Origin: a virus
Reading direction: 5' to 3' (one strand)
Virus record (IMG/VR): IMGVR_UViG_3300045988_123629
DNA length: 64,000 nucleotides
The position numbers and the translations under genes were made by a program. Numbering within the stretch: position 1 is the first letter of the stretch; the number at the start of each line of letters is the position of its first letter. Below, one piece after another: positions 1-64,000 of the stretch. The notes under the pieces were generated by a model. The model was given only the letters and a program-made list of their open reading frames with translations. It did no database searches and was not told the origin of the DNA.

Positions 1-21
1 CTCAATTAAGAGAGCCTTTAA

Positions 22-1365
22 TTAAATATTTACTGTAGAAGTTCCACAATCAAAGATGACATAATTAGCATTGGTATTAACACCGATTTCATCTAAAGTA
101 GGCATCTTATGAACGTGGTCTTCACGAGCATATTTAGCAGAAGTACCAACTGTAGCCGTTCCAAGATTTTTAGGAGCAACACTTCCAGCGACAGGAAGAG
201 TTTGCTGATTTGGCATCGTAATAGTTAATGTTTGTTCAGTTAAACCAGTAGTATGACCATATTCATCAACTACAACTTTTGGAACTTTGATAGAACCAGA
301 AGCACCATAGCCAGAGACACTTACGTTCGCGGTTGCGCCCTTAGTTGCACCACCAGTCGGACCTTTCTTAGCGTGCTTAGCATCAAAAGTAACGCCATTG
401 GACCCAGAAGTGCCAGTTAAAACTACTACATCATCATCAGTAGCAGTAGCAGTAATAGTCTTTAAAGCGTAAGAGCTATCATCGCCAAGTTTTTCCCACT
501 TAGTGCCATCCCACACAAATTCTAAATGGTTATAAAGAACTACATCGCCTTTTTGAGCATTAGCAAAAGTATAACCAGTGATTTTTGGATCAACTTTAGA
601 GTCTTCGGTAATAGCAACAGTAGCAGCGCCAATAAAATGCATCGCAGAACTAAGACCAAGGTCTCCTGCGGTAATATTAAAGGTTTTTGCAGAAGAACCA
701 TCAAATGTAGCTTTAGTAGTACCACCAACTTGAAGAGTTAAAGCATTAGCCACTTTACCAGCACTTGTAGCATTAGTTGCAGTATCGGCATGAATTGCAT
801 TAGCAACTTTACCAGCGGTAATTGTGATTGTCTTCCCAGTTGAATCAGGAGTAATAGTAATTCCATCACCAGCGACTAACTTTACAGCATCATTTGCTCC
901 AAAAGAAGTAGATCCAACGGTAATAGTTTGGTTATTGTTATTATCTGGAATAGTAATAGTAGATACTGAAACCCAATTTTCACTATTCTTTTCTTTACTT
1001 TGTAAAGTAAATTTATGTTTATCAGTACCATCTTGAACTAATTTATAAGTAGTATTAGTATCCACAGTCATAGTGGGAGTATTTCTAATCTCACTATAAT
1101 CATAAGATGGTTTTGTGGCAGTTTTAGCCCAATCATAAACGTCCGCGGCAAGACCGGAACCCCAAGGTAATTTTCCCCAAGCTGTTTTACCATCACCGAC
1201 TTTAAATAAGACAGTAGGAGCAGTTGTAGTAGTTCCAGAAGTCACAGAAGGCACATAACAAAGACCAACTTCACCAGCTAATAAAACTTTTGCTTCATTA
1301 GTAGTCCAATTGGCCAGAGTATCATACTTTAATTTAATACGAGTATTAAATGTTGTATTAGCCAT
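22..1365 (-). CDS. Tail fibre protein. It has the conserved phage tail-fibre N-terminal domain with the K(V/I)GDG..W..LP motif.
   Basis: A continuous 447-aa ORF ending in TAA. The N-terminus (NTRIKLKYDTLANWT...LLAGEVG...FKVGDGKTAWGKLPW) matches the conserved N-terminal module of phage tail fibres and hyaluronidase-type fibres. The same module recurs at 4800-5306 and 6705-6938. Confidence 0.6.
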   Translation of the reverse strand: MANTTFNTRIKLKYDTLANWTTNEAKVLLAGEVGLCYVPSVTSGTTTTAPTVLFKVGDGKTAWGKLPWGSGLAADVYDWAKTATKPSYDYSEIRNTPTMTVDTNTTYKLVQDGTDKHKFTLQSKEKNSENWVSVSTITIPDNNNNQTITVGSTSFGANDAVKLVAGDGITITPDSTGKTITITAGKVANAIHADTATNATSAGKVANALTLQVGGTTKATFDGSSAKTFNITAGDLGLSSAMHFIGAATVAITEDSKVDPKITGYTFANAQKGDVVLYNHLEFVWDGTKWEKLGDDSSYALKTITATATDDDVVVLTGTSGSNGVTFDAKHAKKGPTGGATKGATANVSVSGYGASGSIKVPKVVVDEYGHTTGLTEQTLTITMPNQQTLPVAGSVAPKNLGTATVGTSAKYAREDHVHKMPTLDEIGVNTNANYVIFDCGTSTVNI

Positions 1366-1449
1366 TTTTAAGAACCTCCATATTTAAAAATATCTATATA
1401 TAAAATAAAGAGGGGAAACAAATCCCCTCTTTATTTATCATTTATTTAA

Positions 1450-4035
1450 TTAAGCCTTTCCACCGTTAAGGATAAGTTCATCACCAGCAGTTTGAACTAA
1501 TTTATTAACATTTATATTATTAACAGTAGCTACACCAGTGTCAGAAACACTAATAGCATTTTCAGCATCAGAGCTGACAATTAAACCTGCGCGAGCTGCG
1601 GTAGCAAGAGGAATATTAACAGTCTTTTCGCTAATTGCGATTTCAGTACCATTAACTTGAATCTTTTCAATTACATTAGGCTGTGCAGCATCCCACTGGG
1701 CGATTTTCTCAGAAGTAATTCCTGCATAATCAGCTTTCTTTAATTCAGCGATTGCATCAGCATTAGCTTTTTCAGCAGTTTCAGCGCGAGTGGTCTCAGC
1801 AGCGATTGCATCAGCATTAGCTTTTTCAGCTGCTTTAGCACGAGTAGCTTCATCACTAATAGCAGTGGCATTGGTACCTTCAGCAGTTTTAGCACGAGTA
1901 GCTTCATCTTCGACTGCTTTCTTATTAGCCGCGATATCTTTAACCATTTGGTCTGCAGCAGAACCATGTGTGGTGATATAAGTTTGAATTTCCTTTAAAG
2001 TATCAACTGCGGCGTCGCCGACTTCTGCGGCTGCAAGGAAGGCATCAACACGAGATTTAACACCAGCAATAGCAGTAGCATTTGCTTGTTCTTTACCTTC
2101 TGCACGTGTTTGTTCAGCAGCAACGGCATCTTTAACAGTCTTAGCTACAGAGCCTTCAACAGTATCAATACCATTTAATTTAGCAATAGCATCTGTATTG
2201 GTCTTAATACTTGCTTTAACAACACTATCATCATAAGTAGCAGCCTTTTGAGCATCAGCAATCATCTGAACGATTGTCTTGTCTGCTGGAATGGTGCCAA
2301 CCTTATCACTTAATGTATTAACAGCAGTCTGAGCATCAGTGCCAGCCTTCTTTGCATCAGCAACAGCAGTATCAACCTCAGTCTTAACAGCATAGCCCTT
2401 AGCTTCGACTTGAGCCATAGTAGTCTTGGAAGTAGCAAGTTCATAAGCTTCTTTTACAGTACCAGTATGCCCTTCGCCAAGGATAGCGGTCTTAGCAGTA
2501 GCAACTTTAGTATCAGCATTAGTGCCAGCAGTTGTAATAGCTTCAGACTTAGCTGTAGCAATTGCACCACTTACACTATTAACATCAACTTTACCTTCAA
2601 GAGCAGCGACTTTCTTACCAATAGCAGAAGTATCACCAACTAAGCTGTCAGCATAAGCTTTAGCTGTTTTACCAACTTCATCCGCATAAATCTTTGCACC
2701 ATGGATAGTTTCACTATCTTTAGTGTCAACATCAGTCTGGCCATCTTCACCGCCAAGAGTATGACGTAAATTATCAACTGCGGTATTAACCGTGCTTACT
2801 GTAGCAGCTTTATTAGTACCAGCATTATATTCGCCATCAAAAGTTAAATTATTTTGTTTGCCATCAAGAGCATCCTGAAGACCATCAATTTTAGAAATAC
2901 CAAGAGTAGGAATATCGGAAACAGCAAGATTTTCGCCTTTAGTTACAAGACCTTTGGCATCATAAGTAATCTTTGTGGCAGTACCAGCAGTAATATCTTT
3001 GTTAGCAACAACAGCAGCATTAGCCGTCTTTTTCACAGCAGCAATAGCAGTTGTATTATCACTATCAGCCTTTTCAAGGGCTTTCATCTTAGTATCGTAA
3101 GCAGATTGATCAACAAAATTACCAGCATCTTGCTTTGCGTTCCACTTTTCAATATCTTCAGCAGTAATACCAGCGGCAGGAAGTTTTTCAACTACACTAA
3201 CACGTCCGGCAAGAGTAGTTAAATCAGCAGCCTTAGCATAATCCTCAATCTTAAGAGCCTTAATGGCGCCATCAATATAAGCCTTTACTTCAGGAGATTG
3301 ACCTTCAGCAGTGCCAAATCCTTTAAGAATAGCTTTTAATTTATTAATATCACCAGTTAAACCATTAACAATATCGGGATGGCTCGCGACCCAATCAACT
3401 AATTCTTTAAAGGTGTCAATAGTACCATTTTCAGTAGCTTTGGTAGCAAAATCGTTAATAGCATCATTAACAGCTTTAGTAACTGAACCTTCACCCGTAC
3501 CATTCAAAACACCAATAGCATCTTCATTAGTTTTAATACGTTTACGAAGACCAGCAGTATCATCAGCACCAACAACAGCTTCAAGGGCATCTACATCAGT
3601 CTATGCTGCAGCAGCTTTATCATCGGCAGTCTTAGCATCGGCAACGCCTTTATCTGCTTGCTTCTGGGCAGCTTCAATTAGAGCATATAAACCAGTAGCA
3701 ACAGTTTCGTCCTGAGTAGCAGAGCCAACTTTCTCAATAAGAGAAGCAACTTGGCCCTGAAGAGTAGAAACATCAGAAGCAAGATCGCCAGAAGCAGTGG
3801 TAGAAGCAAGTTTAACAAGAGTACCAGTCGCATTGCTAATCATATAAGCTTCGCATTTATTATCAGCAACTAAAGTTAAAATCTGACCAACATAGGCGGT
3901 AGCGCCAGATTTTGCATAAGTTTCGAGTTCTGCTTTATTATACCATACCGCAGTAGTATCAACAGGAGCAGGATTACCACGTTTAATAGAAAGTGGGAAA
4001 CCCATATAAGCAGCATCATTCATAATAACAGCCAT
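1450..4035 (-). CDS. Large fibrous structural protein rich in Ala/Thr/Lys, with coiled-coil-like repeats. It is read through one in-frame TAG at 3601-3603.
   Basis: ORFs 3601-4035 and 1450-3507 are in the same frame and separated only by a TAG. There is a GGAGG RBS 9 nt upstream of the ATG at 4035. The sequence has internal repeats (ATRAKTAEGTNATAISDEATRAKAAEKANADAIA...). The stop is TAA. Confidence 0.5.
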
Positions 4036-4058
4036 ATTATATATTTACCTCCTTCAAA

Positions 4059-5306
4059 TTAGCCGATGGTGACAGCATAAGTCTCGCCAGCATCAATAGA
4101 AGCAGGCTGATAAACATATACATCATATTTAGCCGCAGTATAACCATTAGCACCTTCAACATCAACTTGAGTGCCCTGTTTTACGAATAGAGCAGTAACA
4201 TCAGCATTGAGTGCGCTAGGCATAAGAACCTTAGTAATCTTGCGACCAGCAGGAACGGCAACAATAACTTTCTTCGCGCCAGCACCAGCACCAAAAGTAG
4301 TGAGAGCGCCAGTACCACTAGCCTGTTTATGCGCAAGGGCGCGAATATTGACAGAGTTTAGAGCCATATCAGCACTGGACATGGGACCCCAGAACATATA
4401 ACGGACACCAGTTAGAGTTTTGGAATTTGCAGTAGCACTACCAGCTTTAATCTTACCTTCAGGATAAGGATTACCAAGATTAGTCTTAGGAACCGCACCC
4501 TCATTATAGGTAGCCTTGGCGGTAATCTTTTTGGAAGTGGCCTCAGCAACAACATTCTCAAAAGAACCAGTTGCAGTGGACTTACTATCAGCAACACCAG
4601 TACAATTGACTTCCCAAGTTTGAGCAGTGATACCAGTAGCAGGACCATAGGTATAATTACCAGTAGACAGAGCTGCAGCATAAGTCAAATTTTTCTTAGT
4701 GCCAATTTCAAAAGTACCAAAACCGCCTTCGGCTGTAAAGGATACAGCAGGATTAGACTTAGAAGGATTGACCTCCTGAGCCATTAAAGAAGAGAGTACC
4801 TATTCAACATTCTTACCCTTAGCAGCAAATTTAGCAGAGCCAGAGGGCTGAGCAAGTGTACCAAAACCAACTGTGTAAGTAATATCTTCATCAAAATATA
4901 CATTATCAGCACGATAATTGCCATCAAAAGCGGCCCAATTAGCACCATCATAGAAATACGCAGTACGAGAAGTTTTACCCTCAACAAACGCATTCTCAAT
5001 AACAGCCATATCTCCCTGAACAGGAGTGGCAATTGTTGCCAGCATATCGGCATCAGTCTTATCTTCAGTTAGAGTTAAGACAGAAACTTTATCACGATTG
5101 CTATTAATAATAGATTTAATAGCATTCTCATCGACACCGGAGTAATTAAGTTCATTCCAAGCTTTAGTACCATCACCAATCTTAATTTTACCAGTGTCAA
5201 CTTCAATACCCATTTCACCTTTTAACAGCACAGGGTTTTTTTCAACCCAAGTGGCTGCTTCATCATTGCGGAGTTGAATACGGGTTTTTAAAGTATTTCC
5301 AGCCAT
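4059..5306 (-). CDS. Tail fibre-like protein. The conserved N-terminal fibre domain (4800-5306) is probably fused to the 4059-4784 segment by read-through of the in-frame TAG at 4800-4802.
   Basis: The N-terminus (MAGNTLKTRIQLRNDEAATW...GEMGIEVDTGKIKIGDGTKAWNELNY) carries the fibre motif. TAG at 4800 lies in frame with the ATG at 4782-4784, and there is no convincing RBS before that ATG. The final stop is TAA at 4059. Confidence 0.4.
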
Positions 5307-5452
5307 ATTAAAATTTCCTCCTTAATAAAAAAAAATTAAGCATTTCCGCCATCTATTAATGAATACTAAGAAGTTTTACCAATTTCAGTAATACTATTAT
5401 CTTCATTAACCAAATAGGGAGTCCATTGTTTATTCTAAAAAATTGAAATTAC

Positions 5453-5674
5453 TTCACCCTTATAATCATATTTTGCGATCCAAGTGCGAGCTTCAATTAT
5501 AGAATCAAAAGAAGTCTTTTTGGTAATATATTTTAAATTACCTTCATCATCATAATAATAAGCCTCTGACTAATTTTCATCAGTTGTTAAAATTAGACTT
5601 TCTTTTGGAATAATACCTTGTTTGATGCTGGATTTAATTTTATTTTTATCTGCATAGACAACATTAAACGCCAT
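5453..5674 (-). CDS. Small hypothetical protein (about 73 aa) with one in-frame TAG.
   Basis: AGGAGGG RBS upstream of the ATG at 5672-5674. A codon-by-codon walk gives MAFNVVYADKNKIKSSIKQGIIPKESLILTTDEN(TAG)SEAYYYDDEGNLKYITKK.... It ends at TGA 5453-5455. Confidence 0.35.
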
Positions 5675-5675
5675 A

Positions 5676-6938
5676 TTATCCCTCCTTTATTATATTATAA
5701 TAATTATTTACTAATTTTTGTTTATATCCAGAAGCAATAAATTCTTCGGGAAGAGGTTTATTAAATTTTCCACCTTTAATAATAATTTCGGCATTATTTA
5801 TACTAGAAAGGATTTTATCACAAGTAGTTTCAAAAATTCCTCCATTAATAATTAAAATACCAGCATTAATATCATCATTATTCTTTTTACATTGGATAAC
5901 TTCATAACCATCATCAGTATAGAAATAACCATCATTTATAGTTAAACTTTTACCAACGTTATAAAGCATACCATAAAAATTACCACCATTAATTTCACAA
6001 ATACCAGCATCATCATTTTTAATAGTAGTATAAGCATTAATAAAAGTACCACCATTAATAATTAATTTAGGATATTCCGCGGACTCGCCTAAATGGTATT
6101 GAGAAAGATAATCGTAATATCCATTCTCAATCATACTAGATAACCCGCCCGGAGAGGAGAATATTCCATCATAAATAGACATTTCACCATGATTTACTAT
6201 TACATAATATCCATTACCTTTTTCATCAATAGAACGTTTATACTCACCATTTATAATAGTTGTATTTCCATTATTCTCAATAGATGCTTTACCATGTTTA
6301 TTACATTCAACGCATCCTTCTCCCGAAATAATTAAAGAAGCGTTATTATTAATTTTAACTGGATTGTCTTCATTATTTAAGATACTAATATTATTTAAAT
6401 CAATATTAATATTTTTTCCTTTTGGAATATCAATATTTTTAACTGTTTTCTACAAAATTATAGTATCATTATTAGAAGCATTTTGAATTGCTTCTTCAAT
6501 AGTAGAATATTTTGTTCCATTAATTTCTACTTCATCAGCAGGTAGTCCTTGGTCTTCACCTTTAATTTTTATAACTTCAACAGTTCCTTGAGAAGATTTA
6601 CCTTGTAATAATCTCCATTTTTCACCATCATAAATATAAAAATCTTCACCAACTAAGCACATTGTACCTTCTTTAGTATTTGGATCTTCAGGTAAAGATT
6701 CTTTCTATCCAATAAAATAAGCGACATCACTAAAATATTTATTTATTTCATTCTTTATCTCATTCTCTGCAAGATAAGGAAGATTATTCCATGTGCGAAT
6801 ACCATCGCCAATTTTTAATCTGCCAGTATCTATTTCAAAACCAGGTTCACCAGGTCCTAAGAGAACATTTTTCTCAGTCCAAGAAGCTGCTTTTCCGCGC
6901 TTAAAATAGAACTTTGATTTCATATAAACATCAGCCAA
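5676..6938 (-). CDS. Tail fibre protein with the conserved N-terminal fibre domain. It contains two in-frame TAG codons (6450-6452 and 6705-6707).
   Basis: ORFs 6705-6938, 6450-6662 and 5676-6182 are in one frame. I checked the stretch 6183-6449 triplet by triplet and found no TAA or TGA. The N-terminus (KNVLLGPGEPGFEIDTGRLKIGDGIRTWNNLPYL) carries the fibre motif. The start is TTG after a GGAGG RBS. The stop is TAA at 5676. Confidence 0.55.
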
Positions 6939-6952
6939 TTAAACGCACCTCC

Positions 6953-7225
6953 TTAATCAATACTACCGCCATCCCAAATGTATGTATTATCAGGATCAGA
7001 AGGTTCGGTGCTTCCACCGCCGCCACTGTTATTACTATTGGATTTCTATTCAACCCAAGTATTATTATCTTGATAAATATATAATTTTGATGATTTAGGA
7101 ATAAAAGCAGTACTGCCAGGGAGCAACGAAATTGTTGGAATTTTTTCAATATCTTCAACAGAATCAACTATGAATTTTTTTAATCCATAATTAACTTTAC
7201 CATTTTGATGTGTTAAAGTATACAT
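6953..7225 (-). CDS. Small hypothetical protein with one in-frame TAG.
   Basis: AGGAGGC RBS followed by an ATG at 7223-7225. A TAA stop follows at 6953-6955. There is one in-frame TAG between them. Confidence 0.35.
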
Positions 7226-7329
7226 CTTATTGCCTCCTCTTTTATTACATCATTCTAAATAATATAAAAAAATATTCTTTATGAATATAAAAAATTGGCC
7301 TACTGAAAATCTCAGTAGGCCAATTAATT

Positions 7330-8823
7330 TTAATAATTGTTGTATGCGGTTAATAAAGTATCTAACTATGTTTTAAAACTAGCATCACCTGATGCTACTT
7401 TAATATTATTTCCTAAAGCAGTTGTTATAGCGTTAAACCAAACTACTAAACGTAGGGGATTAGTATCATTTATAGTAGTAATTGAACTGTTTAAATAAGT
7501 ATTTATATATCCTGCGAAAGTATTTGCTTCACTTCTGGAATAATCTTTCCAAGTAAACGCGGGCCACCAAACCGCGTAGTAAGTTATATTAGATGTACCA
7601 GTAGAAATTGAAGGTGTTGCTCCTTTTTTATAAGTTGCAGTTTTTGCCGAAGACGATGTAGACCATCCTTTAAAAATATAATTATTGCGAGTGGGATAAT
7701 TAGATCCATTTATATTGAAAGAAGAATTAGTGTTAACCGTCTATGATCCTGGACCGCCAGAACCGCCATTTGCATTATAAGTTACAGTAATTGTATTTCT
7801 ACGCCAAATGGCATAAAGAGTTTTATACACAGGACTTGTTGATGATACCTATAATTGCGTGCCAATATCAGCTGAAGAAGAACTAGTTCCCCAACCTAAG
7901 AAAGTATAATTTGCTTTTGTTGGAGTGTCTAAAGTAATAGTTCGACTAGAATTAACACTTGAATAGCTTACTTGCTATCCTTCACTATAACTACCAGATC
8001 CTCCGTTATAATGATAGGTTATATAAGTATAGTAATAAATACGCTACCACATAGCATATAATGTATAAGTTGAACCATTATATGCTTGCACAGGACTACT
8101 TACATAAGCTGATGAATTATCTGTTGTCCATCCTAAAAAATTATACCCAGAGAGTGAAGGTGTATCTAAATATATGTCCCAAGGCTGAGTTGTGCTTGAA
8201 AAAGTATATTGCTATCCATTATTATAACTACCAGATCCTCCATTATAATAATATGTTATATAAGCATAGGATAAATTTTGTCTATAAAAGAATATAACAT
8301 AACTACAATCTCCTACTATATAAGTGGAATCTTGACTCCATGTAGTACCATTACTAATATAATAATTTAAACATTCCTATTCTGAATTACCAGGACAATA
8401 TCCTAAATAAGTATAACTACTACCATAAGAAGGAGCAGTCATACCAAAGCTACCTTGCATCCAACCATTTATATAACTTCCAGTTGTGACATCATAGCAA
8501 GCATACAATGGATCGATGGAGCCTGATCCCCCACCTCCTCCACCACCGCCACTTGATCCTGGGGTAGTAAGAGTGCCATCCCAAATTCCTCCTGTATTCC
8601 ATTGGCCTCCAGTATAATACTATAACCAAACAGTATAATCATAAGTAGTTCCTGGGCTCAGCCCAAGGACATGTACCCAAGGTGTACCAGTAGTTGCATC
8701 ACCCCATACAGTATTTCCATTTATAGTTACTGCCATTTGTCTTTGAACATTATCAGAACTAAGATCCGTTGCTTCAAAAATAGCCCCAGTTTCACTAAGA
8801 CTGGATATGGTATAGCTAGCCAT
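7330..8823 (-). CDS. Repeat-containing structural or adhesin-like protein with a Gly/Ser-rich region and three Listeria-Bacteroides-type (flg_new-like) repeats. It has at least 7 in-frame TAG codons.
   Basis: The RBS is AAGGGGG before the ATG at 8821-8823. I translated 8823 down to about 7680 codon by codon and the frame stays open except for TAG at about 7 positions. It has a G(8) stretch and repeats of YxYNGGSGSY..G(TAG)Q...L.TP....Y.F.GW. The first TAA is at 7330-7332. A TAG at 7366 could alternatively be the real end. Confidence 0.55.
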
Positions 8824-9340
8824 TTAATTTCCCCCTTTTATCTTAAAAATTTCTAAAACCATTTTTAAATCGCGGTTTCGGTCCTTGCGTTTGATGCCGG
8901 TCGGACCACATTAACCGCCCTTATTTAAGCAAACAAAAATGCTCTTAAATTTTGTTATCATGTTCTTTTACTCCGCAAACGCTAACCCGTAGGTTGCCTT
9001 ACGCTTCCTTCCACCATCAAAGAACAATCAAACTCCATTTAAGAGCATTTTCTCGGTTTGTTTTCAGTATTCAATTTGGTTAGATTTAAATAGGAAATCT
9101 TACTTATTCCGCACCGATCAGCATTAAAATTAACAATAGTGCCAAATCACCTTTAATATAAATATTCCTTACCTATTCTTAATCACTCTTTCGTTGTGGT
9201 TAACGTCTTTTCTTCAGCCTGTTAGGAAAAGAAACCTATCGTTTTAAATAAACAACGCCGTCGCCATCTACGACCTTGCCACTTACTCAGGTACGATAAG
9301 CAGTTTTTGCGATTACTATAAAGTATACTGCCAAATACTT

Positions 9341-9430
9341 TGGTCGGAGATGAGGGAATCGAACCCACTCGAGCGACTGAGCGCACCGGTTTTACAGACC
9401 GGGGTGTCTACCTTATCACGTTAATCTCCG
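9341..9430 (-). tRNA. tRNA-Tyr (anticodon GTA), class II with a long variable arm.
   Basis: Manual fold. Acceptor CGGAGAU/AUCUCCG. Anticodon arm CCGGU-CUGUAAA-ACCGG. T-loop GGTTCGATTCC. CCA is encoded. Confidence 0.7.
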
Positions 9431-9770
9431 AAATATATTTCTTATAATCTTTAATAAATCGCAAATAATCTTCTCGATTATAAGGAATATCATTATATTT
9501 ATTAAAATCATGTGCAAAAGCGCAATAAATTAAAAAATCTAAATGCTTAGATTTTAATTGAACATGCCATTCATAAGAACCATCAAGTCTAGCTCCATAA
9601 GCGCGATGAAATAAAGTATATTCTCCAAACCGCGCTTTATCTGCAAGCACAATTTTAAAATCATCTCGATTATTATGAATATTTAAAACATCATAACCAA
9701 GACCATTTTTAGTAAACTTATGAGAACCACCAAAGGTTTCTTCACAATAATTTAAATAAATATCAAACAT
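9408..9770 (-). CDS. Hypothetical protein (120 aa).
   Basis: ORF from the six-frame track. Its 3' end overlaps the 5' end of tRNA-Tyr by about 20 nt. No recognisable motif. Confidence 0.3.
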   Translation of the reverse strand: MFDIYLNYCEETFGGSHKFTKNGLGYDVLNIHNNRDDFKIVLADKARFGEYTLFHRAYGARLDGSYEWHVQLKSKHLDFLIYCAFAHDFNKYNDIPYNREDYLRFIKDYKKYISEINVIR

Positions 9771-10004
9771 TTTTTATTTGAGGGTTTTAATTAGGTTAAC
9801 CCACAACCTCCGATAGTGTGTCTACTGGACCAAGGAAATACCCGATCGCCGCATTTCGCTCTTTAAAAGATGGACGCTTCTAATCCTACTTCCTATCGTA
9901 TAAAAGGACTTATCAATGACTTTTATACATATTGCCTTTATTACCTTTATAAACAAATTAGCATTACCCAGTGCTACCGCGAGGAGGTTTTGTTTTTAGC
10001 ACCG

Positions 10005-10093
10005 CAGCCCCGCTGGGATTCGAACCCAGAACGACTCCTTCAAAGGGAAAACGGTTTTAGAGACCGCCGTGTTAACCATTACACTACGGGGCA
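10005..10093 (-). tRNA. Putative amber-suppressor tRNA (anticodon CTA, reads UAG). It has a long, class II-like variable arm of about 21 nt and discriminator G73.
   Basis: Manual fold of UGCCCCG-UA-GUGU-AAUGGUUA-ACAC-G-GCGGU-CUCUAAA-ACCGU-(21-nt arm)-CUGGG-UUCGAAU-CCCAG-CGGGGCU-G. The anticodon loop is CUCUAAA, giving anticodon CUA. Pair 1:72 is U.U. CCA is not encoded. Confidence 0.65.
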
Positions 10094-10102
10094 ATAAACT
10101 CC

Positions 10103-10222
10103 TTAATTCAACTTACGGAGTTTTCGCTTCATCTTATTAATGAGACGCTGATTCATAACTTCACCATGGGAATACAATTTCGCAATGCGATTTTCATAAT
10201 GCTCTTTAGTGCGACAAATCAT
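10103..10222 (-). CDS. Small basic hypothetical protein (39 aa).
   Basis: AAGGAG RBS followed by an ATG. Sequence MICRTKEHYENRIAKLYSHGEVMNQRLINKMKRKLRKLN, then TAA. It is too short to appear in the ORF track. Confidence 0.35.
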   Translation of the reverse strand: MICRTKEHYENRIAKLYSHGEVMNQRLINKMKRKLRKLN

Positions 10223-10357
10223 AATTTTTCTCCTTAAATTGAATTTATGGTTCGGAGAGGATTATCTGCGTCATCTAGACCCAATTTTTTCATTCATTAT
10301 ATATTCTTTCAGAGTAGCAAATTCATAATCAAATATATAACTTAGCAGAACTCCGAT

Positions 10358-10555
10358 GGCACGGCCGGCTGGACTCGAACCAGCAGATGCAGGAGTCAGG
10401 GCTCAAAAGTTGGACTTGCACCAACATTCTCGGTTTTATAGGACCGGAAGCCTACTAACAGAACTTATATAATACTACTTAACCCCGTCATATTATATAA
10501 CCCATTTAACTGATTTTGAGAAAGTCCTGTGCCTTACCAATTTGGCGACGACCGT
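10358..10555 (-). tRNA. tRNA-Gln (anticodon TTG) gene interrupted by an insertion of about 125 nt in the anticodon loop. Either an intron-containing tRNA or a disrupted pseudogene.
   Basis: The 5' part (ACGGUCG-UC-GCCAAAUUGGUAAGGC-A-CAGGA-CUUU) and the 3' part (UGAC-UCCUG-CAUCU-GCUGG-UUCGAGU-CCAGC-CGGCCGU-G-CCA) together match the bacterial tRNA-Gln architecture. The acceptor halves are complementary. An insert of about 125 nt lies between anticodon-loop positions about 35 and 36. Confidence 0.5.
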
Positions 10556-10810
10556 ATAAAACAAGACACCAAAGAATTTCAATCAATTTATTTCATCTAT
10601 TTGTCGATTAATTCTCTCTTACCCCAAACAGACTACACCTTCGACAGGTAATCAAAAGTTATTGGTAAAACAATATCTCTGTTATCTTCTATTATAGAAA
10701 AGAAAATTCGCAGTTTGTGGTGTCTTTGATATATTTAAAACACGAACGCTGTGCTCAACCATTACACTAATTACAGCTGATTATTGGAATCGAACCAATC
10801 CTGCGTTCGG

Positions 10811-10886
10811 TGGTACGGGATGAGGGACTCGAACCCACGGCCTCCTGAATGTAAGTCAGATGCGCTACCAGCTGCGCTAATCCCGT
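10811..10886 (-). tRNA. tRNA-Val (anticodon TAC).
   Basis: Acceptor ACGGGAU/AUCCCGU. Anticodon arm UCUGA-CUUACAU-UCAGG. T-loop GGTTCGAGTCC. Discriminator A73 and an encoded CCA. A T-arm-only tRNA fragment lies immediately 3' at about 10775-10805. Confidence 0.7.
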
Positions 10887-11295
10887 ATAAGCAACTCAAT
10901 TAATAAAAGTTGCTACAAAATCCTTTTCAAACATATACATAGGAGCAGAAGCAAGACCGCCATCATCAATCTTACAATACAAAATAATATCTTCCGCATT
11001 GGGATTAGAAGCGCGGGCAATTGCTTTTACAAGCTCCTTATTATCAATGGAATTATAATAGCAACCAAAATCAACAGAAGTCTTTTTCATTTTTTATCAA
11101 TTCCTTTCTTAACTTTCTATATATATTATATTATATTTTTTATAAAAAATCAAAAAAGTTATTTCAAACTAGACACGTTAGAAAACATAATTTCAAGTTA
11201 TGTGCGTTAACCAATTTCGCCAAAACCCCAGTTGGAGTTTACAGGATTTGAACCCGTATACCTTTCTAATGAAAGAATTGCTGTATGTGTCTAAA

Positions 11296-11458
11296 TGGTC
11301 CGAGTGGAGCGACTCAAACGCTCGGCCTCCTGAACCCTAGTGGCAACAATGAGATTCGAACTCATAACAGCTATTAACTGACCTCGGGAGCGACCCTCAG
11401 ACATTACCATTCTGTCATCTTGCCAAATCAGGCGTTCTATCAACTGAACTACACCCGG
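11296..11458 (-). tRNA. tRNA-Pro (anticodon TGG) gene interrupted by an insertion of about 90-105 nt in the anticodon loop. The insert itself has a tRNA-like T-arm and acceptor.
   Basis: The 5' part is CCGGGUG-UA-GUUC-AGUUGAUA-GAAC-G-CCUGA-UUU. The 3' part is GGGU-UCAGG-AGGCC-GAGCG-UUUGAGU-CGCUC-CACUCGG-A-CCA. The acceptors pair across 7 bp. The mature loop would be UUUGGGU (anticodon UGG). The insert contains ATGAG-TTCGAAT-CTCAT. Confidence 0.45.
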
Positions 11459-11479
11459 AAATAAACTATATTTTTTATT

Positions 11480-11656
11480 TTAAACTAAATCAATTTCATC
11501 TAAAATAAAATTTTGTTTCTTTTTACAATGAACGCAATACATTGTTTTTCGATGTTTCTTTCCTTTGTAAGAAAATCTTTTAAAATTCTTAGCTTTAGGA
11601 GCGGTCATTTGTAAATGGCAAACAGGACAATGAAAATACCTTAATTGAAATTTCAT
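11480..11656 (-). CDS. Small zinc-ribbon protein (58 aa, CxxC...CxxC).
   Basis: GAGAGG RBS followed by an ATG. Sequence MKFQLRYFHCPVCHLQMTAPKAKNFKRFSYKGKKHRKTMYCVHCKKKQNFILDEIDLV, then TAA. It falls below the 60-aa cutoff of the ORF track. Confidence 0.45.
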   Translation of the reverse strand: MKFQLRYFHCPVCHLQMTAPKAKNFKRFSYKGKKHRKTMYCVHCKKKQNFILDEIDLV

Positions 11657-11828
11657 TATTTATACCTCTCAATCAAGACGATTTTTTAAATCACAATCAA
11701 GTATCCTATTAATTAAACTACATTTAAAAATACAGTTAAGGTCCTGCACCACACATCCGATCTTTGTTCCCCACATATAGGAGTGGGTATGGCCTTTAGG
11801 CAGAATCGTATTTGTTATTAACTGCCCA

Positions 11829-11905
11829 TGGTAGTCCGGGTGAGACTTGAACTCACGACCCTGCGATTATCAGTCGCATACTCTAGCCAGCTGAGCTACC
11901 GAACT
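11829..11905 (-). tRNA. tRNA-Ile (anticodon GAT).
   Basis: Acceptor AGUUCGG/CCGGACU. Anticodon arm UGCGA-CUGAUAA-UCGCA. D-arm GCUC-AGCUGGCUA-GAGU. T-loop GTTCAAGTCTCAC context. CCA is encoded. Confidence 0.7.
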
Positions 11906-11934
11906 ATAAACAAGACTAAATTATCAATACTATT

Positions 11935-11990
11935 GCTCTACCAATTGAGCTAACTCCCGATGGCCGGGAGCGAAGGACTTGAACCTCCAA
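11935..11990 (-). pseudogene. Permuted tRNA halves. A tRNA 3' half (T-arm, acceptor and CCA) is followed directly by the matching 5' half (acceptor and D-arm). There is no anticodon arm.
   Basis: The minus-sense sequence reads GGAGG-UUCAAGU-CCUUC-GCUCCCG-G-CCA-U-CGGGAGU-UA-GCUC-AAUUGGUA-GAGC. The two acceptor strands are mutually complementary, but their order is 3' half then 5' half. Confidence 0.35.
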
Positions 11991-12083
11991 CACATAGTTC
12001 CTTTTATGATAAAAATTGCTGTTTTAGTCTTTAATTTATATATTTATTATATAATATTTTTTTATAAATGTCAAAAAGTTTTA

Positions 12084-12941
12084 TTAAGTAGTTAAAAACG
12101 CATTATAACCTTTTGATTTTAAATCGTTAATTACTTTTATAGCATTTGCTTTGACAGAAAAAGCACCGACTTGAACTTTATAATACTTACCAATCTTACG
12201 AATATAAGCATTTTTATAACCTGCTCCAATAGTATCAGGTAATGCTTTAATTTTCAATAAGAAAGCATCAGCATTAGATTTAGATCCAAAAGCACCAAGT
12301 TGAACACGATAAATAATTTGTGGTTTGAGATAAATAGCCATTACATTATCGACTGCGCGATTGCCCCAATCTTTAGTGATACAAGTTCCATTATGAAGAA
12401 CTTTTGTGCTACCACCGCCATCAAGGTTAATTGCATAATCAACTTTTAATGCTAAAAGTAAATTCTACATTTCCGCGAATGCCATACCTGGCTTTTCAAT
12501 AGCGATTAAATAAATATTAAATTTATTATATGCTAATACTGTTCTACGGGCTTTATAATTTAACTCTTTAGCATAAGTAATTTGAGTTTTTTTACCAGCC
12601 TTAATTAATACTGGATAACCGCTAACAAAATCTTCAAACTTTTCTGTTCCAATTATACCGTATTTCAATTCACCATTAATGATACCAAAACCTTCTTTAT
12701 AAGAAGAAGTGGAATTAATGATTATACCATTGTCCATATAATTAAAACAAGTGCCACCATTATCCATGCTAAAGAAACCACCATTAGTTAAAATAGTAGG
12801 TTTAACCGCACAACTATCATAGTATTGCTTTAAAGTCTAACGCGGTTGAGCGCATAACGCCATATCTAACTTACTAATTTCTTCTTTTGGAATTTCAATA
12901 ATTTTTACATATGAATAATTACTTGGAGAATATATCTTCAT
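12084..12941 (-). CDS. Putative cell-wall hydrolase or lysin. It has a phosphodiester-glycosidase (NAGPA-like) domain followed by two C-terminal SPOR peptidoglycan-binding repeats. It contains two in-frame TAG codons.
   Basis: AAGGAAGG RBS followed by the ATG at 12939-12941. ORFs 12465-12767 and 12084-12341 are in the same frame, and I checked 12342-12464 triplet by triplet. Motifs: TNGGFF and INLDGGGST (NAGPA family), YRVQLGAFGSKSNA and YKVQVGAFSVKANA (SPOR). TAGs are at 12465-12467 and near 12840. Confidence 0.55.
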
Positions 12942-13005
12942 CAAATCACCTTCCTTAATATTTTTAAGGTTTCAATGATTCTTATTAATGAAATATACCC
13001 TCGAT

Positions 13006-13085
13006 TGGTACGGCTACTGGGACTTAAACCCAGATTATGACAGCTTAGAGGGCTGGTGCCATATTCAATTAGGCGATAGCCGTAA
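13006..13085 (-). tRNA. tRNA, probably Arg (anticodon TCT). It has an atypical C at position 33.
   Basis: Acceptor ACGGCUA/UAGCCGU, A73 and CCA. T-arm CUGGG-UUUAAGU-CCCAG. Anticodon arm CCAGC-CCUCUAA-GCUGU. Confidence 0.45.
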
Positions 13086-13196
13086 ATTTATCTACAAGAC
13101 TCTTTATTCTTCTTAATCCCACATTAAGCGCTTATTGCAAGCAAAAAAGTTGCTGTATGAGTCTTTATTTAGTTAAGAAAGGAAATACCATGACAA

Positions 13197-13272
13197 TGGT
13201 AGGGGTAGATGGGATCGAACCATCAATTCCTCAATTATAAGTTGAGAGCCTTACCGATTTGGCCATACCCCC
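13197..13272 (-). tRNA. tRNA with anticodon TAT (Ile-AUA decoding type) and a Gln-like D-arm.
   Basis: Acceptor GGGGGUA/UACCCCU with CCA. D-arm GCC-AAAUCGGUAA-GGC. Anticodon arm CUCAA-CUUAUAA-UUGAG. T-loop GGTTCGATCCC. Confidence 0.5.
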
Positions 13273-13279
13273 ATACCAT

Positions 13280-13876
13280 TTATATCTCTTCAGTCTTATT
13301 TTTAAATCTTTGACTATTTAGATACTTATAATTGGGAGTCAAAGAATGACAATTAGGGCACAATAATTCTAAATTATTCAAATCATTGTGAGTTCTATCG
13401 CCATCTTTATGATGAATCTCTAAAGGACATTTCCCAGTTGTTGGATTAATTTCTCCCCAACCACACTTCTAACATTTATTATTATATTTTTTGAAAAGAT
13501 AAGTTCTAATAGAATCAGAAATTTTAGTAGCATTTCCACTTTTCTTTAAACCACTTTCTTCTCCATTAGCAACTTTTTCAATATATTCTTTTCTTTTATA
13601 TTCCTACTAACAAGCATTAGAACAATATTTATACTATCCTTTATGTAATTCTTTACCGCAATTTAAACAATATTTTTCTTTAACTTTTCCTGTAGTATTA
13701 CAAATACATCCGCACGACTTTGTAGCTCCTCTTGTTAAATTGCCAGTTTTTATTTCTTTCTAATTTCCACAATCACATTGGCATAACCAATAAGTACTTC
13801 CATTACGACTTGGTGCTTTTTTAAGAGCAACTAATCTTCCAAATCTTTGACCAGTAATATCTAAAGCATTAGGCAT
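13280..13876 (-). CDS. HNH homing endonuclease with at least 5 in-frame TAG codons.
   Basis: AGGAGTG RBS followed by an ATG at 13874-13876. The stop is TAA at 13280-13282, and I checked that start and stop are in the same frame. Motifs: N-terminal ...YWLCQCDCGN(TAG)KEIKTGNLTRGATKSCGC and HNH core CPLEIHHKDGDRTHNDLNNLELLCPNCH. No ORF of 60 aa or more appears in the track because of the TAGs. Confidence 0.6.
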
Positions 13877-13972
13877 ATTTATATAACACTCCTTTTATTT
13901 TTCTTCTATTATATATAAATATACCTACTTTTAAACTAAGGGTTTAAGTCCAAAATTTTTCTAATAATTAAT

Positions 13973-14491
13973 TTAAGAAACCCGCGACTTCAACCAATAA
14001 ACTGACATCCGTTCATTAGGCTGATTTGTCATTTCACCTTTTGGCCCTAAAATTTCAGGATAAGGCCAAACATATTCATTAGCAGTCTTTTCGTCAGGAA
14101 ATTCAACTTCTGCATAACAAAATTTTCCATCAACTTCGCTAACCTCAATCAAACGATTAAGATTATAAATATCTTCGACCATATAATAATCCTTGATAAT
14201 AGGATTATAACCTTCGTGTCGAGTTTTCTTAATCATTTCATAGAAATCTGCGGAAATTGGCGTTTCAATTTCTTCACGAGAAAGACCATCACCATATTTA
14301 TAAGTCATCTTATAATCAACTTGATTGGTTTTAAGGTTAATAGCCTTCCGCACTCGAATTTCTTCAAGCACTTTACCATCATTATCAAAATCAATCATAA
14401 GATAAATTTGTTCAATTTTCTTATGACGAACACTTTTTTCCTTCATCCAAGAAGGGATATTTTTAATATCAAACTTACGTTCGATTTCCAT
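13973..14491 (-). CDS. CYTH-domain protein (triphosphate tunnel metalloenzyme, CyaB/ThTPase-like).
   Basis: The N-terminal MEIERKF motif is diagnostic of CYTH domains. A 172-aa ORF without TAG. Confidence 0.55.
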   Translation of the reverse strand: MEIERKFDIKNIPSWMKEKSVRHKKIEQIYLMIDFDNDGKVLEEIRVRKAINLKTNQVDYKMTYKYGDGLSREEIETPISADFYEMIKKTRHEGYNPIIKDYYMVEDIYNLNRLIEVSEVDGKFCYAEVEFPDEKTANEYVWPYPEILGPKGEMTNQPNERMSVYWLKSRVS

Positions 14492-14649
14492 CTTTATACT
14501 CCTTTAACTCTTGGAAATAAGTAAGAATCTACTCATTTTTATCAATAATCTCTGAACTATAATTATAATACTTCATAGAAGCAATCTAATCTTTCCATTC
14601 AGCGATTAACTAATCTACGGTATAATTCATAATTTCACCTACTTACTAT

Positions 14650-14725
14650 TGGGGTGACTGGCGGAATTCGAATCCGCGACCTTCTGAGCCACAATCAGAC
14701 GCTCTACCAACTGAGCTACAGCCAC
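14650..14725 (-). tRNA. tRNA-His (anticodon GTG).
   Basis: Acceptor GUGGCUG/CAGUCAC and discriminator C73. Anticodon arm UCUGA-UUGUGGC-UCAGA. T-loop GGATTCGAATTCC. CCA is encoded. Confidence 0.7.
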
Positions 14726-14726
14726 A

Positions 14727-14813
14727 TGGTGCTTTTGGTGAGACTCGAACTCACATGAACTTTACGCCCACTAGATTCTTAGTCTAGCATGTATACCAAT
14801 TCCATCACAAAAG
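14727..14813 (-). tRNA. Class II tRNA, probably Leu (anticodon AAG).
   Basis: Acceptor GCUUUUG/CAAAAGC and A73. Anticodon arm CUAGA-CUAAGAA-UCUAG. Long variable arm. T-arm GUGAG-UUCGAGU-CUCAC. CCA is encoded. Confidence 0.5.
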
Positions 14814-14909
14814 CATTTTCTTATTTTCATATATTTATTATATAATATTTTTTTTATAAAGTCAAAAGGGGCCGATGTAAAGTATATTCACTTTACATCG
14901 GCCGTCGCG

Positions 14910-16049
14910 TTAATAAAGATACTGTTCAATAGTGTTTGCGACCTTAGTTAAAACAACAGACTTAATTACGCGCTCATTTTTAGCCTTTTCAATAGCTTCC
15001 TTACGCTTTTCAGCATCAGTAATCGTCCAAAAGTCATCAGGATCAATGTAAACTTCAACCTTTTTCGGATCAGCTGTAATCATACCCTTTTCAATCTTAA
15101 TCGAATCAGGAGTCAAGGCATAACGAATAGTCTTACTATCTGAGGCATAACCATCATACCATCTTTGATGATTGGTATTAGGATTGTTAAACAAATTAAC
15201 TGAAGCACCATAGGTATTATATACATCACCATTTACCGTAGTAATAGTGATATTGAAACGAACATTGGAAGTCTGAGAGATATTAAGGTCTTCAAGAGTT
15301 TCTGCCACACCATAACCCTGATTAAGTTCAAAAGCAATCGCTCGAAGATAATCATAAGTCATATTAACAGTGCGAGAAAAATTCACAATATCCTTAATAC
15401 CATCTGCGTATTTAGGCTTAACCTTATCAGTCAAATACTCAACGATCTCTTCCTCAGTTGGGAAAGTAATCTTAAAATGATAATGGAAACGACCAGGTCT
15501 ATTCAAAAGATAAGTGCTAAGTCGATCAACTTCATTACAAGTAATGACAAAAAGCTTCTTACCATTATCAAGACCATCAAAAAGAGAAAGCATTTCTTCC
15601 TGCGGAGAGGGGCCCGCATGGTCGTCAGAGTTATTAGAGAAATTCTTTTCAAACTCATCAAAAATAATTACGACTTCTTGCTCGATACTGGAAATAAAAT
15701 CTGCGATACCAGGCATATAAGTATTAGCCAAAAGGACAGGATATCCGTTTTCAATAGCGTGATGAGAAAGAATACGAGCAAACAATGACTTACCAATACC
15801 CTTCTGACCACTTAAAATAACACCAAGATTACGGTCTGAATACTTAAAAGAATTAAGCACCTTATTGACTTTAACTTCGTGATTACCATAAATTTTTTCC
15901 TCATTGACCGCAAGATCTGGACGAGAAGAAAGATAAAAACCTGCCATCTTACTAAAGCAGACTTCAAAAGACATAAGCGGAAGTCGCTTATAAGTCTTAA
16001 CGTCCTCGCCATAAATCTGATAGCGAGAACCAGCGTTTACAATATTCAT
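14910..16049 (-). CDS. AAA+ ATPase.
   Basis: Walker A GQKGIGKS, Walker B VIIFDEFE and the NRPGRFH sensor/arginine motif typical of classic AAA modules. A 379-aa continuous ORF. Confidence 0.65.
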   Translation of the reverse strand: MNIVNAGSRYQIYGEDVKTYKRLPLMSFEVCFSKMAGFYLSSRPDLAVNEEKIYGNHEVKVNKVLNSFKYSDRNLGVILSGQKGIGKSLFARILSHHAIENGYPVLLANTYMPGIADFISSIEQEVVIIFDEFEKNFSNNSDDHAGPSPQEEMLSLFDGLDNGKKLFVITCNEVDRLSTYLLNRPGRFHYHFKITFPTEEEIVEYLTDKVKPKYADGIKDIVNFSRTVNMTYDYLRAIAFELNQGYGVAETLEDLNISQTSNVRFNITITTVNGDVYNTYGASVNLFNNPNTNHQRWYDGYASDSKTIRYALTPDSIKIEKGMITADPKKVEVYIDPDDFWTITDAEKRKEAIEKAKNERVIKSVVLTKVANTIEQYLY

Positions 16050-16076
16050 ACTTAATCCTCTTAATTTAAAATTTAA

Positions 16077-16165
16077 TGGCGAAGGAGAGAGGATTCGAAC
16101 CTCCGGGCCCCAAATGAGGCCAACACCTTAGCAGGGTGCCGCATTCAACCAGCTCTGCCACTCCT
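16077..16165 (-). tRNA. tRNA-Ser (anticodon GCT).
   Basis: Acceptor GAAGGAG/CUCCUUC and G73. Anticodon arm GCACC-CUGCUAA-GGUGU. Long variable arm. T-loop GGTTCGAATCC. CCA is encoded. Confidence 0.7.
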
Positions 16166-16259
16166 TCATAATATATAAATAGAATAATTTACTGCTTAAA
16201 CAGATGATATCCTCGTTTAAACCATACCACACCCTCACCCAACGCCTCAATTATTCTAT

Positions 16260-16496
16260 TTATTTACACCTATATATAATTAGCTTAGGCTTAATACTAT
16301 ATCCACAATAACTACGCCAAGTGCGATAATTACTAAAAATATAATATTTTCTATCAGGTTTAATATTACCAAATAAATTTAAAACTCTCAGTCCTTGCTT
16401 ATAATGAGAAGTTTTATTATTCACTTGATAATTGGCCCAATCAAGAATTTCTTGACCGCTAAAACAAGGATTTTTATAGCTTAAAATATTTTTCAT
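16260..16496 (-). CDS. Hypothetical protein (78 aa).
   Basis: ORF from the track. No motif. Confidence 0.3.
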   Translation of the reverse strand: MKNILSYKNPCFSGQEILDWANYQVNNKTSHYKQGLRVLNLFGNIKPDRKYYIFSNYRTWRSYCGYSIKPKLIIYRCK

Positions 16497-16906
16497 ATCC
16501 TACCTCCTCTGCTTTTCTGGACTTGGAACCAGCCTATGGTAGCATTAGATAGGCGACCGCACTTATCGTTCGCTAGGACAAAACTCGCGCTCATCGCCAA
16601 AGATCAAATCATCAACATCTTTAAACATATCAGACAATCCTCCTTCTTTATTTATTTTTATGAAACAAAATAGAGAGTAGAAAAACAATTCATTTCTATG
16701 GAAGTGAGAGAAAACAACAATCTATATATCAAACGAAAGGGGAAATCAAACAGAAAGATAAGTAAGAAAATGAACTAGATGTAAAAGACTCTCTCTATTG
16801 TATAGTCTTTTGTTTCTATATATTTAAATATATAGAAGAGTAGCCTTTCTAACAGGCATCCCAACAGCCTCGAGCAGCAAAGAGGTTCCTCATTTGTTGG
16901 TCTTTT

Positions 16907-16982
16907 GGTGGGCGGAGACAGAATCGAACTGCCGACGCTAGGATCTTCAATCCTACGCTCTACCAACTGAGCTATCCGCCCA
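16907..16982 (-). tRNA. tRNA-Phe (anticodon GAA).
   Basis: Acceptor GGGCGGA/UCCGCCC. Anticodon arm UAGGA-UUGAAGA-UCCUA. T-loop GTTCGATTC. CCA is encoded. Confidence 0.75.
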
Positions 16983-17195
16983 TAATATTTATATTGCTAC
17001 GATTCCCGATTCTCCACGTAGTCATTCTTCCTTTAAAATTGACTAAAAGAATGTGATATTTTATTTATCGTACTACATCAACAATATAAATAGAACAAGA
17101 CGCTATAAACAATCTTAAGCATATGTATTTTGTACATTGATGTTTTAAAGTTTGCTGTTAGCGCCTTAATTATTCAAAAAGAAAGGAAAGATAAA

Positions 17196-17399
17196 TTATG
17201 CGTTTGCGGGTTCCGCGTTCTTCGGTCTGCGGAACTTTACATAACGCTCACCATCATATCGGGACATCCAAATGATTGTGCCATCCTTAAAATGGAAATC
17301 ATAAGTAAAATCTTTATCCTGTTCATCAACCTGATGGCAAAAGCCCTTACCATACTTCTTAGAATAAACCTTGTCGCCGGGCTTAAACTTAAACTTCAT
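17196..17399 (-). CDS. Hypothetical small protein (67 aa).
   Basis: ORF from the track (MKFKFKPGDKVYSKKYGKGF...). No TAG. Confidence 0.35.
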   Translation of the reverse strand: MKFKFKPGDKVYSKKYGKGFCHQVDEQDKDFTYDFHFKDGTIIWMSRYDGERYVKFRRPKNAEPANA

Positions 17400-17444
17400 T
17401 TAGATATCTCCTTTTGGATTATTTTAATTTACAAGACACAAATG

Positions 17445-17518
17445 AAATATTTGTTGGAATTGAACCAACTACAATTTGTTTGACAGACAAATACTCTACC
17501 AATGAGTTAAAATACTTT
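17445..17518 (-). tRNA. tRNA-Asp (anticodon GTC), AT-rich.
   Basis: Acceptor AGUAUUU/AAAUAUU. D-arm ACUC-AUUGGUA-GAGU. Anticodon arm UUUGU-CUGUCAA-ACAAA. T-arm GUUGG-UUCAAUU-CCAAC. Confidence 0.55.
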
Positions 17519-17597
17519 CAATAGAAAATGATTGCTGTGTGTGTCTTTATTACTGTGATACCTCTTAAAAGAGGGCTTACGGCATTACGCCTAATAT

Positions 17598-18377
17598 TTA
17601 TATGTTTTTCCATTCATCATCAGTGTATAAATTTATAATTTTTTTTGTATTAGGTAAATTATAAGAAATACACCATTTTCTAATGGAATTATCACTTACA
17701 TGATATATATTCGCGATAGAAGTAAAACTTTTATTACGAATCAATTTTTTTAATTTATCACGAGAAGGTCTTTTAATTTTTCGATGTTCTTTAGCAGAAC
17801 ATTTCTAACATTTTTGACCTTTTCCGCTCCACTCTCCACCACATATAGGACAAACTTTTTTTAAAAGTTTTTTCTCTTCTTCTGGTTTATTTTTATCAAA
17901 ACGAGAATAATGTAAAGGATAATTTAATTTTTCATTAAACCAAGTTCTTCCAACATTTATATCTCTAATAGTATCTTTACTAACTTTATATTTTTTAGCT
18001 AATTCCGAATGATTAACTACACCTAACTTATCATTAATTAAAATATTTTGAATATCTTGGACTTCCTAATAATTTAATTTTTGATAAATTACGCGATAAT
18101 CTCCACCTATTGTCTAATTATACTCTGGTTTATAATAATCAATCCAATAAGTTTCTCTACTATTTAGATTATCAATTTCACATTCTTCTAACACTTCAAA
18201 TATAAAATTAGAAACACCATATTTTCTGAAACTTTGATATAAGGGATAATTATAGCTTTTACTCTTTTCATCTTGGGAGCTATATATATGATTTTCCCAA
18301 CGTTCTGCTATATTTCTTGACTATCCAATATAACAATGATTATTTATTTTATTAGTAATTTTATAAATTCCTATCAT
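17598..18377 (-). CDS. GIY-YIG homing endonuclease with about 5 in-frame TAG codons.
   Basis: AGGAGAT RBS followed by an ATG at 18375-18377. The stop is TAA at 17598-17600, in frame. Motif GIYKITNKINNHCYIG(TAG)SRNIAERWENH, which is GIY...YIG...R...H. There is a C-terminal Cys cluster (CPICGG...C(TAG)KC). Confidence 0.55.
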
Positions 18378-18460
18378 ATTACCATCTCCTTACACTATAA
18401 TTAAAATTTTATTTAAGATAATTATAATTTTTCGACCTCGAAAGTATTTAGGTGATGATA

Positions 18461-18534
18461 TGGTTGCGGTCGGGCGATTCGAACGCCGTTTTTGGCTTAT
18501 GAGGCCAACGAGCTACCTTTGCTCCACCACCGCA
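18461..18534 (-). tRNA. tRNA with anticodon CAT (elongator Met or Ile2 type).
   Basis: Anticodon arm UUGGC-CUCAUAA-GCCAA. D-arm GAGC-AAAGGUA-GCUC. T-loop TTCGAAT. CCA is encoded. Confidence 0.55.
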
Positions 18535-18535
18535 A

Positions 18536-18612
18536 TGGTCGGTCAAATTAGAATCGAACTAATATCCCTTGTCTTATGAGAACAATGCTCTACCAGTTAA
18601 GCTATTGACCGA
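18536..18612 (-). tRNA. Second tRNA with anticodon CAT (Met or Ile2 type).
   Basis: Acceptor CGGUCAA/UUGACCG. Anticodon arm UUGUU-CUCAUAA-GACAA. T-arm AUUAG-UUCGAUU-CUAAU. CCA is encoded. Confidence 0.6.
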
Positions 18613-18850
18613 AAATAGGATAGATATAATATTCATGACTATTATATCTATTGGACTTTCTAACCTATCGTCCCAAAATTCTTAATAGACCTCATCAAAT
18701 GGCCAACTTTTGTAGAGGCTTTTGTGCGACCACCTGCGCACTTACATAGACATAAGAATAATGCCAACATATGGCGACCCCGACGGGTGCCGACCCCGCT
18801 ATCTCCAGCGTGACAGGCTGGCGGCTCTGCTGACTGCCCCCAGGGCCATA

Positions 18851-18927
18851 TGGTACTCCCAGCCGGATTCGAACCGGCGACTCCAACGTGAAAGGCTGGT
18901 GACTTAAGTCCGCTTGTCGATGGGAGC
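18851..18927 (-). tRNA. tRNA-Glu (anticodon TTC).
   Basis: Acceptor GCUCCCA/UGGGAGU. Glu-type D-arm GAC-(12-nt loop)-GUC. Anticodon arm CCAGC-CUUUCAC-GUUGG. T-arm GCCGG-UUCGAAU-CCGGC. CCA is encoded. Confidence 0.6.
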
Positions 18928-19003
18928 ATATTAAATAGACTATAAAGCCGTCTATTAGGGCAAATAATATTTCAGTTCCTTACTAAAAGCGATAAAAGTA
19001 AGG

Positions 19004-19078
19004 TGGTGGCGCGAAGGGGATTCGAACCCAACTATCGCGAGAGTGAGAATCTCGCATCCTAAACCGTTAGACGACCGC
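19004..19078 (-). tRNA. tRNA, possibly Glu (anticodon CTC). The stems are imperfect.
   Basis: 3' end ...UUCGAAU-CCCCU-UCGCGCC-A-CCA. Anticodon arm CGAGA-UUCUCAC-UCUCG. One mismatch in the acceptor stem and a weak T-stem. Confidence 0.35.
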
Positions 19079-19520
19079 GTCATATTTAAGCACATCTATC
19101 ATAATCTTGATTTTTGTGCTTTTGTTTTCGCTTAAACGAGCCTTTACCTTTCTTCGCAGGAACTTTAAATCCTCTGCGCCGAAACAATTGAAGATACTCA
19201 TTAAGCTCTTCCTTATTCTTTTTCATATAACTTTTATTCACGGTATTCATCCTCATCTTCATAAAGGGAAAGATCCTGATAAGCAGCATATTCATCACTC
19301 TGAATCTCGCAAGCATAGCTTTCATAGTAATCATTATACATAATTTAAATCTTCCTTTCTTAACTTTCTATAAATATTATAACTTATTTTTTATAAAATG
19401 TCAAAAGATTAAAAGACCAACCAAAAGCGATATTTGTTAACGATGGTCGCCACTCCACCGCCGTCAATATTCACAAACACTTACCATTTTCACACTAACC
19501 TACTAATTAAAGGAGGTGAC

Positions 19521-19604
19521 TGGTGCTTCGAGAGAGACTTGAACTCTCACCATCCGTTCGGATAATCGGGTTTGAGCCGATCGCGTCTGCCAATTCCGCC
19601 ATCA
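19521..19604 (-). tRNA. tRNA-Leu (anticodon CAA), class II.
   Basis: Acceptor GCUUUGA/UCGAAGC and A73. Anticodon arm AUCGG-CUCAAAC-CCGAU. Long variable arm. T-arm GAGAG-UUCAAGU-CUCUC. CCA is encoded. Confidence 0.7.
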
Positions 19605-19614
19605 AAGCATAACT

Positions 19615-19745
19615 AAGAGGATTTTTAAGAAGAATCCTCAAAACTTCTTTCTAATCATCTAATTGGATTTTTAAGAAGAACCCTCAAAACTTCTTTCTAA
19701 TCTAACGGAAGTTTTAAGAAGATCTTCCAACTTCTTTCTAATCTT
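19615..19745. repeat. Three tandem hairpin repeats of about 40 bp (TTTAAGAAGAAyCCTCAAAACTTCTTTCTAATC) immediately adjacent to tRNA-Leu(CAA).
   Basis: Three direct repeats seen by eye at about 19625, 19667 and 19708. Each contains the inverted repeat AAGAAG...CTTCTT. Confidence 0.6.
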
Positions 19746-20155
19746 AATCGCACTTTAGGGCGGCCGTCCCTTCGCGGCGTCACGATTTGCATAATTTACT
19801 GTATTACCATTTTATTTTCCGAAAAAGGCTACAAACCAAAACGGGAGTTATTTAAGAATAACTTCTAGACTACGCTAACTGCTCAAATTTTCTCTTCTTA
19901 GTGGGAAAAACTTTCTTAGCGCTGAAACCAAAATCACTATTAGCATTTTGTATATATTATCTTATTGTATATAAGTTTTATTAATATACCTTATCTATTA
20001 TATCATTTAGTATATTGTATTAATGTTTAATTAATAAGATAATATTTCTGGCTGCTTTTATCACCAATCATATAATTGGTTATATTGGGCAATGCTCCCA
20101 AACTTGCGGTTTACTTAACCGCCGTGCTTACTCTTTACACCATATAACCATATAA

Positions 20156-20235
20156 TGGTGGACCTCGTGAGAATCGAACTCACCTGATTTTCTGTGTGCA
20201 AGACAGACGACCACGCCATGCAGTCCCGAAGCCCG
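20156..20235 (-). pseudogene. Degenerate tRNA-Ala-like element (anticodon arm with TGC). The D-arm is truncated.
   Basis: T-arm GUGAG-UUCGAUU-CUCAC, acceptor 3' GAGGUCC-A-CCA and anticodon arm UCUGU-CUUGCAC-ACAGA are all present. Only about 12 nt lie between the acceptor and the anticodon stem. Confidence 0.35.
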
Positions 20236-20322
20236 AAATGCGACTTATTTATGTATAGATGGAGTCGCCAACCACCTGCGTTCAAAGTCCGCAAGCCTTC
20301 AACGCATTCCCAGGGAGGGATT

Positions 20323-20397
20323 GGTGCTGGAGAAAGGACTCGAACCTTCAGATTAATGATCCTAAATCATTCGTCTATGCCAATTCGACTACACCAG
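20323..20397 (-). tRNA. Class I tRNA with anticodon TAG (Leu-CUA decoding type). It has no long variable arm.
   Basis: Acceptor GCUGGUG/CUCCAGC, A73 and CCA. D-arm GUCG-AAUUGGCAUA-GACG. Anticodon arm AAUGA-UUUAGGA-UCAUU. T-arm GAAGG-UUCGAGU-CCUUU. An alternative fold gives a 6-bp stem with a 5-nt loop. Confidence 0.4.
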
Positions 20398-20637
20398 CAA
20401 ATAAAGAGTTTTATAACCCACATCGCGAAGATTCGAACTTCGTCAACCGTTAGGACTCGAACCAACTTTTACTCTTTTGGATTCCCAGAACCCATAGCCT
20501 TGATTAATGTGAGTATAGCCACTACTTCACAATAAGTTTTACTTCGCTTTCTTATATTTAGTCGGGCGTTTTCCGCAAACCACATACTCTTTCGATCGGT
20601 GGTAGTTTAAACTTACAAAATCCGTGTTAACGCCCCA

Positions 20638-20714
20638 ATGGCGGGAGAGATAGGATTCGAACCTATGACATCTTGTTTAACAGACAAGCGCTCTAACCAA
20701 CTGAGCTACACTCC
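20638..20714 (-). tRNA. tRNA-Asn (anticodon GTT).
   Basis: Acceptor GGGAGUG/CUCUCCC. D-arm GCUC-AGUUGGUUA-GAGC. Anticodon arm CUUGU-CUGUUAA-ACAAG. T-arm AUAGG-UUCGAAU-CCUAU. CCA is encoded. Confidence 0.7.
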
Positions 20715-21206
20715 CATAAAAGAAGGACTTTTTAAAATCCTTACTTTATATATTTATTATATTATATTTTTTTTAAAAAATCAACTTTTCTCTTTTACCC
20801 AAATTTTTTTATTTTCTTTTTTCTTTCTTCATTTTATATAAATATTATATAATATTTTTTATAAAATGTCAATAAGGTCTTTGAATTGGCATTAAATCAT
20901 CTTCTGAAAGAAGCCACTTTTCACCATGCTCATCAAGGACTTCAATCTGATAATTTAATACTCGAATGACAGTACATTTAAGATACTGTCTACGATAACA
21001 ACGACCACGATAAGGGACAAAACAATAAGAATTACCAACTTCAATATTCATTATTTATTTTCTCCTTTCTCAACTTTCTATATATATTATATTATATATT
21101 TTTAATAAAATCAAAAAAGTTCTTTTTGTTTAAGTAGATTTAACAAATTTACCACAATTTTAGTCGAAATCAGGAACACCGCGTGAAGGTATTGTGGATA
21201 GTTCCC

Positions 21207-21288
21207 GCAGGCGCCGTAGGATTCGAACCCACACCGCAAGGTTTTGGAGACCCGCATGCGACCGTTACACCAGACGCCTATAAAACAA
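21207..21288 (-). tRNA. tRNA-Trp (anticodon CCA).
   Basis: Acceptor AGGCGUC/GGCGCCU and G73. Anticodon arm CGGGU-CUCCAAA-ACCUU. T-arm GUGGG-UUCGAAU-CCUAC. Confidence 0.55.
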
Positions 21289-21302
21289 GACCTTAACTTT
21301 GT

Positions 21303-21383
21303 CCGAAAAATGGATTTGAACCATTAACTTAATCTTGAAGGATTATGACCTAACCTTTAGTCTATTCTGGAAGTTATTTTTGC
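21303..21383 (-). tRNA. Irregular Glu-type tRNA with a non-canonical anticodon loop. The best fold gives a 6-nt loop CUUCAA, so the anticodon is ambiguous (UUC or UCA).
   Basis: Acceptor UCCAGAA/UUUCGGA with one mismatch. Glu-like D-arm GAC-UAAAGGUUAG-GUC. Perfect 5-bp stem UAAUC/GAUUA enclosing CUUCAA. T-arm AAUGG-UUCAAAU-CCAUU. It is the first gene after the promoter at about 21390-21440. Confidence 0.4.
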
Positions 21384-21463
21384 TGTAAAGGTCTTTCTTT
21401 ATTTTATAAATATATTATATATTATTTTTTTAAAAATGTCAAAAAAATTTTTAATTGGTTATC

Positions 21464-24161
21464 AATTTCCATGTTGTACTATCTGTTTTTACATATACTC
21501 TACTGTCAGGATGAGCCATATAATAAGTTAAATATACTGAACTATTTGCTGTACTATCACGATAAGGCTTAACATATATATAATAAGTAGTTCCAGCCGT
21601 AACTTTATAACAAATACCAAAATTAGCTCCAGTACCGCCATATTTTTTTGCATAATCATCATCGCTAGCTAAAATATTAGAAGAAGGCTATCCACTATCA
21701 TTAAGAGAAGTAATACTTGATGTTAAATAACCATAAGTGTCTATTGAAGAATTAGAATAAACAATAAAGTCCCCTGAAATAGTAGGAGTAAAAGAAAAAT
21801 ATCGACAAGTGCTTGGAGATAAAGTCCAAGAAGAGGTGTTCTATTTGTTATAAGTGGGAGCAGATATTGACACAGTAGAATAAGCCCAATTTGCTATAGA
21901 CTAAATAGTAATTCTTATATAGCCATTTCCACCATGACCTGTTTCAGATGACCCTGTTGGAGAAATAAATGAAGAATTACCTGCGATAGTTGATGCAGAA
22001 GTTAAATAATAGTTACTATTTAACAAACAACCAGAAGGATAATTAGAAGCAGTGGATGAGGTATATACATAACCAGAACCTCCGCCACCATGATATTTTG
22101 TTCCACCCTGCATATTAGAGAGTGAAACAATTCCACCATACCAGCCGCCTCCTCCAGCTCCATTTATATTATAAGAAGAACTGGATGAATATCCATTTCC
22201 TCCTACTCCAAAGCTATTTCCTGAAGTTTGTGTACTTAGACCTGGACTATTAGACCCTGCTACACTACTGGTGCCCCCACCGGCATCTCCGCTTTCTGTA
22301 TTAGATCCCCAAGAGGTAGCTCCGCCTCCGCCGGCGACAATTACACGAGCGTAGAGAGAGTTTGATCCAATACGAATATCAGAAGCTCCTCCACCACCAC
22401 CGCTTCGAGACATAGATCCGGAGACTCCTCCAGTACCGCCTCCATTAAATCCTCCTGTATAATCATTAGCAGAAGAAGAAATACAACCTCCTTTTCCACC
22501 AGTATATAAATATACCGTTTGAGAGGAAGAAAGAGTTAAAATTCCCGTTGAATATCCACCTTTTCCTCCTATAGCTCCCGAAGAAGCGTCAAAACTAGAG
22601 TTACTATTAGCACCATTTCCTCCCTAAGCCCCCCAACATTCTAATTTATAAGTACCTTTTGGAAGGGCAATATTTTTATAAGTTCCACTATAAGGACAAT
22701 TTAATATATCTCCTGTTTTTAAAGAAGAAGAAGAAGGAATTGAAGAAGTTAAGTCGTAAGTTGCCATGTAACGTCTCCTCCTTTCCAAGTTGTACTATCT
22801 GTTTTTATATATATAGCTTTAGTAGGAGCATAAGTATTAGAATTGATTTTTATATTTAAAGGAGATAATACTGTAATACGAATATATCCATTTTGCCCTC
22901 CAGGATTAGTTTTACTATAGCCTATCGTAGTAGAGGCATTTGTTAAATAATAATTATTGTTTAACAAACAGCCAGAAGGATAATTAGAAGCAGTTGATGA
23001 AGTATATACGTAGCCAGAGCCTCCCCCATTATAAGTTCTATAATCAGCAGAGCTATCACTAACATTAGTAGAAGCACCACCGCCATACCAGCCACCACCA
23101 CCACCACCGGGACCATAATTATAATTGGTAGATCCACTAGCATCAGCACCTTGACCAAAAGATCCATTTGTTCCTGCTTTAGTCTATGTAGCCTTATATT
23201 CTTCAACCGCAGAGTTACCCGTCAATCCGCCACCCTATTTAATAGAAGAATTACTTTCTCCCGCGCCACCACCACCACCACCGGCAACAATTACACGGGC
23301 ATAAAGAGAGTCTTGACCTACGCGGATATCGGAAGCTCCTCCGCCTCCTCCACCTGATGTGTAAGCAGAAGTATACCATCTAATCCTAGAGCTACCTCCT
23401 CCATTAAATCCACCATTAACTATCTTACCTTTTTCACTATCACTTGAATAACTACCATGCCCCCCGGTGTATAAATAAATAGTGGTAGGAACTGGTAAAG
23501 AAAGAATTCCTATAGAATATCCTCCTGTTCCACCCCAATAACTATTTTTTGAACTCGCAGGAGTATAAGTAGTATTACTTTCCTATTTCTAAATCTAAAA
23601 ATAAACTTCTTCATTATCCACGGAATTTGAGCTATCTTTAGTATAAGTCATTACGATAGTAGATCCTGATGATAAAGAATAAGTGCCAGTAGTAGTAAGA
23701 GAACTTGATCCAGAAACCGCATTTAAAACTGTATTTCCTCCAACAGTTAAAGTGACTTTATCATAGCTTGCTTCAGTTTTATAATAATATGAAAATTTAT
23801 AAGTCCCCCCAGAAGTACAAGTTAATGTAGTTGTAGCAGTACTTGAATCTATTCCTCCGTTAGTAGCTATCCAGTCATTTCCGTCTTGACGAAAATAATA
23901 ATTTGAATCATTAACAGTAAAATAACTGGTCGCATTATGAGTTCCTATATATATCCATGAAGTTGTTGTTGATGAAGTTAAAGAACCAGAATAACCAATT
24001 CCGCCATAGCCACCCCAACATTCTAATTGATAATTTCCCGCTGGAAGTTTTACTGGATTTACCGCTCCTGAATAGCTACTATTAATAATATCTCCTGGAA
24101 TAAATTTAATAGAAGAATAATCTGTTATAGAAGTTCCAGAAGGATTATAAGTATTTGGCAT
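21464..24161 (-). CDS. Large Gly/Ser/Thr-rich tail fibre or adhesin-like protein with many in-frame TAG codons. It may comprise one very large gene or two genes.
   Basis: GAGGAGG RBS before the ATG at 24159-24161. ORFs 23595-24161, 22749-22967 and 21901-22413 and the stretches between them are coding in register and interrupted only by TAG. For example, VYF(TAG)I(TAG)K(TAG)ESNTTY at 23583-23597 was verified by triplets. Repeats GGGGGA.DIR.G..SLYARVIVAGGGG are present. The end coordinate is approximate. Confidence 0.4.
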
Positions 24162-24177
24162 TTAAATTCCTCCTCTA

Positions 24178-24732
24178 TTAAGTGAAATACTAAATCCAAA
24201 TATCTCCAACATTTCCGTCTGAAGCGGTGGGAGCAGAAGTGGATACTTTAATATTTCTTAAAATATTATTGTTTAAATAAGAAGAATTAGTAGTGACAGA
24301 TAAATTAGATCCCATAGAACCATTAGTAATCTAAGCTAAGTCTAATCCTGGATTAATGGGTAAAATATAATCACCACTGGATGACCCTAATTGTATCTAT
24401 CCGATAAATGCTTCATCTTTATATAGAAAATTTGCTTCTACAGCAGTATTCTAATGCCAACATCCTAATCCATTATTAGAATGTTCTTTTTTAATATAAT
24501 ATTGAGTTAATTTTAATGCTCCTAAATTATTTATATTTATTGTTATATTAGTAATTGGATTTGTCGCAACATTATTCATATTTGGAATAAGGCCAATAAT
24601 CATTCCGTCTTTATATTCTTTAATAGATTTTGCGGTTCCTATGTAAGTTAATCCATCAGTAGAAGTAATTGGAATAATTTCTAAACTACCACTTCCACTA
24701 CGCATATGTTCTATTGCTTTTGGAATTGCCAT
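24178..24732 (-). CDS. Structural, probably tail-associated, protein with about 5 in-frame TAG codons.
   Basis: AAGGAGG RBS before the ATG at 24730-24732. TAG at 24451 and others downstream. The in-frame TAA is at 24178-24180. The next gene's RBS and ATG follow directly. Confidence 0.45.
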
Positions 24733-24813
24733 TTAAATGACCTCCTTATAAATTTTATTATTTCTATAAAATTTAAAAATTTATAGGTAAGTCATTAATT
24801 TAATTTGGTTAAA

Positions 24814-24850
24814 TAAAAAAAGAGTAATGTCAAATGACATTACTCTTTAG
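24814..24850. terminator. Bidirectional rho-independent terminator separating the early/middle region (upstream) from the late TAG-recoded region (downstream).
   Basis: Perfect hairpin AGAGTAATGTCA-AAT-GACATTACTCT flanked by an A-run and a T-run. Confidence 0.65.
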
Positions 24851-24851
24851 A

Positions 24852-25157
24852 TTAACTTAATCCCAATCTTGCCTTTAAATCGGCAATATTTTTCTTTTCA
24901 TCTATAGTGATTTCAATTGGGGTTTCTCCGCCTGCAGTTGCCCCATCTTCAAAATTCAAAACATTTGAATCCGCGGTTGCACCTGCTTCACCGATCGGAG
25001 TCTTTGGGCACGTCATACTAATAGCAATCTGAATTCGCTCACCATTTTCATTAGCCCAAAGATAATACTTTTTATCTCGCTCGCCGATCCAATCAGCGCC
25101 AAATACTTCCGCCATTTTCTTAGCGATTTGTTCCTTAGCTACTGCACCTTTAGCCAT
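24852..25157 (-). CDS. Small acidic hypothetical protein (101 aa).
   Basis: ORF from the track. It is the first gene upstream of the early/late boundary terminator. Acidic (about pI 4.5). No TAG. Confidence 0.4.
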   Translation of the reverse strand: MAKGAVAKEQIAKKMAEVFGADWIGERDKKYYLWANENGERIQIAISMTCPKTPIGEAGATADSNVLNFEDGATAGGETPIEITIDEKKNIADLKARLGLS

Positions 25158-25169
25158 ATCTAATTCTCC

Positions 25170-26603
25170 TTAACTAAAATTATGTATAAAGTCTTTTAAA
25201 GACCTAAAATTATTAACTTTTTCTTCACCAGCATCTCTAAAGCACCAAGGACATAAATACATATCAGTCCCTTTATGATAGTGAATATCTTCTGTATAAT
25301 ATAAATTATTACAACATTCGCATCGTTTACAATAAGTATCCGCACAACTATCGCAAACTAATTCATTCTCATCGCCTACGGAATTTGCTTCATCAAGAAT
25401 TATACGAGAACCGCAACAAGCGCAATAACCATAGTTATCGTCTTCATTTACTCCATAACTGAATTCACAATCTCCGCATCGCATATATTCTCCACTTTCA
25501 ATTATAGTTTTACCGCATTGTAAACAAGGAACATCACCACCAATAGACCAATGAGGAAGATCAGTCTTGTCAAATGGATAATAATACAATTTTAAACTAT
25601 AAATAGGCAAATAGCAAGAAGAATAAAGCAAATCATTATATTGAAGAGTATGCTCACCAATATCTTCAACGATATCACTAATAGGATATAAACGAGACAA
25701 AATAGGAATCCATGTTTCAGATAATCCGATAGTCTCTTCTCCAAAAGGAGTGCTACTCATCCTATTAGAGACAGTAGTAATACCTCCGTCTACCCATTCA
25801 CGCAACTGAAAAGTCTTATCAAAAGTATTGATAATATCTTTAATTTTAATTAAAGCATTAGTTGTCATAAAAGGATATTGGCGACCAGCCATCAAACCGC
25901 GTCGTTTATCTTCCATGTAAAGAAGCATACGCCATTTCTTAGAATTCCAAAGAACGTCTTCGGGGAAATGCGGAAGTTTCTGATTCTCCGCTCCGCGCAA
26001 ATAGCAAATAAAAGTGCTTCTATCTACCATGTAAGATAAATTTCCTGCTCTGTATTCACCATCAAGCGCATGACAAGAACGCCAATTATAAGTATTTTCA
26101 CTCACGCTCAGAAAATCCAAAGGATGAACTGAGAAACATAATGTTCCCTCAATCTTGTCCTCTTGGATAATACGACTTGCGTAATTTTGAATATCTTCCA
26201 AAGAGCGCGGATTCTCTTCAAAATACTTAAAAGCCTTAACTAATTTCATTCCTCTTGGAATCTTTTTATCCTTATAAAAATAAGTATCTATAACTGTATT
26301 ATTAAAGAATCCTTCTTTATTTACTGAAATAAAATCTTTTAAGTCTTCATTATTATAAGTATAATTAATTGTTTCAAGAAACTCCTCAAGACGATGCTCT
26401 TTAGTTTTATCATCTAAAGAAAAAGATACCTTTTCCGGCCATTCATAAATTAAATGACCGTGAAAAAATTTAATTAAGTCTTTTTTGGCTTCGAGGAATC
26501 TTTCGAATAGTTCTTCTGTTTTTGGATTACTGATTCCTTGGGAGTAACTGATGACTTTGTTGAACTGTTCTCTAATGCTTTCGATGTCGAAGTCATATGA
26601 CAT
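25170..26603 (-). CDS. Large hypothetical protein with a C-terminal multi-zinc-ribbon cluster. Paralogue of 29111-30715.
   Basis: GGAGG RBS 9 nt upstream of the ATG at 26601-26603 (MSYDFDIES...). The shared core with 29111-30715 is TLCFSVHPLDFLSVSEN..W.SCH...GEYR.G....NSKKWR.L. At least 5 CxxC pairs lie at the C-terminus. Confidence 0.5.
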   Translation of the reverse strand: MSYDFDIESIREQFNKVISYSQGISNPKTEELFERFLEAKKDLIKFFHGHLIYEWPEKVSFSLDDKTKEHRLEEFLETINYTYNNEDLKDFISVNKEGFFNNTVIDTYFYKDKKIPRGMKLVKAFKYFEENPRSLEDIQNYASRIIQEDKIEGTLCFSVHPLDFLSVSENTYNWRSCHALDGEYRAGNLSYMVDRSTFICYLRGAENQKLPHFPEDVLWNSKKWRMLLYMEDKRRGLMAGRQYPFMTTNALIKIKDIINTFDKTFQLREWVDGGITTVSNRMSSTPFGEETIGLSETWIPILSRLYPISDIVEDIGEHTLQYNDLLYSSCYLPIYSLKLYYYPFDKTDLPHWSIGGDVPCLQCGKTIIESGEYMRCGDCEFSYGVNEDDNYGYCACCGSRIILDEANSVGDENELVCDSCADTYCKRCECCNNLYYTEDIHYHKGTDMYLCPWCFRDAGEEKVNNFRSLKDFIHNFS

Positions 26604-27580
26604 TTGACTAATCCTCCAATACAATCTTTACAATACTCGCTGTGTGGGTTCGCAGGGTCAATTTCAAATGCCTCTTCACACTCCGCACACCATTCAACAT
26701 TACTGGGAATACAATCAGGACAATAAAAACATGTATGTCCATCTAATCCCTTTACTGGAAATGTTTCATACTCACTAAATAGCTGACCGCATCCTCTACA
26801 ATGAACGTAGAATCCATCGCCATCAGTTGGAAAATTCTTACAAATATTATCGAACCAAATATTATGATAATTACGATAATACTCAAAATTAGGGATATCT
26901 TTCTCTTGGAGCATGCGGATTACCTTATTAATCGTATCAAAAAGAGCGCCCGCATTTAATGTTTCAACATGACTATGTTCATTCTTGTATCCAACTGAAA
27001 GATTTACACCACAAATTTTCCATTCAGGACATAAAACACTAATATCACTAAACGTGCCAAAATCCTCTACAAATCCAAAAGATTCAATGTAATCAATGAA
27101 TTTAGGATTGTAAAGGTCGTAAAATACACAATCATTTGTGCCTTGTCTATCCAACTGAATAATATATTTCAAATCAGGAAATGGACACTCAAAATATTGT
27201 AATACTAATGCTTCGGCGCCTAATCCACCAATTTCTTCATCAGTGGTAAAAATAATAGAAGGGCGCAAAGATGTATTCCTCAAAATATGAAGAATCGCAT
27301 ATACTCCTGCTCTATCATCTGCACCAAGACCTTCAGGTGACCAAAGCACATTTTTTCTTGTGTCATAATATAAATCTTTGACCGGTTTCTCAAACACGGT
27401 ATCAAGATGAGCCACTAAGGCAATCGGAATATCGCCAACCGCACAAACATACTCTTTAGTAATAACTACTTCAGAATATTTAGATTTCAATACATCGGCA
27501 ACATATTCCCTTAACTCATCTTGCGTCGAGCGAACCAGATATTCAAATAACCAAAGTTCATTAGTTTTAAAACCTCTCAC
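26474..27580 (-). CDS. M42/M20-type metallopeptidase-like domain fused to a C-terminal Cys-rich zinc-ribbon region.
   Basis: Metal-ligand motifs AHLDTV, GADDRAGV and TTDEEIGGLGA in the N-terminal 200 aa. Cluster CRGCGQ...CFYCPDC...CAECEE...CKDCIGG at the C-terminus. The 3' end overlaps the next gene by about 130 nt in another frame. Confidence 0.5.
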   Translation of the reverse strand: MRGFKTNELWLFEYLVRSTQDELREYVADVLKSKYSEVVITKEYVCAVGDIPIALVAHLDTVFEKPVKDLYYDTRKNVLWSPEGLGADDRAGVYAILHILRNTSLRPSIIFTTDEEIGGLGAEALVLQYFECPFPDLKYIIQLDRQGTNDCVFYDLYNPKFIDYIESFGFVEDFGTFSDISVLCPEWKICGVNLSVGYKNEHSHVETLNAGALFDTINKVIRMLQEKDIPNFEYYRNYHNIWFDNICKNFPTDGDGFYVHCRGCGQLFSEYETFPVKGLDGHTCFYCPDCIPSNVEWCAECEEAFEIDPANPHSEYCKDCIGGLVKCHMTSTSKALENSSTKSSVTPKESVIQKQKNYSKDSSKPKKT

Positions 27581-27631
27581 AGTTTATTCTCCTATCTTTT
27601 ATCTTATATTTATATTATAACATTATTTTTT

Positions 27632-28279
27632 TTATTTGTCAATTGAGTCCTCTTCCGCCTCGGGGATAGGATTATTCTGCTTACTTGCTTGAACGGCTTT
27701 ATCTATAACACGAGAGAATATAAATGCGGTTTCACAATAATGGCACGTCCCTTGTCGTTGACAGCGCTGACCGCAATTGATGCGGTTGGGGCCAAAATCT
27801 TCGGGGATTCCACGATTATCCGCATTATAATTTAGATTGGTTAATAAAAGATTTAGATTACCTTGCCAATGACCACTTTGATAGATATCCAAAAGCACAG
27901 CTTCTTTGGAGAGTGCGGGCTCGTCAAATTCTAAAGTTGAGACATATGTTCCATAATAATCTACGTCTTCCGGTCGGACGTAGGAACCGCATATTCCATT
28001 TTCTCTTGGAAGATTATCGTCATAGCATTTATTCGCAATCATACGAATTGGGACTTTTGCTTGCTGATTTAATTGTCTCAAATCAAATGTAAGTGGTGCC
28101 CCGATGAAAAGTTCGCTAACTTTAAGATCAAGGAGAACGCGGACTTCTGCCCATGTAGTAGCGGGATAAGCGAAATAATACTTTACATCAATATTACATC
28201 CATTACGAGTAAGCATATCTTCAAATGCTACAATAAGATCGACTTTATCCTTAAAGGAATCAATCTCTTCCCAATTCAC
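27632..28279 (-). CDS. Hypothetical protein (215 aa) with a C-terminal Cys/His cluster.
   Basis: ORF from the track. Cluster CGQRCQRQGTCHYCE near the C-terminus. Confidence 0.4.
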   Translation of the reverse strand: MNWEEIDSFKDKVDLIVAFEDMLTRNGCNIDVKYYFAYPATTWAEVRVLLDLKVSELFIGAPLTFDLRQLNQQAKVPIRMIANKCYDDNLPRENGICGSYVRPEDVDYYGTYVSTLEFDEPALSKEAVLLDIYQSGHWQGNLNLLLTNLNYNADNRGIPEDFGPNRINCGQRCQRQGTCHYCETAFIFSRVIDKAVQASKQNNPIPEAEEDSIDK

Positions 28280-28603
28280 TTCTTCGTTTTTGCGGATTCT
28301 GATAATATATCGCTTATTAGGAAATTTCTAAATCATATCATACATAATGTTTATATCATTATAATTAACCATAAGCTCATCAGCCTTCTCACGAACAACA
28401 TCAGGTTGACGCACAGAAACACAATATTTCAAATTATATCACTCCTTTATAATATAATTATAACAAAAAACTCTAATTTTGTCAAGAAAATTCTAAACGG
28501 CTTTTTACTTTTGGACTTTCGGTATATGCGACCAGCACCGGTCGGAGCAGATAACAAGAAAAAATGGACTGAAAAATTTTCAGTCCATTTAATCATTTAA
28601 TTC

Positions 28604-29020
28604 TTAGTCCTCAGCGACAATCTTGCGATAAGCCACTTTCTTGGAAGCCTTACCGCCATCAGCGCCCGGAACAGAAACCTCAGTCTTCTCCGCGCGGTTC
28701 TCGCTCACAAGAGTGCGGAGTCGATAGCTTGCTTTCTGTGCGGAGACACTCTCATCGCCGAGAGCCTTGACGATCTCAGGAATGGTCATAAACTCATCGT
28801 CATAAAGAACATTATAAATCTGCTCAGTCAGCTCATCGCCCTCAGCACGCTTGGCGGCCGCACGCTCCTTAGCCTTGGCAGTCTTCTTATCAAGCAGCTC
28901 AATCTCATGCTCGCAAAATGCGATCACGTCATTGGGATCATACTTGATCTCACCAGTGTGCATAGCTCCGATAATCGCGGTCAGATAATCGCGCTTAGAA
29001 ACCTTAACTTCATTAGTCAT
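28604..29020 (-). CDS. Winged-helix-like small protein. Divergent paralogue of 47653-48030 and 50276-50650.
   Basis: Same architecture as those two: N-terminal K/R-rich helix, central acidic helix, C-terminal ...IPEIVKALGDES.SAQKASYRLRTLVSENRAEK. Confidence 0.4.
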   Translation of the reverse strand: MTNEVKVSKRDYLTAIIGAMHTGEIKYDPNDVIAFCEHEIELLDKKTAKAKERAAAKRAEGDELTEQIYNVLYDDEFMTIPEIVKALGDESVSAQKASYRLRTLVSENRAEKTEVSVPGADGGKASKKVAYRKIVAED

Positions 29021-29110
29021 AATTTTTACCTTAACCTTTCATAAATAACAATTTTATTTTTAGGAAGTATCTCTTCCTTTACCTTACATAAATATTATAT
29101 ATTATTTTTT

Positions 29111-30715
29111 TTAAAAAATCAAAGAAGGTCTTTGATTTGGGTTAGTGCCATTCACCCAAGAAATAAATTCCTCTTCATTAATGTCAAAGAGGTCTCTGCC
29201 CTTTTCCGTGAGAGTTTCTCCATCGACATAATAATTAGAGCGCCAACCGTCTCTTTCTTCTTCAATTTCACCAGTGAAGAAGGTTTTTACTTTTTTATCT
29301 CCACAACAATCCCAACAAATATCCGCATAGAATCCAACTGGCTTCTTTTGGAATCGAAGACGGATTTGCTTCATATCATCATAATCTTTACGAACTTCAC
29401 AACAAGGACAAACTTCTGTGCTTTCATCATAACAATAAGCGCAGTAAGTTTTTCCATCGACATTATAAGTGTCATCGACATAAACAATATCGCCACACTT
29501 ATCGCACTTTACTGCACCCGAGCAACTTGGACAGATAGTCATTTCCGCGTTATTCTCTCTATCATCGAAGAGAGAATCATCAAGAAGCTCTCCACAACAC
29601 ATACACTCAGATTCACCCGAGTAGTTAAGATCAATGTTTTCGTCCGTAGGAATCTTAGTGGAAACGTAAGCATTATGCTCTGAATAGATATCGTTATACA
29701 TGAAATTGGTATCAAGATTGAAATAAATATTTCTATCAAACTCACCAATAATATTATTACTGTAATTCTGAATCTTATTTAAATACTTGGTATAAGGACC
29801 AAAGCCAAGATTCTGTTCAGCGAGCTTCTTGATCCAAGCGAGACAAATACTTTCAAGGTTATCATTACAATAAGGATAACCCTTGATACCAAGGATAAGA
29901 CTTTCATCTACGATGAAAAGTTCACGCCAGCGCTTGCTATTCCACATCACAGGCTTACCAACCTTATAACAAATTTCCATGTCCTTATCAGATTTAAGAT
30001 AAGCTTCAAGGATAATGGGAGAATTCATCATCTCAACGGTTCCCTGACGATATTCGCCACCACCATTCTGCCATCTCATACAAGAATCCCAACCGCAATT
30101 ATTATCACTCATAGTGATATAATCAAGAGGATGAACAGAAAGACAAAGTTCACCAGAAATATTTTTCTGATTGAGGAACTGAGAATGAGCGATACGGAAC
30201 TTTTCATAAACATCGCGGTCAATCTCCAAAATATCACTCAGCTTACCAAGCATCTTACTAAGCTTCATGCCCTTATTAATCATAAGAGTTTTATTATTAT
30301 AAGTGAATTTAAAAGATTCACCATCATAGATGTTAGACATTAAAGGTTCAACATCCAAAAGACTTGCCAAATTAAGATACTGAGTATTAGAGATGGTTGT
30401 CCTGAGATAAAGATCTCTTACCTTATTATTAAAGGTATTTCGGAATTCGAAACCATCACCATTTCTACCGAAATAATCATAATAATCATCACTCATCTCT
30501 TCATAAGAACGAGAATAACTTACCTTACGAGAAATGATAAGATTATCTCCCAACATCTTATAAAGATTCTGCTTATTATAAGCCCAAAAGCGGAGAATGT
30601 AGTCGAGAGATGCCTTCATATCGGAACTATCTCCGCCGAGGCCCGCAAAATTACGAATATACTCTTCAATCTTTTCGCAATCTTCTTTGGAAAGGAGCTC
30701 AAATAAATTAGCCAT
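29111..30715 (-). CDS. Large hypothetical protein with a C-terminal multi-zinc-ribbon cluster. Paralogue of 25170-26603.
   Basis: 534-aa ORF. Shared core ELCLSVHPLDYITMSDNNCGWDSC...GGGEYRQG...WNSKRWREL. Many CxxC pairs (CMCCGE, CPSCSG, CDKCGD, CAYCYD, CPCCE, CWDCCGD). Confidence 0.5.
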   Translation of the reverse strand: MANLFELLSKEDCEKIEEYIRNFAGLGGDSSDMKASLDYILRFWAYNKQNLYKMLGDNLIISRKVSYSRSYEEMSDDYYDYFGRNGDGFEFRNTFNNKVRDLYLRTTISNTQYLNLASLLDVEPLMSNIYDGESFKFTYNNKTLMINKGMKLSKMLGKLSDILEIDRDVYEKFRIAHSQFLNQKNISGELCLSVHPLDYITMSDNNCGWDSCMRWQNGGGEYRQGTVEMMNSPIILEAYLKSDKDMEICYKVGKPVMWNSKRWRELFIVDESLILGIKGYPYCNDNLESICLAWIKKLAEQNLGFGPYTKYLNKIQNYSNNIIGEFDRNIYFNLDTNFMYNDIYSEHNAYVSTKIPTDENIDLNYSGESECMCCGELLDDSLFDDRENNAEMTICPSCSGAVKCDKCGDIVYVDDTYNVDGKTYCAYCYDESTEVCPCCEVRKDYDDMKQIRLRFQKKPVGFYADICWDCCGDKKVKTFFTGEIEEERDGWRSNYYVDGETLTEKGRDLFDINEEEFISWVNGTNPNQRPSLIF

Positions 30716-30844
30716 ATCTTATCAACCTCTTTTTAATATCTTTCTTAACTTTATATATATATTATAATATATTTTTTTATAAAAATAAAGAAAGCCCTTT
30801 GCGGTCAATCAAAGGGCTTTCTTGCGAAAGGGGTTTTATTATAT

Positions 30845-32209
30845 TTACTTACAAAGATTACCCATGAACATGAGCGGAAGAAGATCATCCGCGTTCTTGG
30901 AATCCTTCATAAGGAAATACATCATCATAGGATTCTTAGAGAAATCCATACCACTCTGACCACCCATCATAGAGAGCATCAGCATGGTGTTCATGTCGAA
31001 CTCACCACTATTCTCACTCATCATGAGGAAGGGAAGCATATTGCCGAACGGCGCATCCGGAGTGGGCGCATCAGAAGTCATGTTAAAGAGAGACACGACC
31101 TTCGTTGCGAAGTTGAAACCAAACGGAGACTTGGTAAGCAGAATCTTCTTCTCCTCACCGGCCTGCGGATCAATCGCAGTCATACCCGTTTCAGCAACCT
31201 CAGTCACAAACATCGCCTTGCGGTTGTGGATCACAATGTCGCCGACCTTAACGTCCTTGATGGCAACCGGCATCTTGTAAAGGAACTTACCGCCATCAAA
31301 GTTGAAGATATCGACGTCGATAATCTCCTTACTCTCAGGGTTGTAAGAAACCCAAGTGCCATTCGCGTTCTTCACGGCCAGGCCATACATAGACATACGA
31401 ATGTTATCAGTGGTGCAGGGGCCAAAATCAAAATTAAACGCCTTCATTTTCTTATTTCCTTTCTTATTATCAACATTATTGTTAAATGTATTTTGTTCGT
31501 TCAAAACTTTATTGATTTGATCATCAATATAATCGTTATCAATCATGGCACACTTATCTTTAATTGCGTCAATTTGACTACCACCGAGTGTAATTGTATC
31601 AGGGGCAGAAGCGAGAGTAGTAGCAAAAATTGCGTTAGAATCAATTGAAGCAACCTTTCCAGTCATGCAATCATCATCAGAGACTACTGTAATAGGTGTG
31701 GCATTTAACTCTCCAAGAATCTTCTGGGCTTCTTCATCAGAAATAGTATTCGCGCAAGAAAATTCTGTGCTCCATATTCCCTTGTCATACACTTTGATAT
31801 AATCAAGGTCATCGCGGGTTTTGCTTATATCGTTATTCTTTTCAACAGTCTTCTTTGCCCTACGCATCTTATATTCAAGAAACTTTTCCGAACATTCAAT
31901 CGCATAATCATTTGTAAAAATATTACAAACATTATCAACTAAGTATTCACCAAAAGAACCATCAATACCGTCAGCAAAGAAAGAATTCATAATATAAGTA
32001 TCAGGAAAAATATCAAAGAAAATTTTACCATTAAGGTCAGATTTGACAACAATCCTAACACTATTTTTAGTAGTCTTTAATTTACGCCAAAAGACGTAAT
32101 CAAGCTTATGATACTTACCATCTTGAACTGCTTGACTAAATTTATCTAAGACTTTATCAAAGACATTAGGTGGGAATTTATAAGTTCCCATTACATTAGA
32201 TTCAGCCAT
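30845..32209 (-). CDS. Hypothetical protein (454 aa) with an unusual Met-rich C-terminal tail.
   Basis: ORF from the track. The C-terminal 60 aa contain about 15 Met (MLPFLMMSENSGEFDMNTMLMLSMMGGQSGMDFSKNPMMMYFLM). Confidence 0.45.
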   Translation of the reverse strand: MAESNVMGTYKFPPNVFDKVLDKFSQAVQDGKYHKLDYVFWRKLKTTKNSVRIVVKSDLNGKIFFDIFPDTYIMNSFFADGIDGSFGEYLVDNVCNIFTNDYAIECSEKFLEYKMRRAKKTVEKNNDISKTRDDLDYIKVYDKGIWSTEFSCANTISDEEAQKILGELNATPITVVSDDDCMTGKVASIDSNAIFATTLASAPDTITLGGSQIDAIKDKCAMIDNDYIDDQINKVLNEQNTFNNNVDNKKGNKKMKAFNFDFGPCTTDNIRMSMYGLAVKNANGTWVSYNPESKEIIDVDIFNFDGGKFLYKMPVAIKDVKVGDIVIHNRKAMFVTEVAETGMTAIDPQAGEEKKILLTKSPFGFNFATKVVSLFNMTSDAPTPDAPFGNMLPFLMMSENSGEFDMNTMLMLSMMGGQSGMDFSKNPMMMYFLMKDSKNADDLLPLMFMGNLCK

Positions 32210-32362
32210 TTAGTCTCCTCTCCACTTCTCGTCGGATATATTCCATATCGCTGTCTGTTAGAGTGAGCTCAGTCTGGAAAGTCGTTGCACCAGCACTAAT
32301 TTCCTTGATAATTCTTTCAAGTTCCTCAGTGTGATTCGCATAACACATAAACAAATTATCCA

Positions 32363-32638
32363 TTACTCCATCCACTCCAATGTATCTTTATCGTCCCAGA
32401 AGAAATCAAACTCAGTATGAGCTTTGCCATCCTTATCTTTATTAATAAGAATATCCATCATATGAGCATGAATACCATCTTCGGGATAATCCATTTCCCA
32501 AATTTCACGAATCTTATAACGAGACTTGTGAGGAATAGCTAAATGGGTAATGAATTCCTCGGGAGTCCAAGTTTCAGTAGCCGTGCAAAACACCAAGCCA
32601 TAGCGCTCACTATGAATCGCGATTACTTTTTCAATCAT
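32363..32638 (-). CDS. Hypothetical protein (91 aa).
   Basis: ORF from the track. It is preceded by the next gene in the same orientation. Confidence 0.35.
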   Translation of the reverse strand: MIEKVIAIHSERYGLVFCTATETWTPEEFITHLAIPHKSRYKIREIWEMDYPEDGIHAHMMDILINKDKDGKAHTEFDFFWDDKDTLEWME

Positions 32639-32873
32639 TGTTATCCTCTCCTAATATATCGCAAATTGCCTGATGACTAAACGTAATCTTCGCTCCAAGG
32701 TAAGGAACTGTTTTATCATCAGCGATAATAATTTCCACAAAAGCAATATCGTATTTATAGAAATACACAATACGCTTAATTGCTTCCAAATAATCAGAGG
32801 CTACCATTACACCCTGAAAATCTTCTTTTTCTGGGTCTACTGCATGAACATGAGCTATGTAGTGATACTCCAT
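32631..32873 (-). CDS. Hypothetical protein (80 aa).
   Basis: ORF from the track. A consensus AT-rich-class promoter lies at 32907-32935 (rc TATAAT at 32907-32912, rc TTGACA at 32930-32935, 17-nt spacer). Confidence 0.4.
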   Translation of the reverse strand: MEYHYIAHVHAVDPEKEDFQGVMVASDYLEAIKRIVYFYKYDIAFVEIIIADDKTVPYLGAKITFSHQAICDILGEDNND

Positions 32874-32899
32874 AATAAATAACCTCTTTTCTTATTTTC

Positions 32900-32940
32900 T
32901 ATATATATTATATATTATTTTTTTAAAAATGTCAAAAAGA
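32900..32940 (-). promoter_or_regulatory. Representative promoter of the AT-rich class. TTGACA, a 17-nt A/T spacer, TATAAT, then ATATATAGAAAGTTAAGAAAGGAG RBS.
   Basis: The block cTTGACAttttt(a)n-TAATATATAATATATATAGAAAGTTAAGAAAGG recurs at about 11095, 12040, 14830, 19350, 20740, 20830, 21060, 21390, 27590, 29080, 30720, 32885, 33550, 36340, 37430, 40360, 43130 and 46110. Confidence 0.65.
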
Positions 32941-32942
32941 TC

Positions 32943-33227
32943 TTACCAACTACGACATACGAGAATACTTACATAGTCAGTATCACAAAAGACCTTACGA
33001 AGCTCGGCATAAACACGATTCGCGTTAGCAAAAATTTCGCGCTCATCTTCATCAACAAGAGATAAATCTTCATCATTGTTAATGAAATAAACTTCGGTAT
33101 AACTCCAATCACCAAGGATAATGTCTAAAACATCATCAATGTCATTCTCTGACCATTCAGGGAAAGTATCATGAAGCCAAATCCTAAATTGACTTCCATA
33201 TACAATAGGTTTCAAAGTATAATCCAT
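32943..33227 (-). CDS. Small acidic hypothetical protein. Tandem paralogue of 33260-33544.
   Basis: 94 aa. About 50 percent identical to the neighbouring gene (WLHDTFP.W.E.DI.DV...L.D...Y.E..FI.NDEDLS..DEDE.E.FAN.NRVYAELRK.FC.TDY). Confidence 0.45.
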   Translation of the reverse strand: MDYTLKPIVYGSQFRIWLHDTFPEWSENDIDDVLDIILGDWSYTEVYFINNDEDLSLVDEDEREIFANANRVYAELRKVFCDTDYVSILVCRSW

Positions 33228-33259
33228 AAAAAAAGTCCTCTCTTAACTTTCTACATTTT

Positions 33260-33544
33260 TTACCAATCGCAACATACAAGCAGGATCTTGTAATCGGTAT
33301 AGCAAAAGAATTTGCGGAGTTCCGCATAGACGCGATTTACATTGGCAAAGACTTCAAATTCATCTTCATCGCAGATAGATAGATCTTCGTCATTGCCAAT
33401 AAAACGAATTTCTACATAATTACCATAATCAAGAAGGAATTCCACCACATCATTTATATCATCCTCAGTCCAATCGGGGAAAGTGTCATGAAGCCATTCA
33501 ATGAACTGATCATGACGCACAACAGGCTTAGAAATATAAGTCAT
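33260..33544 (-). CDS. Small acidic hypothetical protein. Tandem paralogue of 32943-33227.
   Basis: 94 aa. See 32943-33227. Confidence 0.45.
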   Translation of the reverse strand: MTYISKPVVRHDQFIEWLHDTFPDWTEDDINDVVEFLLDYGNYVEIRFIGNDEDLSICDEDEFEVFANVNRVYAELRKFFCYTDYKILLVCCDW

Positions 33545-33627
33545 ATAAAAAAAAAGTCCTTTCTTAACTTTCTATAAATATTATATAATAATATTTATAA
33601 AAAATCAAAAAAGGACTTTTAATTTAT

Positions 33628-34299
33628 TTAATTATTGAATAAATCAGTATCAATAATGGCGAAATTCGCACGATGAATATATACTGCCTTACCATCAATC
33701 GTTAACTGAGTAGTCTTAGGAAGATTCTTCGGAATATTCCAAGAAATATTATCACCAGTAAACATACAAATGGGGTCGCCCATCTGAGACTGAATTACTA
33801 CAATCTTACTGCCGGTATCCGCATTGTTCAAATCCTTAGACTTCCAATACCACCAAGAAAGATCCCAATACTCATCCCAACTGCGGTCGGTAGGCGCGGA
33901 AATGCTGGCTCCATTGCCACTATTAGTCGAGGCTTCCGCGGGAATATCTACATCATACTGAGTGAGACGGCTATCCGCAAAAACAATAGTAGAACCGCAA
34001 CTCTCAATACTTTTGCCATCAATGTCAATGCTTACAACTGACGAAAGAGAATACGAACCAACCCAACTACCATCAGTAGTATAAGCCCATTCCTTTACCT
34101 TGTTAGGCTTAATGTCGAAGGTCTCGCCTTCACACCGAAGCCACTGGGCGCCGTGGTTATCATAGAAGGTAGCAAGGAAAGAAAGCTTAACATCGCCATC
34201 TTCTGGCTCGGCAGTGATTGTAGTTGTTTCTGGACTATCGCACGCGGTCAACGAAAGGCAAAGGATAATTGCAATAATACCACAAATAAATCTCTTCAT
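33628..34299 (-). CDS. Predicted lipoprotein. Candidate superinfection-exclusion or surface protein.
   Basis: N-terminus MKRFICGIIAIILCLSLTACDSPE. This is a hydrophobic signal followed by the lipobox L-T-A-C. Confidence 0.5.
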   Translation of the reverse strand: MKRFICGIIAIILCLSLTACDSPETTTITAEPEDGDVKLSFLATFYDNHGAQWLRCEGETFDIKPNKVKEWAYTTDGSWVGSYSLSSVVSIDIDGKSIESCGSTIVFADSRLTQYDVDIPAEASTNSGNGASISAPTDRSWDEYWDLSWWYWKSKDLNNADTGSKIVVIQSQMGDPICMFTGDNISWNIPKNLPKTTQLTIDGKAVYIHRANFAIIDTDLFNN

Positions 34300-34475
34300 A
34301 ATTTAATGCTCCTTTGGATTATTTTCCATATAATTTTTGATACGTTCACCATTAAACCGAGAAGGACATTTAAGACAAATATAACTATTATAATAGTCGC
34401 ACCAGTGCTTTTCTGTCCCATCAGGATTCAGAGTAGGATTCAGCGTATCATACGCACAATACATCTTATCAGTCA

Positions 34476-35195
34476 TTATTTTACCTCACTACATCTTGTT
34501 AATGTGTTAATCTTTACATTCTTACGAACATCTTGCGACTTCACAGTTCCACGAATGTGATAAGTATTTCCAATAGTCCAATCACTCTTGGAAGAAGTGA
34601 TCCACATAAACTGATTACCATCAACATCGCTCATAGAATAAGCAATGGTATGACCATATTTACTTTCAAGGGCGTGCTTGTCATCAATTTTCACAGTAAT
34701 CTCAATGCGGTCGCCGATGTTGCCGATCCACTGAGCCAAACTCTCATCATACACAAGGGCATCAACCGCGTGCTTTACCACTTCTTCACGATAAAGCTCG
34801 CCGTCCGCTCCGCCGACCTTATCCCAATCAAGACGAATCGGTTCAACATCTGCGGGAAGCGCAGGAATCTCATCACAAGAGCGGAAATACCAACCCCACA
34901 ACCGCGTATAGCGCGCAGAGCTCATCTTAAACCAATCGTTCTCTTCATCACAATTACCTTTGAAAATCGTGATGTAGCCCGCATCGCCAAACCCAAGAAC
35001 CTGACGATGCGGAGCCATCTTGGTTGCTACCTCTTGGGATTTTTCGGGGTAAAGTTTAGCATACTCCGCGTCTTCATACCAACGCACCTGACGAATAGTC
35101 CCGGTTTTCGGGTTCTTCACCTGGATATATTTCTTTCCCGCAGATACATACACGTCGCCAATGAATTCAAATTTTTGAAAACTCGGAGCTACCAT
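34476..35195 (-). CDS. Hypothetical protein (239 aa).
   Basis: ORF from the track. No confident motif. The C-terminal half is beta-rich. Confidence 0.35.
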   Translation of the reverse strand: MVAPSFQKFEFIGDVYVSAGKKYIQVKNPKTGTIRQVRWYEDAEYAKLYPEKSQEVATKMAPHRQVLGFGDAGYITIFKGNCDEENDWFKMSSARYTRLWGWYFRSCDEIPALPADVEPIRLDWDKVGGADGELYREEVVKHAVDALVYDESLAQWIGNIGDRIEITVKIDDKHALESKYGHTIAYSMSDVDGNQFMWITSSKSDWTIGNTYHIRGTVKSQDVRKNVKINTLTRCSEVK

Positions 35196-35198
35196 GCT

Positions 35199-35486
35199 TT
35201 ACACCTCCCACATACTAACTATGCTAAAATGTTTTTCATCCTCTAAAATATAAGCTTCAAGCGTTTCATATTTCTTAGAGTTATTATACTTATTATATAG
35301 CTCAAAAGAGCATTTCATACTATCAAAATAATCTTCAATGGATAAATCGTGATAAACACAAGACCAAAGAAAATCATCATAAGTTCTTTCTTCATAAAAA
35401 GAAAGAAGCATTTCATATGCATCTGAAAGATCACCGCAAGCTAAAACGGGGCGAAATTCATCACATACTAAGTGAACTCTTTTCAT
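35199..35486 (-). CDS. Hypothetical protein (95 aa).
   Basis: ORF from the track. It is contiguous with its neighbours. Confidence 0.3.
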   Translation of the reverse strand: MKRVHLVCDEFRPVLACGDLSDAYEMLLSFYEERTYDDFLWSCVYHDLSIEDYFDSMKCSFELYNKYNNSKKYETLEAYILEDEKHFSIVSMWEV

Positions 35487-35797
35487 AGGATTGTCTGCTC
35501 CTCAATATAATATTCATGGCTCTTAAACTGAATTGCGAAACCTTCGGTTGTGATATAGGGAGACTTCATGGCTTGAAGCTTGCTATACCAATCTTTCAAA
35601 CTGGCGACCTCAGCCCACCACTTTTCCGGTTCAATGGTAAGATAAGAGCTTGTGAACCGCACGGTATCACTAAGGAATCGCTCATACATTGCTTCCTCTT
35701 GGAGAGAAAGAACTGTCTCCTGAGCGTCATCAATAGTTTCTGTAAGAAGAACAATCTCCTCAGTCTCATTGTCTCTAATAGCGTAAATCGTTTTCAT
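35483..35797 (-). CDS. Hypothetical protein (104 aa).
   Basis: ORF from the track. Confidence 0.3.
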   Translation of the reverse strand: MKTIYAIRDNETEEIVLLTETIDDAQETVLSLQEEAMYERFLSDTVRFTSSYLTIEPEKWWAEVASLKDWYSKLQAMKSPYITTEGFAIQFKSHEYYIEEQTIL

Positions 35798-37520
35798 AAT
35801 TAAAACTCCTTATACTTTTCATATTCTTCTTCCGAGACTTCCTAAACATTGTATCCACATTCGGCAAGATAAGCGTCATACTCATCATAGAAGTCTTCTT
35901 CGCTTTGCTGATCCCACCACTCCATAGCGTCATCTTCAACACAAGATTCCGCATATTGTTCCATTTCTTTTTCCGTGCCTTTAAAGAAATGATCTATTGT
36001 TTCGCCACAATAGCAGGTATATGTTTGAATGTGATAAAATTTAACTTCCATATTAATCCTCCATCAAATAGTCAAATCCATAACCGCATAAACGACCTTC
36101 TTCAACCCAAGAGATGAAGCAAGCGCCACCTTTTTCATTAGGCCATTCAGAGCAAGAAAGATTCCATTGCTGAGACGCGGGCTTACTCTGGAAGTATTCA
36201 ATAATTTTATCAACCGCGATCTCGTCGCAAGTCATTACATCATAACCACCATGACCATACTCAACGCAAATATTCTCAATATCTTCTTCAATTTTAGAAT
36301 AAGGAATATTAACAGTGCCAAGCATAAGCATCTCTCCTTTTTTTATCTTCTCTTTAACTTTCTATAAATATTATAATATATTTTTTTATAAAAAATCAAT
36401 AAAACTCTTTTTTGGAGGTATCATACAATCAAGGATTCAGCGTATATAATATAGCCTATTCAAGTTTGTTAGCAGAACTATCATACCCACTTATAATCTA
36501 ACCTTATTGAATAGCACCCCTGAGCGGTATGGACTGAAACTTTATCCTATTGGGGAAGAGAATGCCCTTCCAGAGTTTTATATTAAGTATTGTGGATATC
36601 TACACAACAATACTCATCAATAAAGAGACTTCTACCGAGGTTCGCAAATTCGCAGTCAAGCTCACTAACGGAAAGCCCAGTGTTATCGCGGACGGGCCAA
36701 ACTTCCCATTCAATGCCTTCCTCTACCTCTTCTAAGTCGTAATCCTCAAAGGCATGACTATAACCGTCGATTACGTCATAAGCCATTCCTTTGCCAATAT
36801 CATCAGCTTCTGCGACACTATCAACCTCAAAGACACCACCAGTATTAATACCGTGGAGTCCGCAATAGACGCTTTCATAAGCATAAATCATTACAACCAT
36901 TAGATAGTCTCCTTATCAACTTCCATAATCTTTACATAGTAGTCGCCGTAGCCGTGAACGAAAAATCCATCAAACGAAGGCTTTTTGCAATATGAGATAG
37001 ATTTATTTTTTTCCCAACGCTCTTGCGCTTCCTTTTCTTTCTTTCGTCCTGCTTCAAAAGCCTTTTCCTCAGTAGAATAAAGGCTAAGCACCGCGGTATC
37101 ATCACCGCCAAAACTATCATAATGATAACAAAGAGCATAAACAGTCATTAATGACATACCTCCGTATAATAAGTTCCAAGAGAGCCATCTGCATTAATCC
37201 AAGAGACAATTAGCACGTAAACCATTTCGATGCCGATTGTATCAAAAACGCAGGGGATTTCAATGTTATACTCGCGGATTCGACCCTCACCCTTAGCCTT
37301 AGAGAAAAGAATCTCAACCGCGTTGGCGATATGAATGCCATCCTTAGAAACGAGCATTGCGTATTCATCATCTTCTGGATCAGTATACTTTCTACCAATT
37401 AGATCCCAAAGCTCTACATACATAATTTTCAATTCCTTTCTTAACTTTATATATATATTATATTATATTTTTTTATAAAAATAAAATAAGGACTTATGAA
37501 TTAACATAAGTCCTTATTGT

Positions 37521-38126
37521 TTAATACGCATTATCTGCTTCGCCGAGATAATACATAACTTCACCAACATCAGTAATTTTACCTTCAACAGTGATATAAG
37601 TTCCAATAGTAGTATTTTTAATAAACTCATATACATCAGAAGTTTTCTTCATCTTCCACTGAATTGTATTGGTAATAACAAAACTATCATCATCTTCGGC
37701 AATGGTAAAATATTTACCATCACTATCCACATTCCGCACATAGCCTGAAACGCGGATATATTGACCCTCATAATCTTCTGCTTGCATAGGGTAATTATCC
37801 ACAAGAGCGATCATATCACTAATATTTTCATTAGAATATTTATCTTCTTCACTCTTAGGCGCGGTTTCCTGTTCATCGATCTCTTCGATGGGATCATCCG
37901 AACTCTGAGACGAGGCTTCCGCGTTCTCTACAATTGGAGTGCGATATACAGTAGGTTCGGGATCGGGATTCCTAATGACATAATCAATCCCCGCAAAGAT
38001 GATAAGCACAAGGAGAATATGGAACCATGTCTTATCATAGAAAGGAACCTTTACATTGCCTCCACAAAACGGACAAATCTTTGACTTATCAGAAATGGGC
38101 TGACCGCAATGTTTACAAATAATCAT
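37521..38126 (-). CDS. Membrane-anchored protein. N-terminal zinc ribbon (CKHCG...CPFCGG), one TM helix, then a C-terminal OB-fold-like domain.
   Basis: ORF from the track. CxxC-x12-CxxC at the N-terminus. Hydrophobic segment WFHILLVLIIFAGIDYVI. Confidence 0.45.
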   Translation of the reverse strand: MIICKHCGQPISDKSKICPFCGGNVKVPFYDKTWFHILLVLIIFAGIDYVIRNPDPEPTVYRTPIVENAEASSQSSDDPIEEIDEQETAPKSEEDKYSNENISDMIALVDNYPMQAEDYEGQYIRVSGYVRNVDSDGKYFTIAEDDDSFVITNTIQWKMKKTSDVYEFIKNTTIGTYITVEGKITDVGEVMYYLGEADNAY

Positions 38127-38137
38127 TTTTATTCTCC

Positions 38138-38542
38138 TTATTTTAGCTCAATAAATTCAAGCCGATCAACATATTCTCCGGCATAGATCTTCAACCAAGG
38201 GTTCGCGCGATTAGATTTTGCGCCCGCAAGGTCTTCATTATATTCCTGAATTTCTTTATAAAGTTCAGTTGCGCCAAGGTTGTTATCATTATCGGTATAA
38301 TCCTGTTCGAGTCGCCATTCAAGAGCTTCTCGACGAGTTGTATATTTCTCATAAAGAGCATCACTGTATACATTTTCATTGATAATCACAATAGTAGAAA
38401 ATACCATTACGATTCCAAAGATAACGGTGCCAGCGATGCCGACAATCGAAGTAAGACAACCAAGAGCAGAATATTTATCAAAACCCCAAATTGCGAGAGC
38501 AATAAAGCCCGCAAACGCAAGAATAAAAACTACATAAAGCAT
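38138..38542 (-). CDS. Membrane protein (two TM helices).
   Basis: ORF from the track. N-terminus MLYVVFILAFAGFIALAIW and a second TM helix VGIAGTVIFGIVMVFSTIVI. Confidence 0.4.
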   Translation of the reverse strand: MLYVVFILAFAGFIALAIWGFDKYSALGCLTSIVGIAGTVIFGIVMVFSTIVIINENVYSDALYEKYTTRREALEWRLEQDYTDNDNNLGATELYKEIQEYNEDLAGAKSNRANPWLKIYAGEYVDRLEFIELK

Positions 38543-38999
38543 AACTATTTTCTCCTTAATGAATAAAATATTGAATTACTCCATATACTCCTGATATGAT
38601 TGGGAGTGTAGAAATTATAAGTAATAAGCTTCCAGTAATGACACAAGTGTCAATTAAAAACGTATCTTCGGGAGCACTTGCGCCGTCAGCAAGCTTGAAG
38701 ATACATAAGGCAAGCCTTGCTATAATTAATCCAAGAATAATTTCTACAATAAACTCTACCATATATCCTCCTCCTCCTTAATCTAAGTCATCGAACAAAA
38801 CGGATAAAATGCCAAGAGCGCAAAAACAAAGAATGATTGCTTTAAGCATAAAAGACTGACTGAATGAAACCGGCAAACAGGCAAAGCAACATGCCCATAC
38901 CGCAGTAATAATACTTCTCATTAAGAGACATAGTATTATCATCCAGCAAATCCATATACATAAAGCCGAAAAATACTAATATAATAAATAGCATAATAA

Positions 39000-39734
39000 T
39001 CATTTCTCCCATATCTTTTTACCTCCTCGCTTCTGTTTTCTCTTGGTCGCGGTGTCGATTGTTTTTCTGTGGACGCTCCCGATCTTTGCGGTTGGACCAT
39101 TTTTCATGAACTGGTTTAGATTCAAAGGAGCGGGGCCAAACACATCTACACAAACATTCTTGTGATAGATGTCCGTCTCTTTATGATTGTGGTCGTGGCC
39201 GTGAAGATCGAGAGCCCAGTCCTGCTTAATCGGTTCGTGAGAAAGCATAAGTTTCTCACCAATGATGAGCGCGCCATCATATACTTCGTCAAAAAGACCG
39301 TTGTCCGCGGTAATCTCCCAATATTCAAAGGGAGTGTGGAAATCAAATCCTGAATCAATAGAATACTTGCAATCAGGATAAAGACGCTTCATTTCCATAA
39401 GCGCTTCGTCCTTTTGGTAGTAATCCATAGAGAACTTCTTCTTGACGATTTTGCGCTTATAGTTTTCAGATCCCGCATCATGGTTGCCCTTGATAAGAAC
39501 CTTATAACCGGCGCGCAGTTTCCGCACATAGGAGATCTTACCTACATCACCGAGGCAAATAAGCGTGTCTTTCCGACCGGCTTTGCTATTCAAAAGTTTT
39601 ACGAGGTCATCATCAGAAATGCGGTCGGGATGGCCAATCCGCAGGTCTGAATCGCCAAAATGCCAATCAGAGGATACCCAGACCGTCTGACCGCCCCAGC
39701 GCGTATTAAAGATTTCATAAAGTCCAGGAATCAT
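39000..39734 (-). CDS. Calcineurin-like metallophosphoesterase.
   Basis: Motifs in canonical order: SDWHFG (D-x-H), GDVG (GD) and GNHD (GNH[DE]). Downstream HGHDH and further H residues. 244 aa. Confidence 0.7.
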   Translation of the reverse strand: MIPGLYEIFNTRWGGQTVWVSSDWHFGDSDLRIGHPDRISDDDLVKLLNSKAGRKDTLICLGDVGKISYVRKLRAGYKVLIKGNHDAGSENYKRKIVKKKFSMDYYQKDEALMEMKRLYPDCKYSIDSGFDFHTPFEYWEITADNGLFDEVYDGALIIGEKLMLSHEPIKQDWALDLHGHDHNHKETDIYHKNVCVDVFGPAPLNLNQFMKNGPTAKIGSVHRKTIDTATKRKQKRGGKKIWEK

Positions 39735-41244
39735 TTATATCCTCCTTAAAATACGTAAGCATTAAATTTATACATATAGAACTCGCCATCCATAAGAAGA
39801 AGTTTATCAACCTCTTTCTGATAATCCACTTCTGTTCTCCACCAATCGGGCTTAGGAAGAGGGAGATCGAAGTATTCAATTCGTTGCGTTTCCATAATGT
39901 CTTCTTCGATCGCACCTTCAAGGAAAGCGAGATATAACTCTTCCGCTTCTGCTTCTGAAATATTGGCGAAGGTCCAAGACTTACTGGTCATCTCATCTTC
40001 AATTTTATAACAAGAAATTTCTTTCATAATTATTCTCCTTACATTTCAACCGCATCAACGAAATCAATGAAAACATCATTTGCGACCTCGTTCATCATAT
40101 CGAGGTAAGAAGAAAATCTTCTTGTCCACTCGCCGGTCATCTCACCGTGGTAAAGATACCAATCATAATCAGAATCTTTCTGAATTGTCTCGAACTGACG
40201 CTCCATAAGGCTATCATCGACCATATCTCGACAATACTCCATAAACATTTCCTGCATATCAGCTTCGGACGCATTCAGGAAATAGAAATTATGGTCTCCG
40301 GCCGTATCACAAAGAATACCAATGGAATGAGTTTTAATCTTAGAATTAGAAGTAGTCATAATTTTTATTTCCTTTCTTTACTTTATATATATATTATATA
40401 TTATTTTTTATAAAAAATCAAAAAAGGATTTGCGGTTTACGCAAATCCTTTAAAGATCAGAGAACGGGAACATATTCGTAATAGACAATCATATGTTCAA
40501 GTGCTTTATTATAGATCTGAGCATCGAACTTATGACAGTGGAATTGCTCTTCGACGTTCTTCTCGATAGCAGACATAGTAATTTCAAGCGCATCAGATTC
40601 ACCGAGATTTGTTGCGCAATAAATTTCATCGCGAGACTCATTATAGATGAATAAAACAGGGATACGACTCATATATTATTCCTCCATTAATTGATTTTAC
40701 CCAAAATTTTTGTTATAATATATTTAGAAATTAAAAGATTTCAATCGCGTTTTCAAAAAGATTGAGAAATTCATCAGCCACTTCGGAAGTTGCGAGAAGG
40801 CCGGTAGAAGAACCGCCATACCAATCAATGTAGATACGCGTGAGTGGACTACCGCCTGCTTCCGCAATCTCATCCGCATACTGCTTAGAATCGACCGCAG
40901 AAAAGCTAACGCTATTGATATTATTAGTATTGATAAGATACTTAATACCGCGGAAGTTGTGTAAAATTACAGTCATCTAAATGCCTCCTTAGTATAAGAA
41001 ATTTCTAAGTTGTCTCATAACTGCCATACCATCAGGATCATTGTCCTCGAACTCATATGAATAAAGAGTTTTATTACTCATACAAAAATCAAGTTTTGTT
41101 TCAAAAGTTTCAGTAGAAATACTGTCATTGTCTGAATTATCCTTAGTAGTATGGGAAATAAGGACCGCGATAATTTCATTCGCATTAAGAAAAACGCTGT
41201 CGCCGTTAGACATTTTTAAATAAATCAAATCACCTTTGTTCATT

Positions 41245-41844
41245 TTACTTCTCCACAATATAGTCTTTTGCCACGTCTGTTCCTTCTGGAATATAAAGAT
41301 AAGCTCGCGTTGATTTAGTGCAGACAAAGAACCACTCTCTCCAATCGCCATAACGAGGGAGACGCTTTTCAATGTGCGGAACCTGATTAGAGTAAATAAC
41401 TACTGTGCTATTCACGGGATAATTTTCAGTGCTTGTAATGCCATCAGCACTGAGTGTAAGATAAGTGTAATAAACACTTTCCCCTTCGAATGCGCGGTAA
41501 GTATAGATATTGCCATCATTATCCATACTTGTTAGCTCTTGGGCTTCCGCAATCGTATAATCATACTTAGAATAGTCCTTATTAACAGAAGACATTATAA
41601 CTCCACCAAACATACCCACGGCAAGATAAAGACAAACGCCGATCCAAAAGGCGGGAATAATTTGACGGGGAATGTTAACGCGGTCGCGGTGAGACCAATT
41701 GCGGAAGCGCTTGGCCTTAGGATCGGAAAGAGTGCTGTAATAGCCATAGCTACAATAAGCAGAATGAATGGCGAAAATCAGAAAAATAATTAAGGTCGGT
41801 AGAACAAATCCGCCCACCAGCGTTTTCAAGAAGAAGATAAACAT
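41245..41844 (-). CDS. Membrane protein (3-4 TM helices).
   Basis: ORF from the track. Multiple hydrophobic helices in the N-terminal 100 aa. Confidence 0.4.
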   Translation of the reverse strand: MFIFFLKTLVGGFVLPTLIIFLIFAIHSAYCSYGYYSTLSDPKAKRFRNWSHRDRVNIPRQIIPAFWIGVCLYLAVGMFGGVIMSSVNKDYSKYDYTIAEAQELTSMDNDGNIYTYRAFEGESVYYTYLTLSADGITSTENYPVNSTVVIYSNQVPHIEKRLPRYGDWREWFFVCTKSTRAYLYIPEGTDVAKDYIVEK

Positions 41845-41858
41845 ATTTAAAAACTCCT

Positions 41859-42308
41859 TTAAAGAATAGGTTTGAGGTTATCGCAACAATTGAAATCTCT
41901 CATACAACCATTTTCTTCGCTGAAACAAGAACAACCATTTTGGCATGTGTCTCGGACAATGTCGGGATTACGGACATTCATAACGGTTTGCATATTTCCA
42001 ACGACTTCTCGCTTTTGGATCATTTTCGGCGTGTCGGGAGAAGCATTAAATGCGCAGTTCACATTTTGTTCACAATTAGCGCATGTGTTAAGTTTTGCCC
42101 AACATTTATTACAATAAGTGTTGCCTTGATCGTCGATGATCATTTGCTTATGGAAAATTGGAGTATGACATACTTTACAAGTGTAATATTCACCGCAAAG
42201 AAAATTATCGCAGATCGCATGATTTGGATCAATTGTATTGCCTGTGATTTGACATAATCCGGTTGTTGGCCGGTAATAACCGCAGTTATTACAATAAAAA
42301 GTCATCAT
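41859..42308 (-). CDS. Cys-rich putative zinc-binding protein (149 aa, about 22 Cys).
   Basis: ORF from the track. Motifs CNNCGYY...C, CKVCH, CNKCW, CANCEQNVNC and CQNGCSC. Confidence 0.4.
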   Translation of the reverse strand: MMTFYCNNCGYYRPTTGLCQITGNTIDPNHAICDNFLCGEYYTCKVCHTPIFHKQMIIDDQGNTYCNKCWAKLNTCANCEQNVNCAFNASPDTPKMIQKREVVGNMQTVMNVRNPDIVRDTCQNGCSCFSEENGCMRDFNCCDNLKPIL

Positions 42309-43319
42309 AGTGTTTTAGCAGAATAGGGTTCATCTTCGCTGTCAAATTTTAGAATCTTGTTAGCAAGATCGCGGTTGACGCGCAAAGGGCCATCGTCAAG
42401 AGGGGTAAATGCGACAGTAATAAGATCGTCGAAATACTCTTCTGCCCAACGACCAGCCTCAGTGAGAGTTTCCGCGAAGATAAAACCGCACGTAAATCTA
42501 TCCATTTTATCAGAGTCGTCCCAATAACGTGCTTCATAATAAACGGGGCATTGTTTCATATTTATTTTCCTTTCTTTAAGAAATTGTGGAGATTAGAAAA
42601 ATCTCGGGATCATCAAGGCTTTCGATGGGGATTTTAAGAAACTTTGCGTAAGCTTCTTTCATCGTGTTATTAAGGCGATAATACTCCTGCGGAGCGATGA
42701 AGATATTGTCAATGCGGACGGCTTCACCTGCGGAAGACTCACCGAGAAGATAGCCGAAGATAGGATTCTCGTCGTTATCATAATCGCTTGCGCGATGCCA
42801 ATAACCTTCTTCGGTAAGTTGTTCGATAGCCTCAGCCATATTATCATAGTTTTCAAGAAGGTTCTTGGGGACTTTATAACCACATACGAGCTTAGAACCA
42901 AAATCAACAGACATATTACTTATCCTCCTTAAAAATAGAATTGATAAAAGTGCTATATTCAGTGGGTCTTACATAATACGCGGTTTTCGCTTCATTATCC
43001 CAAAAAATCATCACAAGTTTATCCGACCCAGAATTCTTTACGGAAATTGAATGAATATGAGTCGTATTAAGGATATGAGTTTGACCTTGATTATCAATAA
43101 GTTTAGCAAGCATTTTTTATCACCTTTAATAGTTTTTCTTTATTTTATATTTATATTATATATTAAAATTTAATAAAAATCAATAAAGAATAAGCGATTG
43201 GACAAAAATGTTAAATGTAATTAAATGTTAAAAAATTGTGTTAAAATTTTAGACATCTATGTGTAGGTATTAGAGATCGCTATGCTTAGGATAGAAGGAA
43301 CATTAGACGGGAAAACCGC

Positions 43320-43480
43320 GTCTTTTTACCAAAAATGGTCATTTCAAATGAAAATGGTCAAAATTTTCTATATGTTGGTCAAAAATTTCTATAAAAATGG
43401 TCAAAAATTTCTATATTTTTGGTTAAAAAATGGTAGATAAATGGTCAAAAATTTCTATATTTTTGGTTGTATTTTTTAGG
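43320..43480. repeat. Iteron array. At least 5 direct copies of about 20 bp (AATGGTCAAAAATTTCTATA-like) upstream of the plus-strand winged-helix gene.
   Basis: Seen by eye. Copies of aaatggtcaaaa(a)tttctata begin at about 43339, 43365, 43385, 43408 and 43440. Confidence 0.6.
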
Positions 43481-43652
43481 TCAGGAACAAATAATAGATT
43501 ATAAATAATTTTTAAATAATAGTGAGAGGAGGTGTGTTATGGAGATAAAGAAAAATTCTCGATAGATTCCCTCTGTTCCGACTATTACACGAGAAAAAGA
43601 TTATTGTGATTTATTATATGCTTGGTTGTAGTGTCATTCAGAGAGAATTACT

Positions 43653-43913
43653 ATGGATAGTGAAGGTCGTCGAATTAATAAGTCATTAGTTAAATGGACG
43701 GCCATAGAAAAAGACTTTGTTAGAACATTGTCAGATGGCACAACTGAAAAAGTTATGTCAAGAAAAACTATTGCGAAATATTTCAAATATTTAGAAGATA
43801 AAGGTTTAATTCAATTACAAGATGATGGTTATTATTATTTGACTATATTAGATGCTACAGAAGCTAATTTAATTGAATATAATACTTTATCTAAATTAAT
43901 AAATGTTTTATAG
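43653..43913 (+). CDS. Small winged-helix DNA-binding protein on the plus strand. It is flanked by iteron arrays. Candidate replication initiator or transcription-switch regulator.
   Basis: 86-aa ORF on the strand opposite to nearly all other genes. Helix-turn-helix-like core KTIAKYFKYLEDKGLI. Confidence 0.45.
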   Translation: MDSEGRRINKSLVKWTAIEKDFVRTLSDGTTEKVMSRKTIAKYFKYLEDKGLIQLQDDGYYYLTILDATEANLIEYNTLSKLINVL

Positions 43914-44154
43914 AAAAATAGTTTGAGTATTTATGTTTATTTGTTTAATAGATATTACGCCAATGGTTTTTAGCCATTTATTGCTACTATTAAATAGATA
44001 AAAGAATTTATTGGTATTGCCACTACCACAACATCTAATAATATTATTGTAGATGATACAATTGATATTTTAAAAAGATTAGGATTATTAGATTATAGAA
44101 TTAAAACTGAAGATAATAAAAGTTATTTAGAGTTTTAGTGGGTAAAGAACGCGT

Positions 44155-44235
44155 TAGAATAAAAATGGTCAAAATTTTCTGACGGAGTGGTCAAAATTTT
44201 CTGATAAATGGTCAAAATTTTCTACATTTTGGTCG
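44155..44235. repeat. Second iteron cluster. Three to four copies of (AA)TGGTCAAAATTTTCT.
   Basis: Copies aaaaatggtcaaaattttctga, gtggtcaaaattttctga and aaatggtcaaaattttcta, then ttttggtcg. Confidence 0.55.
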
Positions 44236-44283
44236 TTTTTTAGAAACCATATAAATAGTAATAGTAATAGTTTTTAAAATAGA

Positions 44284-44336
44284 GGGTATATATTTATAAA
44301 ACTCCGGGCTACGCCCTTCGTTTTATAAATATATAC
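44284..44336. repeat. Perfect 18-bp-stem palindrome (GGTATATATTTATAAAAC...GTTTTATAAATATATACC) with a 17-nt GC-rich loop.
   Basis: Direct reading. Both arms are exactly reverse-complementary. It is followed by a micro-ORF with an AAAGGAG RBS. Confidence 0.6.
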
Positions 44337-44629
44337 CGGGGTATTTTTTGAGAGTAAAAGGAGTAAAATATGAGTTATAGTTATACAGATATAAGAGGCG
44401 GGAAAGGCAATCCTTCAATAATAAGATTTGTAAGAGGAACGCAAGAATAGTTTGATAAGATGGATAAAACAAATATGATAAAACCTGAATTATATATGAG
44501 AGATGATATTCTTTATTTTGTTATTCCAAGTAATACAAAACCAGTAAAAGTAGCATTTGACAATGATAGACCTGAATCAATAGAAGAAAATCCATTCTTA
44601 CAAGAGTCAATTGACTTTTGACTCGGATA

Positions 44630-44790
44630 CTACGTATCCTCGTTGATAAGGGTATTATTGACTTCGGGCATAAATGCCCTCGTTTATAGGGGTATTATTG
44701 ACTTCGGGCATAAATGCCCTCGTTTATAGGGGTATTATTGACTTCGGGCATAAATGCCCTCGTTTATAGGGGTATTATTTGATTTATAAT
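44630..44790. repeat. Tandem direct repeats of about 41 bp, about 3.7 copies. Each contains the palindrome GGGCATAAATGCCC.
   Basis: The unit cgtttataggggtattattgacttcgggcataaatgccct is repeated head to tail. No unique spacers. Confidence 0.65.
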
Positions 44791-44934
44791 AAATAATATA
44801 TTATAATATATATAATAAAAGAAAAAATGAAATGAAAATAATACCCCGTAGGCAGGGAGGATCGTAGATCCGAGTCGCCTGCCGGCGTGGCGAACGCAAT
44901 TTCAAATGAAAAAACGAAAAGGAAAAATGAAATG

Positions 44935-45303
44935 AAATTTACGATTGAAGAATTAAAGAAGAATAATGGAGAAAAGGTAGGCGTCTTCCGCAATTGGAAT
45001 GTAATTGCTACTACTAAGAAAGAGTTCTTTAATAGAGAGAATACGCAAGGCGCATATCTTATTTGGGACGATTGTAATAAGTTGGTTTTTAATGGTAAGG
45101 TTCTTGGTCGAATTAGTGAGCAAGGTAAGGTGGAATATATTGAGAGTGAGTATAGATATGTGAAGCCTGTATTAGAAGAGAAACCGCAGGCTACTAATTC
45201 TGTTGCTCCTGGATCTGAGGATGTGGATCTCAGTAAGAGAACGCTTGCTGATGATATTCTTGATAGTGCATTTAAAACAAAGTTGGAGGAGTTGCTTGTA
45301 TGA
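44935..45303 (+). CDS. Hypothetical protein on the plus strand (about 122 aa).
   Basis: ORF 44887-45303 from the track. The internal start at MKFTIEELKK is preferred. No motif. Confidence 0.35.
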   Translation, partial: KFTIEELKKNNGEKVGVFRNWNVIATTKKEFFNRENTQGAYLIWDDCNKLVFNGKVLGRISEQGKVEYIESEYRYVKPVLEEKPQATNSVAPGSEDVDLSKRTLADDILDSAFKTKLEELLV

Positions 45304-45716
45304 GTGGTATTATTTGGTTTTTAATTGGTGTAGCTGTTGGATATTGCATATGGAACGCTGGAAGAGACCGATAATAGACCTATATTGGTTGATTCGCTTC
45401 TGGATAGTGATTAAGTTTTTAGGTTCAGAATCGGATGACGTAGAGTAAAGTGCGGTTGAGTGGAATAATTGATCGGAAATATAGAAATTATTATGAATTG
45501 CTGAAATTTGCGAAAATGCTGGAATGCTGAAATGCTGAAAATTGCGGTCGTGTGGTACCGATCGGTTTAACCAATCACCAACCACATTTTCCCCGTCTCC
45601 GATCTCCGAACCTAAAAAAAAGAGAGACTTTTTTTAGTCTCTCTTTTTTCATATTAGGCAATTCTTGGTGAAATTGTCGATTCTTAGGATGAAAAATATC
45701 TCACCCGACACATTGT

Positions 45717-46094
45717 TCACTTATTGATGAAAGTATTCAAAAAATCGGCAATTACATCATCATCAGTTCTCTTGACCTTCTTAACCTTTACTTTTTCACT
45801 CTTGGGAAAAAGCACGTCAAGAAGATCGTTAACCCCGGTCATAAGACCGTAAACCTCAGCAAAGATGTTCTCCACATCGGACGCGGTCAACGCGGAATCC
45901 TTGTAGCCATTAAGAGCGGCATACTCGTTAATCCGATCGGCGATTTCCTGCGCGAGCGCGGTCTTCCGATCGGCCTGCTTGGTTTCCTTCTCCACCTGCT
46001 TAACCGCATCGTTCAGAGACTTAGCCATTTCGTCCGCAATAGCCTGAGCGTCCTCACCATTTTTCAGACGAGCAATAATATCATTCATATCCAT
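45717..46094 (-). CDS. Hypothetical protein (125 aa, helical, acidic).
   Basis: AAGAGG RBS followed by ATG (MDMNDIIARL...). The promoter is TTGACA-N17-TATAAT at about 46125-46153. The track ORF extends spuriously upstream. Confidence 0.45.
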   Translation of the reverse strand: MDMNDIIARLKNGEDAQAIADEMAKSLNDAVKQVEKETKQADRKTALAQEIADRINEYAALNGYKDSALTASDVENIFAEVYGLMTGVNDLLDVLFPKSEKVKVKKVKRTDDDVIADFLNTFINK

Positions 46095-46610
46095 ATGAAT
46101 ACCTCTTTTCTTATTTTCTATATATATTATATACTTTTTTTTTAAAAATGTCAAGATTTTTTTAAATGAAAACATACGTGTGAAACAATGTAAGGGCGAA
46201 GCAATTTTTAATTAATCATAAAGGCATATGATCCTACGCGGGCTTAAAAAAGTCTTTTTTTATTATTATAACATATTTTTTATAAAAAGTCAATTTTCGG
46301 GATTTTTTTGGGCCATATGGAGAGGTGCTAGAAGTATGAGAAATTTTGCATATGGGTATACCGATCGGAAACTCGGCCCGGCACGTTCCACCGCGGGCCG
46401 GCCAAATAAACTGAGCATTCCGGGATTTTAGTCTGAGTCTATTTTAGACGCTTTTTTCGCGCAAAATTTGCTAAACCTATAATTATTTCGAAATTCCGCC
46501 CGGAGCGTCAGTGATCGGGCGGTCCATTATACCACATTTTCCGATCGGTGTCAATAGGCAAAATACACAAAAAAAATCAGCAGGTTTTAGCCAACCTGCT
46601 GATTGAATAT

Positions 46611-47027
46611 TTATGCAAGAAATGCGCTTACAATTTCATCGAAAACCGTGGGGTTAATGTCCACGTTAAAAAAGCGGTCATTCTTGCGGAACGCTTTGGG
46701 GTATCGTCTAATCAGTTCCGCACGCAACGCGCTTTCCGCACCCTCGGCGGGATAGTCCCCGCAAGAACGGATTCGATGAACTTCAACGCGCGTGATAGAA
46801 TACTTTTTCGAGTATTCGCCGATTTCATCACGCAAGCGCCCTACAACGTCTTTTGCGGACGTGCCTACCTTGTTAAATTCAAGTTTGTTGTTGTTGTAAA
46901 ACTTGAAAAAGTAGACCGCTTGAACGTCTTTCAGATTCTCGCCACAATTAGGCATAAACTCCATTGAAACGGGTGGTCTACCGTCCTTAAATCGGCGTAG
47001 CTTAATAGTAATTTCTTCCATCGGCAC
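46611..47027 (-). CDS. Hypothetical protein (138 aa).
   Basis: AGAGAGGA RBS. A 28-nt hairpin element (47051-47078) lies in the 5' leader. This element is duplicated at 50161-50188. Confidence 0.4.
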   Translation of the reverse strand: MPMEEITIKLRRFKDGRPPVSMEFMPNCGENLKDVQAVYFFKFYNNNKLEFNKVGTSAKDVVGRLRDEIGEYSKKYSITRVEVHRIRSCGDYPAEGAESALRAELIRRYPKAFRKNDRFFNVDINPTVFDEIVSAFLA

Positions 47028-47144
47028 AAAATCCTCTCTATTGATTGAGGTTTACCATCGTTCTCTCAACCATTATTTTTTACCCTTTTTTGCTTGTTTT
47101 TGGGTGAAAAACCGCATTTTTCAGCGGTTTTTCACCCTTTTTCG

Positions 47145-47552
47145 TCAGTTTTTGGGCTTTCGCTTTTGAATCAGGGTCAATTCATAGTCATTTTCGCCCA
47201 CATGGAACGCAATCATGCGCTCGACATTCGTAATTTCTACATTTTCGCACGCATTTTCGCTGTTTTCACGCAAAAAAGTCGCAAGTTCAGCGATAATCGA
47301 GCGTTTTGTGGGGTTTTCCTTGCGCTGTCGCTTCTCAAACTTATAAGCGGTCGGCGCTTTGCGTGTTCCGGTCTTAGAATACTTGTTAGCTTCTTTCAGC
47401 TTTTCCGCGGACAGGTCAAAGTCCTTGGCGATTCCATGGTCAATGTCATCATCGTCCATGAGAATTTCTTTTGCTTCCTCGGCAGTACAATCCAACTTTT
47501 TCATCAGATTATCAATCTTTGCCTGAAAGTCCTTTTCACTCATTTTAGGCAT
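47145..47552 (-). CDS. Hypothetical protein (135 aa), charged.
   Basis: ORF from the track. It is followed by a strong terminator hairpin GGGTGAAAAACCGC...GCGGTTTTTCACCC at about 47100-47140. Confidence 0.4.
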   Translation of the reverse strand: MPKMSEKDFQAKIDNLMKKLDCTAEEAKEILMDDDDIDHGIAKDFDLSAEKLKEANKYSKTGTRKAPTAYKFEKRQRKENPTKRSIIAELATFLRENSENACENVEITNVERMIAFHVGENDYELTLIQKRKPKN

Positions 47553-47652
47553 TTCTTTTGCCCCCTTTCAAGTATGATTATAACACCGCCGTCAGCAAAT
47601 GTCAAGAGAAATTTTTGGGAGCGCCTAATTTTTTTTAGGCGCTCCCCCTGAA

Positions 47653-48030
47653 TCAGTGAGCGAGACGGAAGTAGGACTTGCGCTTGTCCACAATCTTCTC
47701 GACGCCGTTCGCTTCAATCATCTGACGCAGAAGAGCGGAAACGCGCTGGTTGGTGAGGTCGCCCAGACCGTCCACGTTCTTGATGAGGTCGGTCACGGTG
47801 TACAGCTTGTCAGGATTCGCGGACAGCTCAGCGAAGATAATGTCCTTGTAGCCGTCGTTGGCAATCTGATTCGCGGTCGGCTTCTTATCTCCCGAGTTCT
47901 TACGAGCCAACAGGTCAATCTCGTGATTGATAAACTCAACCATAGCGGGGTCAGCCTGAACCTCGCTCATTTTGAGCAGAGCCTCGAAACGGTCGCGCTT
48001 GGTGAGCTTCTTAACAGTAGAAGTAGACAT
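47653..48030 (-). CDS. Winged-helix-like protein. Paralogue of 50276-50650 (about 75 percent identical).
   Basis: AAAGGAA RBS followed by ATG (MSTSTVKKLTKRDRFEALLKMSEVQ...). The promoter is TTGACA-N17-TATACT at about 48066-48100. Confidence 0.5.
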   Translation of the reverse strand: MSTSTVKKLTKRDRFEALLKMSEVQADPAMVEFINHEIDLLARKNSGDKKPTANQIANDGYKDIIFAELSANPDKLYTVTDLIKNVDGLGDLTNQRVSALLRQMIEANGVEKIVDKRKSYFRLAH

Positions 48031-48758
48031 AGTATCAATTCCTTTCTTTGGCGGTAGGTCGCTACCCTTTTGATATATTGAGTATACCACATTTTAGAGT
48101 GCTTGTCAAGAGGTTTCACAAACTTTTCACACGAATTACTACCCCGACCTGACGGATAATTTATTGTTTGTTGATTCAATCTATTTGTCAGCGGAAAACC
48201 GCGTCAAGGATAGTTGGTTCAATCAAACTCACTTTCGCGTTCAACGTTTGGCTTTACAACGTGGTGTATTATGTTTTCTTCCTGTACTTTCTCAAGGTCG
48301 CGCGCCCTCGGATTTCTTGGGCTACTCCCTCTTGACATTTTCTATTGTAGCACACTCGCTGGGATTTGTCAAGAGGTTTTCAAGAAAAAACTCATGAATT
48401 TTTTCTTTTATCCCGTGCGTTCCGCTCCGAAGAGACCTTAACGTAATAGGTGAACGGTCTATTGCTACTTCCAACCGTAGCCCCACACCGACCTGTGGCT
48501 CAGGGGTTCCCCTCTTGACATTATCTATTATAACAGATTGCCCACGGATTACAATTGACAAAATAACCAAATTACGGGAAAAAATTTTCTTTACTTTTGT
48601 GCAACTTTTCTCTTGACAAAATTGGCGGGGCGTGGTATAATGGTGAATTCGGCCCGCTTTGGGCGTTGGCGGGCCGGCCATTTTATCATAAAAGTTCTTG
48701 TTTGTCAATAGACAAAATAGACAAAAAAAACTACCCATTTTTGGGCAGTTTTTTTATT

Positions 48759-49004
48759 TTAGTCCAGCAGGTTAATCTCACCGGGAATTTTGAAAGAATC
48801 AGCGTCCAGTGTGGAATTGTAGTCCTCGGTAAAAAGGTCAATCATTCCACATTCCATGATGTAATTCTGCACCGCCCGCTGAACATTTCTCCAAAGGTCA
48901 ATCTTTCGGCTTTCCTCGCGGGCTTTTCTGGCTTCCTGTATCTGGATAATGAGTTCGTTCAGTTCCTCGTCGGTCATGTAATTCAAATCTAAATCCATTT
49001 TCAA
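48759..49004 (-). CDS. Hypothetical protein (81 aa).
   Basis: ORF from the track. A bidirectional terminator lies downstream at about 48722-48760. Confidence 0.35.
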   Translation of the reverse strand: MKMDLDLNYMTDEELNELIIQIQEARKAREESRKIDLWRNVQRAVQNYIMECGMIDLFTEDYNSTLDADSFKIPGEINLLD

Positions 49005-49288
49005 AACTCCCCTTTAATTGCTTCTTTCCATGCGTCCCAGCCGAATTTTTCCTCGCGGTCTAACTTCTTGCCAATGTCTTTTGCGGTCAGTAGGTCAAGC
49101 TCGTCCGCAATCTCATCTTCAAAGTTTACCCAAGAGTCGTAGGTCTGAATAATGAAAACTTCATCGGCTTCAAAGACGCCACCGCACTCGGCGCAGATAA
49201 TATAGTCATGGTCGATTAAAATGCCCATGTGAGGGTCATTGTCATCAGGGACTACAAAAAGGACTTGTTTAGCGTTCATGTGAAACAC
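49001..49288 (-). CDS. Hypothetical protein (95 aa).
   Basis: GAAAGAGG RBS. The promoter has rc TATAAT at 49309-49314 and rc TTGACA at 49332-49337, with an exact 17-nt spacer. Confidence 0.45.
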   Translation of the reverse strand: MFHMNAKQVLFVVPDDNDPHMGILIDHDYIICAECGGVFEADEVFIIQTYDSWVNFEDEIADELDLLTAKDIGKKLDREEKFGWDAWKEAIKGEF

Positions 49289-49304
49289 CTCTTTCGTTTG
49301 ATGT

Positions 49305-49340
49305 ATTGATTATACCATAGGGAATAGGACTTGTCAAGCC
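49305..49340 (-). promoter_or_regulatory. Representative early promoter of the GC-block class. TTGACA, a 17-nt spacer, then the extended -10 TGGTATAAT. The -35 box is embedded in the terminator hairpin of the upstream gene.
   Basis: Minus-strand reading GGGCTTGACAAGTCCTATTCCCTATGGTATAATCAATACATCAAACGAAAGAGGTG, then ATG. Hairpin GGGCTTGACAAG...CCC. More than 25 instances of this class lie between 45.7 and 63.0 kb (for example 51959-51987, 54087-54115, 56640-56680, 58160-58200, 61295-61335). Confidence 0.7.
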
Positions 49341-49356
49341 CTATTCCCTATTTTTT

Positions 49357-50133
49357 TTAGCTCATGTTTACAACGGGATTTTCCTTAATGTTTCGCATGA
49401 GCGCGCGCTGAAACTCGGTAGGCTTGGGGCGTTCCGCCGTGGGAGTTTTGAAAAGGGACTTTTCCATGGTCTTATGCTGTCGGACGCAATAGCGCAGAAT
49501 CTCAACTTCAATGAGAACATCTTCAAGTCCCGTGTGGGATTCATCAAAGCTGTCCTCACCGCTGATAAAGCGATAAAGAATTTCTGCGGTAAAGCGGAGC
49601 TGTCCGTTCTTGGTCTTGTAGCCGTTCTTTTCGCAATAGTCGCGGTAAGTGGGCATTTTGCCGATAACCTGTCGCGCCATTTTCAACGTGTCCCAAATTT
49701 CGAGGTCGTAGGGAAAGAAATAGCGATACTTGCTTTTCGTGTCCCATCTTTGCGCGTTGTTGCAGGCGTTAAGGTCGAACCGCATATTATGAGCACAGAC
49801 AAAAGAGCAGTTGTAGCGCTCGACACATTCGCAGAACGCAAGACGAATTTCGTAAAGGTCAGCCATAATGCGCGAACCGTTCTTAATGTCCTCAATGTAG
49901 CGGGGAATCTTGTCGGCGTAGTATGCGGACTGCATGAGGTCGCGTTCGTAGCAGAAAATGTCGCGATTCACAAAGGAATGAGTTTCATAAACATTTCCCT
50001 TGGAATCAATGACCGCCCAGCCGAAGTCATAGGGAAGCACATTTGACATATCCAGCTTATCGCCGTCCTGAATGGTGTTTGCGGTTTCCGTGTCCAGCAT
50101 AATGCCGTAGTTTTTGCGCCTATCAATACCCAT
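49357..50133 (-). CDS. DnaQ-like 3'-5' exonuclease (DEDDh family).
   Basis: Exo I MLDTETAN, Exo II CAHNMRFDLNAC and Exo III HTGLEDV(L) are in order. The RBS is AGGAGACG. The duplicated 28-nt hairpin element lies in the leader at 50161-50188. Confidence 0.7.
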   Translation of the reverse strand: MGIDRRKNYGIMLDTETANTIQDGDKLDMSNVLPYDFGWAVIDSKGNVYETHSFVNRDIFCYERDLMQSAYYADKIPRYIEDIKNGSRIMADLYEIRLAFCECVERYNCSFVCAHNMRFDLNACNNAQRWDTKSKYRYFFPYDLEIWDTLKMARQVIGKMPTYRDYCEKNGYKTKNGQLRFTAEILYRFISGEDSFDESHTGLEDVLIEVEILRYCVRQHKTMEKSLFKTPTAERPKPTEFQRALMRNIKENPVVNMS

Positions 50134-50275
50134 CTTATCGTCTCCTATTGGAAAAGTAGATTGAGGTTTACCATCGTTCTCTCAACCTCTGATAATAGTA
50201 TAGCACTTTGCTATTGGTTTGTCAACAGTTTTTTTTGTAGGGCAGGGGATTTTTTTATCCCCTGCCCTTTTCCCT

Positions 50276-50650
50276 TTACGCGAGGGAGAAGTAGGACTTG
50301 CGCTTGTCAACCGTCTTGACAACGGTGTTGGCCTCAATCATCTGACGCAGAAGAGCGGAAACGCGCTGATTGGAGTAGTCCGCAAGCTCGGGAACGCCCT
50401 TGATGAGGTCGGTCACGGTATACAGCTTGTCAGGGTTTGCGGTCATCTCGTCCAGAATGACCTGCTTCACAGTGTCATTCTCCATCTGCTTGGCCGTGGG
50501 CTTCTTGTCGCCCGCGTTCTTCTTGGCGAGCAGTTCAATCTCATGCTCGATGAACGCCACCATGTCAGGATTTGCCTGAACCTCGCTCATTTTGAGCAGA
50601 GCCTCGAAACGGTCGCGCTTGGTGAGCTTCTTAACAGTAGAAGTAGACAT
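50276..50650 (-). CDS. Winged-helix-like protein. Paralogue of 47653-48030.
   Basis: 124-aa ORF. Nearly identical N-terminus MSTSTVKKLTKRDRFEALLKMSEVQ and C-terminus NQRVSALLRQMIEAN..VK.VDKRKSYF. Confidence 0.5.
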   Translation of the reverse strand: MSTSTVKKLTKRDRFEALLKMSEVQANPDMVAFIEHEIELLAKKNAGDKKPTAKQMENDTVKQVILDEMTANPDKLYTVTDLIKGVPELADYSNQRVSALLRQMIEANTVVKTVDKRKSYFSLA

Positions 50651-51139
50651 AGTATCAATTCCTTTCTGGTTTTTAAGACTGTCCTTGTCTTTGATGTAGT
50701 TATTATACCATAAGCGGAGCAGGTTGTCAATAGTTTTTGCAAATTTTTTTTAGGGGCGGTCGCGAGGTTTATTACTATACATCTTGTTTATACCTACCTT
50801 TATCTATACTCATAAACCAATTCATTTTACTAAACCAAATTAGTCTTTAAGGCGGTGGGCGAGCATTAGAAGTCATCTTGTTTTTACCTCTCTCATTTGA
50901 TGTATTCATTATACCCTACGTAGAACGGTTTGTCAAGGGGTTTTTCAAACTTTTTTTGAAAGTTTGTTCGGCACGCCACGCTTGGAACATTCCGTCGGAT
51001 TTTGGTATAATGAATGGTCAAGGGAACTGCCTTTCCGAAGGTCTTACTCTTTCCTCCTGACATTATGTAGTATAGCAGATTGGTAATGATTTGTCTATTG
51101 GTAAAATAGCTAAATAACGGGAAAAAATAAAATTGAAAT

Positions 51140-51300
51140 TTGTGCGAAATTTCTCTTGACAAAAATGCTGGCAGGGTGTATAATGGTAAATTCCGGCCGT
51201 AGCGCGCGGAAACGGCCGGCCCATTATATCACATTCAAGGAATTTTGTCAATGGTCAAAGTAAACAAAAAAATCTCCCCATTTTTGGGGAGATTTTCTTT
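51140..51300. promoter_or_regulatory. Intergenic module. A plus-strand promoter (TTGACA-N17-TATAAT, 51147-51181) and a minus-strand promoter (TTGACA-N17-TATAAT, about 51228-51262) face each other across a pure-GC hairpin (51193-51219). The module ends in a bidirectional terminator (51270-51298).
   Basis: Direct reading. Homologous modules occur at 48600-48780, 53440-53600, 55230-55390, 57210-57520 and 59430-59600. Variants occur at 46290-46560 and 62900-63130. Confidence 0.6.
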
Positions 51301-51722
51301 TAGCCAATCACACTGACTTCGGTTCTGACAGGCGTTACCATCTTGTCGCGCGAGAACTCGCGAACCTGACCTGTTTCAAGATTCACCGCGTAGCAATACT
51401 GCGAACCTCTCGACCGGACAAACGGCGTGTTGTTGTTGCTGTCAATTTTGAGATACATTCCCATACCGCTACCGTTAGAGCGCAGAGTGGTGAACGTGCC
51501 ACCGCTGAGAATGTTGATAATTTGGAGCTGACCCTTAGTGCCAAAATTTACTTTCATTTTTATTTCTCCTCTCTTAAAGCAGATGTTCCTTGACCCATTT
51601 TGCGGTCACGGTCGCGCGTTCTTTGGTGATAACAGTTTCATAGATGAAAAGGTCGTCATCAATCTTTTCAACTACTTTTCCGATGATTCCAACATCAACC
51701 CAAAAATAAGGCATCATTTTTA

Positions 51723-51930
51723 TCACCCCTTTGAACCGACCGAGAAGATGGACTGCAAAAGCACGAGAATAATCCAAATTGCGAGTGCCAGCTTCCACGA
51801 GAACACGATGACGAAAGTGCCGATTGCGGTAATACCGAGGGCGGGAAGAAGCCAACAGAGAAGCCAAACCAGACCAGAGGTAGCAAGGAACGAAAATGCG
51901 AGAGACAGCAGAATCAAAAGAACAAACATT
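51723..51930 (-). CDS. Small membrane protein (68 aa, two TM helices).
   Basis: AAAGGGGAAAA RBS followed by ATG (MFVLLILLSLAF...). The promoter has rc TATAAT at 51959-51964 and rc TTGACA at 51982-51987. Confidence 0.45.
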
Positions 51931-51983
51931 TTATTTTCCCCTTTCATTTGATACATTTATTATACCATTGGAGTAGGGTTTTG

Positions 51984-52484
51984 TCAAGCCCTTTTCTCCA
52001 AAAGTTCCGAAAGTTTTTCGATAATGTTTACTGCGGTTGGGTCAATGGTTTCACCCAAGTGCCAACCATTCCGAACCTTTTCATTATCGTCAACCAAGAT
52101 GGACACGTCATAGCGGTCGCGCACGCTGTCGGCCTTAGTCGCGCCATATTGGACGCCGTGGAAGTGGTCATAGTGGAAGCCCTGTTCTTCAAGCCACGCG
52201 CGCTTTGCTTCACGCACGAGGTTTTTGTATTCCTCGCTCGAATCTTTGGAAAGCCAAGTGATGATGTTGATTTCCCAGCCCTCGGCGCGGAGAAGTTCGC
52301 AAACCTCATTCAATTCAGCCATATCACACATGGGAACGGCAGTCCGATAGGGCTTAGGATTTTCCGAACGGAGAAGTGCAAGCCAATCCTTGACGCCGTA
52401 GAGGTCAGCAATAGTGCCGTCCATGTCAAAGTTGATGGAACGTCGAGTGGCCACAACGTGGGACTTGATGTAAGTGATTTTCAT
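51984..52484 (-). CDS. HAD-superfamily hydrolase, 5'(3')-deoxyribonucleotidase-like.
   Basis: Motif I FDMDGTIADL (DxDGT). Downstream ITWLSKD and ILVDDN motifs. 166 aa. Confidence 0.6.
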   Translation of the reverse strand: MKITYIKSHVVATRRSINFDMDGTIADLYGVKDWLALLRSENPKPYRTAVPMCDMAELNEVCELLRAEGWEINIITWLSKDSSEEYKNLVREAKRAWLEEQGFHYDHFHGVQYGATKADSVRDRYDVSILVDDNEKVRNGWHLGETIDPTAVNIIEKLSELLEKRA

Positions 52485-53603
52485 AGGTATTACCCCTTTC
52501 CTTTACTGTATCTGTATTATACCATACATCTGCGCGGTTGTCAAGAGAAATTTTAGCAATTTCCCGCTTTATTTATCCATTCTTTCCATTCATCTTTGGC
52601 AAACTTTTTATATTCTTCTTGCCAAATACCACCTGCAATGGCTTCTTTTACTGCATCATCAATAGAAAGATATTGGTTGGGAAAAACAAAGTCATCACAA
52701 AAGAACCGAGTTCGACCAAAGAATTTGCGGTTAGGGCGGATAACTTCATCAACAGAGATATAGATTAGCCCATATGATTCATCGTTGTATACCTTAACCT
52801 CAAAGGTTCTTCCCTCATATTCATAAGTTTTCGGCTTACTCATAGCGTTTGCCCTCCTTTACTATGCTTGTATTATACCACTATTGGATTTGCTTGTCAA
52901 GTATTTTTTTCAAAATTTTCGCGGTCTTTCTCAATACACGAAAGATAAGAAATTAAGCAAAATCAGCACAGGAATAGCGTAGACGATATTGAAAGAGTCC
53001 CACCCGAGACTTTCACAGGAATAGGCAAAAATAAAGCCAAAAACGAGGCCGAAAATGCCGATTAAAATAATCATTCTAAATCCTCTATATGACCGTAGTG
53101 TTCGTTGATATGCCATTCAAGATAGGTATTAGTCGCAATCTGAATTTCTCTATCTAACCAGTCGTAAAAGTCCTCGGGGTCGCGGGCCATGCGTTCGTCA
53201 ATAATATCAGCAAGAGAAACGCGATGGGCGATAAACTCTGAAATATCAAGAGAATCCATAGAAGAAAGAAGTTCTTCTACACATTCTCCGCGAGTAGAGA
53301 ACTTTTCAGTAGAAAAATCGTGAGTGTAATACATTGTTTGTATCCCCTTTCTTTACTGTATCCATAGTATAGCAGATTATTACATTCTTGTCTATTGGTA
53401 AAATACCCAAATTCGGGAAAATAATTAGTTGGACTTTTGGCTAAATTTCCTATTGATAAATTGCTGAGATGGTGGTATAATGGAAATTCCGGCCGTGGCA
53501 TGCGCAAACGGCCGGCCATTTTATCACACTATTGGATTTTTGTCAATAGGCAAAATAAATAAAATTTTGAGACGAGATTTGGTTATCTCGTCTCAAAATA
53601 TTT

Positions 53604-54056
53604 TTAACGTTCGGACACAATGCTGAGGTAGCGGACAATCATGTCCATTTCGCAACCCATGTCCTGCTGGTCGCAAACCGCATAACCCACAAGGTCGCCG
53701 TCCGCACAAATCGGGTAAACGCCATAAGTGTTATTGAAAACAAACGGCTTTCTTTTAAAATCCCACTGGGTCGAAACATAAGGCGGAAAGTTTTCCATAC
53801 CCCGCAGTTTCACGATAGTATCATAGATTGCGATGGGACGCAAACCGGAATTTGATGCCATTGTAATAGCGGTTCGCAGAGCTTCTTCGGTCAAAGAGCC
53901 AAGCACCGAATACCTCTGAAAACAAACGCAGTTGTCTTCTCCAAGGAAGATTTCAAGCGGGTCTCCCTCGCGAATCTTCAAAGTTCGGCGAATCTCTTTC
54001 GGAATGACCACACGTCCAAGGTCATCAATTCTGCGGATAATACCAGTAGCTTTCAT
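53604..54056 (-). CDS. AbrB/SpoVT-family (swapped-hairpin) DNA-binding protein with an extended C-terminal domain.
   Basis: The N-terminus MKATGIIRRIDDLGRVVIPKEIRRTLKIREGDPLEIF closely matches the AbrB N-domain consensus. The promoter has rc TATACT at 54087-54092 and rc TTGACA at 54110-54115. Confidence 0.65.
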   Translation of the reverse strand: MKATGIIRRIDDLGRVVIPKEIRRTLKIREGDPLEIFLGEDNCVCFQRYSVLGSLTEEALRTAITMASNSGLRPIAIYDTIVKLRGMENFPPYVSTQWDFKRKPFVFNNTYGVYPICADGDLVGYAVCDQQDMGCEMDMIVRYLSIVSER

Positions 54057-54120
54057 TTTAATTTTCCCCTTTCACTTGATACGTTAAGTATAGCAGAACA
54101 AAAGGCTTTTGTCAAGCCCT

Positions 54121-54603
54121 TTATTCAAGATTTTTGCTTTCCGCGACAAAATATTTTGCTTCGTATTGATTGGCAATAGCCTTGACTTTTGCGCTTTCCT
54201 TTTGAGTTGCGCAGTAAAAATTGAAAAGCGTATGTTTATCGCTCAATTCAATGTAAGAGTGTGGAACATCATGCAAATCAAAGTCAATGGTATTAGTGTA
54301 TTTTGTCGGGACAGTTAGCTCGACTTTCCATAACCGGTCTTTGCGGGCTTTCTCTTCAATCCACTTGACAAAGTAAACGCCCACAAAATTACAAACAGCA
54401 GTAATAGCCATTTTTAACCAGATAGGCATACCGTCCGCGGAAGTCAGCACAATCACATAGGAATAAAATCCATATGTGATGGCATTGATAAGAGAAGCAC
54501 TAAACTTCCCGCCGTTGACAGTCAAGATGCTTTTGATAGTTGACAGAATCACATTCACCGCCGTGCAAAGCGCGAACAGAAGAATTGTATTCATTATTAT
54601 CAC
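54121..54603 (-). CDS. Membrane protein (about 4 TM helices).
   Basis: ORF from the track. Hydrophobic helices throughout the N-terminal 110 aa. Confidence 0.4.
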   Translation of the reverse strand: MIIMNTILLFALCTAVNVILSTIKSILTVNGGKFSASLINAITYGFYSYVIVLTSADGMPIWLKMAITAVCNFVGVYFVKWIEEKARKDRLWKVELTVPTKYTNTIDFDLHDVPHSYIELSDKHTLFNFYCATQKESAKVKAIANQYEAKYFVAESKNLE

Positions 54604-57600
54604 CCTTTCCTTTTTCTATTATAATAATATCATATTATAATAGAAATGTCAATAGAGAGTTTTTAATTTACTCTTTTAATTTTTCTAATAGGTCATCAGC
54701 ACATTCATAGCTGATACTTCTGCGGTCGCACTCGTTGGACAAAGGACAACAAGCGCAGTCATTAAAGGTTTCCGTCCAAACGCGCAACCAGTCAATCAAA
54801 CGCAAAGTGTTAACTTCCTCATACATTGTTATCACTCTCCTTTACTCGGACAAAAAAGACCTTGTTATAGATTTTATTTGCTTTAAGGTCAATCCAAAAA
54901 TACACGTTTCCGCATACTCGATAGATTTTACAAGTCTCTCCGCTAACCTTTTTAACTTCCTCAAACTTCTCTTGCGTGGTGGGGTGGAAAACCGTCAGTT
55001 TGAGAAATATGCAATAGAAAGCCAAAGGAACAAAGCCGATAATCAGAGCAATCCATGCGAGAACGTCAGTTAAGGTATTTTCCCATTCGCACCATTCATC
55101 GGTGATTGTAGCGAACGCAATACCCACGCAAAACGCGAGAATCAACCAATACCATGCCCCCATTATTTTATTCCCCCTTTATTTGTTGTATACATCTTAC
55201 CACATTATAGGATTTTTGTCTATTGGCATTTTACACAAAAATTCGTGCGAAAATTTGTTGAACTTACCTCTTGACAAAAAACTCGGCGCGCCACAATCGT
55301 CCGCGCGCCGACAATTTTATCACATTCAAGGAACTTTGTCAATAGTCAAAGTAAACAAAAAAAATCACCCAATTTGGGTGATTTTTCATTTAGTTTCCTA
55401 CGGCTTCGAGGTCGACGAGAATGGGAACGAGCTTGTCTTCAAGAAGCGCGACACGCTCAATCATTTCATTTGCTGCTGTTCCGCCCGACGGGTATCTCTT
55501 CTGAATGCCGTATCGAGCCATTCTGCACACCGTTTCAACAACCTCGCTCAGTTTCTCATTTTTCATTTTTCTTATCTCCATTCAATTTATTTTTTGGAAA
55601 GGGTGGCGGTTGTTTCAGGCACAACCGCCAAAGCCATAGGAAAGGGGGAGAAAAAACACGAACAAAAGTTCGGTTTTGTCAAGGGATAATCAGTTCCGCG
55701 TCATAGACAGGCCGAACCATGCAGGGCGCGCCAAAGCAGTCGAGATTGTAAGTGTCTAAATTGAGAGCGTTCCATTCTTCTGCACCGGTATCTTCATCAA
55801 CCACAGTCGCGATTTTGATGTAATAGACGTTTCCAGAAGCAGGGTCTTGAAAAATCATACCCTCGGGGAGGTCTTCAAATGCAACCATTTTGTTGCTATG
55901 CTTAACAGTAATTTTCATTTCGTTCACCCTTTATAATAGTATTTGTAAGCCCATTCAATGATTTCATGGCTTGTGGTAGTCCATTCCTCTTTGGGACTAT
56001 CGAACTTTTCCGCATACTTTTTGATGTAGTTATTATACTCCATGCGCGCGGTGTCGTATGCTCCAATAGCCACAATTAAAGCGTGTTTCGCTTCTTCGGC
56101 GTCGGAGACTGCTTTCTTGCGGTCGGGGCAGTCAGGATAAAGGTTAATCACCCCTACGCGCGTAATGGCTTGCCTTGTCTTTTCATAAAGGCGGTCGCGC
56201 TCTTCCCAAACCTTATAAAGCATTTCGTCTGTGTGATTCTCATAGGGATTGAATTTCTTTTCTTTTTTCTTACCGAACATTTTTCTTTTTCTCCTTTTCC
56301 TGTTTATTCCACATTCTATCGAAGAACGCATTTGCGAGGACACGCTTGTAAAGGTTGTCAGGCATGGGGCGCTCACCGTGCTTGTTTCTCCATATCGCGG
56401 TGATTTTATCAATATCCGCGATATAGGCGGTAATGAGTGTGCCATCGGAAGCGCTACGAACGAGAAGAACGCCGGTTGTAGTGATAGTGTAGAGAATATC
56501 GTTCTCAACGCTGTCGATATATGGTTCGCCGATTCCTACATTATCGTAGATGAAGAGCAGACGGTCAATGCGGTCTTGCGTGGCGTGTTTTGACATTTTG
56601 ATAAGCATTTGTTTTACCTCTTTCTTTTCCTCTTGGATTGATTGTATTATACCATATGGGGAGGGGCTTGTCAAGCCCCTTTAATATAATTGTTCCCCAT
56701 CGTGGTAGCGCTCATATTCCGCTTCAAGGAAGTCGAGAATAGTTTCAAAGTCGTCTGCATCTGCGGGGTCTGCAAAGACCTTTTCAAGGACTTCGTTAGT
56801 GTGTCTGTTGTAAACTCGAATCATATCCATTTTACTTACCTCTTTCTTGATTGTATATGTATTATATCATGCGAAAGGGCTTTTGTCAAGCCCTTTTTAT
56901 CAGAAATGATAATTTCTGATGATGGCGTCGAACTTGGGAGCATATACGTTTTCCCACTGTTCTTCAAGAGTCTGGTCATTCGTGCGATATAATTCCCACG
57001 AGACTGCGCCATAAGCGTTATGCTTGAAAAACTCGGCGTCGCAGGGCATCTGCTCGGCATAGAGAAGCTGGGTCTTGATAAAAGAGTGAATGTTGTAGTT
57101 AGTCATTTTATTTACCTCATCTTTCCGTTCCCCTTGGAACAATTATAGTATAGCAAATGCTTAGGCATTTGTCTATTGACGGATCACACAAAATTGGGAA
57201 AAATAATTTGTGCAAATTTTCGCAACTTTTTGCTTGACAAATTGCTGGCCCTGTGATATAATGGAAATTCCGGGCGCGTGGGCCGTGCGCGCCCGGCCGA
57301 ACAACCATTGTTAAAATTTTAACAAAAATGAAATAGAAAGGGCGCGGTAATTATCGGCTACCGCGCAAACCATAGTATGAAAAATTTGTTTACTACTTCA
57401 AGAGGCTTACCATTTCCTCTTGACATGATTATAATACCACAACGGGGCGAGTTTGTCAATAGTTTTTTGAAAAAAAATTTCAGGCGAGATAATTAAATCT
57501 CGCCTGAAAATTATACGTCCCACATGGCTTCCGCAATCCAGAAGTATTCATAGCGGAGTTTGGACTGAATCGCAAACAAGGCGTTCGCAAGTTCTCCGCC

Positions 57601-57709
57601 GTCTTTGTAGTCTTCCGCGTCTGAAAATTTCTGACTTTCTTTCGCAATTCTTTGAGCCAACTTTTCAAGGGCGTCTGCCTGTTCTCTCAAAGCCTGCGGG
57701 ATAGGTTTT

Positions 57710-58066
57710 TCATTCATTATTTGTTTCCCCCTTTGCAAAGTTAGAGGTTAGCTCTAACGTATGTCCGCATTCATCGCAATACCAATAGTAATAAACTGTT
57801 CCATACCGGCCATGAGAAGCATTTACAAATTTCATTTCATTTCCGCAGATGGAGCAATAGCCGTCATTCCATGCTTTTTTGTCGGCATTGTGGTCAGCGA
57901 CTACTGCGCCCGTCATGCCATAGCCAAGAGCGCACGAAATGAGAAGACCAACCAACAGTCTGACTACTGGGTGAGACTTTTCCATGTTGCACCAACAGAC
58001 AAGGCAGACAAATAGCGCAAGGACTGCGCTAAAAATTCCGCCAACAATTAAAAATTCCGTTCCCAT
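57710..58066 (-). CDS. Membrane protein with a C-terminal zinc ribbon.
   Basis: ORF from the track. Two TM helices, then CSICGNEMKF...YCDECGH. Confidence 0.4.
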   Translation of the reverse strand: MGTEFLIVGGIFSAVLALFVCLVCWCNMEKSHPVVRLLVGLLISCALGYGMTGAVVADHNADKKAWNDGYCSICGNEMKFVNASHGRYGTVYYYWYCDECGHTLELTSNFAKGETNNE

Positions 58067-61000
58067 TTTTATTTCCCCTTTTCACATTTAATGCATTGAG
58101 CGTGTGTTCCGCACTTTCCATCGCAATAAGGACATTCCATTATTTTATTCCCCTTTCCTTTGATACATTAAGTATAGCAGAAAAAGGGCTTTTTGTCAAG
58201 CCCTTTTTCTTATTTTTTTTAATTTTCTTTTCTAATGGAATAGTAGGTTCGGCTTCCCTTTTTGGTGTAGGTCAACTTTTTGTCAATCCAACAAAGATGA
58301 CCGCAATACCATGCAACGGTGGCGCAAGGATATTCTTTGCCTGTCTCACGGTAAAGAATAAACTGGATTTCCGTAGGGCACAGGGGCTTTTCCGCCTTTG
58401 AGAGAACGTCGAGCATCATGTTTTTCATCATGGTGTTGCGGATTTCCTGTTTCAGTTTCCGCGCTTCCTGAGCTTCCTCGAATTTCTGGCAAGCCCGTTC
58501 CGCCTGAAACACGTCCATTCCGGTGAAAGTGCCATCATCAAGGCATTTTCTCAAAAGACTATAAACTTCAAAGTTCATCATGTTAGCATTTCCCTTTCCT
58601 TTATTGTGCTTTTATTATAGCATCTGCTTTTGAATTTGTCAAGAAGTTTTTTGGAAAAAAGAGGGAAAAATTTTCCCTCTTTATTTATCCCCAATAGATC
58701 GAAAGAACGTTGTCAATGTAGCTGGCTTTATAGCCATAATTCTGCATAATATCTTTGCAAGCCTGCCTGACGCCCTTGTCATTTAATGAAGCAAGAGAAC
58801 ACTCGTAAAGTGTTTCTCCCGTTCCTGCCACACGCTCAATTTCCGGCATGATGTGGTCTCCGATAAACGCACGCGCGAGGGCATTATTTTTAGCTTGGAT
58901 TTCTTTGCGGACTTCTTCGGCTTTGCGCGTCATTTCATAAGCATATTTAATTTCCATGGTGTTTCTCCCTTTCCTTTGATGCTTTTATTATAGCATAGAG
59001 GGCTTGTTTTGTCAAGCCCTCTATTTAATTTTTTAGCAATAGGCCAGATTCCCGCGCGCCCAGCCATATACGCTGATTTGATTGCACGCCTTGCCGATTT
59101 CAAGTGCCTGCTTCTTGGTCTGCACTCTCTTGGACTTGTCAACATAATAGATGCCGTTCGCAAGCCACACACCGCAGTTTCCGCCGAAGTCCTTGACCGC
59201 ATTGATAGCTTCGCGGGCGGTCTTACACTCAACGCCGTTGGTAGCGACCTGCCAGCCGGACTTGTAGTTGACTTTCTTGCCATATTTGAGAGTCATGCCG
59301 TCGTTTTCAGCGAGTTTGAGAATAGAACGAATGTTAATCATGTTGTAAATCCCTTTCCGGTTTGGTAGGTTTTCCTTCCCTTACTGTGATTATAGTATAG
59401 CACCGATTCGGGATTCTGTCTATTGACACTTTGCACAAAAATTTGCCCCAAAAATTTGTTGAATCTGCCTATTGACAAAAACTCGGCGCGCCAGGTCCGT
59501 TCGCGCGCCGGCCGATTATACCACAAAATTTTGAAATTGTCAATAGGTAAAATGCACAAAAAAATCTTCCCATTTTTGGGGAGATTTTCATTTTTATTTT
59601 TTAGCCATCAACATAAACGATAAGAACATCATCTTTGGCTTTCAAACCGCTGACAGGCAATCCCAGCACCCATTCTTCGCTTACGCCCAAAACCTCACCA
59701 TTCAGAGTCATGCGACCTTTGCGGTCTTTGAGGTAGCGCCCGCAAGTGTTTTCATTTATCACTTCGATGCCGTTCCCCTCATAGAACATCAGCGCGCCCT
59801 TTACCAGACCAATCACATTTTTAACCATGCCCAAAGTCATTTTGTCAACCTCTTTCGTTTTTAATGTCGTTCCCCTTGGAACAATTATAGTATAACATGA
59901 GCTATAATAAAAGTCAATAGGCAAAATGTATAAAAACTCGGCAGGATTTTGTATGTCCTGCCGAGTTTTTTTAGTTCAAACTCTCGATGACTTCGCCGGT
60001 CAGTGCGTCGATAACATCGACCGAAACAACGTTGTCCGCGTCGATGAACTTCTTTGCAAGGATACAAGCGTTTTCCCGCCCGAACACCGGAATTTCATGG
60101 CGATAATAGAATACATCGCTTGCCTTGTAGTTGTAGTAGTTGATAGAAACATTAAATAACATTTGGTTTATCCCCTTTCCTTTTATATTCTTATTATACC
60201 ATAGATTCGGGATTTGTCAATAGTTTTTTTGAAAAAAGTTTGAAAAAAAATAAGAGCGTTTCCGCCCTTATTTCTCATAAACGATAATGTTGTTGCCTAA
60301 CTTTTCAACGCGAGAATCTTCACAAAAGTGATAGGTGAAGTCCGCTGAAAGATGTTTGAGAAATTCGCGTCTCCATTCGCGGGACTTCGGCTCTAATTCA
60401 AAGAGAATGTAAAGCGTTTCCTCTAACCGGTCGAGAAAGTTTTCAGTGTCCGCGATGTTGAATTTGCCCGCGAGCTTCGGAGCAGAAGAAGTGCCAATAA
60501 TAAGAATGTTGTAAGTAGTCATGGTTTTTATCCCCTTTCTTATTGTATCTACATTATAACATTTGCTTCTGGATTTGTCAAGAGTTTTTATAAAAAAATA
60601 AGGGCTTTTTTCAGCCCTTATTCTTAGCACTTGACCCACGTGTTGACTAACTTCCGCTCAATGGTCGCGGGCTTCGTCAGAGTGTTTGCATACGCCTGCG
60701 CTTCTTTCTTAGTCTTAAAGTAAGTCGGCAGGTAATAGCCAAGGCGAGCGCTGTAATTATCTTCGGTGTAAACTCTGTATTTCATCTTTTGTTTTCCCCT
60801 TTCTTTACTGTAATTATAGTATAGCACTTACTTCTGGATTTGTCAAGGGCTTTTATAAAAAAATTAAGGGCTAAAAAGCCCTTAATTTAACACCGCGACG
60901 ACCTCGCCGTTCATGCAGGCGTGGACATCGAACTCCACGCCCTTATAGGTGTCGGAGTAAAGATACGTCCAGTCATCGCCGAGGACATAGGCCAGGGGCT

Positions 61001-62516
61001 TGACAGGAAGAACGCCGTCGAGAAGAGTCTTGATAGTAGTCATTGAATTAACCTTTCTGGTGTTTGGGATTTTCCTTTCCCTTTCTGATATTATAATACC
61101 ACAGACCGCAAAGAATGTCAAGTGTTTTTTTCAAAAAAAAAGAGAAGTTTTTCAACTTCTCTTTCTACGGCGAATCGCTCTCTTTACGCGGTGCTCCACG
61201 TATTCGATGAGCGCACCCGCGCCGATAACACCGACATAGATAGCGAGAAGAACAAGACCATCGTGAGTAGACATTTGATTTACCTCTTTCTTTCTTTTGA
61301 TGTATTCATTATACCAGACAAAGGGGCTTTTGTCAAGCCCCTTTTTTATTTTTTTACAGTTCTTTTCCAACCTTAACAAATACGATTTTCTCCGGTAAGA
61401 CTTCGATGCCCTTAATGCCCGCTTCATTGACTTCCTTGTTCGTGCAAGTCCACCCAAACTCATCTAATGCGTCCCATTCATCGTTCCCGCTGGGAGTCCA
61501 AGTGTTGAATCCATCATCAATCATCACGTCATAGCCCTTGCTGTAAGTCTCCATAATCTGTTCGATAGTCATTTGTTGTATTCCCCTTTCCTTTGATGAT
61601 ACTATTATAGCATTTCGGGATAGGAATGTCAAGTGGTTTTTGGCAAAAAATGGAAAAAATTTTGCTTTAACGCTTTACTGTGGTAAAGTTCGGGCTGGGA
61701 CGCCCTACACGCGCACTACGGCGCAAGAGAAAGAGCGGGAAGCCCGCTCCCGCCCTTAATACATTTCGCTATTGGGTTCAACTGTGAAATACTCGACATT
61801 CCGCAAGTCGAGCTTGCCATAGGATTTGTCATTATACATTGTAGCACCTGTCGCGAGTAAGTCATTCATCTTACCTGCAATCTCCATAGCGCGCTGTTCC
61901 TCGAACGCCTGCTGGAAGAGATAGCCCTGACCGCCCTTAGTGTAATAAACAATGCCGTAAATCATTTTTCATTCCCCTTTCCTTTTGTGATTATAGAATA
62001 CCACACTCTAACTGATTTGTCAAGACCTTTTTGAGAAAAAATCTTTGTTAATTTTTTAACAATCTACGCCGTTGGAAAGAGAGCATTACTGCTCCCTTAT
62101 TCTGCGTAAAGACTTATCAATTCATTTATCTTTTCAATGGCTTCATCAATGTCATCGAGGTAGTTGTCTGCTAACATACTTGCATGGCTGGCTTCCTCGT
62201 AATCATCATACGCGTCGCTGAGTTCCTGTGTGCCAAACTTGTCTGCCTGTTCGAGTGCATCTACCTCGTGCCATGCCCTCGACATCTCACCACGCTTAAC
62301 CTGACAGTCGCGGAACGCCTGCTTGCTTTCGTTCATTAAACGTTCCTTTTCTGCTTTGAGAGCCTTGTAAAAATCCTGATTAGTCATTTGAGTATTCCCC
62401 TTTCTTATTGTATCTACATTGTAGCACATTACCGCGCATTTGTCAAGACCTTTTTTACTCTTCTCTGCTTGTTAATTTTTTAACAATCTTCGCCGATCCG
62501 CAAGAAAGAGAGAGAC

Positions 62517-62879
62517 TTAATAAGCCTCTCTCCATACCTTAATGATTGTATCATCTTCCACAGTATCAGTGTCATTGTCGTTAATCCACAAGAGCAAGAA
62601 GTCGTTGTCATCAATGTTGAGTGCTTCCACGTTCCACAGGTTGTCCTGCTCATCAATGAGCGTCAGGGTATCGTCTTCGCGTGCGTAGACCTCTGCGCCG
62701 ACGAAACGAATGCTTCCGCGCTCCGTACCTGCACCGCACCAATTCTCAATGACCGAGAGGTCGTAGGACTGGGGTGCTTCCTCACAGGCTTCCGCCGTTG
62801 TGTGGTCGTGGAATCCGAAGAAAGACACGGAAAGAATGATGGCAATGGCCATGGTGATGATTTTGGAAACGTTCTTCAT
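62517..62879 (-). CDS. Secreted hypothetical protein (signal peptide).
   Basis: N-terminus MKNVSKIITMAIAIILSVSFFGFHDHTTAEA. A hydrophobic signal with an AEA cleavage-type site. Confidence 0.4.
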   Translation of the reverse strand: MKNVSKIITMAIAIILSVSFFGFHDHTTAEACEEAPQSYDLSVIENWCGAGTERGSIRFVGAEVYAREDDTLTLIDEQDNLWNVEALNIDDNDFLLLWINDNDTDTVEDDTIIKVWREAY

Positions 62880-63436
62880 TTTGATTTACCTCTTTCTTTT
62901 TGATGATACAAGTATAGCACATGACTACTGGATTGTCAATAGTCATTTTGCACAAATGTGATGGCGTAGTTTCGGGTATTTTGACTATTGTGCATTATGA
63001 CGAAGTTTCGGCGAGAAATTTGTGCAAACTGCTGATTTTTATAAAATTCGGCTCGCCACTACCGCCAGCGAGCCGAGCAACGTTTACCGGGGTGTTTGTG
63101 CGGGATGGCATCGTGCGTTCCGCAAAAGAGCGAGAGTAAGGCTGGTATACTCTCAGAGAATAAACGAGTTAGAACCTTATGGATGGGGGTGTATTTCGGG
63201 AAAAAATTTTTTTTGATTTGTGTTTTTTCTTTTGCGTGGACAAAACACAGTCTAAATCAATTTTCAATTTCAAAATACGATTTAAAACAACAAATCAATT
63301 TTCAATTTCAAATTACGAAGAATAATTTTCGATTTTAAATCACGACTTCTTTTTTCTACCTCTTTTAGGTTTTTCACCCCACATAAGAGTGTATAATCCA
63401 GAAGTAGCAGAATAAGTAGCTTTCTGCTGATACTTT

Positions 63437-63841
63437 TTAGCAACTGCCTTCAAGGGACTGAGTGGTTTCCGCATTTAATTTTTCCTCCATACATTTGATT
63501 AATTTATCTTTATATTTACAACTATTAATATACCTATTAATAGTATTTATATCATATTTTTCCATTAAATGTTCCAATACATATTTGTATTTATTCAACT
63601 GATATTCTTCTTGTTCTTCTTTGGTGCTTAATTGAGCCTTTTCCGCGTCTGATAAAGGTCTGTAAGTAATCGTTCTTGACCCATTATCCTTTTGCTCAAT
63701 ACGTATTGTTTTAAATAATTTCCAATCTCTTACAAAAGGGTCTTTATCTCTTGTAGTGTTAAAATATTCTTGTTCTAATCTAAATATTACTGCGTCTATC
63801 CCTCTTACTTCAAAAGGCTGGTTCCGCCTCATCTTCAATAT
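63437..63841 (-). CDS. Hypothetical protein (about 134 aa).
   Basis: ORF from the track. The start MRRNQPFEV... is preferred. It lies at the AT-rich right edge of the GC-richer block. Confidence 0.3.
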   Translation of the reverse strand: MLKMRRNQPFEVRGIDAVIFRLEQEYFNTTRDKDPFVRDWKLFKTIRIEQKDNGSRTITYRPLSDAEKAQLSTKEEQEEYQLNKYKYVLEHLMEKYDINTINRYINSCKYKDKLIKCMEEKLNAETTQSLEGSC

Positions 63842-64000
63842 CCTCCCATTCAAATGTTCCATCATCTAATTCATATACAAATGCTTGTTTATAGAATGAT
63901 GAAACAATTCTATCATTTGTAATTCCTTTTGGACTATTTTTTGCATCATGAAAACAATTATAAACAATTAATCCTTGCGTTTCATATCGCGAAAAATCTA

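Follow-up and report, generated by a model that had tools for sequence, protein, structure and literature searches.

A complete tRNA-shaped insert in the anticodon loop of a gut phage tRNA-Pro(UGG) gene

Introduction

"Enigmatic" introns of 79-114 nt located in the anticodon loop of tRNA genes were described in Lak megaphages (Devoto et al. 2019, Nat Microbiol; PMC6784885, Table S6). These introns contain a 7-bp acceptor-like helix, a UGG D loop and a UUCGAAU-type T arm, and one of them (Thr) is called a tRNA by Rfam (PMC6784885). Inserted at site 36/37, they begin with a 26-31 nt 5′ leader made of a UACAG/UACAA-type hairpin and an A-rich linker, end 1-3 nt past the acceptor stem, and are polymorphic for presence or absence between genomes while being identical where present (PMC6784885). 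Our literature search retrieved neither a mechanistic follow-up of the Lak introns nor a report of permuted tRNAs in phages. Among other interrupted tRNA genes, bacterial group I introns occur in cyanobacterial tRNA-Leu(UAA), in tRNA-fMet and in Patescibacteria (PMC13011429), and protein-spliced introns as well as split and permuted tRNA genes are known from archaea and eukaryotes, for instance Nanoarchaeum and Cyanidioschyzon merolae (reviewed in PMC4090602 and PMC3400036).

Here, we describe an interrupted tRNA-Pro(UGG) gene found in a 64,000-nt stretch of viral DNA, referred to below as the window. The phage comes from the gut, has a genome of about 190 kb with TAG recoding, and encodes an AAA ATPase that is closest to those of cultured Herelleviridae.

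Results

Anatomy of the interrupted gene

ARAGORN in intron mode reported c[11296,11458] as a tRNA-Pro(tgg) gene with an 87-nt intron in its anticodon loop. An interruption at this place had been proposed in the original prediction and is also supported by uninterrupted orthologues (see below); the length then given to the insert, 90-105 nt, was too high. The gene is organized as follows:

11296..11458, minus strand: interrupted tRNA-Pro(UGG) gene, 163 nt, encoded CCA included (ARAGORN intron mode)
11425..11458, minus strand: 5′ exon, 34 nt (sequence reading, orthologue alignment)
11338..11424, minus strand: tRNA-shaped insert (intron), 87 nt (absent from orthologues; Rfam tRNA; ARAGORN -ps90)
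11296..11337, minus strand: 3′ exon, 42 nt (sequence reading, orthologue alignment)

The 5′ exon comprises the acceptor strand CCGGGUG, the D arm GUUC-AGUUGAUA-GAAC, the anticodon stem 5′ strand CCUGA and the loop bases U32 U33 U34. The 3′ exon starts with G35 G36 G37 U38 and continues with the anticodon stem strand UCAGG, the variable loop AGGCC, the T arm GAGCG-UUUGAGU-CGCUC and the acceptor strand CACUCGG, followed by A and CCA. Both halves had been read in this way (CCGGGUG..CCUGA-UUU, now placed at 11458..11425, and GGGU-UCAGG..CACUCGG-A-CCA, at 11337..11296), as had the pairing of the outer acceptor stem over 7 bp and the loop UUUGGGU of the spliced tRNA; all of this stands, one of the 7 bp being a G.U. 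Without its insert the tRNA-Pro is 76 nt long. Both junctions carry the repeated GG, which makes the boundary of the insert ambiguous by 2 nt, so that 34/35, 35/36 and 36/37 are all possible sites and the 5′ exon could end up to 2 nt further 3′. ARAGORN detected no second tRNA-Pro in the array, the interrupted gene being the only one.

The insert is tRNA-shaped

The insert corresponds to the equivalents of tRNA positions 1-76, from GGCAAGA to UGUUGCC-A-CUA, and contains the following parts in 5′ to 3′ order:

11418..11424, minus strand: inner acceptor 5′ strand GGCAAGA, predicted RNase P site (sequence, ARAGORN -ps90)
11401..11415, minus strand: inner D arm ACA-GAAUGGUAA-UGU, with the GG of the tRNA elbow (Rfam search, ARAGORN -ps90)
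11383..11399, minus strand: inner non-canonical anticodon arm UGAGG-GUCGCUC-CCGAG (ARAGORN -ps90, comparison with a free-standing gene, L152)
11366..11382, minus strand: inner long variable arm G-UCAG-UUAAUAG-CUG-UU, class II type (ARAGORN -ps90)
11349..11365, minus strand: inner T arm AUGAG-UUCGAAU-CUCAU with a canonical T loop (Rfam search, ARAGORN -ps90)
11338..11348, minus strand: inner acceptor 3′ strand UGUUGCC, discriminator A and 3-nt tail CUA (sequence reading)

The Rfam tRNA model scored 35.1 bits over 11341-11424 (gathering score 29), and ARAGORN, which detects the inner tRNA only at -ps90 and not at default thresholds, drew a full cloverleaf called tRNA(cgc). The acceptor-like ends and the tRNA-like T arm noted in the original prediction were recovered, the acceptor stem having six of seven standard pairs plus one G.G, with a U at −1 and ACUA after its 3′ strand. 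The same prediction saw no foldable anticodon arm, but one exists: its stem pairs are U.G, G.A, A.G, G-C and G-C (tandem G.A/A.G), and its loop GUCGCUC has U37 and a possible G32-C38 pair. Compared to a canonical elongator tRNA, the insert possesses the acceptor stem, the GG of the D arm, the T arm and a score above the Rfam threshold, and lacks a 5-bp Watson-Crick anticodon stem, a purine at position 37 and detection at default settings. It has no G3.U70 (Ala identity), and its discriminator is A. The anatomy of an RNase P/RNase Z substrate is present, with a 12-bp coaxial acceptor/T-arm helix and an elbow; a single-stranded 5′ leader and 3′ tail flank the inner tRNA shape, and the 3′ splice site directly follows the CUA tail. 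Minimum-free-energy folds were uninformative (z-scores of −0.7 for the whole gene and −1.0 for the insert). A phage tRNA-Pro(UGG) gene that is otherwise intact carries in its anticodon loop an RNA with the full shape of a tRNA.

Bacterial group I tRNA introns and bulge-helix-bulge introns classically reside in the anticodon loop, which raises the question of whether the insert is a self-splicing group I or II intron or an intron of the archaeal/eukaryal type. We find this exceedingly improbable. At 87 nt the insert is far smaller than any group I or II catalytic core and folds as a tRNA, and no Rfam intron or ribozyme model matched positions 11100-11560, even at E ≤ 10. The intron of the tRNA-Gln gene described below ends with U, not with the terminal G of group I introns, though two of the three possible registers of the Pro insert do end in G. 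As to the archaeal/eukaryal type, the anticodon stem and the inner acceptor helix are separated by 3 nt on the 5′ strand and 8 nt on the 3′ strand rather than by two 3-nt bulges around a 4-bp helix, and the minimum-free-energy fold contains no such motif. The two checks suggested with the original prediction, intron covariance models and a search for bulge-helix-bulge motifs at the ends of the insert, therefore yielded no match and no motif that can be drawn.

Interrupted and uninterrupted alleles coexist among relatives

In nine related phage contigs (L001-L009) the orthologue is uninterrupted, and the spliced tRNA-Pro can be aligned to these genes in each of its 76 columns. With the spliced sequence of the window included, 95.8% of this alignment is paired, and both sides changed in 14 of the 21 pairs. 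The spliced 22-mer CGCCTGATTTGGGTTCAGGAGG is contiguous in 74 IMG/VR contigs carrying ordinary tRNA-Pro genes, and the anticodon arm of the spliced tRNA is identical to that of the uninterrupted tRNA-Pro in these 74 other viral contigs. Judging from these comparisons, precise removal of the insert would restore a normal tRNA-Pro. The string GATAGAACGCCTGATTTGGGTTCAGGAGGCCGAGCG, which combines the D and T arms specific to the window across a contiguous UUUGGGU, was not seen among DNA alleles.

The insert is absent from L001-L009 and L398, and present and identical in L399-L407; every examined relative that lacks it has an intact tRNA-Pro at the same position. The interrupted allele is identical at 163 of 163 positions in nine ENA contigs from nine samples (independent metagenome assemblies), in which the 6 kb around it match the window at 96-100% identity. 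In one of them, the 195-kb contig ERZ27229771:k119_258827, the 6.2-kb segment that was read is 100% identical to the window. Samples containing the phage include ERZ27229771, ERZ28572855 and ERZ1767611. Since divergence across the local 1 kb does not exceed about 1%, the perfect conservation of the allele is weak evidence of constraint, and because all nine intron-bearing alleles are identical, the lineage holds no covariation evidence for the inner fold. The insert is a discrete unit, present in some close relatives and absent in others, the pattern expected if it is acquired or lost whole, and the interrupted tRNA-Pro is neither a chance occurrence nor an assembly error.

These data also bear on whether the insert could be an assembly chimera or DNA junk such as a MITE-like insertion that ends in inverted repeats and has duplicated 2 bp (GG) of its target. 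Its ends GGCAAGA and UGUUGCC do form an imperfect inverted repeat, and GG does occur at both junctions. Nevertheless, the recovery of an identical sequence in nine independent assemblies speaks against a chimera, the "inverted repeat" serves as acceptor stem in a full cloverleaf whose D and T loops are canonical, and no paralogue or other copy of the element turned up when the insert was compared by BLAST to the window and to about 1.2 Mb of related phage loci. We consider an artefact or junk DNA highly improbable.

An insert of the same architecture in tRNA-Gln(UUG)

The original prediction drew a parallel with a tRNA-Gln gene, in which the same architecture is indeed found:

10357..10555, minus strand: tRNA-Gln(UUG) with a 123-nt tRNA-like intron (intron 10398-10520) (ARAGORN intron mode, relatives)

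This intron lies between positions 35 and 36, the junction being fixed by the divergent copy in L005, and reads CUCAAAA ... GUUGG-UGCAAGU-CCAAC-UUUUGAG-C-CCU. It is kept in nine genomes. The L005 copy carries compensatory changes in the acceptor, anticodon and T stems of the exons, which argues that the interrupted Gln gene is not decayed and that such genes stay functional. The explanation by decayed tRNA genes that had been offered as the simpler one is hence contradicted for Gln.

Local alignment of the Pro and Gln inserts gave a score of 16, compared to 14.4 ± 2.3 for shuffled sequences, showing no significant similarity between them. The two inserts share a geometry nonetheless: each can start at acceptor +1 (with U at −1), which for Pro is one of three possible registers, and can end 4 nt after the acceptor 3′ strand, with tails A-CUA in Pro, C-CCU in Gln and C-CCA in the L005 Gln copy. 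The T-arm 17-mer of the Gln insert is common to free-standing phage tRNAs with a UGCAAGU T loop. The anticodon arm of the Pro insert matches in 16 of 17 nt that of a free-standing tRNA-like gene of another viral contig (L152, 3708-3780; 43.6 bits against the Rfam tRNA model), the sole mismatch being the first base, U in the insert and C in L152. An identical 17-mer, offset by one base, is common to both, and the remaining bodies differ, yet still pair. Because Gln shares its T arm and Pro its anticodon arm with different free-standing tRNAs, the two inserts look like independent derivatives of different phage tRNAs. Hence, of the mobile or intron-like family suggested initially, the intron-like and tRNA-like character and the presence/absence pattern hold, and a single sequence family does not; likewise, the inserts do lie in anticodon loops, and active targeting of these loops by a mobile element is not supported.

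The 15-mer of the inner anticodon arm has 55 matches in IMG/VR, all but one of which (L152) are chance matches in GC-rich DNA, and for the 17-mer in metagenomes and genomes, the matches listed (at least 120) comprise only chance matches and a duplicate of L152. Near and distant searches of INPHARED with the array and with the insert returned only generic T-arm matches, the inner T arm plus acceptor has no exact match in IMG/VR, and a gapped IMG/VR scan disclosed no other insert at the same Pro site. ARAGORN in intron mode on 157 loci mostly returned artefacts bridging adjacent tRNAs; the only credible extra interrupted tRNA is an Arg(CCU) gene in a 361-kb contig (L017), which contains an example of a Lak-type intron.

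The match to a free-standing gene also fits a reading without splicing, in which the insertion killed the tRNA-Pro, the inner 87-nt RNA is the selected product and the outer halves are discarded, only the inner RNA being freed by RNase P and 3′ processing. Besides the 16 of 17 matching nucleotides of its anticodon arm, the complete tRNA fold of the inner RNA is compatible with such a nested gene; the insertion-bearing lineage is young and all its copies are identical, so a dead outer gene need not show decay. One could even speculate that a circularly permuted tRNA nearby (11912-12032), which has C1-G72, supplies Pro decoding. Three observations make us hold this reading to be rather unlikely. 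The interrupted gene is the sole ARAGORN tRNA-Pro of the array, and the insert-free relatives examined all keep an intact one; the outer exons are flawless, with the anticodon arm of a working tRNA-Pro in 74 contigs; and the parallel Gln exons evolve compensatorily with their intron present.

Permuted tRNA genes and ribozyme candidates in the array

Two circularly permuted tRNA genes are found near the Pro locus (11170-11293 and 11912-12032) and are kept in relatives. Of the two, at least the unit interrupted in its anticodon loop would require end joining, which implies a need for loop joining in this phage. Brute-force un-permutation with ARAGORN was too permissive to fix the anticodon of the permuted tRNA. 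The junctions of the introns and of a permuted tRNA are alike: in each, a helix abuts the anticodon stem, the 5′ side having 2-4 nt and the 3′ side 7-8 nt. Rfam models also gave an HDV-like match (26 bits, 9949-10003) directly 3′ of a suppressor tRNA and a twister-like match (39 bits, 16501-16551) in the array. The unusual tRNA units are flanked by a recurring AAGAC-N4-ACAGCAA signal; ACAGCAA is absent from the Pro insert.

Discussion

We put forward, tentatively but as quite possible, that the insert is excised by RNase P and a 3′-end tRNA nuclease, after which an RNA ligase seals the loop. The primary transcript would fold, and host tRNA end-processing enzymes would recognise the inner tRNA-shaped module. 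RNase P would cut 5′ of inner +1, after U34 of the outer loop, leaving the 5′ exon with a 3′-OH, and a 3′-end tRNA endonuclease would cut after the 4-nt tail A-CUA, leaving the 3′ exon with a 5′-phosphate; an enzyme of the RNase Z type cutting after position 76 is a candidate. With the outer acceptor, D, T and anticodon stems holding both exon halves together, a 3′-OH/5′-phosphate RNA ligase would seal the nick to give tRNA-Pro(UGG) and a free 87-nt tRNA-like RNA. We infer splicing, the cleavage sites and the end chemistry. Cutting exactly after a non-CCA 4-nt tail is no standard RNase Z activity, and tRNA-Pro would end up with a 10-nt loop if the cut fell after the discriminator. The freed RNA may itself be functional; its unusual anticodon arm is conserved in a free-standing gene that belongs to another phage.

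A DRB0094-family RNA ligase is reportedly 140-fold enriched, and a CCA-adding enzyme 250-fold, in gut phages that carry tRNA-linked theta ribozymes (PMC10879173). This ligase enrichment, together with the HDV-like match 3′ of the suppressor tRNA, makes a ligase plausible for the phage studied here. Neither the ORFs of the window nor the 10 kb past its low-coordinate end yielded a gene for an RNA ligase, for RtcB or for RNase P or RNase Z. The search for ligase, RtcB and PNKP, which covered window ORFs, TAG-read-through ORFs, this 10-kb flank and a 965-nt contig at the other edge, yielded only a weak HAD_PNKP match, a metallophosphoesterase, HNH and GIY-YIG.

Alternatively, the insert could be a genuine intron removed by a dedicated pathway instead of RNase P and RNase Z, in which a phage endonuclease or a small ribozyme would leave 2′,3′-cyclic phosphate and 5′-OH ends for an RtcB-type ligase. 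The permuted tRNA genes nearby would be matured by this machinery as well, and the tRNA shape of the intron would reflect its origin or a separate function. Such a pathway could draw on the twister-like and HDV-like candidates, and is consistent with the similar junctions of introns and a permuted tRNA and with the signal recurring beside odd tRNA units. It would also accommodate Lak-type introns, whose 5′ splice site RNase P alone cannot set because a 26-31 nt leader precedes the tRNA-like part. We see it as distinctly unlikely given that no Rfam ribozyme or intron family was detected at the locus, that the Pro insert lacks ACAGCAA, and that no candidate endonuclease or RtcB was found in the window.

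To our knowledge, bacterial-type tRNA genes are regarded as uninterrupted, self-splicing group I introns excepted. Excision by tRNA end-processing enzymes followed by ligation would fit a broader proposal, which we hold to be possible if somewhat doubtful, namely that gut phages use a protein-dependent tRNA splicing with a tRNA-shaped cassette intron that is undescribed in the bacterial world. If true, a tRNA gene dropped into the loop of another tRNA would be an "instant intron", the recurrence of unrelated tRNA-like inserts in Lak megaphages and in this lineage would be explained, and the same ligation capacity would let circularly permuted tRNA genes exist in phage genomes. The Pro locus is a cleaner natural experiment, having a leaderless, tRNA-sized and tRNA-shaped intron, intron-less orthologues, "empty-site" anticodon arms, an allele unchanged in many samples, and a second unrelated insert in tRNA-Gln with the same geometry and exon covariation. 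Together, these advantages turn the removal of phage tRNA introns into a directly testable question. Confirmation would add a new maturation route for tRNAs in bacteria and phages, show a simple way in which introns can evolve and possibly point to control or counter-defence acting on the tRNA supply of phages.

Each step of the proposed pathway has a functional analogue. In mitochondrial tRNA punctuation and in the mascRNA of MALAT1, a tRNA-shaped module that is part of a longer transcript guides RNase P and RNase Z to its own ends, and phage T4 uses Pnkp and Rnl1 to reseal an anticodon loop broken by the PrrC nuclease; neither system combines both steps into intron removal. Group I introns share with the Pro insert a site in the anticodon loop of a bacterial-type tRNA and a sporadic presence. 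They are self-splicing, at least 200 nt long, and have a conserved core, a U at −1 pairing with the guide and a terminal G, whereas the Pro insert has 87 nt, no Intron_gpI match at E ≤ 10 and no P3-P8 core. Archaeal and eukaryal systems rely on protein endonucleases and an RNA ligase, their introns can encode other RNAs, and permuted tRNA genes co-occur in the window as they do there. However, those systems use a bulge-helix-bulge cut by EndA/Sen and joined by RtcB or Trl1, a motif that the locus lacks, and we know of no EndA in bacteria.

The tRNA-like introns of Lak megaphages are the closest precedent. The hosts of the two kinds of insert differ, the Lak phages being 540-kb Prevotella megaphages and the window phage having about 190 kb and a Herelleviridae-like AAA ATPase. 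The Pro and Gln inserts have no 5′ leader and begin directly with the acceptor stem, and the insert of the window has no similarity to Lak genomes beyond a generic T arm. Like the Lak introns, however, the Pro insert sits in the anticodon loop of a phage tRNA from which its removal would restore a canonical tRNA, its acceptor helix and T arm end a few nucleotides from the 3′ splice site, and it is polymorphic among relatives and identical where present.

Structure of the interrupted tRNA-Pro(UGG) gene

Using ARAGORN in intron mode, a tRNA-Pro(tgg) gene with an 87-nt intron was detected at c[11296,11458], which divides the locus into three segments.

11458-11425, minus strand: tRNA-Pro 5′ exon
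11424-11338, minus strand: insert
11337-11296, minus strand: tRNA-Pro 3′ exon

Read on the minus strand from 11458 to 11296, the 5′ exon is CCGGGUG-U-A-GUUC-AGUUGAUA-GAAC-G-CCUGA-UUU, the insert runs from GGCAAGA to UGUUGCC-A-CUA, and the 3′ exon is GGGU-UCAGG-AGGCC-GAGCG-UUUGAGU-CGCUC-CACUCGG-A-CCA. Both junctions carry GG, which leaves three possible cut sites, following position 34, 35 or 36. The original prediction of an interrupted tRNA-Pro was largely correct in its reading of the sequence and the feature is real; its estimate of 90-105 nt for the insert slightly exceeded the 87 nt measured here.

The segment 11424..11341 scores 35.1 bits against the Rfam tRNA model (gathering score of 29), and ARAGORN draws a full cloverleaf for the insert at a slightly relaxed threshold.

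Elements of the insert cloverleaf
Acceptor: GGCAAGA/UGUUGCC, with one G.G
D arm: ACA-GAAUGGUAA-UGU
Anticodon arm: UGAGG-GUCGCUC-CCGAG, with pairs U.G, G.A, A.G, G-C and G-C
Long variable arm: UCAG-UUAAUAG-CUG
T arm: AUGAG-UUCGAAU-CUCAU
Discriminator: A

The insert had been thought to contain no foldable anticodon arm, which is contradicted by this cloverleaf; the sheared G.A tandem in its stem explains why the arm was missed. A 15-mer of the insert's anticodon arm has 55 matches in IMG/VR, only one of which is in a tRNA context, a free-standing 73-nt tRNA-like gene (L152, positions 3708-3780 of the 49-kb viral contig IMGVR_UViG_3300025936_000270; Rfam tRNA, 43.6 bits). The two sequences have in common the identical 17-mer GAGGGUCGCUCCCGAGG, and their anticodon arms match at 16 of 17 positions (CGAGG-GUCGCUC-CCGAG in L152), position 27 being U in the insert and C in L152, both of which pair with G43. 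The acceptor, D and T stems differ between the two, with pairing kept in both. A common arm combined with differing paired stems relates the insert to tRNA-like RNAs of phages that are marked by an unusual anticodon arm, and this type of arm, with tandem G.A in its stem, may define a class of such RNAs. No further copy of the insert was found in the window or in approximately 1.2 Mb of related loci, and a comparison with INPHARED returned generic T-arm matches only.

We also compared region 11100-11560 with all Rfam families (E≤10) and obtained only tRNA matches and noise at the level of snoRNA models. No intron covariance model, and hence no group I or group II intron, matches the locus at this threshold, nor does any self-cleaving ribozyme, and 87 nt is too short for a self-splicing core. 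A bulge-helix-bulge motif, which the original prediction had named as something to check at the insert ends, cannot be drawn by direct reading: the outer anticodon stem and the inner acceptor helix are separated by 3 nt (5′ strand) and 8 nt (3′ strand).

Uninterrupted orthologues and distribution of the interrupted allele

With the AAA ATPase gene as a handle, 24 related loci were recovered from IMG/VR. The nine closest (L001-L009, 88-99% amino acid identity) carry an orthologous tRNA-Pro(UGG) at the same place, uninterrupted, with which the spliced tRNA-Pro of the window aligns over all 76 columns. Mapped on the cloverleaf, 95.8% of the cells of this alignment are paired and 14 of 21 pairs have changed on both sides, a pairing not approached by any shuffle or slid register. 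The anticodon stems vary and all pair (CUUCA/UGAAG, CUUGA/UCAAG, CUGCA/UGCAG, CGUGU/ACACG, and CCUGA/UCAGG in the window). In the allele alignment that also includes the distant relative L010, no part of this tRNA varies more among close relatives than the anticodon stem, with five different compensated stems, and the loop is fixed. Read directly from the alignment, D loop AGUUGAUA occurs with T loop UUUGAGU, and D loop AGUUGGAA with UUCAAGU, a covariation that appears consistent with a tertiary change from G19-C56 to A19-U56. Moreover, 74 IMG/VR contigs contain the exact spliced 22-mer CGCCTGATTTGGGTTCAGGAGG without a break in their DNA, in each case within an ordinary tRNA-Pro(UGG) gene whose body is different, which indicates that exact removal of the 87 nt remakes a naturally used anticodon arm.

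ENA contigs were retrieved by means of the exact 64-residue protein encoded just downstream of tRNA-Pro. The interrupted gene is present at 163/163 identity in nine of ten contigs, each from a different sample, and the tenth (L398) bears an intron-less allele. The surrounding 6 kb are 96-100% identical to the window, and the nearby homing-endonuclease gene differs between contigs. Local divergence around tRNA-Pro is at most ~1%, the closest differences being at 11518 and 11285/11281, and perfect conservation of the interrupted gene is therefore weak evidence of constraint. The window allele is a mosaic, with a body like that of L007 and an anticodon arm like that of L006/L009. This mosaicism and two endonuclease genes located inside the tRNA array make it plausible that the insert could spread via recombination or gene conversion.

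13280-13876, minus strand: HNH endonuclease gene, 5 in-frame TAG codons
17598-18377, minus strand: GIY-YIG endonuclease gene, 4 in-frame TAG codons

Both are homing-endonuclease genes, and relatives carry either one at the same spot.

A second interrupted gene, tRNA-Gln(UUG)

The gene at 10555..10357 (minus strand; mislabelled Glu(ttc) by ARAGORN) is a tRNA-Gln(UUG) whose exons agree with the tRNA-Gln of gut phage Phass-1, a gene without interruption, down to the loop CUUUGAC. Its 123-nt insert, CUCAAAA ... GUUGG-UGCAAGU-CCAAC-UUUUGAG-C-CCU, is kept in eight of nine close IMG/VR relatives (nine genomes with the window). The divergent copy in L005 sets the junction between positions 35 and 36 (CUUU/GAC around the insert). 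Exon changes in the acceptor, anticodon and T stems of L005 are compensatory, with 100% pairing and seven pairs changed on both sides; between L005 and the window the intron is 88% identical and the exons 74%. Compensation in these exons means that an interrupted gene of this kind is selectively maintained, implying that the insert is excised from the RNA. The description of the Pro insert as intron-like and tRNA-like, with recurrence in a second gene, is upheld.

The notion of one homologous family of inserts did not survive, since the two have no sequence similarity. The Gln-insert T-arm 17-mer GTTGGTGCAAGTCCAAC is found exactly in 77 IMG/VR loci (L026-L102), many of which are ordinary free-standing phage tRNAs. 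Judging from their sequences, the Pro and Gln inserts appear to descend independently from different phage tRNAs and to have come to occupy the same position in the structure. Many free-standing tRNAs of L026-L102 combine the T loop UGCAAGU, non-canonical in having G at position 55, with a D loop in which AGUAG replaces GG.

Shared geometry and a proposed route of excision

Both introns can start at +1 of the inner acceptor, with U at −1, and both end four bases past the acceptor 3′ strand.

Discriminator and tail of the inserts
Pro, window: A-CUA
Gln, window: C-CCU
Gln, L005: C-CCA
Gln, L004: C-UCU

These limits make the intron equivalent to tRNA positions 1-76. What the inserts conserve is the acceptor/T-arm stack together with the D-loop/T-loop elbow, the portion of tRNA recognized by RNase P, RNase Z and the CCA-adding enzyme. 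We infer that RNase P would cut the 5′ junction, that a 3′-end tRNA nuclease would cut the 3′ junction, and that an RNA ligase would then seal the 3′-OH to the 5′-phosphate in the outer anticodon loop, a joining reaction carried out by T4 Rnl1 in tRNA repair. Cleavage after a non-CCA tail would be atypical of RNase Z. Neither the window nor the single 10-kb flank covered yielded an RNA ligase gene. In gut phages with tRNA-linked theta ribozymes, DRB0094-family RNA ligase is 140-fold enriched and CCA-adding enzyme 250-fold (Kienbeck et al., PMC10879173). Experimental follow-up is worthwhile, since the cleavage and ligation predicted here lend themselves to simple tests.

Permuted tRNA genes next to tRNA-Pro

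Two circularly permuted tRNA genes adjoin tRNA-Pro; our literature search found no report of such genes in phages.

11293-11170, minus strand: permuted tRNA-Ser(UGA), directly 3′ of tRNA-Pro
12032-11912, minus strand: second permuted tRNA, broken in the anticodon loop, 3′ half ahead of 5′ half

The Ser unit begins with the T arm (ACGGG-UUCAAAU-CCUGU) and acceptor 3′ strand (AAACUCC-A), followed by linker ACU, the acceptor 5′ strand (GGGGUUU), the D arm and the anticodon arm (CAUAA-CUUGAAA-UUAUG), and is closed by helix UAGACAC/GUGUCUA. In the second unit, the 3′ half reads ACUAU-GUGUU-GGAGG-UUCAAGU-CCUUC-GCUCCCG-G-CCA and the 5′ half that follows it reads CGGGAGU-UA-GCUC-AAUUGGUA-GAGC-A-AUAGU, the ends being bridged by UUAUCA/UGAUAA and AAAGACUAAA/UUUAGUCUU. 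Conservation in relatives is 92-100% for the Ser unit (L001-L009) and 96-98% for the other. The distant L010 keeps the permuted order of the Ser unit, with compensated acceptor pairs, a compensated change in the long-range closing helix and anticodon GGA (also Ser). Being broken in the anticodon loop, at least the 12032-11912 unit would need its ends joined if functional, and the permuted genes are an independent hint of loop joining in this phage. The Ser unit, with its break in the variable region, is possibly a two-piece tRNA that does without ligation.

The motif (A/U)AAGAC-N4-ACAGCAA recurs on the gene strand right after tRNA CCA ends, ahead of odd tRNA units (ACAGCAA starting at 21386, 17538, 13156, 12022 and 11284, minus strand), and is also present in L010, L015, L017 and L053. 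Its AAGAC half pairs with GUCUU further downstream, so the motif is transcribed; it may serve in processing or act as a promoter. Interrupted tRNA genes of more distant phages contain a hairpin plus ACAGCAA, and in viral locus L053 a tRNA is split by three tandem units of ~67 nt each.

The phage and its tRNA array

All genes of the window are on the minus strand, and the tRNA array extends over ~9.3-21.4 kb, with 21 tRNAs including a CUA suppressor according to ARAGORN. In-frame TAG codons in several genes indicate that TAG is recoded; read-through is also needed by genes 7330-8823 and 21451-24732. The nearest cultured relatives of the array AAA ATPase are from Herelleviridae phages of Enterococcus and Bacillus (~42% amino acid identity), and many ENA metagenome assemblies hold near-identical genomes of 186-197 kb. 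Three further elements were observed in the array.

13009-13083, minus strand: tRNA by Rfam (46 bits), not called by ARAGORN, T loop UUUAAGU; given its loop CUCUAAG, it may be a second CUA suppressor
16501-16551, minus strand: twister-like ribozyme between two small ORFs (Rfam twister-P1, 39 bits, local E=6.6e-7, below the gathering score of 67), whose 3′ strand GAGGAGG overlaps the ribosome-binding site of the downstream ORF (start 16495)
9949-10003, minus strand: sub-threshold HDV-like (theta-type) ribozyme candidate, 26 bits

The last begins precisely where the suppressor tRNA(CUA) (10004-10093) ends on its 3′ side, as has been reported for the theta ribozymes of gut phages with recoding.

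Comparison with the tRNA introns of Lak megaphages

The only precedent for tRNA-like phage tRNA introns found in the literature is the Lak megaphage paper, which reports tRNA introns that it calls “enigmatic”, with presence/absence polymorphism and no known mechanism, and says of one that it “itself may encode a tRNA” (PMC6784885); no mechanistic follow-up was found. Located at 36/37, these introns open on the 5′ side with a hairpin leader (UACAG...), continue with an A-rich linker and close with a tRNA-like module that ends 1-3 nt before the 3′ splice site (Table S6 of PMC6784885). We identified a 108-nt intron of this type in a tRNA-Arg(CCU) at 1612-1793 of IMGVR_UViG_3300028833_000001 (L017, 361 kb), in which leader AAUACAGAG... 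is followed by module GAUGCCA...GCUGG-UUCGAGU-CCAGC-UGGCGUC-G, ending exactly at the discriminator. In contrast to the Lak introns, the inserts of the window have no leader, the intron is a tRNA-sized unit and the phage belongs to a different lineage. The Pro insert is a distinct form of a rare kind of intron that is already described but unexplained.

Follow-up and report, generated by a model that had tools for sequence, protein, structure and literature searches.

In-frame TAG codons, codon classes and mobile endonuclease genes in the tRNA array of a TAG-recoded Herelleviridae-like gut phage

The tRNA array of this phage raises the question of why genes with several in-frame TAG codons are interleaved with genes that have none. 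The window analysed here is a 64,000-nucleotide stretch of the IMG/VR record IMGVR_UViG_3300045988_123629, and its source is a Herelleviridae-like gut phage of ~160-196 kb with its own tRNA(CUA) decoding TAG as Gln. A contrast between TAG-rich cell-wall enzyme or nuclease genes and TAG-free early-type genes has already been described for recoded phages, and in code-15 (TAG to Gln) gut phages with a suppressor tRNA, late, structural and lysis genes are preferentially recoded (Borges et al. 2021/2022, bioRxiv 10.1101/2021.08.26.457843). The sequence-only reading had proposed that recoding gates the timing of lysis and of DNA cutting here. We consider it probable that the pattern instead combines two translation classes, an inherited gene layout and invading endonuclease-tRNA cassettes, with TAG being near-neutral in the late class.

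TAG is read as glutamine in this phage, based on the tRNA(CUA), TAG/CAA swaps and alignment to conserved Gln residues. Among replacements between orthologues, TAG to CAA or the reverse ranks first (11 of 26 differing pairs, 8 sites) even though it needs two base changes, and the 51-aa ORF adds four further replacements of this type. As had been claimed, the lysin, HNH and GIY-YIG genes are completed only through amber suppression, with 2, 5 and 4 in-frame TAGs, respectively. All 11 internal stops of these genes are TAG, with no other in-frame stops, while TAG accounts for 17% of their out-of-frame stops (P = 3e-9 for 11/11 by chance). Frequent decay among homing endonuclease genes and the position of the HNH gene below the Pfam cut-offs would favour reading these ORFs as decaying pseudogenes, not recoded genes. 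This is very improbable, since frameshifts are absent, and it is refuted by the TAG-only stops, the domain matches extending across TAGs, the orthologues that swap TAG with CAA or CAG and the tRNA(CUA) found in every relative.

Features of the tRNA array, with positions in the window
Feature	Position	Strand	Details
Ribozyme candidate, HDV-like (theta-type), self-cleaving	9949..10003	(-)	G1 1 nt after suppressor tRNA
Suppressor tRNA(CUA)	10004..10093	(-)	90 nt; outside the segment treated by the sequence-only reading
Perfect sigma-70 promoter	12046..12074	(-)	9 nt after lysin stop; kept in all relatives
NAGPA-SPOR putative lysin	12084..12941	(-)	285 aa; TAG at codons 35 (12839..12837) and 159 (12467..12465)
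tRNA-Arg(UCU)-like gene	13009..13083	(-)	65 nt upstream of lysin start; Rfam tRNA 46 bits
tRNA-Ile(UAU) allele	13197..13272	(-)	7 nt downstream of HNH stop; travels with HNH gene
Free-standing HNH endonuclease gene	13280..13876	(-)	198 aa; TAG codons 39, 81, 90, 91, 136; GC3 0.15
CYTH-like gene	13973..14491	(-)	172 aa; 0 TAG; GC3 0.25
Small gene overlapping CYTH start	14475..14630	(-)	51 aa; 3 TAGs
11/12 sigma-70 promoter	14837..14865	(-)	motif match
Intrinsic-terminator-like hairpin, strong	14870..14903	(-)	15-bp stem, just after AAA+ gene
AAA+ ATPase	14910..16049	(-)	379 aa; 0 TAG, 6 CAG; GC3 0.29
ORF78, small TAG-free gene	16260..16496	(-)	78 aa; kept in relatives
ORF67, small TAG-free gene	17196..17399	(-)	67 aa; GC3 0.48
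GIY-YIG cassette, approximate extent	17556..18534	(-)	junction comparison
Free-standing GIY-YIG homing endonuclease gene	17598..18377	(-)	259 aa; TAG codons 19, 88, 104, 191; GC3 0.12
Perfect sigma-70 promoter	19376..19404	(-)	heads unit with GIY-YIG and AAA+ genes

In the standard code, the lysin region is broken into 85-aa and 100-aa fragments, and it is full length with TAG readthrough; its entry in the ORF list starts farther out, at TTG 12944. The NAGPA (6.5e-17) and SPOR (1.3e-14) Pfam domains span the TAGs, both of which align to conserved Gln. The lysin label is putative because peptidoglycan hydrolase activity is unproven for NAGPA, and no holin was found near the gene; both points count against the explanation preferred here.

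The adjacent CYTH-like, AAA+ and two small genes need no suppression, in line with the sequence-only reading. These four genes have 0 TAG among 16 Gln codons (P = 9e-5 at the late-class TAG share). The AAA+ gene (Pfam AAA 5e-11, Walker A at residue 81, Walker B at residue 128) lacks TAG in all lineages seen, and its homologue in Enterococcus phage EF24C also adjoins the tRNA cluster. A direct Pfam search gave no match for the CYTH-like gene. It has an N-terminal EIERK (ExExK) motif, full-length homologues that carry PF01928 or are named CYTH, and weak PDB matches to NeuTTM (entries 2FBL and 3TYP), and it is free of TAG in 9/9 relatives. The 51-aa gene was omitted from the earlier list and is judged real; one relative (L008) has CAA or CAG in place of all three of its TAGs and conserves the peptide.

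The distribution of TAG follows two codon classes, whose names, early and late, derive solely from promoter motifs, codon usage and a handful of annotated functions. The late class has a GC3 of ~0.18, almost no CAG, and TAG as 44% of Gln codons. The early class has a GC3 of ~0.41, is CAG-rich and uses TAG for 0 of 147 Gln codons. Median GC3 is 0.18 in TAG-containing genes vs 0.41 in TAG-free genes (Mann-Whitney p = 1.5e-6), and within the array, TAG and CAG number 11 and 0 in the lysin, HNH and GIY-YIG genes vs 0 and 11 in the TAG-free genes (Fisher p = 2.8e-6). When TAG per gene was set against class, it tracked the late-type class, which also includes tail-fibre genes. TAG makes up 25% of Gln codons in the lysin, 50% in the two nucleases and 45% in seven tail-fibre-like genes, and neither the lysin (Fisher p = 0.45) nor the nucleases (p = 0.79) differ significantly from the latter. 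The late-class TAG/CAG ratio of 19 is close to the Leu ratios TTA/CTA of 15.9 and TTG/CTG of 16, a rough neutral yardstick only, and TAG therefore behaves as a neutral synonym. Since its use is at the neutral level for the late class, there is no special enrichment in lysis or DNA-cutting genes, and the feature under selection is the exclusion of TAG from early-class genes.

Under the preferred explanation, early-class genes, with the AAA+, CYTH-like and small array genes among them, would be readable by unmodified host machinery, as they must be in this view; they have higher GC3, CAG and consensus sigma-70 promoters, and would have been purged of TAG. In the late class, with GC3 <0.2 and almost no CAG, TAG would be an ordinary near-neutral synonym of CAA; tail-fibre genes, the lysin and the homing endonucleases would be its members. 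Two observations count against this explanation. The late class is not uniform, as three tail-fibre-like genes (22..5306) have little TAG and much CAG. A gene (27632..28432) directly behind a perfect promoter has one TAG, at codon 35.

Perfect TTGACA-N17-TATAAT sites occur 28 times vs 0.01 expected. The array contains four of them and one 11/12 site, each preceding a group of tRNAs, and these array promoters are kept in relatives. The same consensus heads the dense early-type gene block, and no perfect site was found before tail-fibre genes. The unit behind the promoter next to the lysin stop comprises tRNA-Ile, two small ORFs, tRNA-Val, tRNA-Sup and tRNA-Tyr, while the 11/12 site heads tRNA-Leu, tRNA-His, the 51-aa ORF, CYTH, HNH, tRNA-Ile, the tRNA-Arg-like gene and the lysin. 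The lysin and both nuclease genes lie within sigma-70-headed units, and no terminator is predicted to separate them from the promoter; a translational block would therefore be useful. This favours an adaptive timing gate, in which selected TAGs keep early lysin and nuclease mRNAs inactive until suppressor activity accumulates. The idea is the published hypothesis of Borges et al. (bioRxiv 10.1101/2021.08.26.457843), one of whose examples is a homing endonuclease kept silent by in-frame stops, and the data are compatible with such a gate.

The first TAG in each gene lies upstream of catalytic or binding parts, as a gate would have it. T4 also offers a precedent: translation of its homing endonuclease genes and of the lysozyme gene e is blocked on early polycistronic mRNAs (reviewed in PMC2988022). 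As in T4, early or middle transcription units here contain late-acting genes, such that translation itself would need to be blocked. The T4 block, however, is an RNA hairpin hiding the ribosome-binding site, whereas in-frame TAGs are the sole candidate here, as yet unproven.

The lysin gives arguments in both directions. Its TAG count is exactly 2 in 9/9 close relatives, and TAG stands at codon 35 in all of 19 sequences belonging to three recoded lineages, whereas other Gln sites flip among TAG, CAG and CAA. Selection for an early in-frame stop instead of neutrality could explain this invariance, which counts against the preferred explanation. However, the stability is not statistically distinctive because CAA at codon 257 is equally stable. 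Furthermore, a related recoded lineage (L010/L056) has a lysin without TAG (0 TAG, 10 Gln codons) at this slot of the array, and the genes next to it have 7-10 TAGs.

In the suppressor itself, U1 and U72 are mismatched, position 73 is G, the variable region is long and CCA is not encoded; a 73-nt suppressor allele occupies the same locus in two relatives (L006 and L009). As the suppressor lies downstream of a perfect sigma-70 promoter, it is probably made by host RNA polymerase from the start, and any delay would have to arise from tRNA maturation or accumulation. A CCA-less suppressor tRNA needing ribozyme cleavage and end repair could be such a delay element (PMC10879173). Theta (minimal HDV-like) ribozymes adjoin phage tRNAs, of which one fifth are suppressors (Kienbeck et al. 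2024, PMC10879173). The candidate resembles them in its cleavage-site G1 at most 1 nt from the 3' end of a tRNA without encoded CCA, its HDV core (G1.U, P1, P2, P3, L3 UCCUCGC, J4/2 CUAA) and its occurrence in a gut phage using code 15. Unlike that class, it scores 26 bits against the nearest Rfam model, RF02682, whose gathering score is 44. Thirteen matches to a strict descriptor were obtained, all 0-1 nt past a tRNA 3' end, with covarying P1 and P2. We infer that the suppressor becomes functional upon 3' end release, probably by the adjacent ribozyme, followed by end repair and then CCA addition, and that the lysin and both nucleases would be completed only afterwards.

Of the proposed gating of lysis and nuclease timing, the link to a late-type class held up. 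The lack of TAG enrichment in the lysin and nucleases relative to tail-fibre genes, the TAG-free L010/L056 lysin and the promoter type that the suppressor shares with early-type genes speak against the remainder, and a selected gate is therefore rather unlikely, if worth keeping in view.

The preferred explanation attributes the interleaving to two causes: an inherited layout that would group tRNAs, the AAA+ ATPase and the lysin, and endonuclease-plus-tRNA cassettes that would invade the array by homing. Both nuclease genes are mobile cassettes moving with the neighbouring tRNA allele, as seen from presence and absence at fixed slots. This agrees with the earlier view of them as mobile elements beside tRNA genes, with the HNH gene adjoining tRNA-Ile(UAU) and the GIY-YIG gene between tRNA-Met (18461..18534) and a second tRNA (17444..17516). 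The HNH gene, just below Pfam cut-offs, matches PHROG HNH families at 7e-20 and 1e-17, and all 5 TAGs are upstream of the HNH catalytic motif. It was found in only 1/9 relatives (L003), 100% identical; in L005, the gene is absent and another tRNA-Ile(UAU) allele occupies the slot. The HNH gene and its tRNA-Ile(UAU) allele form one cassette. The GIY-YIG gene (Pfam domain 5.7e-10; PHROG homing endonuclease 3e-34 over residues 1-234) is missing from 9/9 relatives, five of which have an empty ~80 bp slot, while L003 has a different GIY-YIG gene there. The insert begins at the 3' CCA of tRNA-Met-2 and reaches approximately 17556, and the tRNA-Met-2 body is unlike the allele of relatives without the endonuclease. 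Since most close relatives lack two of the three TAG genes, which are recent insertions, the interleaving is largely invasion and not a designed layout.

Six more GIY-YIG or HNH genes, each with at least one TAG, occupy other array slots of relatives. All such genes seen in four lineages have 1-5 TAGs and very low GC3, which would also fit endonucleases that diversified inside TAG-recoded phages and whose TAGs confine activity to suppressor-holding cells. We regard this as improbable, and equally so its extension that co-infecting phages exchange tRNA alleles, and possibly the suppressor, through these cassettes. In its favour, the first TAG of the GIY-YIG gene falls in the YIG-Q-S motif and is common to paralogues only 40-49% identical, and neighbouring tRNA alleles change along with the endonuclease gene. 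In addition, tRNA-Sup lies 5 nt past the end of a GIY-YIG gene in L003 and 81 nt ahead of the start of another in L029, and one locus holds two suppressor alleles. However, suppressor adjacency in 2 of ~12 genomes is within chance, given ~20 tRNAs and 1-3 endonuclease genes per array, and long residence in AT-rich recoded genomes may alone give low GC and TAG.

The T4 tRNA gene cluster offers a precedent for such shuffling, in favour of this reading, with the GIY-YIG homing endonuclease SegB (PMC2330249). Both genes are free-standing among tRNA genes and show presence and absence in related phages, and in both cases the tRNA neighbour changes with the endonuclease gene, consistent with co-conversion. 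Unlike SegB, the present gene has four in-frame TAGs, a predicted cleavage activity only and a different C-terminal region with weak HTH matches, and several unrelated endonuclease genes occur in different array slots across relatives.

Compared to the phages of Borges et al., whose code-15 recoding has proteomic validation (PMC9523058), this phage likewise has a tRNA(CUA), TAG as Gln, one gene set without TAG and structural and lysis genes in which TAG is common. It differs in being Herelleviridae-like and in having its suppressor within an array of 21-23 tRNA genes with sigma-70 consensus promoters ahead of it. Its lysin is not preferentially recoded, with TAG at the neutral level, and the lysin of one sister lineage lacks TAG altogether. 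The annotated parts of the window showed no 'code-change module' of a release factor or aminoacyl-tRNA synthetase. Within the array, the tRNA-Arg-like gene was missed by ARAGORN, and relatives have tRNA-Arg(tct) there; it and a further tRNA gene (11341..11424) were added to the earlier list.

Under the standard code, the lysin region is split into ORFs of 85 and 100 aa, and the lysin, HNH and GIY-YIG genes reach full length only on read-through of TAG, as the sequence-only reading had proposed. All 11 internal stops of these three genes are TAG (P = 3e-9, based on TAG accounting for 17% of the out-of-frame stops in the same genes), which rules out reading the TAG-containing ORFs as pseudogenes. 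The Pfam domain matches of the lysin, NAGPA (6.5e-17) and SPOR (1.3e-14), run across the TAGs, as do those of the GIY-YIG gene (Pfam 5.7e-10; PHROG homing endonuclease 3e-34 over residues 1-234). The HNH gene lies just under the Pfam cut-offs (HNH_3, 22.7 versus 24.8 bits; HNH, 19.5 versus 21.4 bits) and matches PHROG HNH families at 7e-20 and 1e-17, with the motif HH..N..H visible in the protein. A 51-aa TAG-containing gene missed by the sequence-only reading is real; in the relative L008, CAA or CAG stands in place of all three TAGs and the peptide is conserved. The claim that the neighbouring genes do without suppression also held for the AAA+, CYTH-like, ORF78 and ORF67 genes. The AAA+ protein has an AAA domain with Walker A and Walker B motifs, and its gene is without TAG in every lineage seen. 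The weakest domain assignment in the array is the putative CYTH label, which is based on homologues: the protein had no direct Pfam match at E <= 0.01, carries EIERK at N-terminal residues 2-6 (ExExK motif), has full-length homologues (1e-9 to 1e-3) with PF01928 or a CYTH name, and weakly matches 2FBL and 3TYP (CYTH protein NE1496) in a PDB sequence search.

Genes, RNA elements and predicted transcription units of the tRNA array
Feature	Coordinates	Strand	Details
Candidate HDV-like ribozyme	10003..9949		55 nt, directly 3' of the suppressor tRNA
Suppressor tRNA(CUA)	10004..10093	-	90 nt
Predicted unit P12074	promoter 12074		tRNA-Ile, two small ORFs, tRNA-Val, suppressor tRNA, tRNA-Tyr
Putative lysin (NAGPA-SPOR)	12084..12941	-	285 aa, TAG at codons 35 and 159
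HNH gene	13280..13876	-	198 aa, 5 TAGs
CYTH-like gene	13973..14491		TAG-free
51-aa gene	14475..14630		3 TAGs
Predicted unit P14865	promoter 14865		tRNA-Leu, tRNA-His, 51-aa ORF, CYTH, HNH, tRNA-Ile, tRNA-Arg-like gene, lysin
Terminator-like hairpin	14903..14870		after the AAA+ gene
AAA+ gene	14910..16049		TAG-free
ORF78	16260..16496		TAG-free
ORF67	17196..17399		TAG-free
GIY-YIG gene	17598..18377	-	259 aa, 4 TAGs
Predicted unit P19404	promoter 19404		ORF82, four tRNAs, GIY-YIG, tRNA, ORF67, tRNA-Phe, ORF78, tRNA-Ser, AAA+, terminator
Second candidate HDV-like ribozyme	21152..21206	-	directly 3' of tRNA-Trp(CCA), also without encoded CCA

The window has a G+C content of 37.7% and carries nearly all of its genes on the minus strand. 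ARAGORN predicted 21 tRNA genes within 9341-21371, including the suppressor, and Rfam added two extra tRNAs (13009..13083 and 11341..11424). Two ORFs, 16658..17017 and 18660..18929, were dropped as spurious because both overlap tRNA genes. Comparison of 9000..22000 with 50,697 phage records by megablast gave no DNA-level match, and relatives were identified via protein search. ATPases of Herelleviridae, for example those of Enterococcus phage EF24C and Bacillus phage Deep Blue, share 42-43% identity with the AAA+ protein, and in EF24C the homologous ATPase directly follows a tRNA cluster. In nine close relatives (L001-L009), seven of them from IMG/VR contigs of 159-196 kb, the AAA+ protein is 88-99% identical to that of the window, and a tRNA(CUA) was found in all nine.

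Several observations indicate that TAG is read as glutamine in this phage. When orthologues were compared with the window genes, the exchange of TAG and CAA was more frequent than any other replacement (11 of 26 differing pairs, eight independent sites), even though it takes two base changes. Both lysin TAGs align with a conserved Gln in 24 homologues, and TAG replaces CAG in TAG-containing genes. In the suppressor tRNA, U1 is unpaired and position 73 is a G, which is likewise the case in bacterial tRNA-Gln. Serine was considered as the alternative meaning, since the 90-nt suppressor tRNA has G73 and a long variable region. This reading was rejected because of the TAG and CAA exchanges, the alignments with Gln and the ordinary 73-nt suppressor allele in L006 and L009. 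Features of code 15 that are present include in-frame TAGs within otherwise intact conserved genes, a phage tRNA(CUA) and TAG matching Gln.

The TAG-containing genes differ from the TAG-free genes in their codon usage, with a median GC3 of 0.18 versus 0.41 for genes of at least 100 aa (Mann-Whitney p = 1.5e-6). CAA, CAG and TAG are used 80, 22 and 53 times in TAG-containing genes and 66, 89 and 0 times in TAG-free genes. The same split is found within the array, where TAG is used 11 times and CAG never in the lysin, HNH and GIY-YIG genes, against 11 CAG and no TAG in the TAG-free genes (Fisher p = 2.8e-6). In a late-class pool of seven tail-fibre-like genes, the lysin and the two endonucleases, the TAG/CAG ratio of 19.0 is close to the leucine ratios (TTA/CTA 15.9, TTG/CTG 16.0), and the TAG frequency is therefore about that expected for a fully synonymous codon under the T-over-C bias of this class. 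The TAG share of Gln codons (lysin 25%, HNH 62%, GIY-YIG 40%, tail-fibre genes 45%) did not differ significantly from the tail-fibre genes for the lysin (p = 0.45) or the endonucleases (p = 0.79). By comparison, TAG occupies 0 of 147 Gln codons in TAG-free genes (P about 6e-38 at the late-class share) and 0 of 16 in the four in-array TAG-free genes (P = 9e-5). Selection is thus visible as the exclusion of TAG from one class and not as its enrichment in lysis or nuclease genes.

As for the proposed correlation between TAG content and expression class, the codon-class split is strong, the expression class is assigned from promoters and a few annotations, and there are exceptions to late genes having TAG and early genes being free of it at 22..5306 and 27632..28432. 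The first comprises three tail-fibre-like genes (-) that are TAG-poor (2 TAG) and rich in CAG and AAG, unlike the other structural genes, which suggests a recent acquisition or a different expression class. The second (-) carries one TAG, at codon 35, in spite of a perfect sigma-70 promoter 25 nt upstream, and would be a true exception to the rule unless its start was placed wrongly. A lone plus-strand gene at 43539..44162 (207 aa, 6 TAGs, 26% G+C) lies between TAG-free blocks and weakly matches ScpB-like proteins in PHROG, with no evident lysis or structural role. The large TAG-free proteins encoded at 25170..26624 and 29111..30715 (-) have Cys-rich, zinc-ribbon-like C-terminal halves without a Pfam match and look like paralogues by eye; the former weakly matches PHROG 18912, a family of unknown function, and the latter has no PHROG match.

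The exact sequence TTGACA-N17-TATAAT occurs at 28 sites versus 0.01 expected, and with 11/12 matches included there are 46 promoter sites, 42 of them on the minus strand. They are dense at 46-63 kb, at about one per few hundred bases ahead of small GC3-rich ORFs, and most of the promoters there have an extended -10 (TGnTATAAT). The gene model was trained on AT3-rich genes and covers 46000..63000 poorly. A comparable dense arrangement of promoters characterizes the host-takeover regions of SPO1-like phages, and 46000..63000 is probably an early region of this type. No sigma-70 consensus sites were found ahead of the tail-fibre genes of the window, and no common late-promoter motif was convincing by eye upstream of the TAG-containing genes, where the sequence is AT-rich with strong Shine-Dalgarno sites.

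Five promoters lie in the array (21442, 20872, 19404, 14865 and 12074), each just upstream of a tRNA group and all conserved in the relatives. Their AT-rich spacers are almost the same in sequence, and the TGn extension of the copies at 46-62 kb is missing from them, so they may form a separate regulatory subclass. The array contains only one strong terminator-like hairpin. From the predicted units it follows that the suppressor is probably transcribed by the host polymerase with no need for a phage factor, and that the lysin and both endonuclease genes are on transcripts that could be made early.

CCA is encoded at the 3' end of most tRNA genes of the array but not of the suppressor tRNA gene. 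The candidate ribozyme behind it scored 26.1 bits against the F. prausnitzii HDV-like ribozyme RF02682 (gathering score 44), a model built for a longer relative, with E = 0.0035 in a local search. It fits the HDV core with P1 GGUGCU/AGCACU including a G1.U pair, P2 AAACAAA/UUUGUUU, P3 ACC/GGU, L3 UCCUCGC and J4/2 CUAA, the catalytic C being at the start of J4/2. The core, with G1.U, P1, P1.1, P2, P3 and a 7-nt L3, was matched both by a hand model and by a strict descriptor. Applied to the window and 24 loci, the strict descriptor gave 13 matches, all 13 at 0-1 nt after a tRNA 3' end: behind the suppressor in the window and all nine relatives, after tRNA-Trp in the window (G1 at 21206), and after tRNA-Glu(CUC) in L001 and L006. 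A loose descriptor gave dozens of chance matches, and specificity was reached only with the strict version. The three candidate versions show compensating changes in P1 and P2. Judged by its sequence, the suppressor-adjacent candidate belongs to the theta ribozymes, a tRNA-associated class that Kienbeck et al. described and linked to suppressor tRNAs and code 15 (PMC10879173). In the L027 lineage, the suppressor has an encoded CCA and no ribozyme.

The suppressor locus has two alleles, one of 90 nt with a long variable region and one of an ordinary 73 nt (L006 7688..7760, L009 15138..15210). Their bodies are unrelated and lie between conserved flanks, with the same ribozyme candidate downstream of both. 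The second candidate has P1 GGGAAC/GUUCCU, P2 CCACAAU/AUUGUGG and L3 UUCACGC; the third version, after tRNA-Glu(CUC), has G1 at 8476 in L001 and at 710 in L006. Sub-threshold matches to a type-P1 twister ribozyme (39-40 bits versus 67.2; E = 1e-5) were found in two lineages. The one at 16501..16551 (-) overlaps the Shine-Dalgarno site of ORF78 with its 3' strand, and the one at 7212..7270 of L027 is located just before tRNA-Ser. A Metallophos phosphoesterase is encoded at 39000..39734, and its involvement in RNA end repair after ribozyme cleavage is speculation.

The NAGPA-SPOR architecture of the putative lysin is shared by hundreds of homologues, many of which lie on phage-sized contigs (95-195 kb). 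NAGPA, the catalytic domain, is a phosphodiester glycosidase, SPOR is the cell-wall binding domain, and PHROG 'endolysin' matches are limited to the SPOR part. No holin or lysis cassette was found beside the lysin within the 64-kb window: its neighbours are tRNAs, a promoter and small ORFs whose sequences do not look like membrane proteins. In a codon-by-codon comparison of 26 sequences, codon 35 is TAG in 19 of 19 sequences from three recoded lineages (the window clade, a clade 73-75% identical, and L029 at 61%), and other Gln sites switch among TAG, CAG and CAA within recoded clades. CAA at codon 257 has been kept just as constantly, which leaves the constancy of TAG at codon 35 suggestive of selection but not significant. 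Lysins of standard-code relatives are TAG-free, and in one of them, L031, the gene lies among replication genes. In a further lineage (L010/L056; contig IMGVR_UViG_3300018878_000121), the lysin is 65% identical, occupies the matching array slot followed by the same perfect promoter, and has TAG at none of its 10 Gln codons; this lineage is recoded, since neighbouring genes carry 7-10 TAGs.

The real and conserved pattern can be sufficiently explained if TAG was purged from genes needing translation before or without suppression and was used neutrally elsewhere, so that the lysin and nucleases would be suppressor-dependent by consequence. The observation of the sequence-only reading is confirmed. 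Its interpretation, that recoding gates the timing of lysis and of DNA-cutting enzymes, is partly supported and already published: Borges et al. (10.1101/2021.08.26.457843) proposed that recoding delays lysis genes and reported an intron homing endonuclease silenced by in-frame stops. A selected timer of this kind agrees with the position of the lysin and nucleases on early-type transcription units and with the ribozyme cleavage, end repair and CCA addition that the suppressor would need; the lacking TAG enrichment in these genes, the TAG-free lysin of one recoded lineage and the early-type promoter ahead of the suppressor argue against it. Early expression of the suppressor had been regarded as evidence against gating. 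However, the model of Borges et al. has the suppressor made early, from standard-code regions, and such expression is therefore no clean test of it. The sister lineage with a TAG-free lysin provides a workable natural comparison for this hypothesis. With TAG purged from one codon class and neutral in the other, the locus gives a clean quantitative view of stop-codon reassignment, and the question becomes which genes need suppressor-free reading rather than why recoding affects lysis genes. It also brings together a suppressor tRNA, a candidate HDV-like 3'-end ribozyme and tRNA-array homing endonucleases, previously described separately, in a Herelleviridae-like phage clade with several complete relatives, among them IMGVR_UViG_3300045988_119030 (181 kb) and IMGVR_UViG_3300045988_110853 (196 kb).

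The proposal that the nucleases beside tRNA genes are mobile elements is borne out by their presence and absence at fixed slots among the relatives. The GIY-YIG gene of the window is in none of the nine. Its slot between tRNA-Met-2 and the next tRNA is empty (about 80 bp) in L002, L005, L006, L007 and L009, and holds a different GIY-YIG gene, 35% identical, in L003. The insert starts directly after the CCA of tRNA-Met-2, whose body is unlike the allele of relatives without the endonuclease; this would be consistent with co-conversion of the flanks and is not proof of it. Of the nine relatives, L003 alone shares the HNH gene with the window. The gene and its tRNA-Ile(UAU) allele stand between the conserved flanks TTCTTAA and TTGTCATGG in place of other sequence; the same slot in L005 has a different tRNA-Ile(UAU) allele and lacks HNH. 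At other array slots, at least five further GIY-YIG genes, a further HNH gene and a PD-(D/E)XK endonuclease were found in the relatives. The GIY-YIG and HNH genes are mobile cassettes with putative cleavage activity, and T4 SegB is a direct precedent for a GIY-YIG homing endonuclease within a phage tRNA cluster (PMC2330249).

TAG occurs 1-5 times in each of the GIY-YIG and HNH genes, their GC3 is 0.09-0.15, and a TAG in the YIG-Q-S motif is common to paralogues just 40-49% identical, which points to long residence in recoded genomes. It is conceivable, though rather unlikely, that the endonucleases evolved inside the TAG-recoded pool and are locked to it, and that the cassettes, as they carry neighbouring tRNA alleles, reshuffle the tRNA arrays of co-infecting phages and now and then pass on the suppressor tRNA-ribozyme unit itself as well. 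If true, in-frame TAGs would make DNA cutting depend on a working suppressor tRNA, and the cassettes would be a means by which recoding could arise repeatedly and rapidly in related lineages.

Further tRNA-like sequences were observed in the arrays. The tRNA at 17444..17516 (-), which adjoins the GIY-YIG insertion, has the anticodon GUC (Asp) in the window versus GUU (Asn) in all relatives; the remainder of the tRNA is unchanged, and the two forms thus differ by one base. In the 717-nt spacer between tRNA-Val and the suppressor, the intron mode of ARAGORN predicted a tRNA-Glu(UUC) at about 10357..10555 (-) with a 123-nt insert at 36/37 that itself has tRNA-like arms, and a 39-aa ORF in this spacer ends just ahead of the suppressor. 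At the slot of the window's HNH gene and tRNA-Ile(UAU), L001 (about 11995..12150) and L002 (about 12080..12235) have a tRNA-like sequence of about 150 nt that seems to hold a second tRNA-like unit nested within. The first tRNA-like gene of the array, 21301..21371 (-), scores 44 bits as a tRNA in Rfam and has an irregular anticodon loop, its anticodon being given by ARAGORN as 2 nt ('tc' in the window, 'tt' in relatives). The L027 lineage, whose lysin is 75% identical, has a tmRNA gene inside the tRNA array (8871..9211; 78.5 bits, above threshold). Just after tRNA-Tyr, L007 (16911..16990) and L009 (16489..16568) carry a tRNA with the anticodon UCA, which reads TGA and is possibly a second suppressor; it has no counterpart in the window.

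Follow-up and report, generated by a model that had tools for sequence, protein, structure and literature searches.

A candidate iteron-type replication origin and the gene of its putative initiator in a gut phage that reads TAG as glutamine

The origin of phage λ (oriλ) and the iteron-containing origins of plasmids are the described systems closest to the locus reported here. In oriλ, a palindrome lies beyond the AT-rich region. The origin is situated within the gene of the initiator O, it contains iterons whose internal dyad symmetry allows them to bind O dimers, it has no DnaA boxes, and it is traversed by transcription. The O protein has a C-terminal P-binding domain, and its gene is followed by the gene of the P loader. 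O is a winged-helix initiator that, when bound to a short direct-repeat array, bends the DNA and opens the adjacent AT-rich segment (PMC12663957). The opening of an AT-rich region by an initiator bound to neighbouring iterons has been described for RctB as well (PMC6090056). At origins of the Rep_3 type (π, RepE, RepA, TrfA) several direct repeats of 17-22 bp in helical phase adjoin the initiator gene, the iterons border on an AT-rich unwinding element, and DnaA boxes are present. In P1 (incC-repA-incA) and mini-F (incB-repE-incC), iteron arrays are found on both sides of the initiator gene. In these two systems the upstream array overlaps the promoter region of that gene, the initiator monomer is built of tandem winged helices, and the iterons are spaced by approximately two helical turns.

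Most of what is known about large TAG-recoding gut phages comes from metagenomes. Borges et al. (bioRxiv 10.1101/2021.08.26.457843) reported that in several large clades of such phages replication origins were not definable because GC-skew patterns were unclear, and that clades of recoded phages differ in whether their replication genes are recoded. A sequence-defined origin candidate together with its cognate protein provides a concrete site in a phage of this kind. In the current work we describe a compact locus that, on balance, we are inclined to regard as an iteron-type replication origin with the gene of its initiator, judging from sequence comparisons and predicted structure.

The analysed stretch of DNA, which is 64 kb long and is called the window below, comes from a gut phage of roughly 195 kb in which the TAG stop codon is read as glutamine. 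TAG is a sense codon here, since it occurs one to eight times in frame in many long minus-strand genes and an array of about 21 tRNA genes (9.3-21.4 kb) includes one for a tRNA with the anticodon CTA, at 10004-10093. Almost all genes end with TAA. There are near-identical public contigs of 195-197 kb, in whose gene calls TAG is likewise translated as Gln. A Megablast search with the locus against 50,697 phage records gave no match.

Only three genes of the window (encoding 207, 83, and 123 aa) are located on the plus strand; all of the others are on the minus strand. The preliminary description of this DNA had noticed that the locus breaks the uniformity of gene orientation, and this plus-strand island is indeed seen. 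It had also reported a single plus-strand winged-helix gene of 86 aa at 43653-43913. That gene is an internal fragment of the 207-aa open reading frame with its six in-frame TAGs; the earlier gene model was wrong because TAG recoding had been overlooked. The "protein-poor" appearance ascribed to this stretch is partly an artefact of reading it in the standard code, as genes occupy about half of 43184-44932 when TAG is taken as a sense codon. The 83-aa gene probably shares a transcript with the 207-aa gene. Family searches with the 83-aa and 123-aa proteins gave no match. The features of the locus are listed in Table 1.

Table 1. Positions of the features of the locus within the window
Feature	Position	Strand	Details
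Leftward promoter-like site	43155-43183	-	TTGATT-17-TATAAT; left edge of the module
Upstream iteron array	43334-43485	+	Seven units: 4 full (43355, 43376, 43398, 43442) and 3 degenerate (43334, 43420, 43464)
Gene of the tandem winged-helix protein (candidate initiator)	43539-44162	+	207 aa; 6 in-frame TAGs, the first at codon 9
Downstream iteron array	44166-44248	+	3 full units (44166, 44188, 44209) and a degenerate one (44230)
AT-rich block	44249-44284		Between iterons and palindrome; contains the 12-mer AAATAGTAATAG (44253-44264)
Composite palindrome	44285-44337		18-bp perfect AT-rich outer stem, internal loop, 4-bp GC inner stem (GGGC/GCCC), 3-nt loop
83-aa gene	44370-44621	+	1 TAG; present in L001 and L002, absent from L003-L005
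Tandem array	44620-44779	+	Four 40-bp units, the first diverged; TRF score 270, 98% matches
Rightward promoter-like site	44779-44807	+	TTGATT-17-TATAAT; presumed promoter of the 123-aa gene; right edge of the module
123-aa gene	44932-45303	+	

The 207-aa open reading frame has a GGAGG ribosome-binding site about 8 nt 5' of its start, ends with TAA, and is matched by public gene calls. Its product consists entirely of two winged-helix domains (WH1-WH2), unlike λ O with its C-terminal P-binding domain. The N-terminal half is a generic MarR/Crp-type winged helix, and it is all that searches of Pfam, NCBIfam, and PDB-sequence profiles detect. The matches of this domain are MarR, Crp, ArsR, and Lrs14-type regulators; the PDB-sequence profile search in particular returned MarR/ZitR-type proteins and, weakly, AspA (E = 0.015). 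No Rep family was matched by the protein at E ≤ 1, the Pfam Rep_3 signature included, and there is no significant sequence similarity to λ O. The fold resembles the tandem winged helices of π, RepE, and RctB, and the top Foldseek TM-scores were obtained with co-crystal entries of the RepE54-based type (PMC10373652).

The protein belongs to a small family that has no Pfam entry; a set of 1.84 billion representatives contains 231 clusters of it, with a length of about 200 aa in nearly every case. We compared 80 family members with collections of protein families. No curated initiator family is among their top Pfam and NCBIfam families. In PHROGs, 77 of the 80 fall into phrog_3396, which is labelled ScpB, and the matches ranked after it are mostly replication initiators: phrog_8102 (14 members), the O-like phrog_678 (9 members), the DnaD-like phrog_186 (6 members), and also phrogs 270, 428, 391 (O-like), and 1032. 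Some members weakly match O-like families, and three of the 80 weakly match a small-terminase PHROG. Like the 207-aa protein, ScpB has tandem winged helices and a length of about 200 aa. However, no gene of an SMC or ScpA partner is present in the 64 kb, Pfam SMC_ScpB is not matched, and the structural matches are limited to one domain. Binding of iterons is not a known property of ScpB. The ScpB label of phrog_3396 is probably a fold-level mis-annotation, and phage annotation would benefit if the family were relabelled as candidate initiators.

The iteron core TGGTCAAAAWTTTCT occurs in seven exact copies, and no other match to it within two mismatches exists in the 64 kb. This number is far above chance: the mean number of matches in shuffled sequences was 1.15, and none of 100 shuffles reached seven. 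The core is 15 bp long and asymmetric, whereas λ iterons have an internal dyad symmetry; its TGGTC and TTTCT halves are one helical turn apart. All iterons have the orientation of the 207-aa gene and follow each other at 21-22 bp, or approximately two helical turns, as in P1 and mini-F; a single gap of 44 bp holds a degenerate unit. The upstream array ends about 55 nt 5' of the start codon, just before the ribosome-binding site, and the downstream array begins 4 nt past the TAA stop. The preliminary description was right about the existence of two iteron arrays; its five upstream copies turn out to be four full and three degenerate units, and the downstream ones are three full units with one degenerate.

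This arrangement combines traits of the systems introduced above. Like Rep_3-type origins, it has helically phased direct repeats beside the gene of the (here putative) initiator. In P1 and mini-F, as here, arrays flank the gene and the upstream one covers its promoter region. Unlike in λ, where the origin lies inside the O gene, no iteron is found inside 43539-44162 or inside the orthologous genes. DnaA boxes are absent, as in oriλ and unlike in P1 and mini-F: there is no match to TTATCCACA within one mismatch in 43184-44932, and the counts over the whole window are at chance level. We also considered that one array could be a simple duplication of the other and rejected this, as only the last iteron and a degenerate terminal unit are common to both and the conserved flank of one array differs from that of the other.

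Five IMG/VR contigs with orthologues of 66-86% protein identity (L001-L005) were taken as close relatives. In all of them four or five iterons precede the gene, between -188 and -78 relative to the ATG, and three or four more begin 3-20 nt past the stop codon. Among 30 iteron instances, core positions 0-14 are essentially invariant, while the flanks vary. When viral contigs were scanned for one 15-nt core at a time, no usable leads emerged because nearly all of its matches were isolated single ones, the exception being one short contig with three; the pattern of two iterons in tandem was informative, and such pairs were found in only four IMG/VR contigs, at one locus in each. One further homologue (L136, 42% identity) has the same iteron upstream of the gene and, downstream, a hairpin followed by inverted iterons. 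Distant homologues (L129, L130, L131, and L133; 31-38% identity) have repeats of their own, with a different sequence, both upstream and at the stop codon. In L129, L130, and L133 these repeats abut or overlap the stop codon, and at a distance of another 50-150 nt there is a long palindrome. The protein and the repeats change together across the family, which lends indirect support to binding of the iterons by the protein and to a role of the locus in initiation.

Downstream of the second array, the order of elements is that of oriλ: iterons, an AT-rich block, and a palindrome. The block is a candidate DNA-unwinding element. Its 12-mer AAATAGTAATAG is invariant in the alignment of five genomes. 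Its 40-mers have a duplex stability of -39 to -40 kcal/mol; the mean of the window is -51 kcal/mol (sd 5.2), so the block lies about two standard deviations below the mean stability, yet the block is not among the least stable sites of the window.

The palindrome, which the preliminary description had placed at 44284-44336 and whose 18-bp stem is borne out, surpasses every other perfect hairpin of the window in length. Its DNA fold has z = -5.8, and none of 200 shuffles folds as well. In L001, L002, L003, and L005 the stem shows compensatory changes or has been replaced in full; in 11 of 22 pairs both partners differ. In eight loci, hairpins at the equivalent position have z-scores between -3.2 and -7.8, none of them equalled by a shuffle; the counterparts in L129, L130, and L133 were recognized by folding and that in L136 by direct reading of the sequence. 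An ordinary intrinsic terminator was considered and rejected, as there is no conserved T-run 3' of the hairpin. The palindrome also differs from the 25 generic terminator-like hairpins of the window, which have stems of 12-15 bp and short loops and are in several cases flanked by A/T runs. A role at the RNA level is possible. Neither the palindrome nor the 40-bp units nor the GC-rich leader could be assigned to an Rfam family, every match being far under its gathering score.

Several lines of evidence favour the interpretation of the locus as an origin. The iterons are unique to it and far more numerous than expected by chance, and both the layout and the cores are kept in L001-L005. The family has initiator-type PHROG matches, and the locus has the AAATAGTAATAG block and a covarying palindrome. 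Distant homologues carry their own repeats at matching places, and neither a partition ATPase nor a terminase is encoded near the locus. A replication origin, which the preliminary description had suggested, is the best supported reading; rolling-circle replication and a plasmid lifestyle are not borne out, with no homologue in plasmids and no partition genes nearby.

We propose that the downstream array is the initiator-binding part of the origin, and that the upstream array is an auto-regulatory operator, a second initiator-binding array, or both. The 207-aa protein probably binds the iterons. One monomer could occupy each iteron, with one winged-helix domain on the TGGTC half and the other on TTTCT; an asymmetric core with halves one helical turn apart fits a monomer with two different winged-helix domains. 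As the units are in phase, bound proteins would be on one face of the DNA and would bend it. A loaded downstream array would then melt the neighbouring AT-rich block, in the manner of O and RctB, and the palindrome might be extruded as a hairpin, where a helicase and a primase of the host or the phage could enter. With the downstream array only 4 nt past the stop codon, every transcript of the gene crosses it, so that transcription traverses this presumed origin as it does oriλ, and fresh protein is released beside the array, which in our proposal favours action in cis. The upstream array, lying over the promoter region of the gene, would probably mediate auto-repression, and pairing of the two arrays may occur, like that of incC with incA in P1 and of incB with incC in mini-F. 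In contrast to λ, no gene of a P-like or DnaC-like loader is adjacent.

The synthesis of this protein is expected to depend on the genetic code change. With 2.9 TAGs per 100 codons, the gene exceeds all others of the window (about 100) in TAG density, although the region around it is otherwise nearly devoid of TAG. Of its eight Gln-type codons six are TAG, against 2.5-8% in the flanking regions (P = 7e-7 for at least six of eight). With so many glutamines encoded by TAG, the first already at codon 9, the full-length protein needs an active amber-suppressor tRNA. The TAG positions are mostly conserved among relatives, and exchange between TAG and Gln is seen at two alignment columns; this conservation would argue for selection of the gating and against an accident. 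The dependence on amber suppression might thereby time the firing of the origin or a switch of replication mode. We put forward only tentatively the idea that the phage schedules its DNA replication in this way, with the origin firing or the replication mode switching only after amber suppression. If this is true, replication timing is tied to the code switch through a gated origin-binding protein. The very high TAG density of this gene would link the control of replication to the code switch, which has previously been discussed mainly for lysis and structural genes.

Rather unlikely, in our estimation, but the strongest of the competing explanations is that the protein is an auto-regulated transcription factor or a local chromatin-like switch instead of an initiator. 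Coating both arrays, it would act as a repressor or an activator of the small operon to which its gene belongs; possibly, DNA looping would silence two outward promoters after amber suppression, as an early-to-late switch. The regulators matched by the N-terminal domain and the position of the upstream array directly before the ribosome-binding site of the gene agree with such a role. The late synthesis implied by the TAG density would also be apt for a timing switch.

The promoters themselves are consistent with this explanation, because the module lies between two near-identical divergent ones. These are sigma-70-like sites that face outward and bracket the module. The leftward one nearly repeats the rightward one in inverted orientation, and both are parts of a 49-nt inverted repeat, I1 (43135-43183 vs 44779-44827). 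The leftward site is among the four least stable 40-mers in the window, and it resembles a family of promoter-like motifs with at least 12 copies.

The composition of the DNA was another point on which an origin could have left a trace, and the preliminary description had suggested cumulative GC skew as a check. The skew passes through a local minimum at about 42 kb and a local maximum at about 46 kb, so an inflection near the locus is present; it is uninformative. The three plus-strand genes and amino-acid composition explain this inflection, and the GC skew therefore cannot be used either way. The third-position GC skew of minus-strand genes is -0.06 to the left of the locus and -0.03 to the right, i.e., the same on both sides, and in having no origin signature it is in line with a regulatory switch.

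A plasmid-style low-copy replicon, which is a variant of the origin idea, appears distinctly improbable to us. In such a replicon the downstream array would be a copy-control ("handcuffing") locus, and the phage would persist as a plasmid prophage or in a carrier state. The arrays on both sides of the gene would be those of P1 and mini-F, the protein has the tandem winged-helix fold of π, RepE, and RctB, and negative copy control is of no obvious use to a lytic phage, which counts for this variant. The preliminary description had named phage-plasmid maintenance modules among the systems marked by iterons and a small DNA-binding protein. However, a protein search of 72,556 plasmid records returned no homologue, and the genome is found only as phage-like contigs. 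Partition, integrase, and repressor genes are not recognised in the 64 kb. In this respect, as in the missing Rep_3 signature and DnaA boxes, the locus departs from P1 and mini-F, and its carrier is a phage of about 195 kb with a gene gated by amber suppression. In a carrier state, the six TAG codons would demand continuous amber suppression.

Least probable of all is a centromere-like partition site or a DNA-packaging site served by a TubR/ParR/AspA-like or late small-terminase-like factor: direct-repeat arrays do flank promoters in type II/III plasmid centromeres, the AspA match, the ScpB label, and the three small-terminase matches point the same way, and late translation is implied by the TAG density, but no partner genes are near the locus and no motor NTPase (ParA, ParM, TubZ) was found among the neighbour genes in the window or in L126-L136.

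The tandem array at the right end of the locus is peripheral to the proposed origin module, because its copy number differs, from one to four, among near-identical strains. Each 40-bp unit contains a small GC hairpin (GGATACtacGTATCC in unit 1 and GGGCAtaaaTGCCC in units 2-4) followed by TCGTTTATAGGGGTATTATT. The preliminary description had recognized the tandem hairpin repeats, which are confirmed, and had given them a period of 41 bp, which is in fact 40 bp. It had also counted them as a part of the module, and the comparison of strains contradicts this. There are four units here, two in L001 and L127, and one in L002, and L128 has an assembly gap at this place. L003 has a different hairpin instead, and this form of the array is absent from more distant relatives. 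For this reason we rejected the units as a second set of iterons belonging to the core of the module. Tandem promoters were rejected as well, since the spacing between the -35-like and -10-like elements (19-21 nt) is too long. The array is scored as terminator-like, and its last unit always merges into the -35 element of the rightward promoter. It looks like a strain-variable tandem duplication of a terminator-like hairpin together with the segment just 5' of that promoter.

The promoter-like sites that bracket the candidate origin module (43155-43183 and 44779-44807) are similar to a family of AT-rich promoter-like motifs, TATAAAAAAATATTATATAATA, that recurs in the intergenic gaps of the window. 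At least 12 copies occur there against 0.02 expected by chance, 11 of 12 are on the minus strand, and the least stable DNA of the window coincides with these sites. Examples are listed in the table with the other features considered here.

Features of the window in and around the candidate origin module and elsewhere
Feature	Position	Strand	Location
Tandem repeat, 54-bp unit, 2.9 copies	1754-1908		Within the 861-aa gene (1450-4035)
tRNA with CTA anticodon (amber suppressor)	10004-10093	-	Inside the tRNA array 9341-21371
TATAAAAAAATATTATATAATA motif, example sites	12045, 14836, 20755, 21413, 29093, 30760, 32906, 36369, 37456, 46125	all -	
Tandem repeat, 46-bp unit, 2.9 copies	19619-19744		Between tRNA genes
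Three ATGTTAAA-type repeats: AAATGTTAAAT, AAATGTTAAAAAAT, GTGTTAAAATTTT	43209-43250	+	
Terminator-like hairpin GACGGGAAAACCGCGTC, then TTTTT	43306-43330	+	Directly 5' of the upstream iteron array
Pair of direct repeats, 21 nt each: AAAAGAAAAAATGAAATGAAA, AAAAGGAAAAATGAAATGAAA	44817-44937		5' leader of the 123-aa gene
DnaQ-like exonuclease	49357-50133		Right arm
Nucleotidase	51984-52484		Right arm
Candidate ORF, 177 aa, 5 in-frame TAGs	53013-53546	-	
AbrB/MazE-like protein	53604-54056		Right arm

The terminator-like hairpin at the upstream iteron array is kept in the loci of two close relatives, L001 and L002. Its role may be to stop a short transcript of the plus strand or to keep incoming transcription out of the array. 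The ATGTTAAA-type repeats are similar to the iterons that flank two distant members of the candidate initiator's protein family, L129 and L131. The similarity could have arisen by chance in AT-rich DNA, or the repeats could be remnants of a module that was swapped, or could serve another protein as sites.

At the right end of the module, the two 21-nt repeats in the leader of the 123-aa gene enclose a structured, GC-rich insert (approximately 80 nt, about 60% GC) for which a comparison with Rfam gave no match. The second repeat contains the ribosome-binding site and start codon of the gene. The equivalent leader position in L001 is occupied by a different GC-rich insert, which suggests that insertions recur at this site or that the leader RNA is variable.

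The right arm of the window (45310-64000) has a composition unlike that of the rest: GC3 is 0.47-0.51 versus 0.17-0.38 on the left, and overall GC is about 0.43 versus 0.35 elsewhere. Its genes are numerous, small, on the minus strand and poor in TAG codons, and the arm may represent an early region with codon usage fitting the host tRNAs. The 177-aa ORF, which ranks second in the window in TAG density, lies in otherwise TAG-poor surroundings. Its gene model is uncertain, since shorter standard-code ORFs overlap it.

The CTA-anticodon tRNA, labeled tRNA-Pyl by ARAGORN, measures 90 nt, and its variable arm is long and forms a hairpin, resembling that of class II tRNAs. Such an arm is unusual for a glutamine-inserting tRNA, despite the fact that TAG and Gln codons replace each other when the candidate initiator gene is aligned with its relatives.

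Of the two tandem repeats, the 46-bp one includes a small hairpin, GGATTTTTAAGAAGAATCC. Repeats of another kind were found downstream of the module of L131, where approximately 750 bp of non-coding DNA (positions 4224-4967 of that locus) carry at least eight copies of a palindromic site, GTTAAAnnTTTAAC (e.g., CGTTAAATTTTTAACAA). This stretch looks like a dense operator field, putatively for a different dimeric DNA-binding protein.

Follow-up and report, generated by a model that had tools for sequence, protein, structure and literature searches.

The 64-kb window (the whole stretch of DNA analysed) contains an array of small gene cassettes, about 17 kb in size and lying entirely on the minus strand (Table 1). 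The ORFs of the array have a median length of 87 aa; each cassette carries one to three of them, the transcription units being mostly mono- or bicistronic, and the furthest ORF with a high third-position GC content (GC3) extends to 45,717. Downstream of 28 promoters we found a Shine-Dalgarno (SD) sequence, present in all 28 leaders examined, and a small ORF, with a median of 31 nt between the -10 box and the start codon (28–40 nt in 21 of the 28). A first-pass annotation, made from the sequence, had described more than 25 units of identical design. Given these 28 promoters, the count stands for the combination of promoter, ribosome binding site and ORF; "identical", however, is too strong, since the hairpin-embedded type accounts for just 8 of the 40 promoters.

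Searching the window for exact TTGACA-N16-18-TATAAT promoters yielded 29 matches against 0.10 expected, and the block holds 22 of them. Near-perfect promoters (at least 11 of 12 matches and a 17-nt spacer) number 33 on the minus strand of the block, whereas 200 dinucleotide shuffles averaged 0.06 and never gave more than one, so that promoters are indeed in excess over shuffled sequence; the remaining 45 kb contain eight. Allowing up to two mismatches gave 43 promoter-like sites, 40 with a 17-nt spacer and 38 with a TG-extended -10; the exact spacing and extended -10 previously ascribed to every unit thus apply to most, but not to the remainder. Elsewhere in the genome a different, AT-rich promoter class had been proposed. 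Promoters outside the block do have a spacer made up entirely of A/T and no TG, but their consensus hexamers and 17-nt spacing are unchanged. Because these AT-spacer promoters carry the same hexamers, temporal classes cannot be separated by consensus alone.

The -35 box lies within a hairpin at 8 of the 40 intergenic promoters, against an expectation of 0.5 when the flanks are shuffled (at most 4 in any of 1000 shuffles). At about 14 others a distinct terminator ends 11–24 nt upstream of the -35, and 15 of the 40 have no hairpin nearby. The earlier claim that the -35 is part of the upstream terminator stem therefore holds, above chance, for eight promoters and not for the other 32; in these cassettes the closing hairpin of one unit does include the -35 of the promoter that follows. 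Across relatives we collected 83 distinct variants of the -35 hairpins, and in the cultured Enterococcus phage H1 a hairpin surrounds the -35 at 7 of 12 promoters. Among 14 orthologues of the hairpin at promoter 59015, 93% of cells were paired (the pattern by which sequences were chosen for the covariation analysis required the inner 3–4 pairs), 7 of the 17 pairs showed compensatory changes, and the covariation score was reached by none of 500 shuffles. The -35 hairpins thus covary in relatives and are real structures.

Table 1. Features of the cassette array and its hairpins (window coordinates).
Feature	Position	Strand	Remarks
Cassette array	45717..62946	minus	~36 transcription units, 41 small ORFs, 40 intergenic sigma-A-type promoters
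GC-rich hairpin	63048..63076		stem 9 bp, loop 11 nt; upstream edge of block
Hairpin with -35 of first promoter 62939	62921..62946	minus	ATGACTATTGACAATCCAGTAGTCAT
Hairpin with -35 of promoter 61336	61320..61344	minus	AAAGGGGCTTGACAAAAGCCCCTTT
GC-rich 27-nt hairpin	59484..59510		directly past sense promoter 59543, then T-run
Hairpin with -35 of promoter 59015	58995..59024	minus	ATAGAGGGCTTGACAAAACAAGCCCTCTAT
Hairpin with -35 of promoter 58199	58179..58210	minus	
Candidate non-coding RNA	57328..57426	minus	5' hairpin and terminator; folding z = -2.6
GC-rich 27-nt hairpin	57270..57296		start of transcript from antisense promoter 57234-57262 (+)
Hairpin with -35 of promoter 56889	56874..56896	minus	crossover site of L027 2.1-kb deletion
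Hairpin with -35 of promoter 56674	56662..56680	minus	AGGGGCTTGACAAGCCCCT
GC-rich hairpin	55283..55311		GGCGCGCCACAATCGTCCGCGCGCC; directly past sense promoter 55342, then T-run
Hairpin with -35 of promoter 54115	54096..54126	minus	upstream of AbrB-like gene
AbrB/MazE (SpoVT-type) DNA-binding protein, 150 aa	53604..54056	minus	Pfam PF04014, 7e-10
Convergent promoters 53546 (-) / 53453-53481 (+)	53453..53546		around GC hairpin 53489-53515
HAD-like phosphatase/nucleotidase, 166 aa	51984..52484	minus	weak: PHROG 415, 2643 ~1e-7; below Pfam cut-off
Convergent promoters 51251 (-) / 51156-51184 (+)	51156..51251		around GC hairpin 51193-51219
Unit of promoter 50936	50750..50876	minus	just two conserved micro-ORFs
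Winged-helix protein, 124 aa	50276..50650	minus	paralogue at 47653-48030, 77% aa identity
DnaQ-like DEDDh exonuclease, 258 aa	49357..50133	minus	phrog_20187 6e-42; phrog_192 1.5e-4
Hairpin (16 bp) with -35 of promoter 49337	49317..49351	minus	
Convergent promoters 48708 (-) / 48613-48641 (+)	48613..48708		around GC hairpin 48650-48676
Two promoter-driven units without conserved ORF, 48376-48521 and 48100-48338	48100..48521	minus	both begin AUGUCAAGAGG
Winged-helix protein, second copy, 125 aa	47653..48030	minus	
Two GC hairpins, 46374-46400 and 46496-46522	46374..46522		downstream edge

Most products are orphans: 26 of the 30 tested matched no function-annotated Pfam or PHROG family, and 21 had no Pfam or PHROG match whatsoever. 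Among the products named by the first-pass annotation, the AbrB-like regulator is confirmed by its domain, and the DEDDh exonuclease is supported by its PHROG matches and by the motifs LDTET, HNMRFD and H-x4-D, which can be read in its sequence; it is 39% identical to proteins of the Enterococcus phages EF1, H1 and VRE9. Support for the winged-helix fold comes from a predicted structure (pLDDT 80) for which Foldseek ranked MarR, ArsR and Fur proteins highest, though with weak E-values of 8e-3. For the HAD nucleotidase the matches are weak ones. Tiny proteins of unassigned function, either membrane or cysteine-rich, are numerous among the products. The cargo had been called typical of host takeover or anti-defence. 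Strong-promoter mini-cassettes of mostly orphan small proteins support an early, host-takeover signature, but the products tested matched no known host-shutoff or anti-defence family.

We found the block at the same location, and dense in promoters, in every relative examined, over a range of exonuclease identity from 98% down to 44–45%. Through the AbrB-like gene it was also traced in more distant contigs of 100–400 kb, and in the cultured Enterococcus phage H1 cassettes of this design lie beside syntenic HAD and exonuclease genes. The blocks of the relatives are mostly GC-richer than their flanks. Close relatives differ in cassette content: L027 lacks 59007-56894, with a crossover in GGGCTTGACAAAA, common to promoters 59015 and 56889; L024 lacks 61586-61316; L030 lacks 61074-60821; L027 and L030 both lack 52855-52524; and L035 lacks 53338-52524. 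Every indel junction in these four genomes carries a chimeric promoter or leader. The crossovers fall mainly in the -10 or the leader, one of them exactly within a -35 hairpin. The unit of exchange is the single cassette rather than the block.

The best two-boundary GC segmentation of the window runs from 46,350 to 63,200 (log-likelihood gain ~143), with a GC content of 0.431 in the block and 0.357 elsewhere; the GC step seen by eye is thus present in a computed profile. The step is rather abrupt at both ends (near 46.35 and 63.2 kb), which would suit a foreign island that arrived as one unit by horizontal transfer and still shows its donor's composition and type of promoter, as would a spacer composition unlike that of promoters elsewhere and products that are mostly orphans. 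The excess, however, is confined to third codon positions: GC3 is 0.53 in the block vs 0.31 outside (+0.22, p = 2e-8), GC1+2 does not differ (0.42 inside and outside), and between the genes of the block GC is 0.37, equal to the background. An excess found at third positions only means a difference in codon usage, and what raises the GC of the block is a codon-usage regime rather than foreign DNA. The promoter hexamers and spacing are also those of the rest of the window, single cassettes are what is exchanged, and the block occupies the same position in all relatives, even those at 45% protein identity, is also present in the 100–400 kb contigs, and recurs in its design in a cultured Enterococcus phage. 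The foreign-island reading is already largely refuted, and we regard it as very improbable; the proposal of a module acquired as a unit fails on the same grounds, namely presence in all relatives examined, a synonymous GC excess and cassettes exchanged singly.

The coding regime of the block is distinct in its stop codons as well. Its ORFs end in 27 TAA, 14 TGA and 0 TAG, and TAG was not found in frame or as stop in any of the 41. Elsewhere TAG is read as sense, occurring within a GIY-YIG domain and within Flg_new repeats, and the 21 tRNAs include a suppressor with a CTA anticodon. Genes outside the block favour the codons CTT and ACT; tRNA-Leu(AAG) and tRNA-Thr(AGT) are among the tRNAs of the phage. 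Borges et al. (bioRxiv 10.1101/2021.08.26.457843) proposed a model in which recoded gut phages keep early genes in the standard code. These phages, and those of the phAss-1 group (PMC10607447), share with ours the TAG recoding, the suppressor tRNA(CTA), structural genes among others that have TAG in frame, and a gene subset compatible with the standard code. Here that subset is also marked by the GC3 shift and by the promoter-cassette architecture, and marks of synonymous usage or cassette architecture were absent from the keyword-searched parts of both reports.

The closest parallel to the cassettes are the PeSLs (promoter-early stem-loops) of T4-type phages, in which a strong sigma-70 promoter and a stem-loop, which may overlap the -35 or -10, flank orphan ORFs (PMC2839356, PMC4122927) and mediate the shuffling of hyperplastic regions (Arbiol et al. 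2010, PMC2839356; Comeau et al. 2014, PMC4122927). Both systems have a strong consensus promoter for the host sigma factor with an A/T-rich upstream region, a stem-loop with G-rich and C-rich arms upstream of, over or after the -35/-10 boxes, an SD and start codon at the 3' end, small flanking orphan ORFs, and cassette indels between close relatives with crossovers within the common motif. The block cassettes match the PeSLs in single-cassette exchange, with crossovers in a shared promoter or leader. Unlike the PeSLs, which occupy several interspersed regions, the block is a single contiguous 17-kb array from an unrelated lineage with a Gram-positive (Clostridia/Enterococcus-type) host; in its commonest merged form the loop and 5' arm contain the -35, while the stem-loop of phi1/RB49 usually occupies the spacer or covers the -10. 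The block also adds convergent promoters around GC hairpins and cassettes without an ORF, and its GC3 and stop-codon regime departs from the rest of the genome. With respect to the promoter and terminator activity and the mini-circle formation of PeSLs, the block was compared from sequence alone.

Among the eight -35 hairpins, a U-tract in the sense direction follows only about half, and the sense terminator function of the others is therefore uncertain; with the upstream A-tracts included, they make better-scoring terminators when read on the opposite strand. The hairpins might instead act mainly on DNA or on antisense transcripts, possibly as recombination hot spots, terminators of antisense promoters or cruciforms that modulate the promoter. 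Taken with the A-tract, the hairpin agrees with the terminator consensus when read on the plus strand but just partly when read in the sense direction, there are four consensus antisense promoters in the block, one crossover falls exactly within a -35 hairpin, and the PeSL authors speculated that GGGG...CCCC stems are targets of recombination proteins (PMC2839356). However, mismatches inside the stems are G.T 39 times vs A.C 19 times, an excess that fits folding of the sense-strand RNA. The hairpins also stand directly after stop codons, where other cassettes carry canonical terminators, the crossovers lie mostly outside the stems, and transcription termination has been demonstrated for PeSL stem-loops (PMC2839356). 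We consider a main role on DNA or antisense transcripts unlikely; the stem-loops probably have terminator activity.

Taken together, we give a probability of about three in four to the reading of the block as an early, cassette-built takeover or accessory region, dependent on host RNA polymerase and kept in a standard-code codon regime, of a TAG-recoded gut phage. The phage would be a virulent one of about 190 kb, infecting gut Clostridia, with TAG reassigned in many other genes. Each cassette runs from an A-tract through the -35, a 17-nt spacer, a TG-extended -10 and an SD leader of about 30 nt to one to three ORFs, most being closed by a stem-loop that is at times fused, as a saving of space, with the next promoter, the -35 then lying in the loop and 5' arm. 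Folded in the sense RNA, the stem-loop would most likely stop the upstream transcript, or attenuate it, and thereby insulate neighbouring units. As the ~60–100 nt of promoter and leader are near-identical among cassettes, they would double as sites of homologous recombination, at which single cassettes are lost, gained or swapped among related phages. The higher GC3 suggests adaptation to host codon usage, the block genes having to be translated by unmodified host machinery before the phage tRNAs and the TAG suppressor are available. A host-takeover function of the products would be consistent with this. The early timing is proposed from the type of promoter and by analogy with other phages.

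The region could also be an accessory or "moron" region active throughout infection, for example in anti-defence or superinfection exclusion, its GC3 reflecting mixed cassette origins. Differences in cassette content between close relatives, the many tiny membrane or cysteine-rich products and a GC3 range of 0.31 to 0.75 among ORFs would all be expected of such a region. GC3 is nonetheless raised in nearly all 41 ORFs (mean 0.53, SD 0.09), unlike a patchwork, all 41 are TAG-free while genes elsewhere are recoded, and the comparable arrays of SPO1, phage K and T4-type phages are early, which makes activity throughout infection quite improbable.

The early region preferred here resembles the host-takeover module of Bacillus phage SPO1, genes 37-60 (Stewart et al. 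1998, as described in PMC6873191). The module holds about two dozen small early genes in ~12 kb and sits in the terminal redundancy; it shares with the block the arrangement of small genes in many short operons, promoters and ribosome binding sites of the highly expressed type, a Firmicutes host and mostly orphan products. No protein homology was detected between block and SPO1 products, and in the accessible literature we found no description of cassette shuffling or hairpin-merged promoters in SPO1. In Staphylococcus phage K and its relatives, the early "Tre" genes of the long terminal repeats peak within 2 minutes of infection (PMC11598898). They share with the block the sigma-A consensus promoters, frequent extended -10 and small genes of unassigned function (PMC11598898), but are 24 genes in six units, in contrast to the ~36 mostly mono- or bicistronic units of the block, and we found no homology between the two. 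The sole hint of a host is that two cassette-dense contigs were binned to Acutalibacteraceae MAGs.

Nine GC-rich hairpins of 27–29 nt are spaced about every 2 kb through the block, and four of them each sit between convergent consensus promoters. The sequence quoted in the first-pass annotation as an example of the GC-richer block, GGCGCGCCACAATCGTCCGCGCGCC, was located at 55,283-55,311. Four consensus promoters within the block are antisense. The stretch between the two GC hairpins of the downstream edge is absent from relatives L027 and L030. Some units appear to make RNA rather than protein: those at 48376-48521 and 48100-48338 are candidate non-coding RNAs, as is 57328-57426, which is missing from relative L032. 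The micro-ORFs of the promoter 50936 unit read M(T/I)xx(A/V)RPPP* and MYSNK(P/A)RDRP*.

On sequence grounds, the block (the minus-strand region of small ORFs at about 45.7-62.9 kb) appears to be an early-gene cassette array in a TAG-recoded Firmicutes phage, similar in design to the promoter-early stem-loop (PeSL) cassettes of T4-type phages. Exact TTGACA-N16-18-TATAAT promoters occurred 29 times in the window, with 0.10 expected; 22 were in the block, 19 of those on its minus strand. Allowing one mismatch with a 17-nt spacer (at least 11/12 matches), we found 33 sites on the minus strand of the block and 8 in the other 45 kb, while the same search gave a mean of 0.06 and a maximum of 1 in 200 dinucleotide-preserving shuffles. 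Among 43 promoter-like sites with up to two mismatches, the spacer was 17 nt in 40, and TG stood one base before the -10 in 38; runs of A preceded most -35 boxes in the block. The whole block lies on the minus strand, where we curated 41 ORFs with a Shine-Dalgarno sequence between 62,879 and 45,717 (median 87 aa, range 23-258 aa, 25 of them not exceeding 100 aa). The median distance from the -10 to the next start codon was 31 nt (28 promoters), and all 28 leaders contained a purine-rich Shine-Dalgarno, often GGAAAGGGG or GAAAGAGG. With a repeat finder, the promoter-leader unit emerged in families reaching 14 copies. From these promoter, leader, ORF and repeat counts, the mini-cassettes are real and far beyond chance. 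The first-pass annotation had described more than 25 units of uniform design and had named a pattern search against shuffled sequence as a check; the description agrees with 28 units of promoter, Shine-Dalgarno and ORF, and the excess in the block lay far above the shuffles. The intergenic motifs carry what is predicted to be a strong consensus promoter for the host sigma factor (sigma-70/sigma-A).

The relation of these promoters to hairpins was more varied. The -35 hexamer lay within a stem of at least 8 pairs at 8 of 40 intergenic promoters (62939, 61336, 59015, 58199, 56889, 56674, 54115 and 49337), against a mean of 0.5, never above 4, in 1000 trials with shuffled flanks. About 14 further promoters had a separate, mostly canonical terminator ending 11-24 nt upstream of the -35, GC hairpins directly followed a -10 in at least six cases, and at 15 of the 40 a nearby hairpin was absent by the criterion used. 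The earlier claim that each hairpin holds the next -35 box thus applies to about one fifth of the units (8/40) and fails for the rest. The merged hairpins, of which we collected 83 distinct versions across related loci, are nonetheless real structures. In 14 orthologues of the hairpin at 59015, 93% of cells were paired and 7 of 17 pairs showed compensatory changes; its covariation score was matched by none of 500 shuffles, and slid registers dropped to 27-51% pairing. Stem mismatches were G.T in 39 cases and A.C in 19, an excess that fits folding of the sense RNA and is only suggestive because the sequences share kinship. Half of the eight merged hairpins lack a U-tract in the sense direction, and these, owing to an upstream A-tract, are closer to the terminator consensus when read on the opposite strand; for both reasons we only infer efficient sense termination at merged hairpins. 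Publications describing a Gram-positive phage terminator that embeds a -35 box were searched for and not found.

PeSLs are small composite motifs in which a strong sigma-70-like promoter, preceded by an A/T-rich tract, is combined with a Shine-Dalgarno sequence and a stem-loop; the stem-loop is often GGGG...CCCC and may precede, separate, overlap or follow the -35 and -10 boxes (PMC2839356, PMC4122927). They flank orphan ORFs in hyperplastic regions, where insertion, deletion or replacement occurs via homologous recombination, and both their terminator and promoter activities have been demonstrated experimentally (PMC2839356, PMC4122927). The block shares with them all the sequence-level features that were examined: a predicted strong promoter per intergenic motif (33 near-consensus), a stem-loop beside or overlapping it (8 over the -35, about 14 upstream, at least six after the -10), an A/T-rich tract before the -35, a 3' end formed by a Shine-Dalgarno and start codon, a variable region of small orphan ORFs, and indels among close relatives with crossovers in the common motif. 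Unlike the PeSL phages, however, its lineage is not T4-type: the nearest cultured phages are Enterococcus phages of about 140 kb and the phAss-1 group. Since the lineage is not T4-type and no nucleotide match of the whole block was found among deposited phages, the resemblance is one of design, not of descent. In the literature searched, composite promoter-terminator cassettes that express and shuffle orphan genes were previously described only in T4-type phages of Gram-negative hosts. The same logic in unrelated large Firmicutes phages, cultured Enterococcus phages included, suggests a convergent, general solution for fast-evolving early genes. The design principle thereby reaches a new phage group, and its consensus promoters and compact terminator-promoter junctions could serve as Gram-positive synthetic biology parts.

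Alignment of the block with relatives 85-95% identical, which differ among themselves in gene content, revealed six precise cassette-sized deletions (Table), and other intervals swapped for unrelated sequence of differing length. All four junctions that were read base by base formed a chimeric promoter or leader. In the contig L027, the left half of promoter 59015 is joined to the right half of promoter 56889 within GGGCTTGACAAAA, and the crossovers in contigs L024 and L030 fall between the -10 and the Shine-Dalgarno. Single cassettes are the units of exchange.

Table. Coordinates of features in and around the block, and of cassette-sized deletions in related contigs (window positions)
Feature	Position	Strand	Remark
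21 tRNA genes	9341-21371	-	include unusual anticodons AAG (Leu) and AGT (Thr)
Suppressor tRNA	10004-10093	-	anticodon CTA
HNH endonuclease gene	13280-13894	-	contains in-frame TAG; among the tRNAs
GIY-YIG endonuclease gene	17598-18389	-	contains in-frame TAG; among the tRNAs
Second promoter family	12074, 14865, 19404, 20872, 21442, 32935, 46154	-	TTGACA, 17-nt all-A/T spacer, TATAAT, no TG
Iterons AAATGGTCAAAAATTTCTATAT	43330-43470; 44165-44230	+	at least five copies; three copies
GC-rich hairpins (starts)	46374, 46496, 48650, 51193, 53489, 55283, 57270, 59484, 63048		spaced at about 2 kb, both edges included
Two conserved micro-ORFs	50750-50876	-	M(T/I)xx(A/V)RPPP-stop and MYSNK(P/A)RDRP-stop
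Perfect palindrome TGTTAA-N4-TTAACA	57309-57324, 62046-62061, 62470-62485		all in the block, upstream of promoters
Deletion in L027	59007-56894		2.1 kb; eight ORFs and a candidate RNA unit
Deletion in L024	61586-61316		one ORF
Deletion in L027 and L030	52855-52524		one ORF
Deletion in L030	61074-60821		one ORF
Deletion in L035	53338-52524		three ORFs
Deletion in L032	57431-57301		ORF-less unit

The block is also set apart by composition. A two-boundary likelihood scan and a sliding profile delimited a GC-richer segment at 46,350-63,200, with a GC content of 0.431 vs 0.357 in the rest of the window, so that the step named as a check in the first-pass annotation is present. GC3 rose from 0.31 outside the block to 0.53 within it (Mann-Whitney p = 2e-8), codon positions 1 and 2 had a GC of 0.42 both inside and outside, and the intergenic DNA of the block had 0.37: the GC excess of the block is purely synonymous. 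The 41 block ORFs end in TAA (27) or TGA (14), never in TAG, and none contains an in-frame TAG. Outside the block, Leu is preferentially encoded by CTT and Thr by ACT, for which the phage encodes the matching tRNA-Leu(AAG) and tRNA-Thr(AGT), and several minus-strand genes are open only with TAG as sense. With TAG translated as Gln, the GIY-YIG domain (residues 6-91) runs across a TAG at codon 23, and Listeria-Bacteroides (Flg_new) repeats run across further TAG codons. Because of the suppressor tRNA, the TAG-dependent ORFs and the TAG codons within conserved domains, we conclude that the window derives from a TAG-recoded (code 15-like) phage. Glycine/serine-rich proteins resembling tail fibres or surface repeats (7330-8823 and 21451-24161, minus strand) have 5-8 in-frame TAG each; one of them has Listeria-Bacteroides repeats, and GC3 there falls to 0.13-0.29.

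The simplest reading of this codon partition is a split between host and phage decoding. Block genes would be written for the unmodified translation apparatus of the host, and other genes for the apparatus as it may be once the phage tRNAs and the suppressor have appeared; we infer the adaptation of the block codons to the host. Such a split, with early genes in the standard code, is the published model for recoded phages (bioRxiv 10.1101/2021.08.26.457843), here extended to synonymous codons. Standard-code genes are thus marked beyond the absence of TAG, by their own synonymous codon regime and their own promoter architecture, so that the cassette design is tied to the codon-usage partition of the genome. 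On this basis the early genes of uncultivated recoded phages can be delimited simply, from sequence alone, and the proposed host-to-phage decoding switch becomes testable.

A foreign origin of the block, as a module acquired as a unit, had been proposed from its base composition and architecture. The GC step itself would agree with such an origin; against it are the synonymous nature of the GC excess, the constant location of the block in relatives and the design shared with a cultured phage, and we do not retain it. A family of IMG/VR contigs, the longest of 196 kb, encodes proteins 90-98% identical, and more distant contigs occur there as well. A promoter-dense block was found at the same place in all relatives from 98% down to 44-45% exonuclease identity, and in distant contigs of 100-400 kb reached through the AbrB-like gene, with 11-31 near-consensus promoters on the gene strand of each relative's block. 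The block was GC-richer than its flanks in most relatives, not clearly so in L018, L020 and L021. By the exonuclease, the nearest cultured relatives are the Enterococcus phages EF1, EF5, VRE9 and H1, of about 140 kb (39% identity), which also provide an experimental route; phAss-1, described as TAG-recoded (PMC10607447), matches the exonuclease as well. Phage H1 (OP534061.1) has a run of small genes ending in the HAD-like and exonuclease genes, with the -35 inside a hairpin at 7 of 12 promoters (e.g., AAAAGGCTTGACAAGCCTTT). The H1 array also includes an 800-nt gene-free stretch (5800-6620) full of ATAAAATAACA-type and TTTGTGAA repeats, where an antisense consensus promoter points into a short GC hairpin.

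When bacterial genomes were searched for the motif, two cassette-dense contigs binned in Acutalibacteraceae MAGs emerged: L102 (JAZOAO010000017.1), with 18 consensus promoters in 8 kb, and L103 (JAZQKX010000012.1), with 10 in 5.5 kb, parts of which are similar to the HAD-like gene and to hairpin elements found in the window. Both are probably phage contigs mis-binned with their host, and the bins hint weakly at a host among the Clostridia. In two related contigs, similarity to the window stops at 45,537, just past the block, and the contig ends 50-135 nt later; this break adjoins a low-complexity, (CAGCATTT)n-like stretch at about 45480-45540. Two more contigs end within the duplicated winged-helix gene. 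These ends (loci L002/L033 and L005/L022) could reflect a genome terminus or a repeat-induced assembly break. In SPO1, the host-takeover module compared below lies in the terminal redundancy of a linear genome.

As for function, the reading best supported, by analogy with known modules, is that of early or host-takeover cargo that is strongly expressed. [quoted passage not shown] It also functionally resembles the early genes in the terminal repeats of phage K (PMC11598898). Protein homology of block products to the SPO1 module or to phage K early genes was not found.

Among the products, an AbrB/MazE-type DNA-binding domain was clear (Pfam 7e-10; PHROG 5e-19). A 258-aa protein has the DnaQ-like motifs LDTET, HNMRFD and H-x4-D, with a match to phrog_20187 at 6e-42 and a weak one to a polymerase exonuclease family. 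A pair of paralogues (124 and 125 aa) shares 77% identity; the predicted model (pLDDT 80) has a C-terminal winged helix, whose best structural matches are MarR, ArsR and Fur regulators, with weak E-values from 8e-3. A 166-aa protein gave weak matches to HAD/PNK-phosphatase and deoxyribonucleotidase families. Of the products originally named, we thus recovered the AbrB-like regulator, the DEDDh motifs and, from the model, the duplicated winged helix, and the HAD nucleotidase through weak matches only. In searches of 30 products against Pfam and PHROGs, 26 had no family of stated function and 21 no match at all; among other tested products, three had hits solely to PHROG families without a known function, and one solely to a weakly matching Pfam domain of unknown function. 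The sequences of several products visibly mark them as membrane or CxxC proteins. Neither an anti-defence family nor homology to characterised takeover proteins was recognised with Pfam and PHROG among the products tested. Sequence searches of the exonuclease, winged-helix and HAD-like proteins against solved structures gave nothing significant, and the predicted model of a 136-aa product (46611-47021) was unusable (pLDDT 50). A leader hairpin, GGTTGAGAGAACGATGGTAAACCTCAATC, precedes two unrelated minus-strand genes, those of the exonuclease (50145-50190) and of the 136-aa ORF (47038-47075), and may be a common translational or stability element.

The analysis also brought out a family of elements that pair a promoter with a hairpin. 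Nine GC-rich hairpins of 27-29 nt (stem 7-9 bp, loop 9-13 nt) occur in the window, only in the block (Table). Four of them have a plus-strand, antisense consensus promoter beside them (48613, 51156, 53453 and 57234), and at three of these four a sense promoter is also present, giving convergent promoters about 40 bp apart. Across all loci, a GC hairpin followed 57 of 148 distinct antisense promoters vs 74 of 856 sense promoters; it begins 7-8 nt past the antisense -10, that is, at the predicted transcription start, and is exactly 27 nt in 43 cases. The stems covary and the loop varies, in a count biased by the choice of sequences that have a stem. Only the antisense promoter and the hairpin are retained in distant relatives (100-400-kb contigs). 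RNA folding suggests a 5' hairpin, an A/U-rich linker and then, in this lineage, a neighbouring bidirectional terminator.

Because the antisense promoter stands at a fixed offset, the hairpin geometry is constant and the stems covary, it is possible, as a tentative reading, that the nine hairpins are genes for a family of very small phage RNAs, beyond mere terminators. In this lineage the RNA would measure about 40 nt (hairpin and U-run) or about 110 nt (to the bidirectional terminator). It could act in antisense on the upstream early mRNA, regulating its 3' end (the AbrB-like gene is one of the four upstream genes), as a decoy for a host RNA-binding factor, or as a transcription-driven booster of the weak divergent promoter TAGACA-17-TATACT, about 65 nt away. 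We also considered CRISPR-repeat mimics, N4-type hairpin promoters and protein operators, and rejected them since the geometry known for those families would not fit a 7-9-bp stem with a 9-13-nt loop; a sequence-specific protein site is disfavoured because the stem varies between copies with compensation.

Four other promoter-bearing units, starting AUGUCAAGAGG, have no conserved ORF; their transcripts start AUGUCA(A/G)GAGG. Leaderless 'MSRG...' mRNAs were considered for the ATGTCAAGAGG-start transcripts and rejected, as the ORF length ranges from 7 to 86 codons among orthologues; the four cassettes are probably non-coding. If the GC hairpins do give rise to RNAs, then, with the four ORF-less cassettes included, phage non-coding RNAs would be densely encoded in the early region. 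Rfam at gathering thresholds returned tRNAs only, and at E<=1 gave in the block only sub-threshold, terminator-like chance matches (STnc230, Phe_leader, L20_leader, plastid 3'UTR) far below the cut-offs. Just upstream of a winged-helix gene, two conserved micro-ORFs (Table) are the sole coding content of a unit with its own consensus promoter; their proline-rich ends are reminiscent of ribosome-arrest leader peptides. By chance, 0.59 matches would be expected in a one-mismatch search for the perfect palindrome listed in the Table, a candidate operator site of one of the block's own DNA-binding proteins.

Outside the block, iterons (Table) flank a plus-strand ORF that starts at 43653 and is open to about 44140 only with TAG as sense. 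The region 43300-44240 has a GC content of 0.26-0.31 and is alone in having a positive GC skew; it resembles a replication origin accompanied by its initiator gene, directly adjoining the early block. At 44625-44790 there are about 3.5 tandem copies of a 42-nt unit, GGGGTATTATTGACTTCGGGCATAAATGCCCTCGTTTATA, with a small hairpin per copy. A second promoter family has the same hexamers as the block promoters and a conserved leader, ATATATAGAAAATAAGAAAAGAGGT, near-identical across copies, and may form a differently regulated class. Consensus promoters with the AT spacer are interspersed among the tRNA genes on the minus strand (9341-21371). Finally, the AT-rich gap just upstream of the block contains two direct copies of TTTGAAATTGAAAATTGATTT (63250-63335, minus strand).
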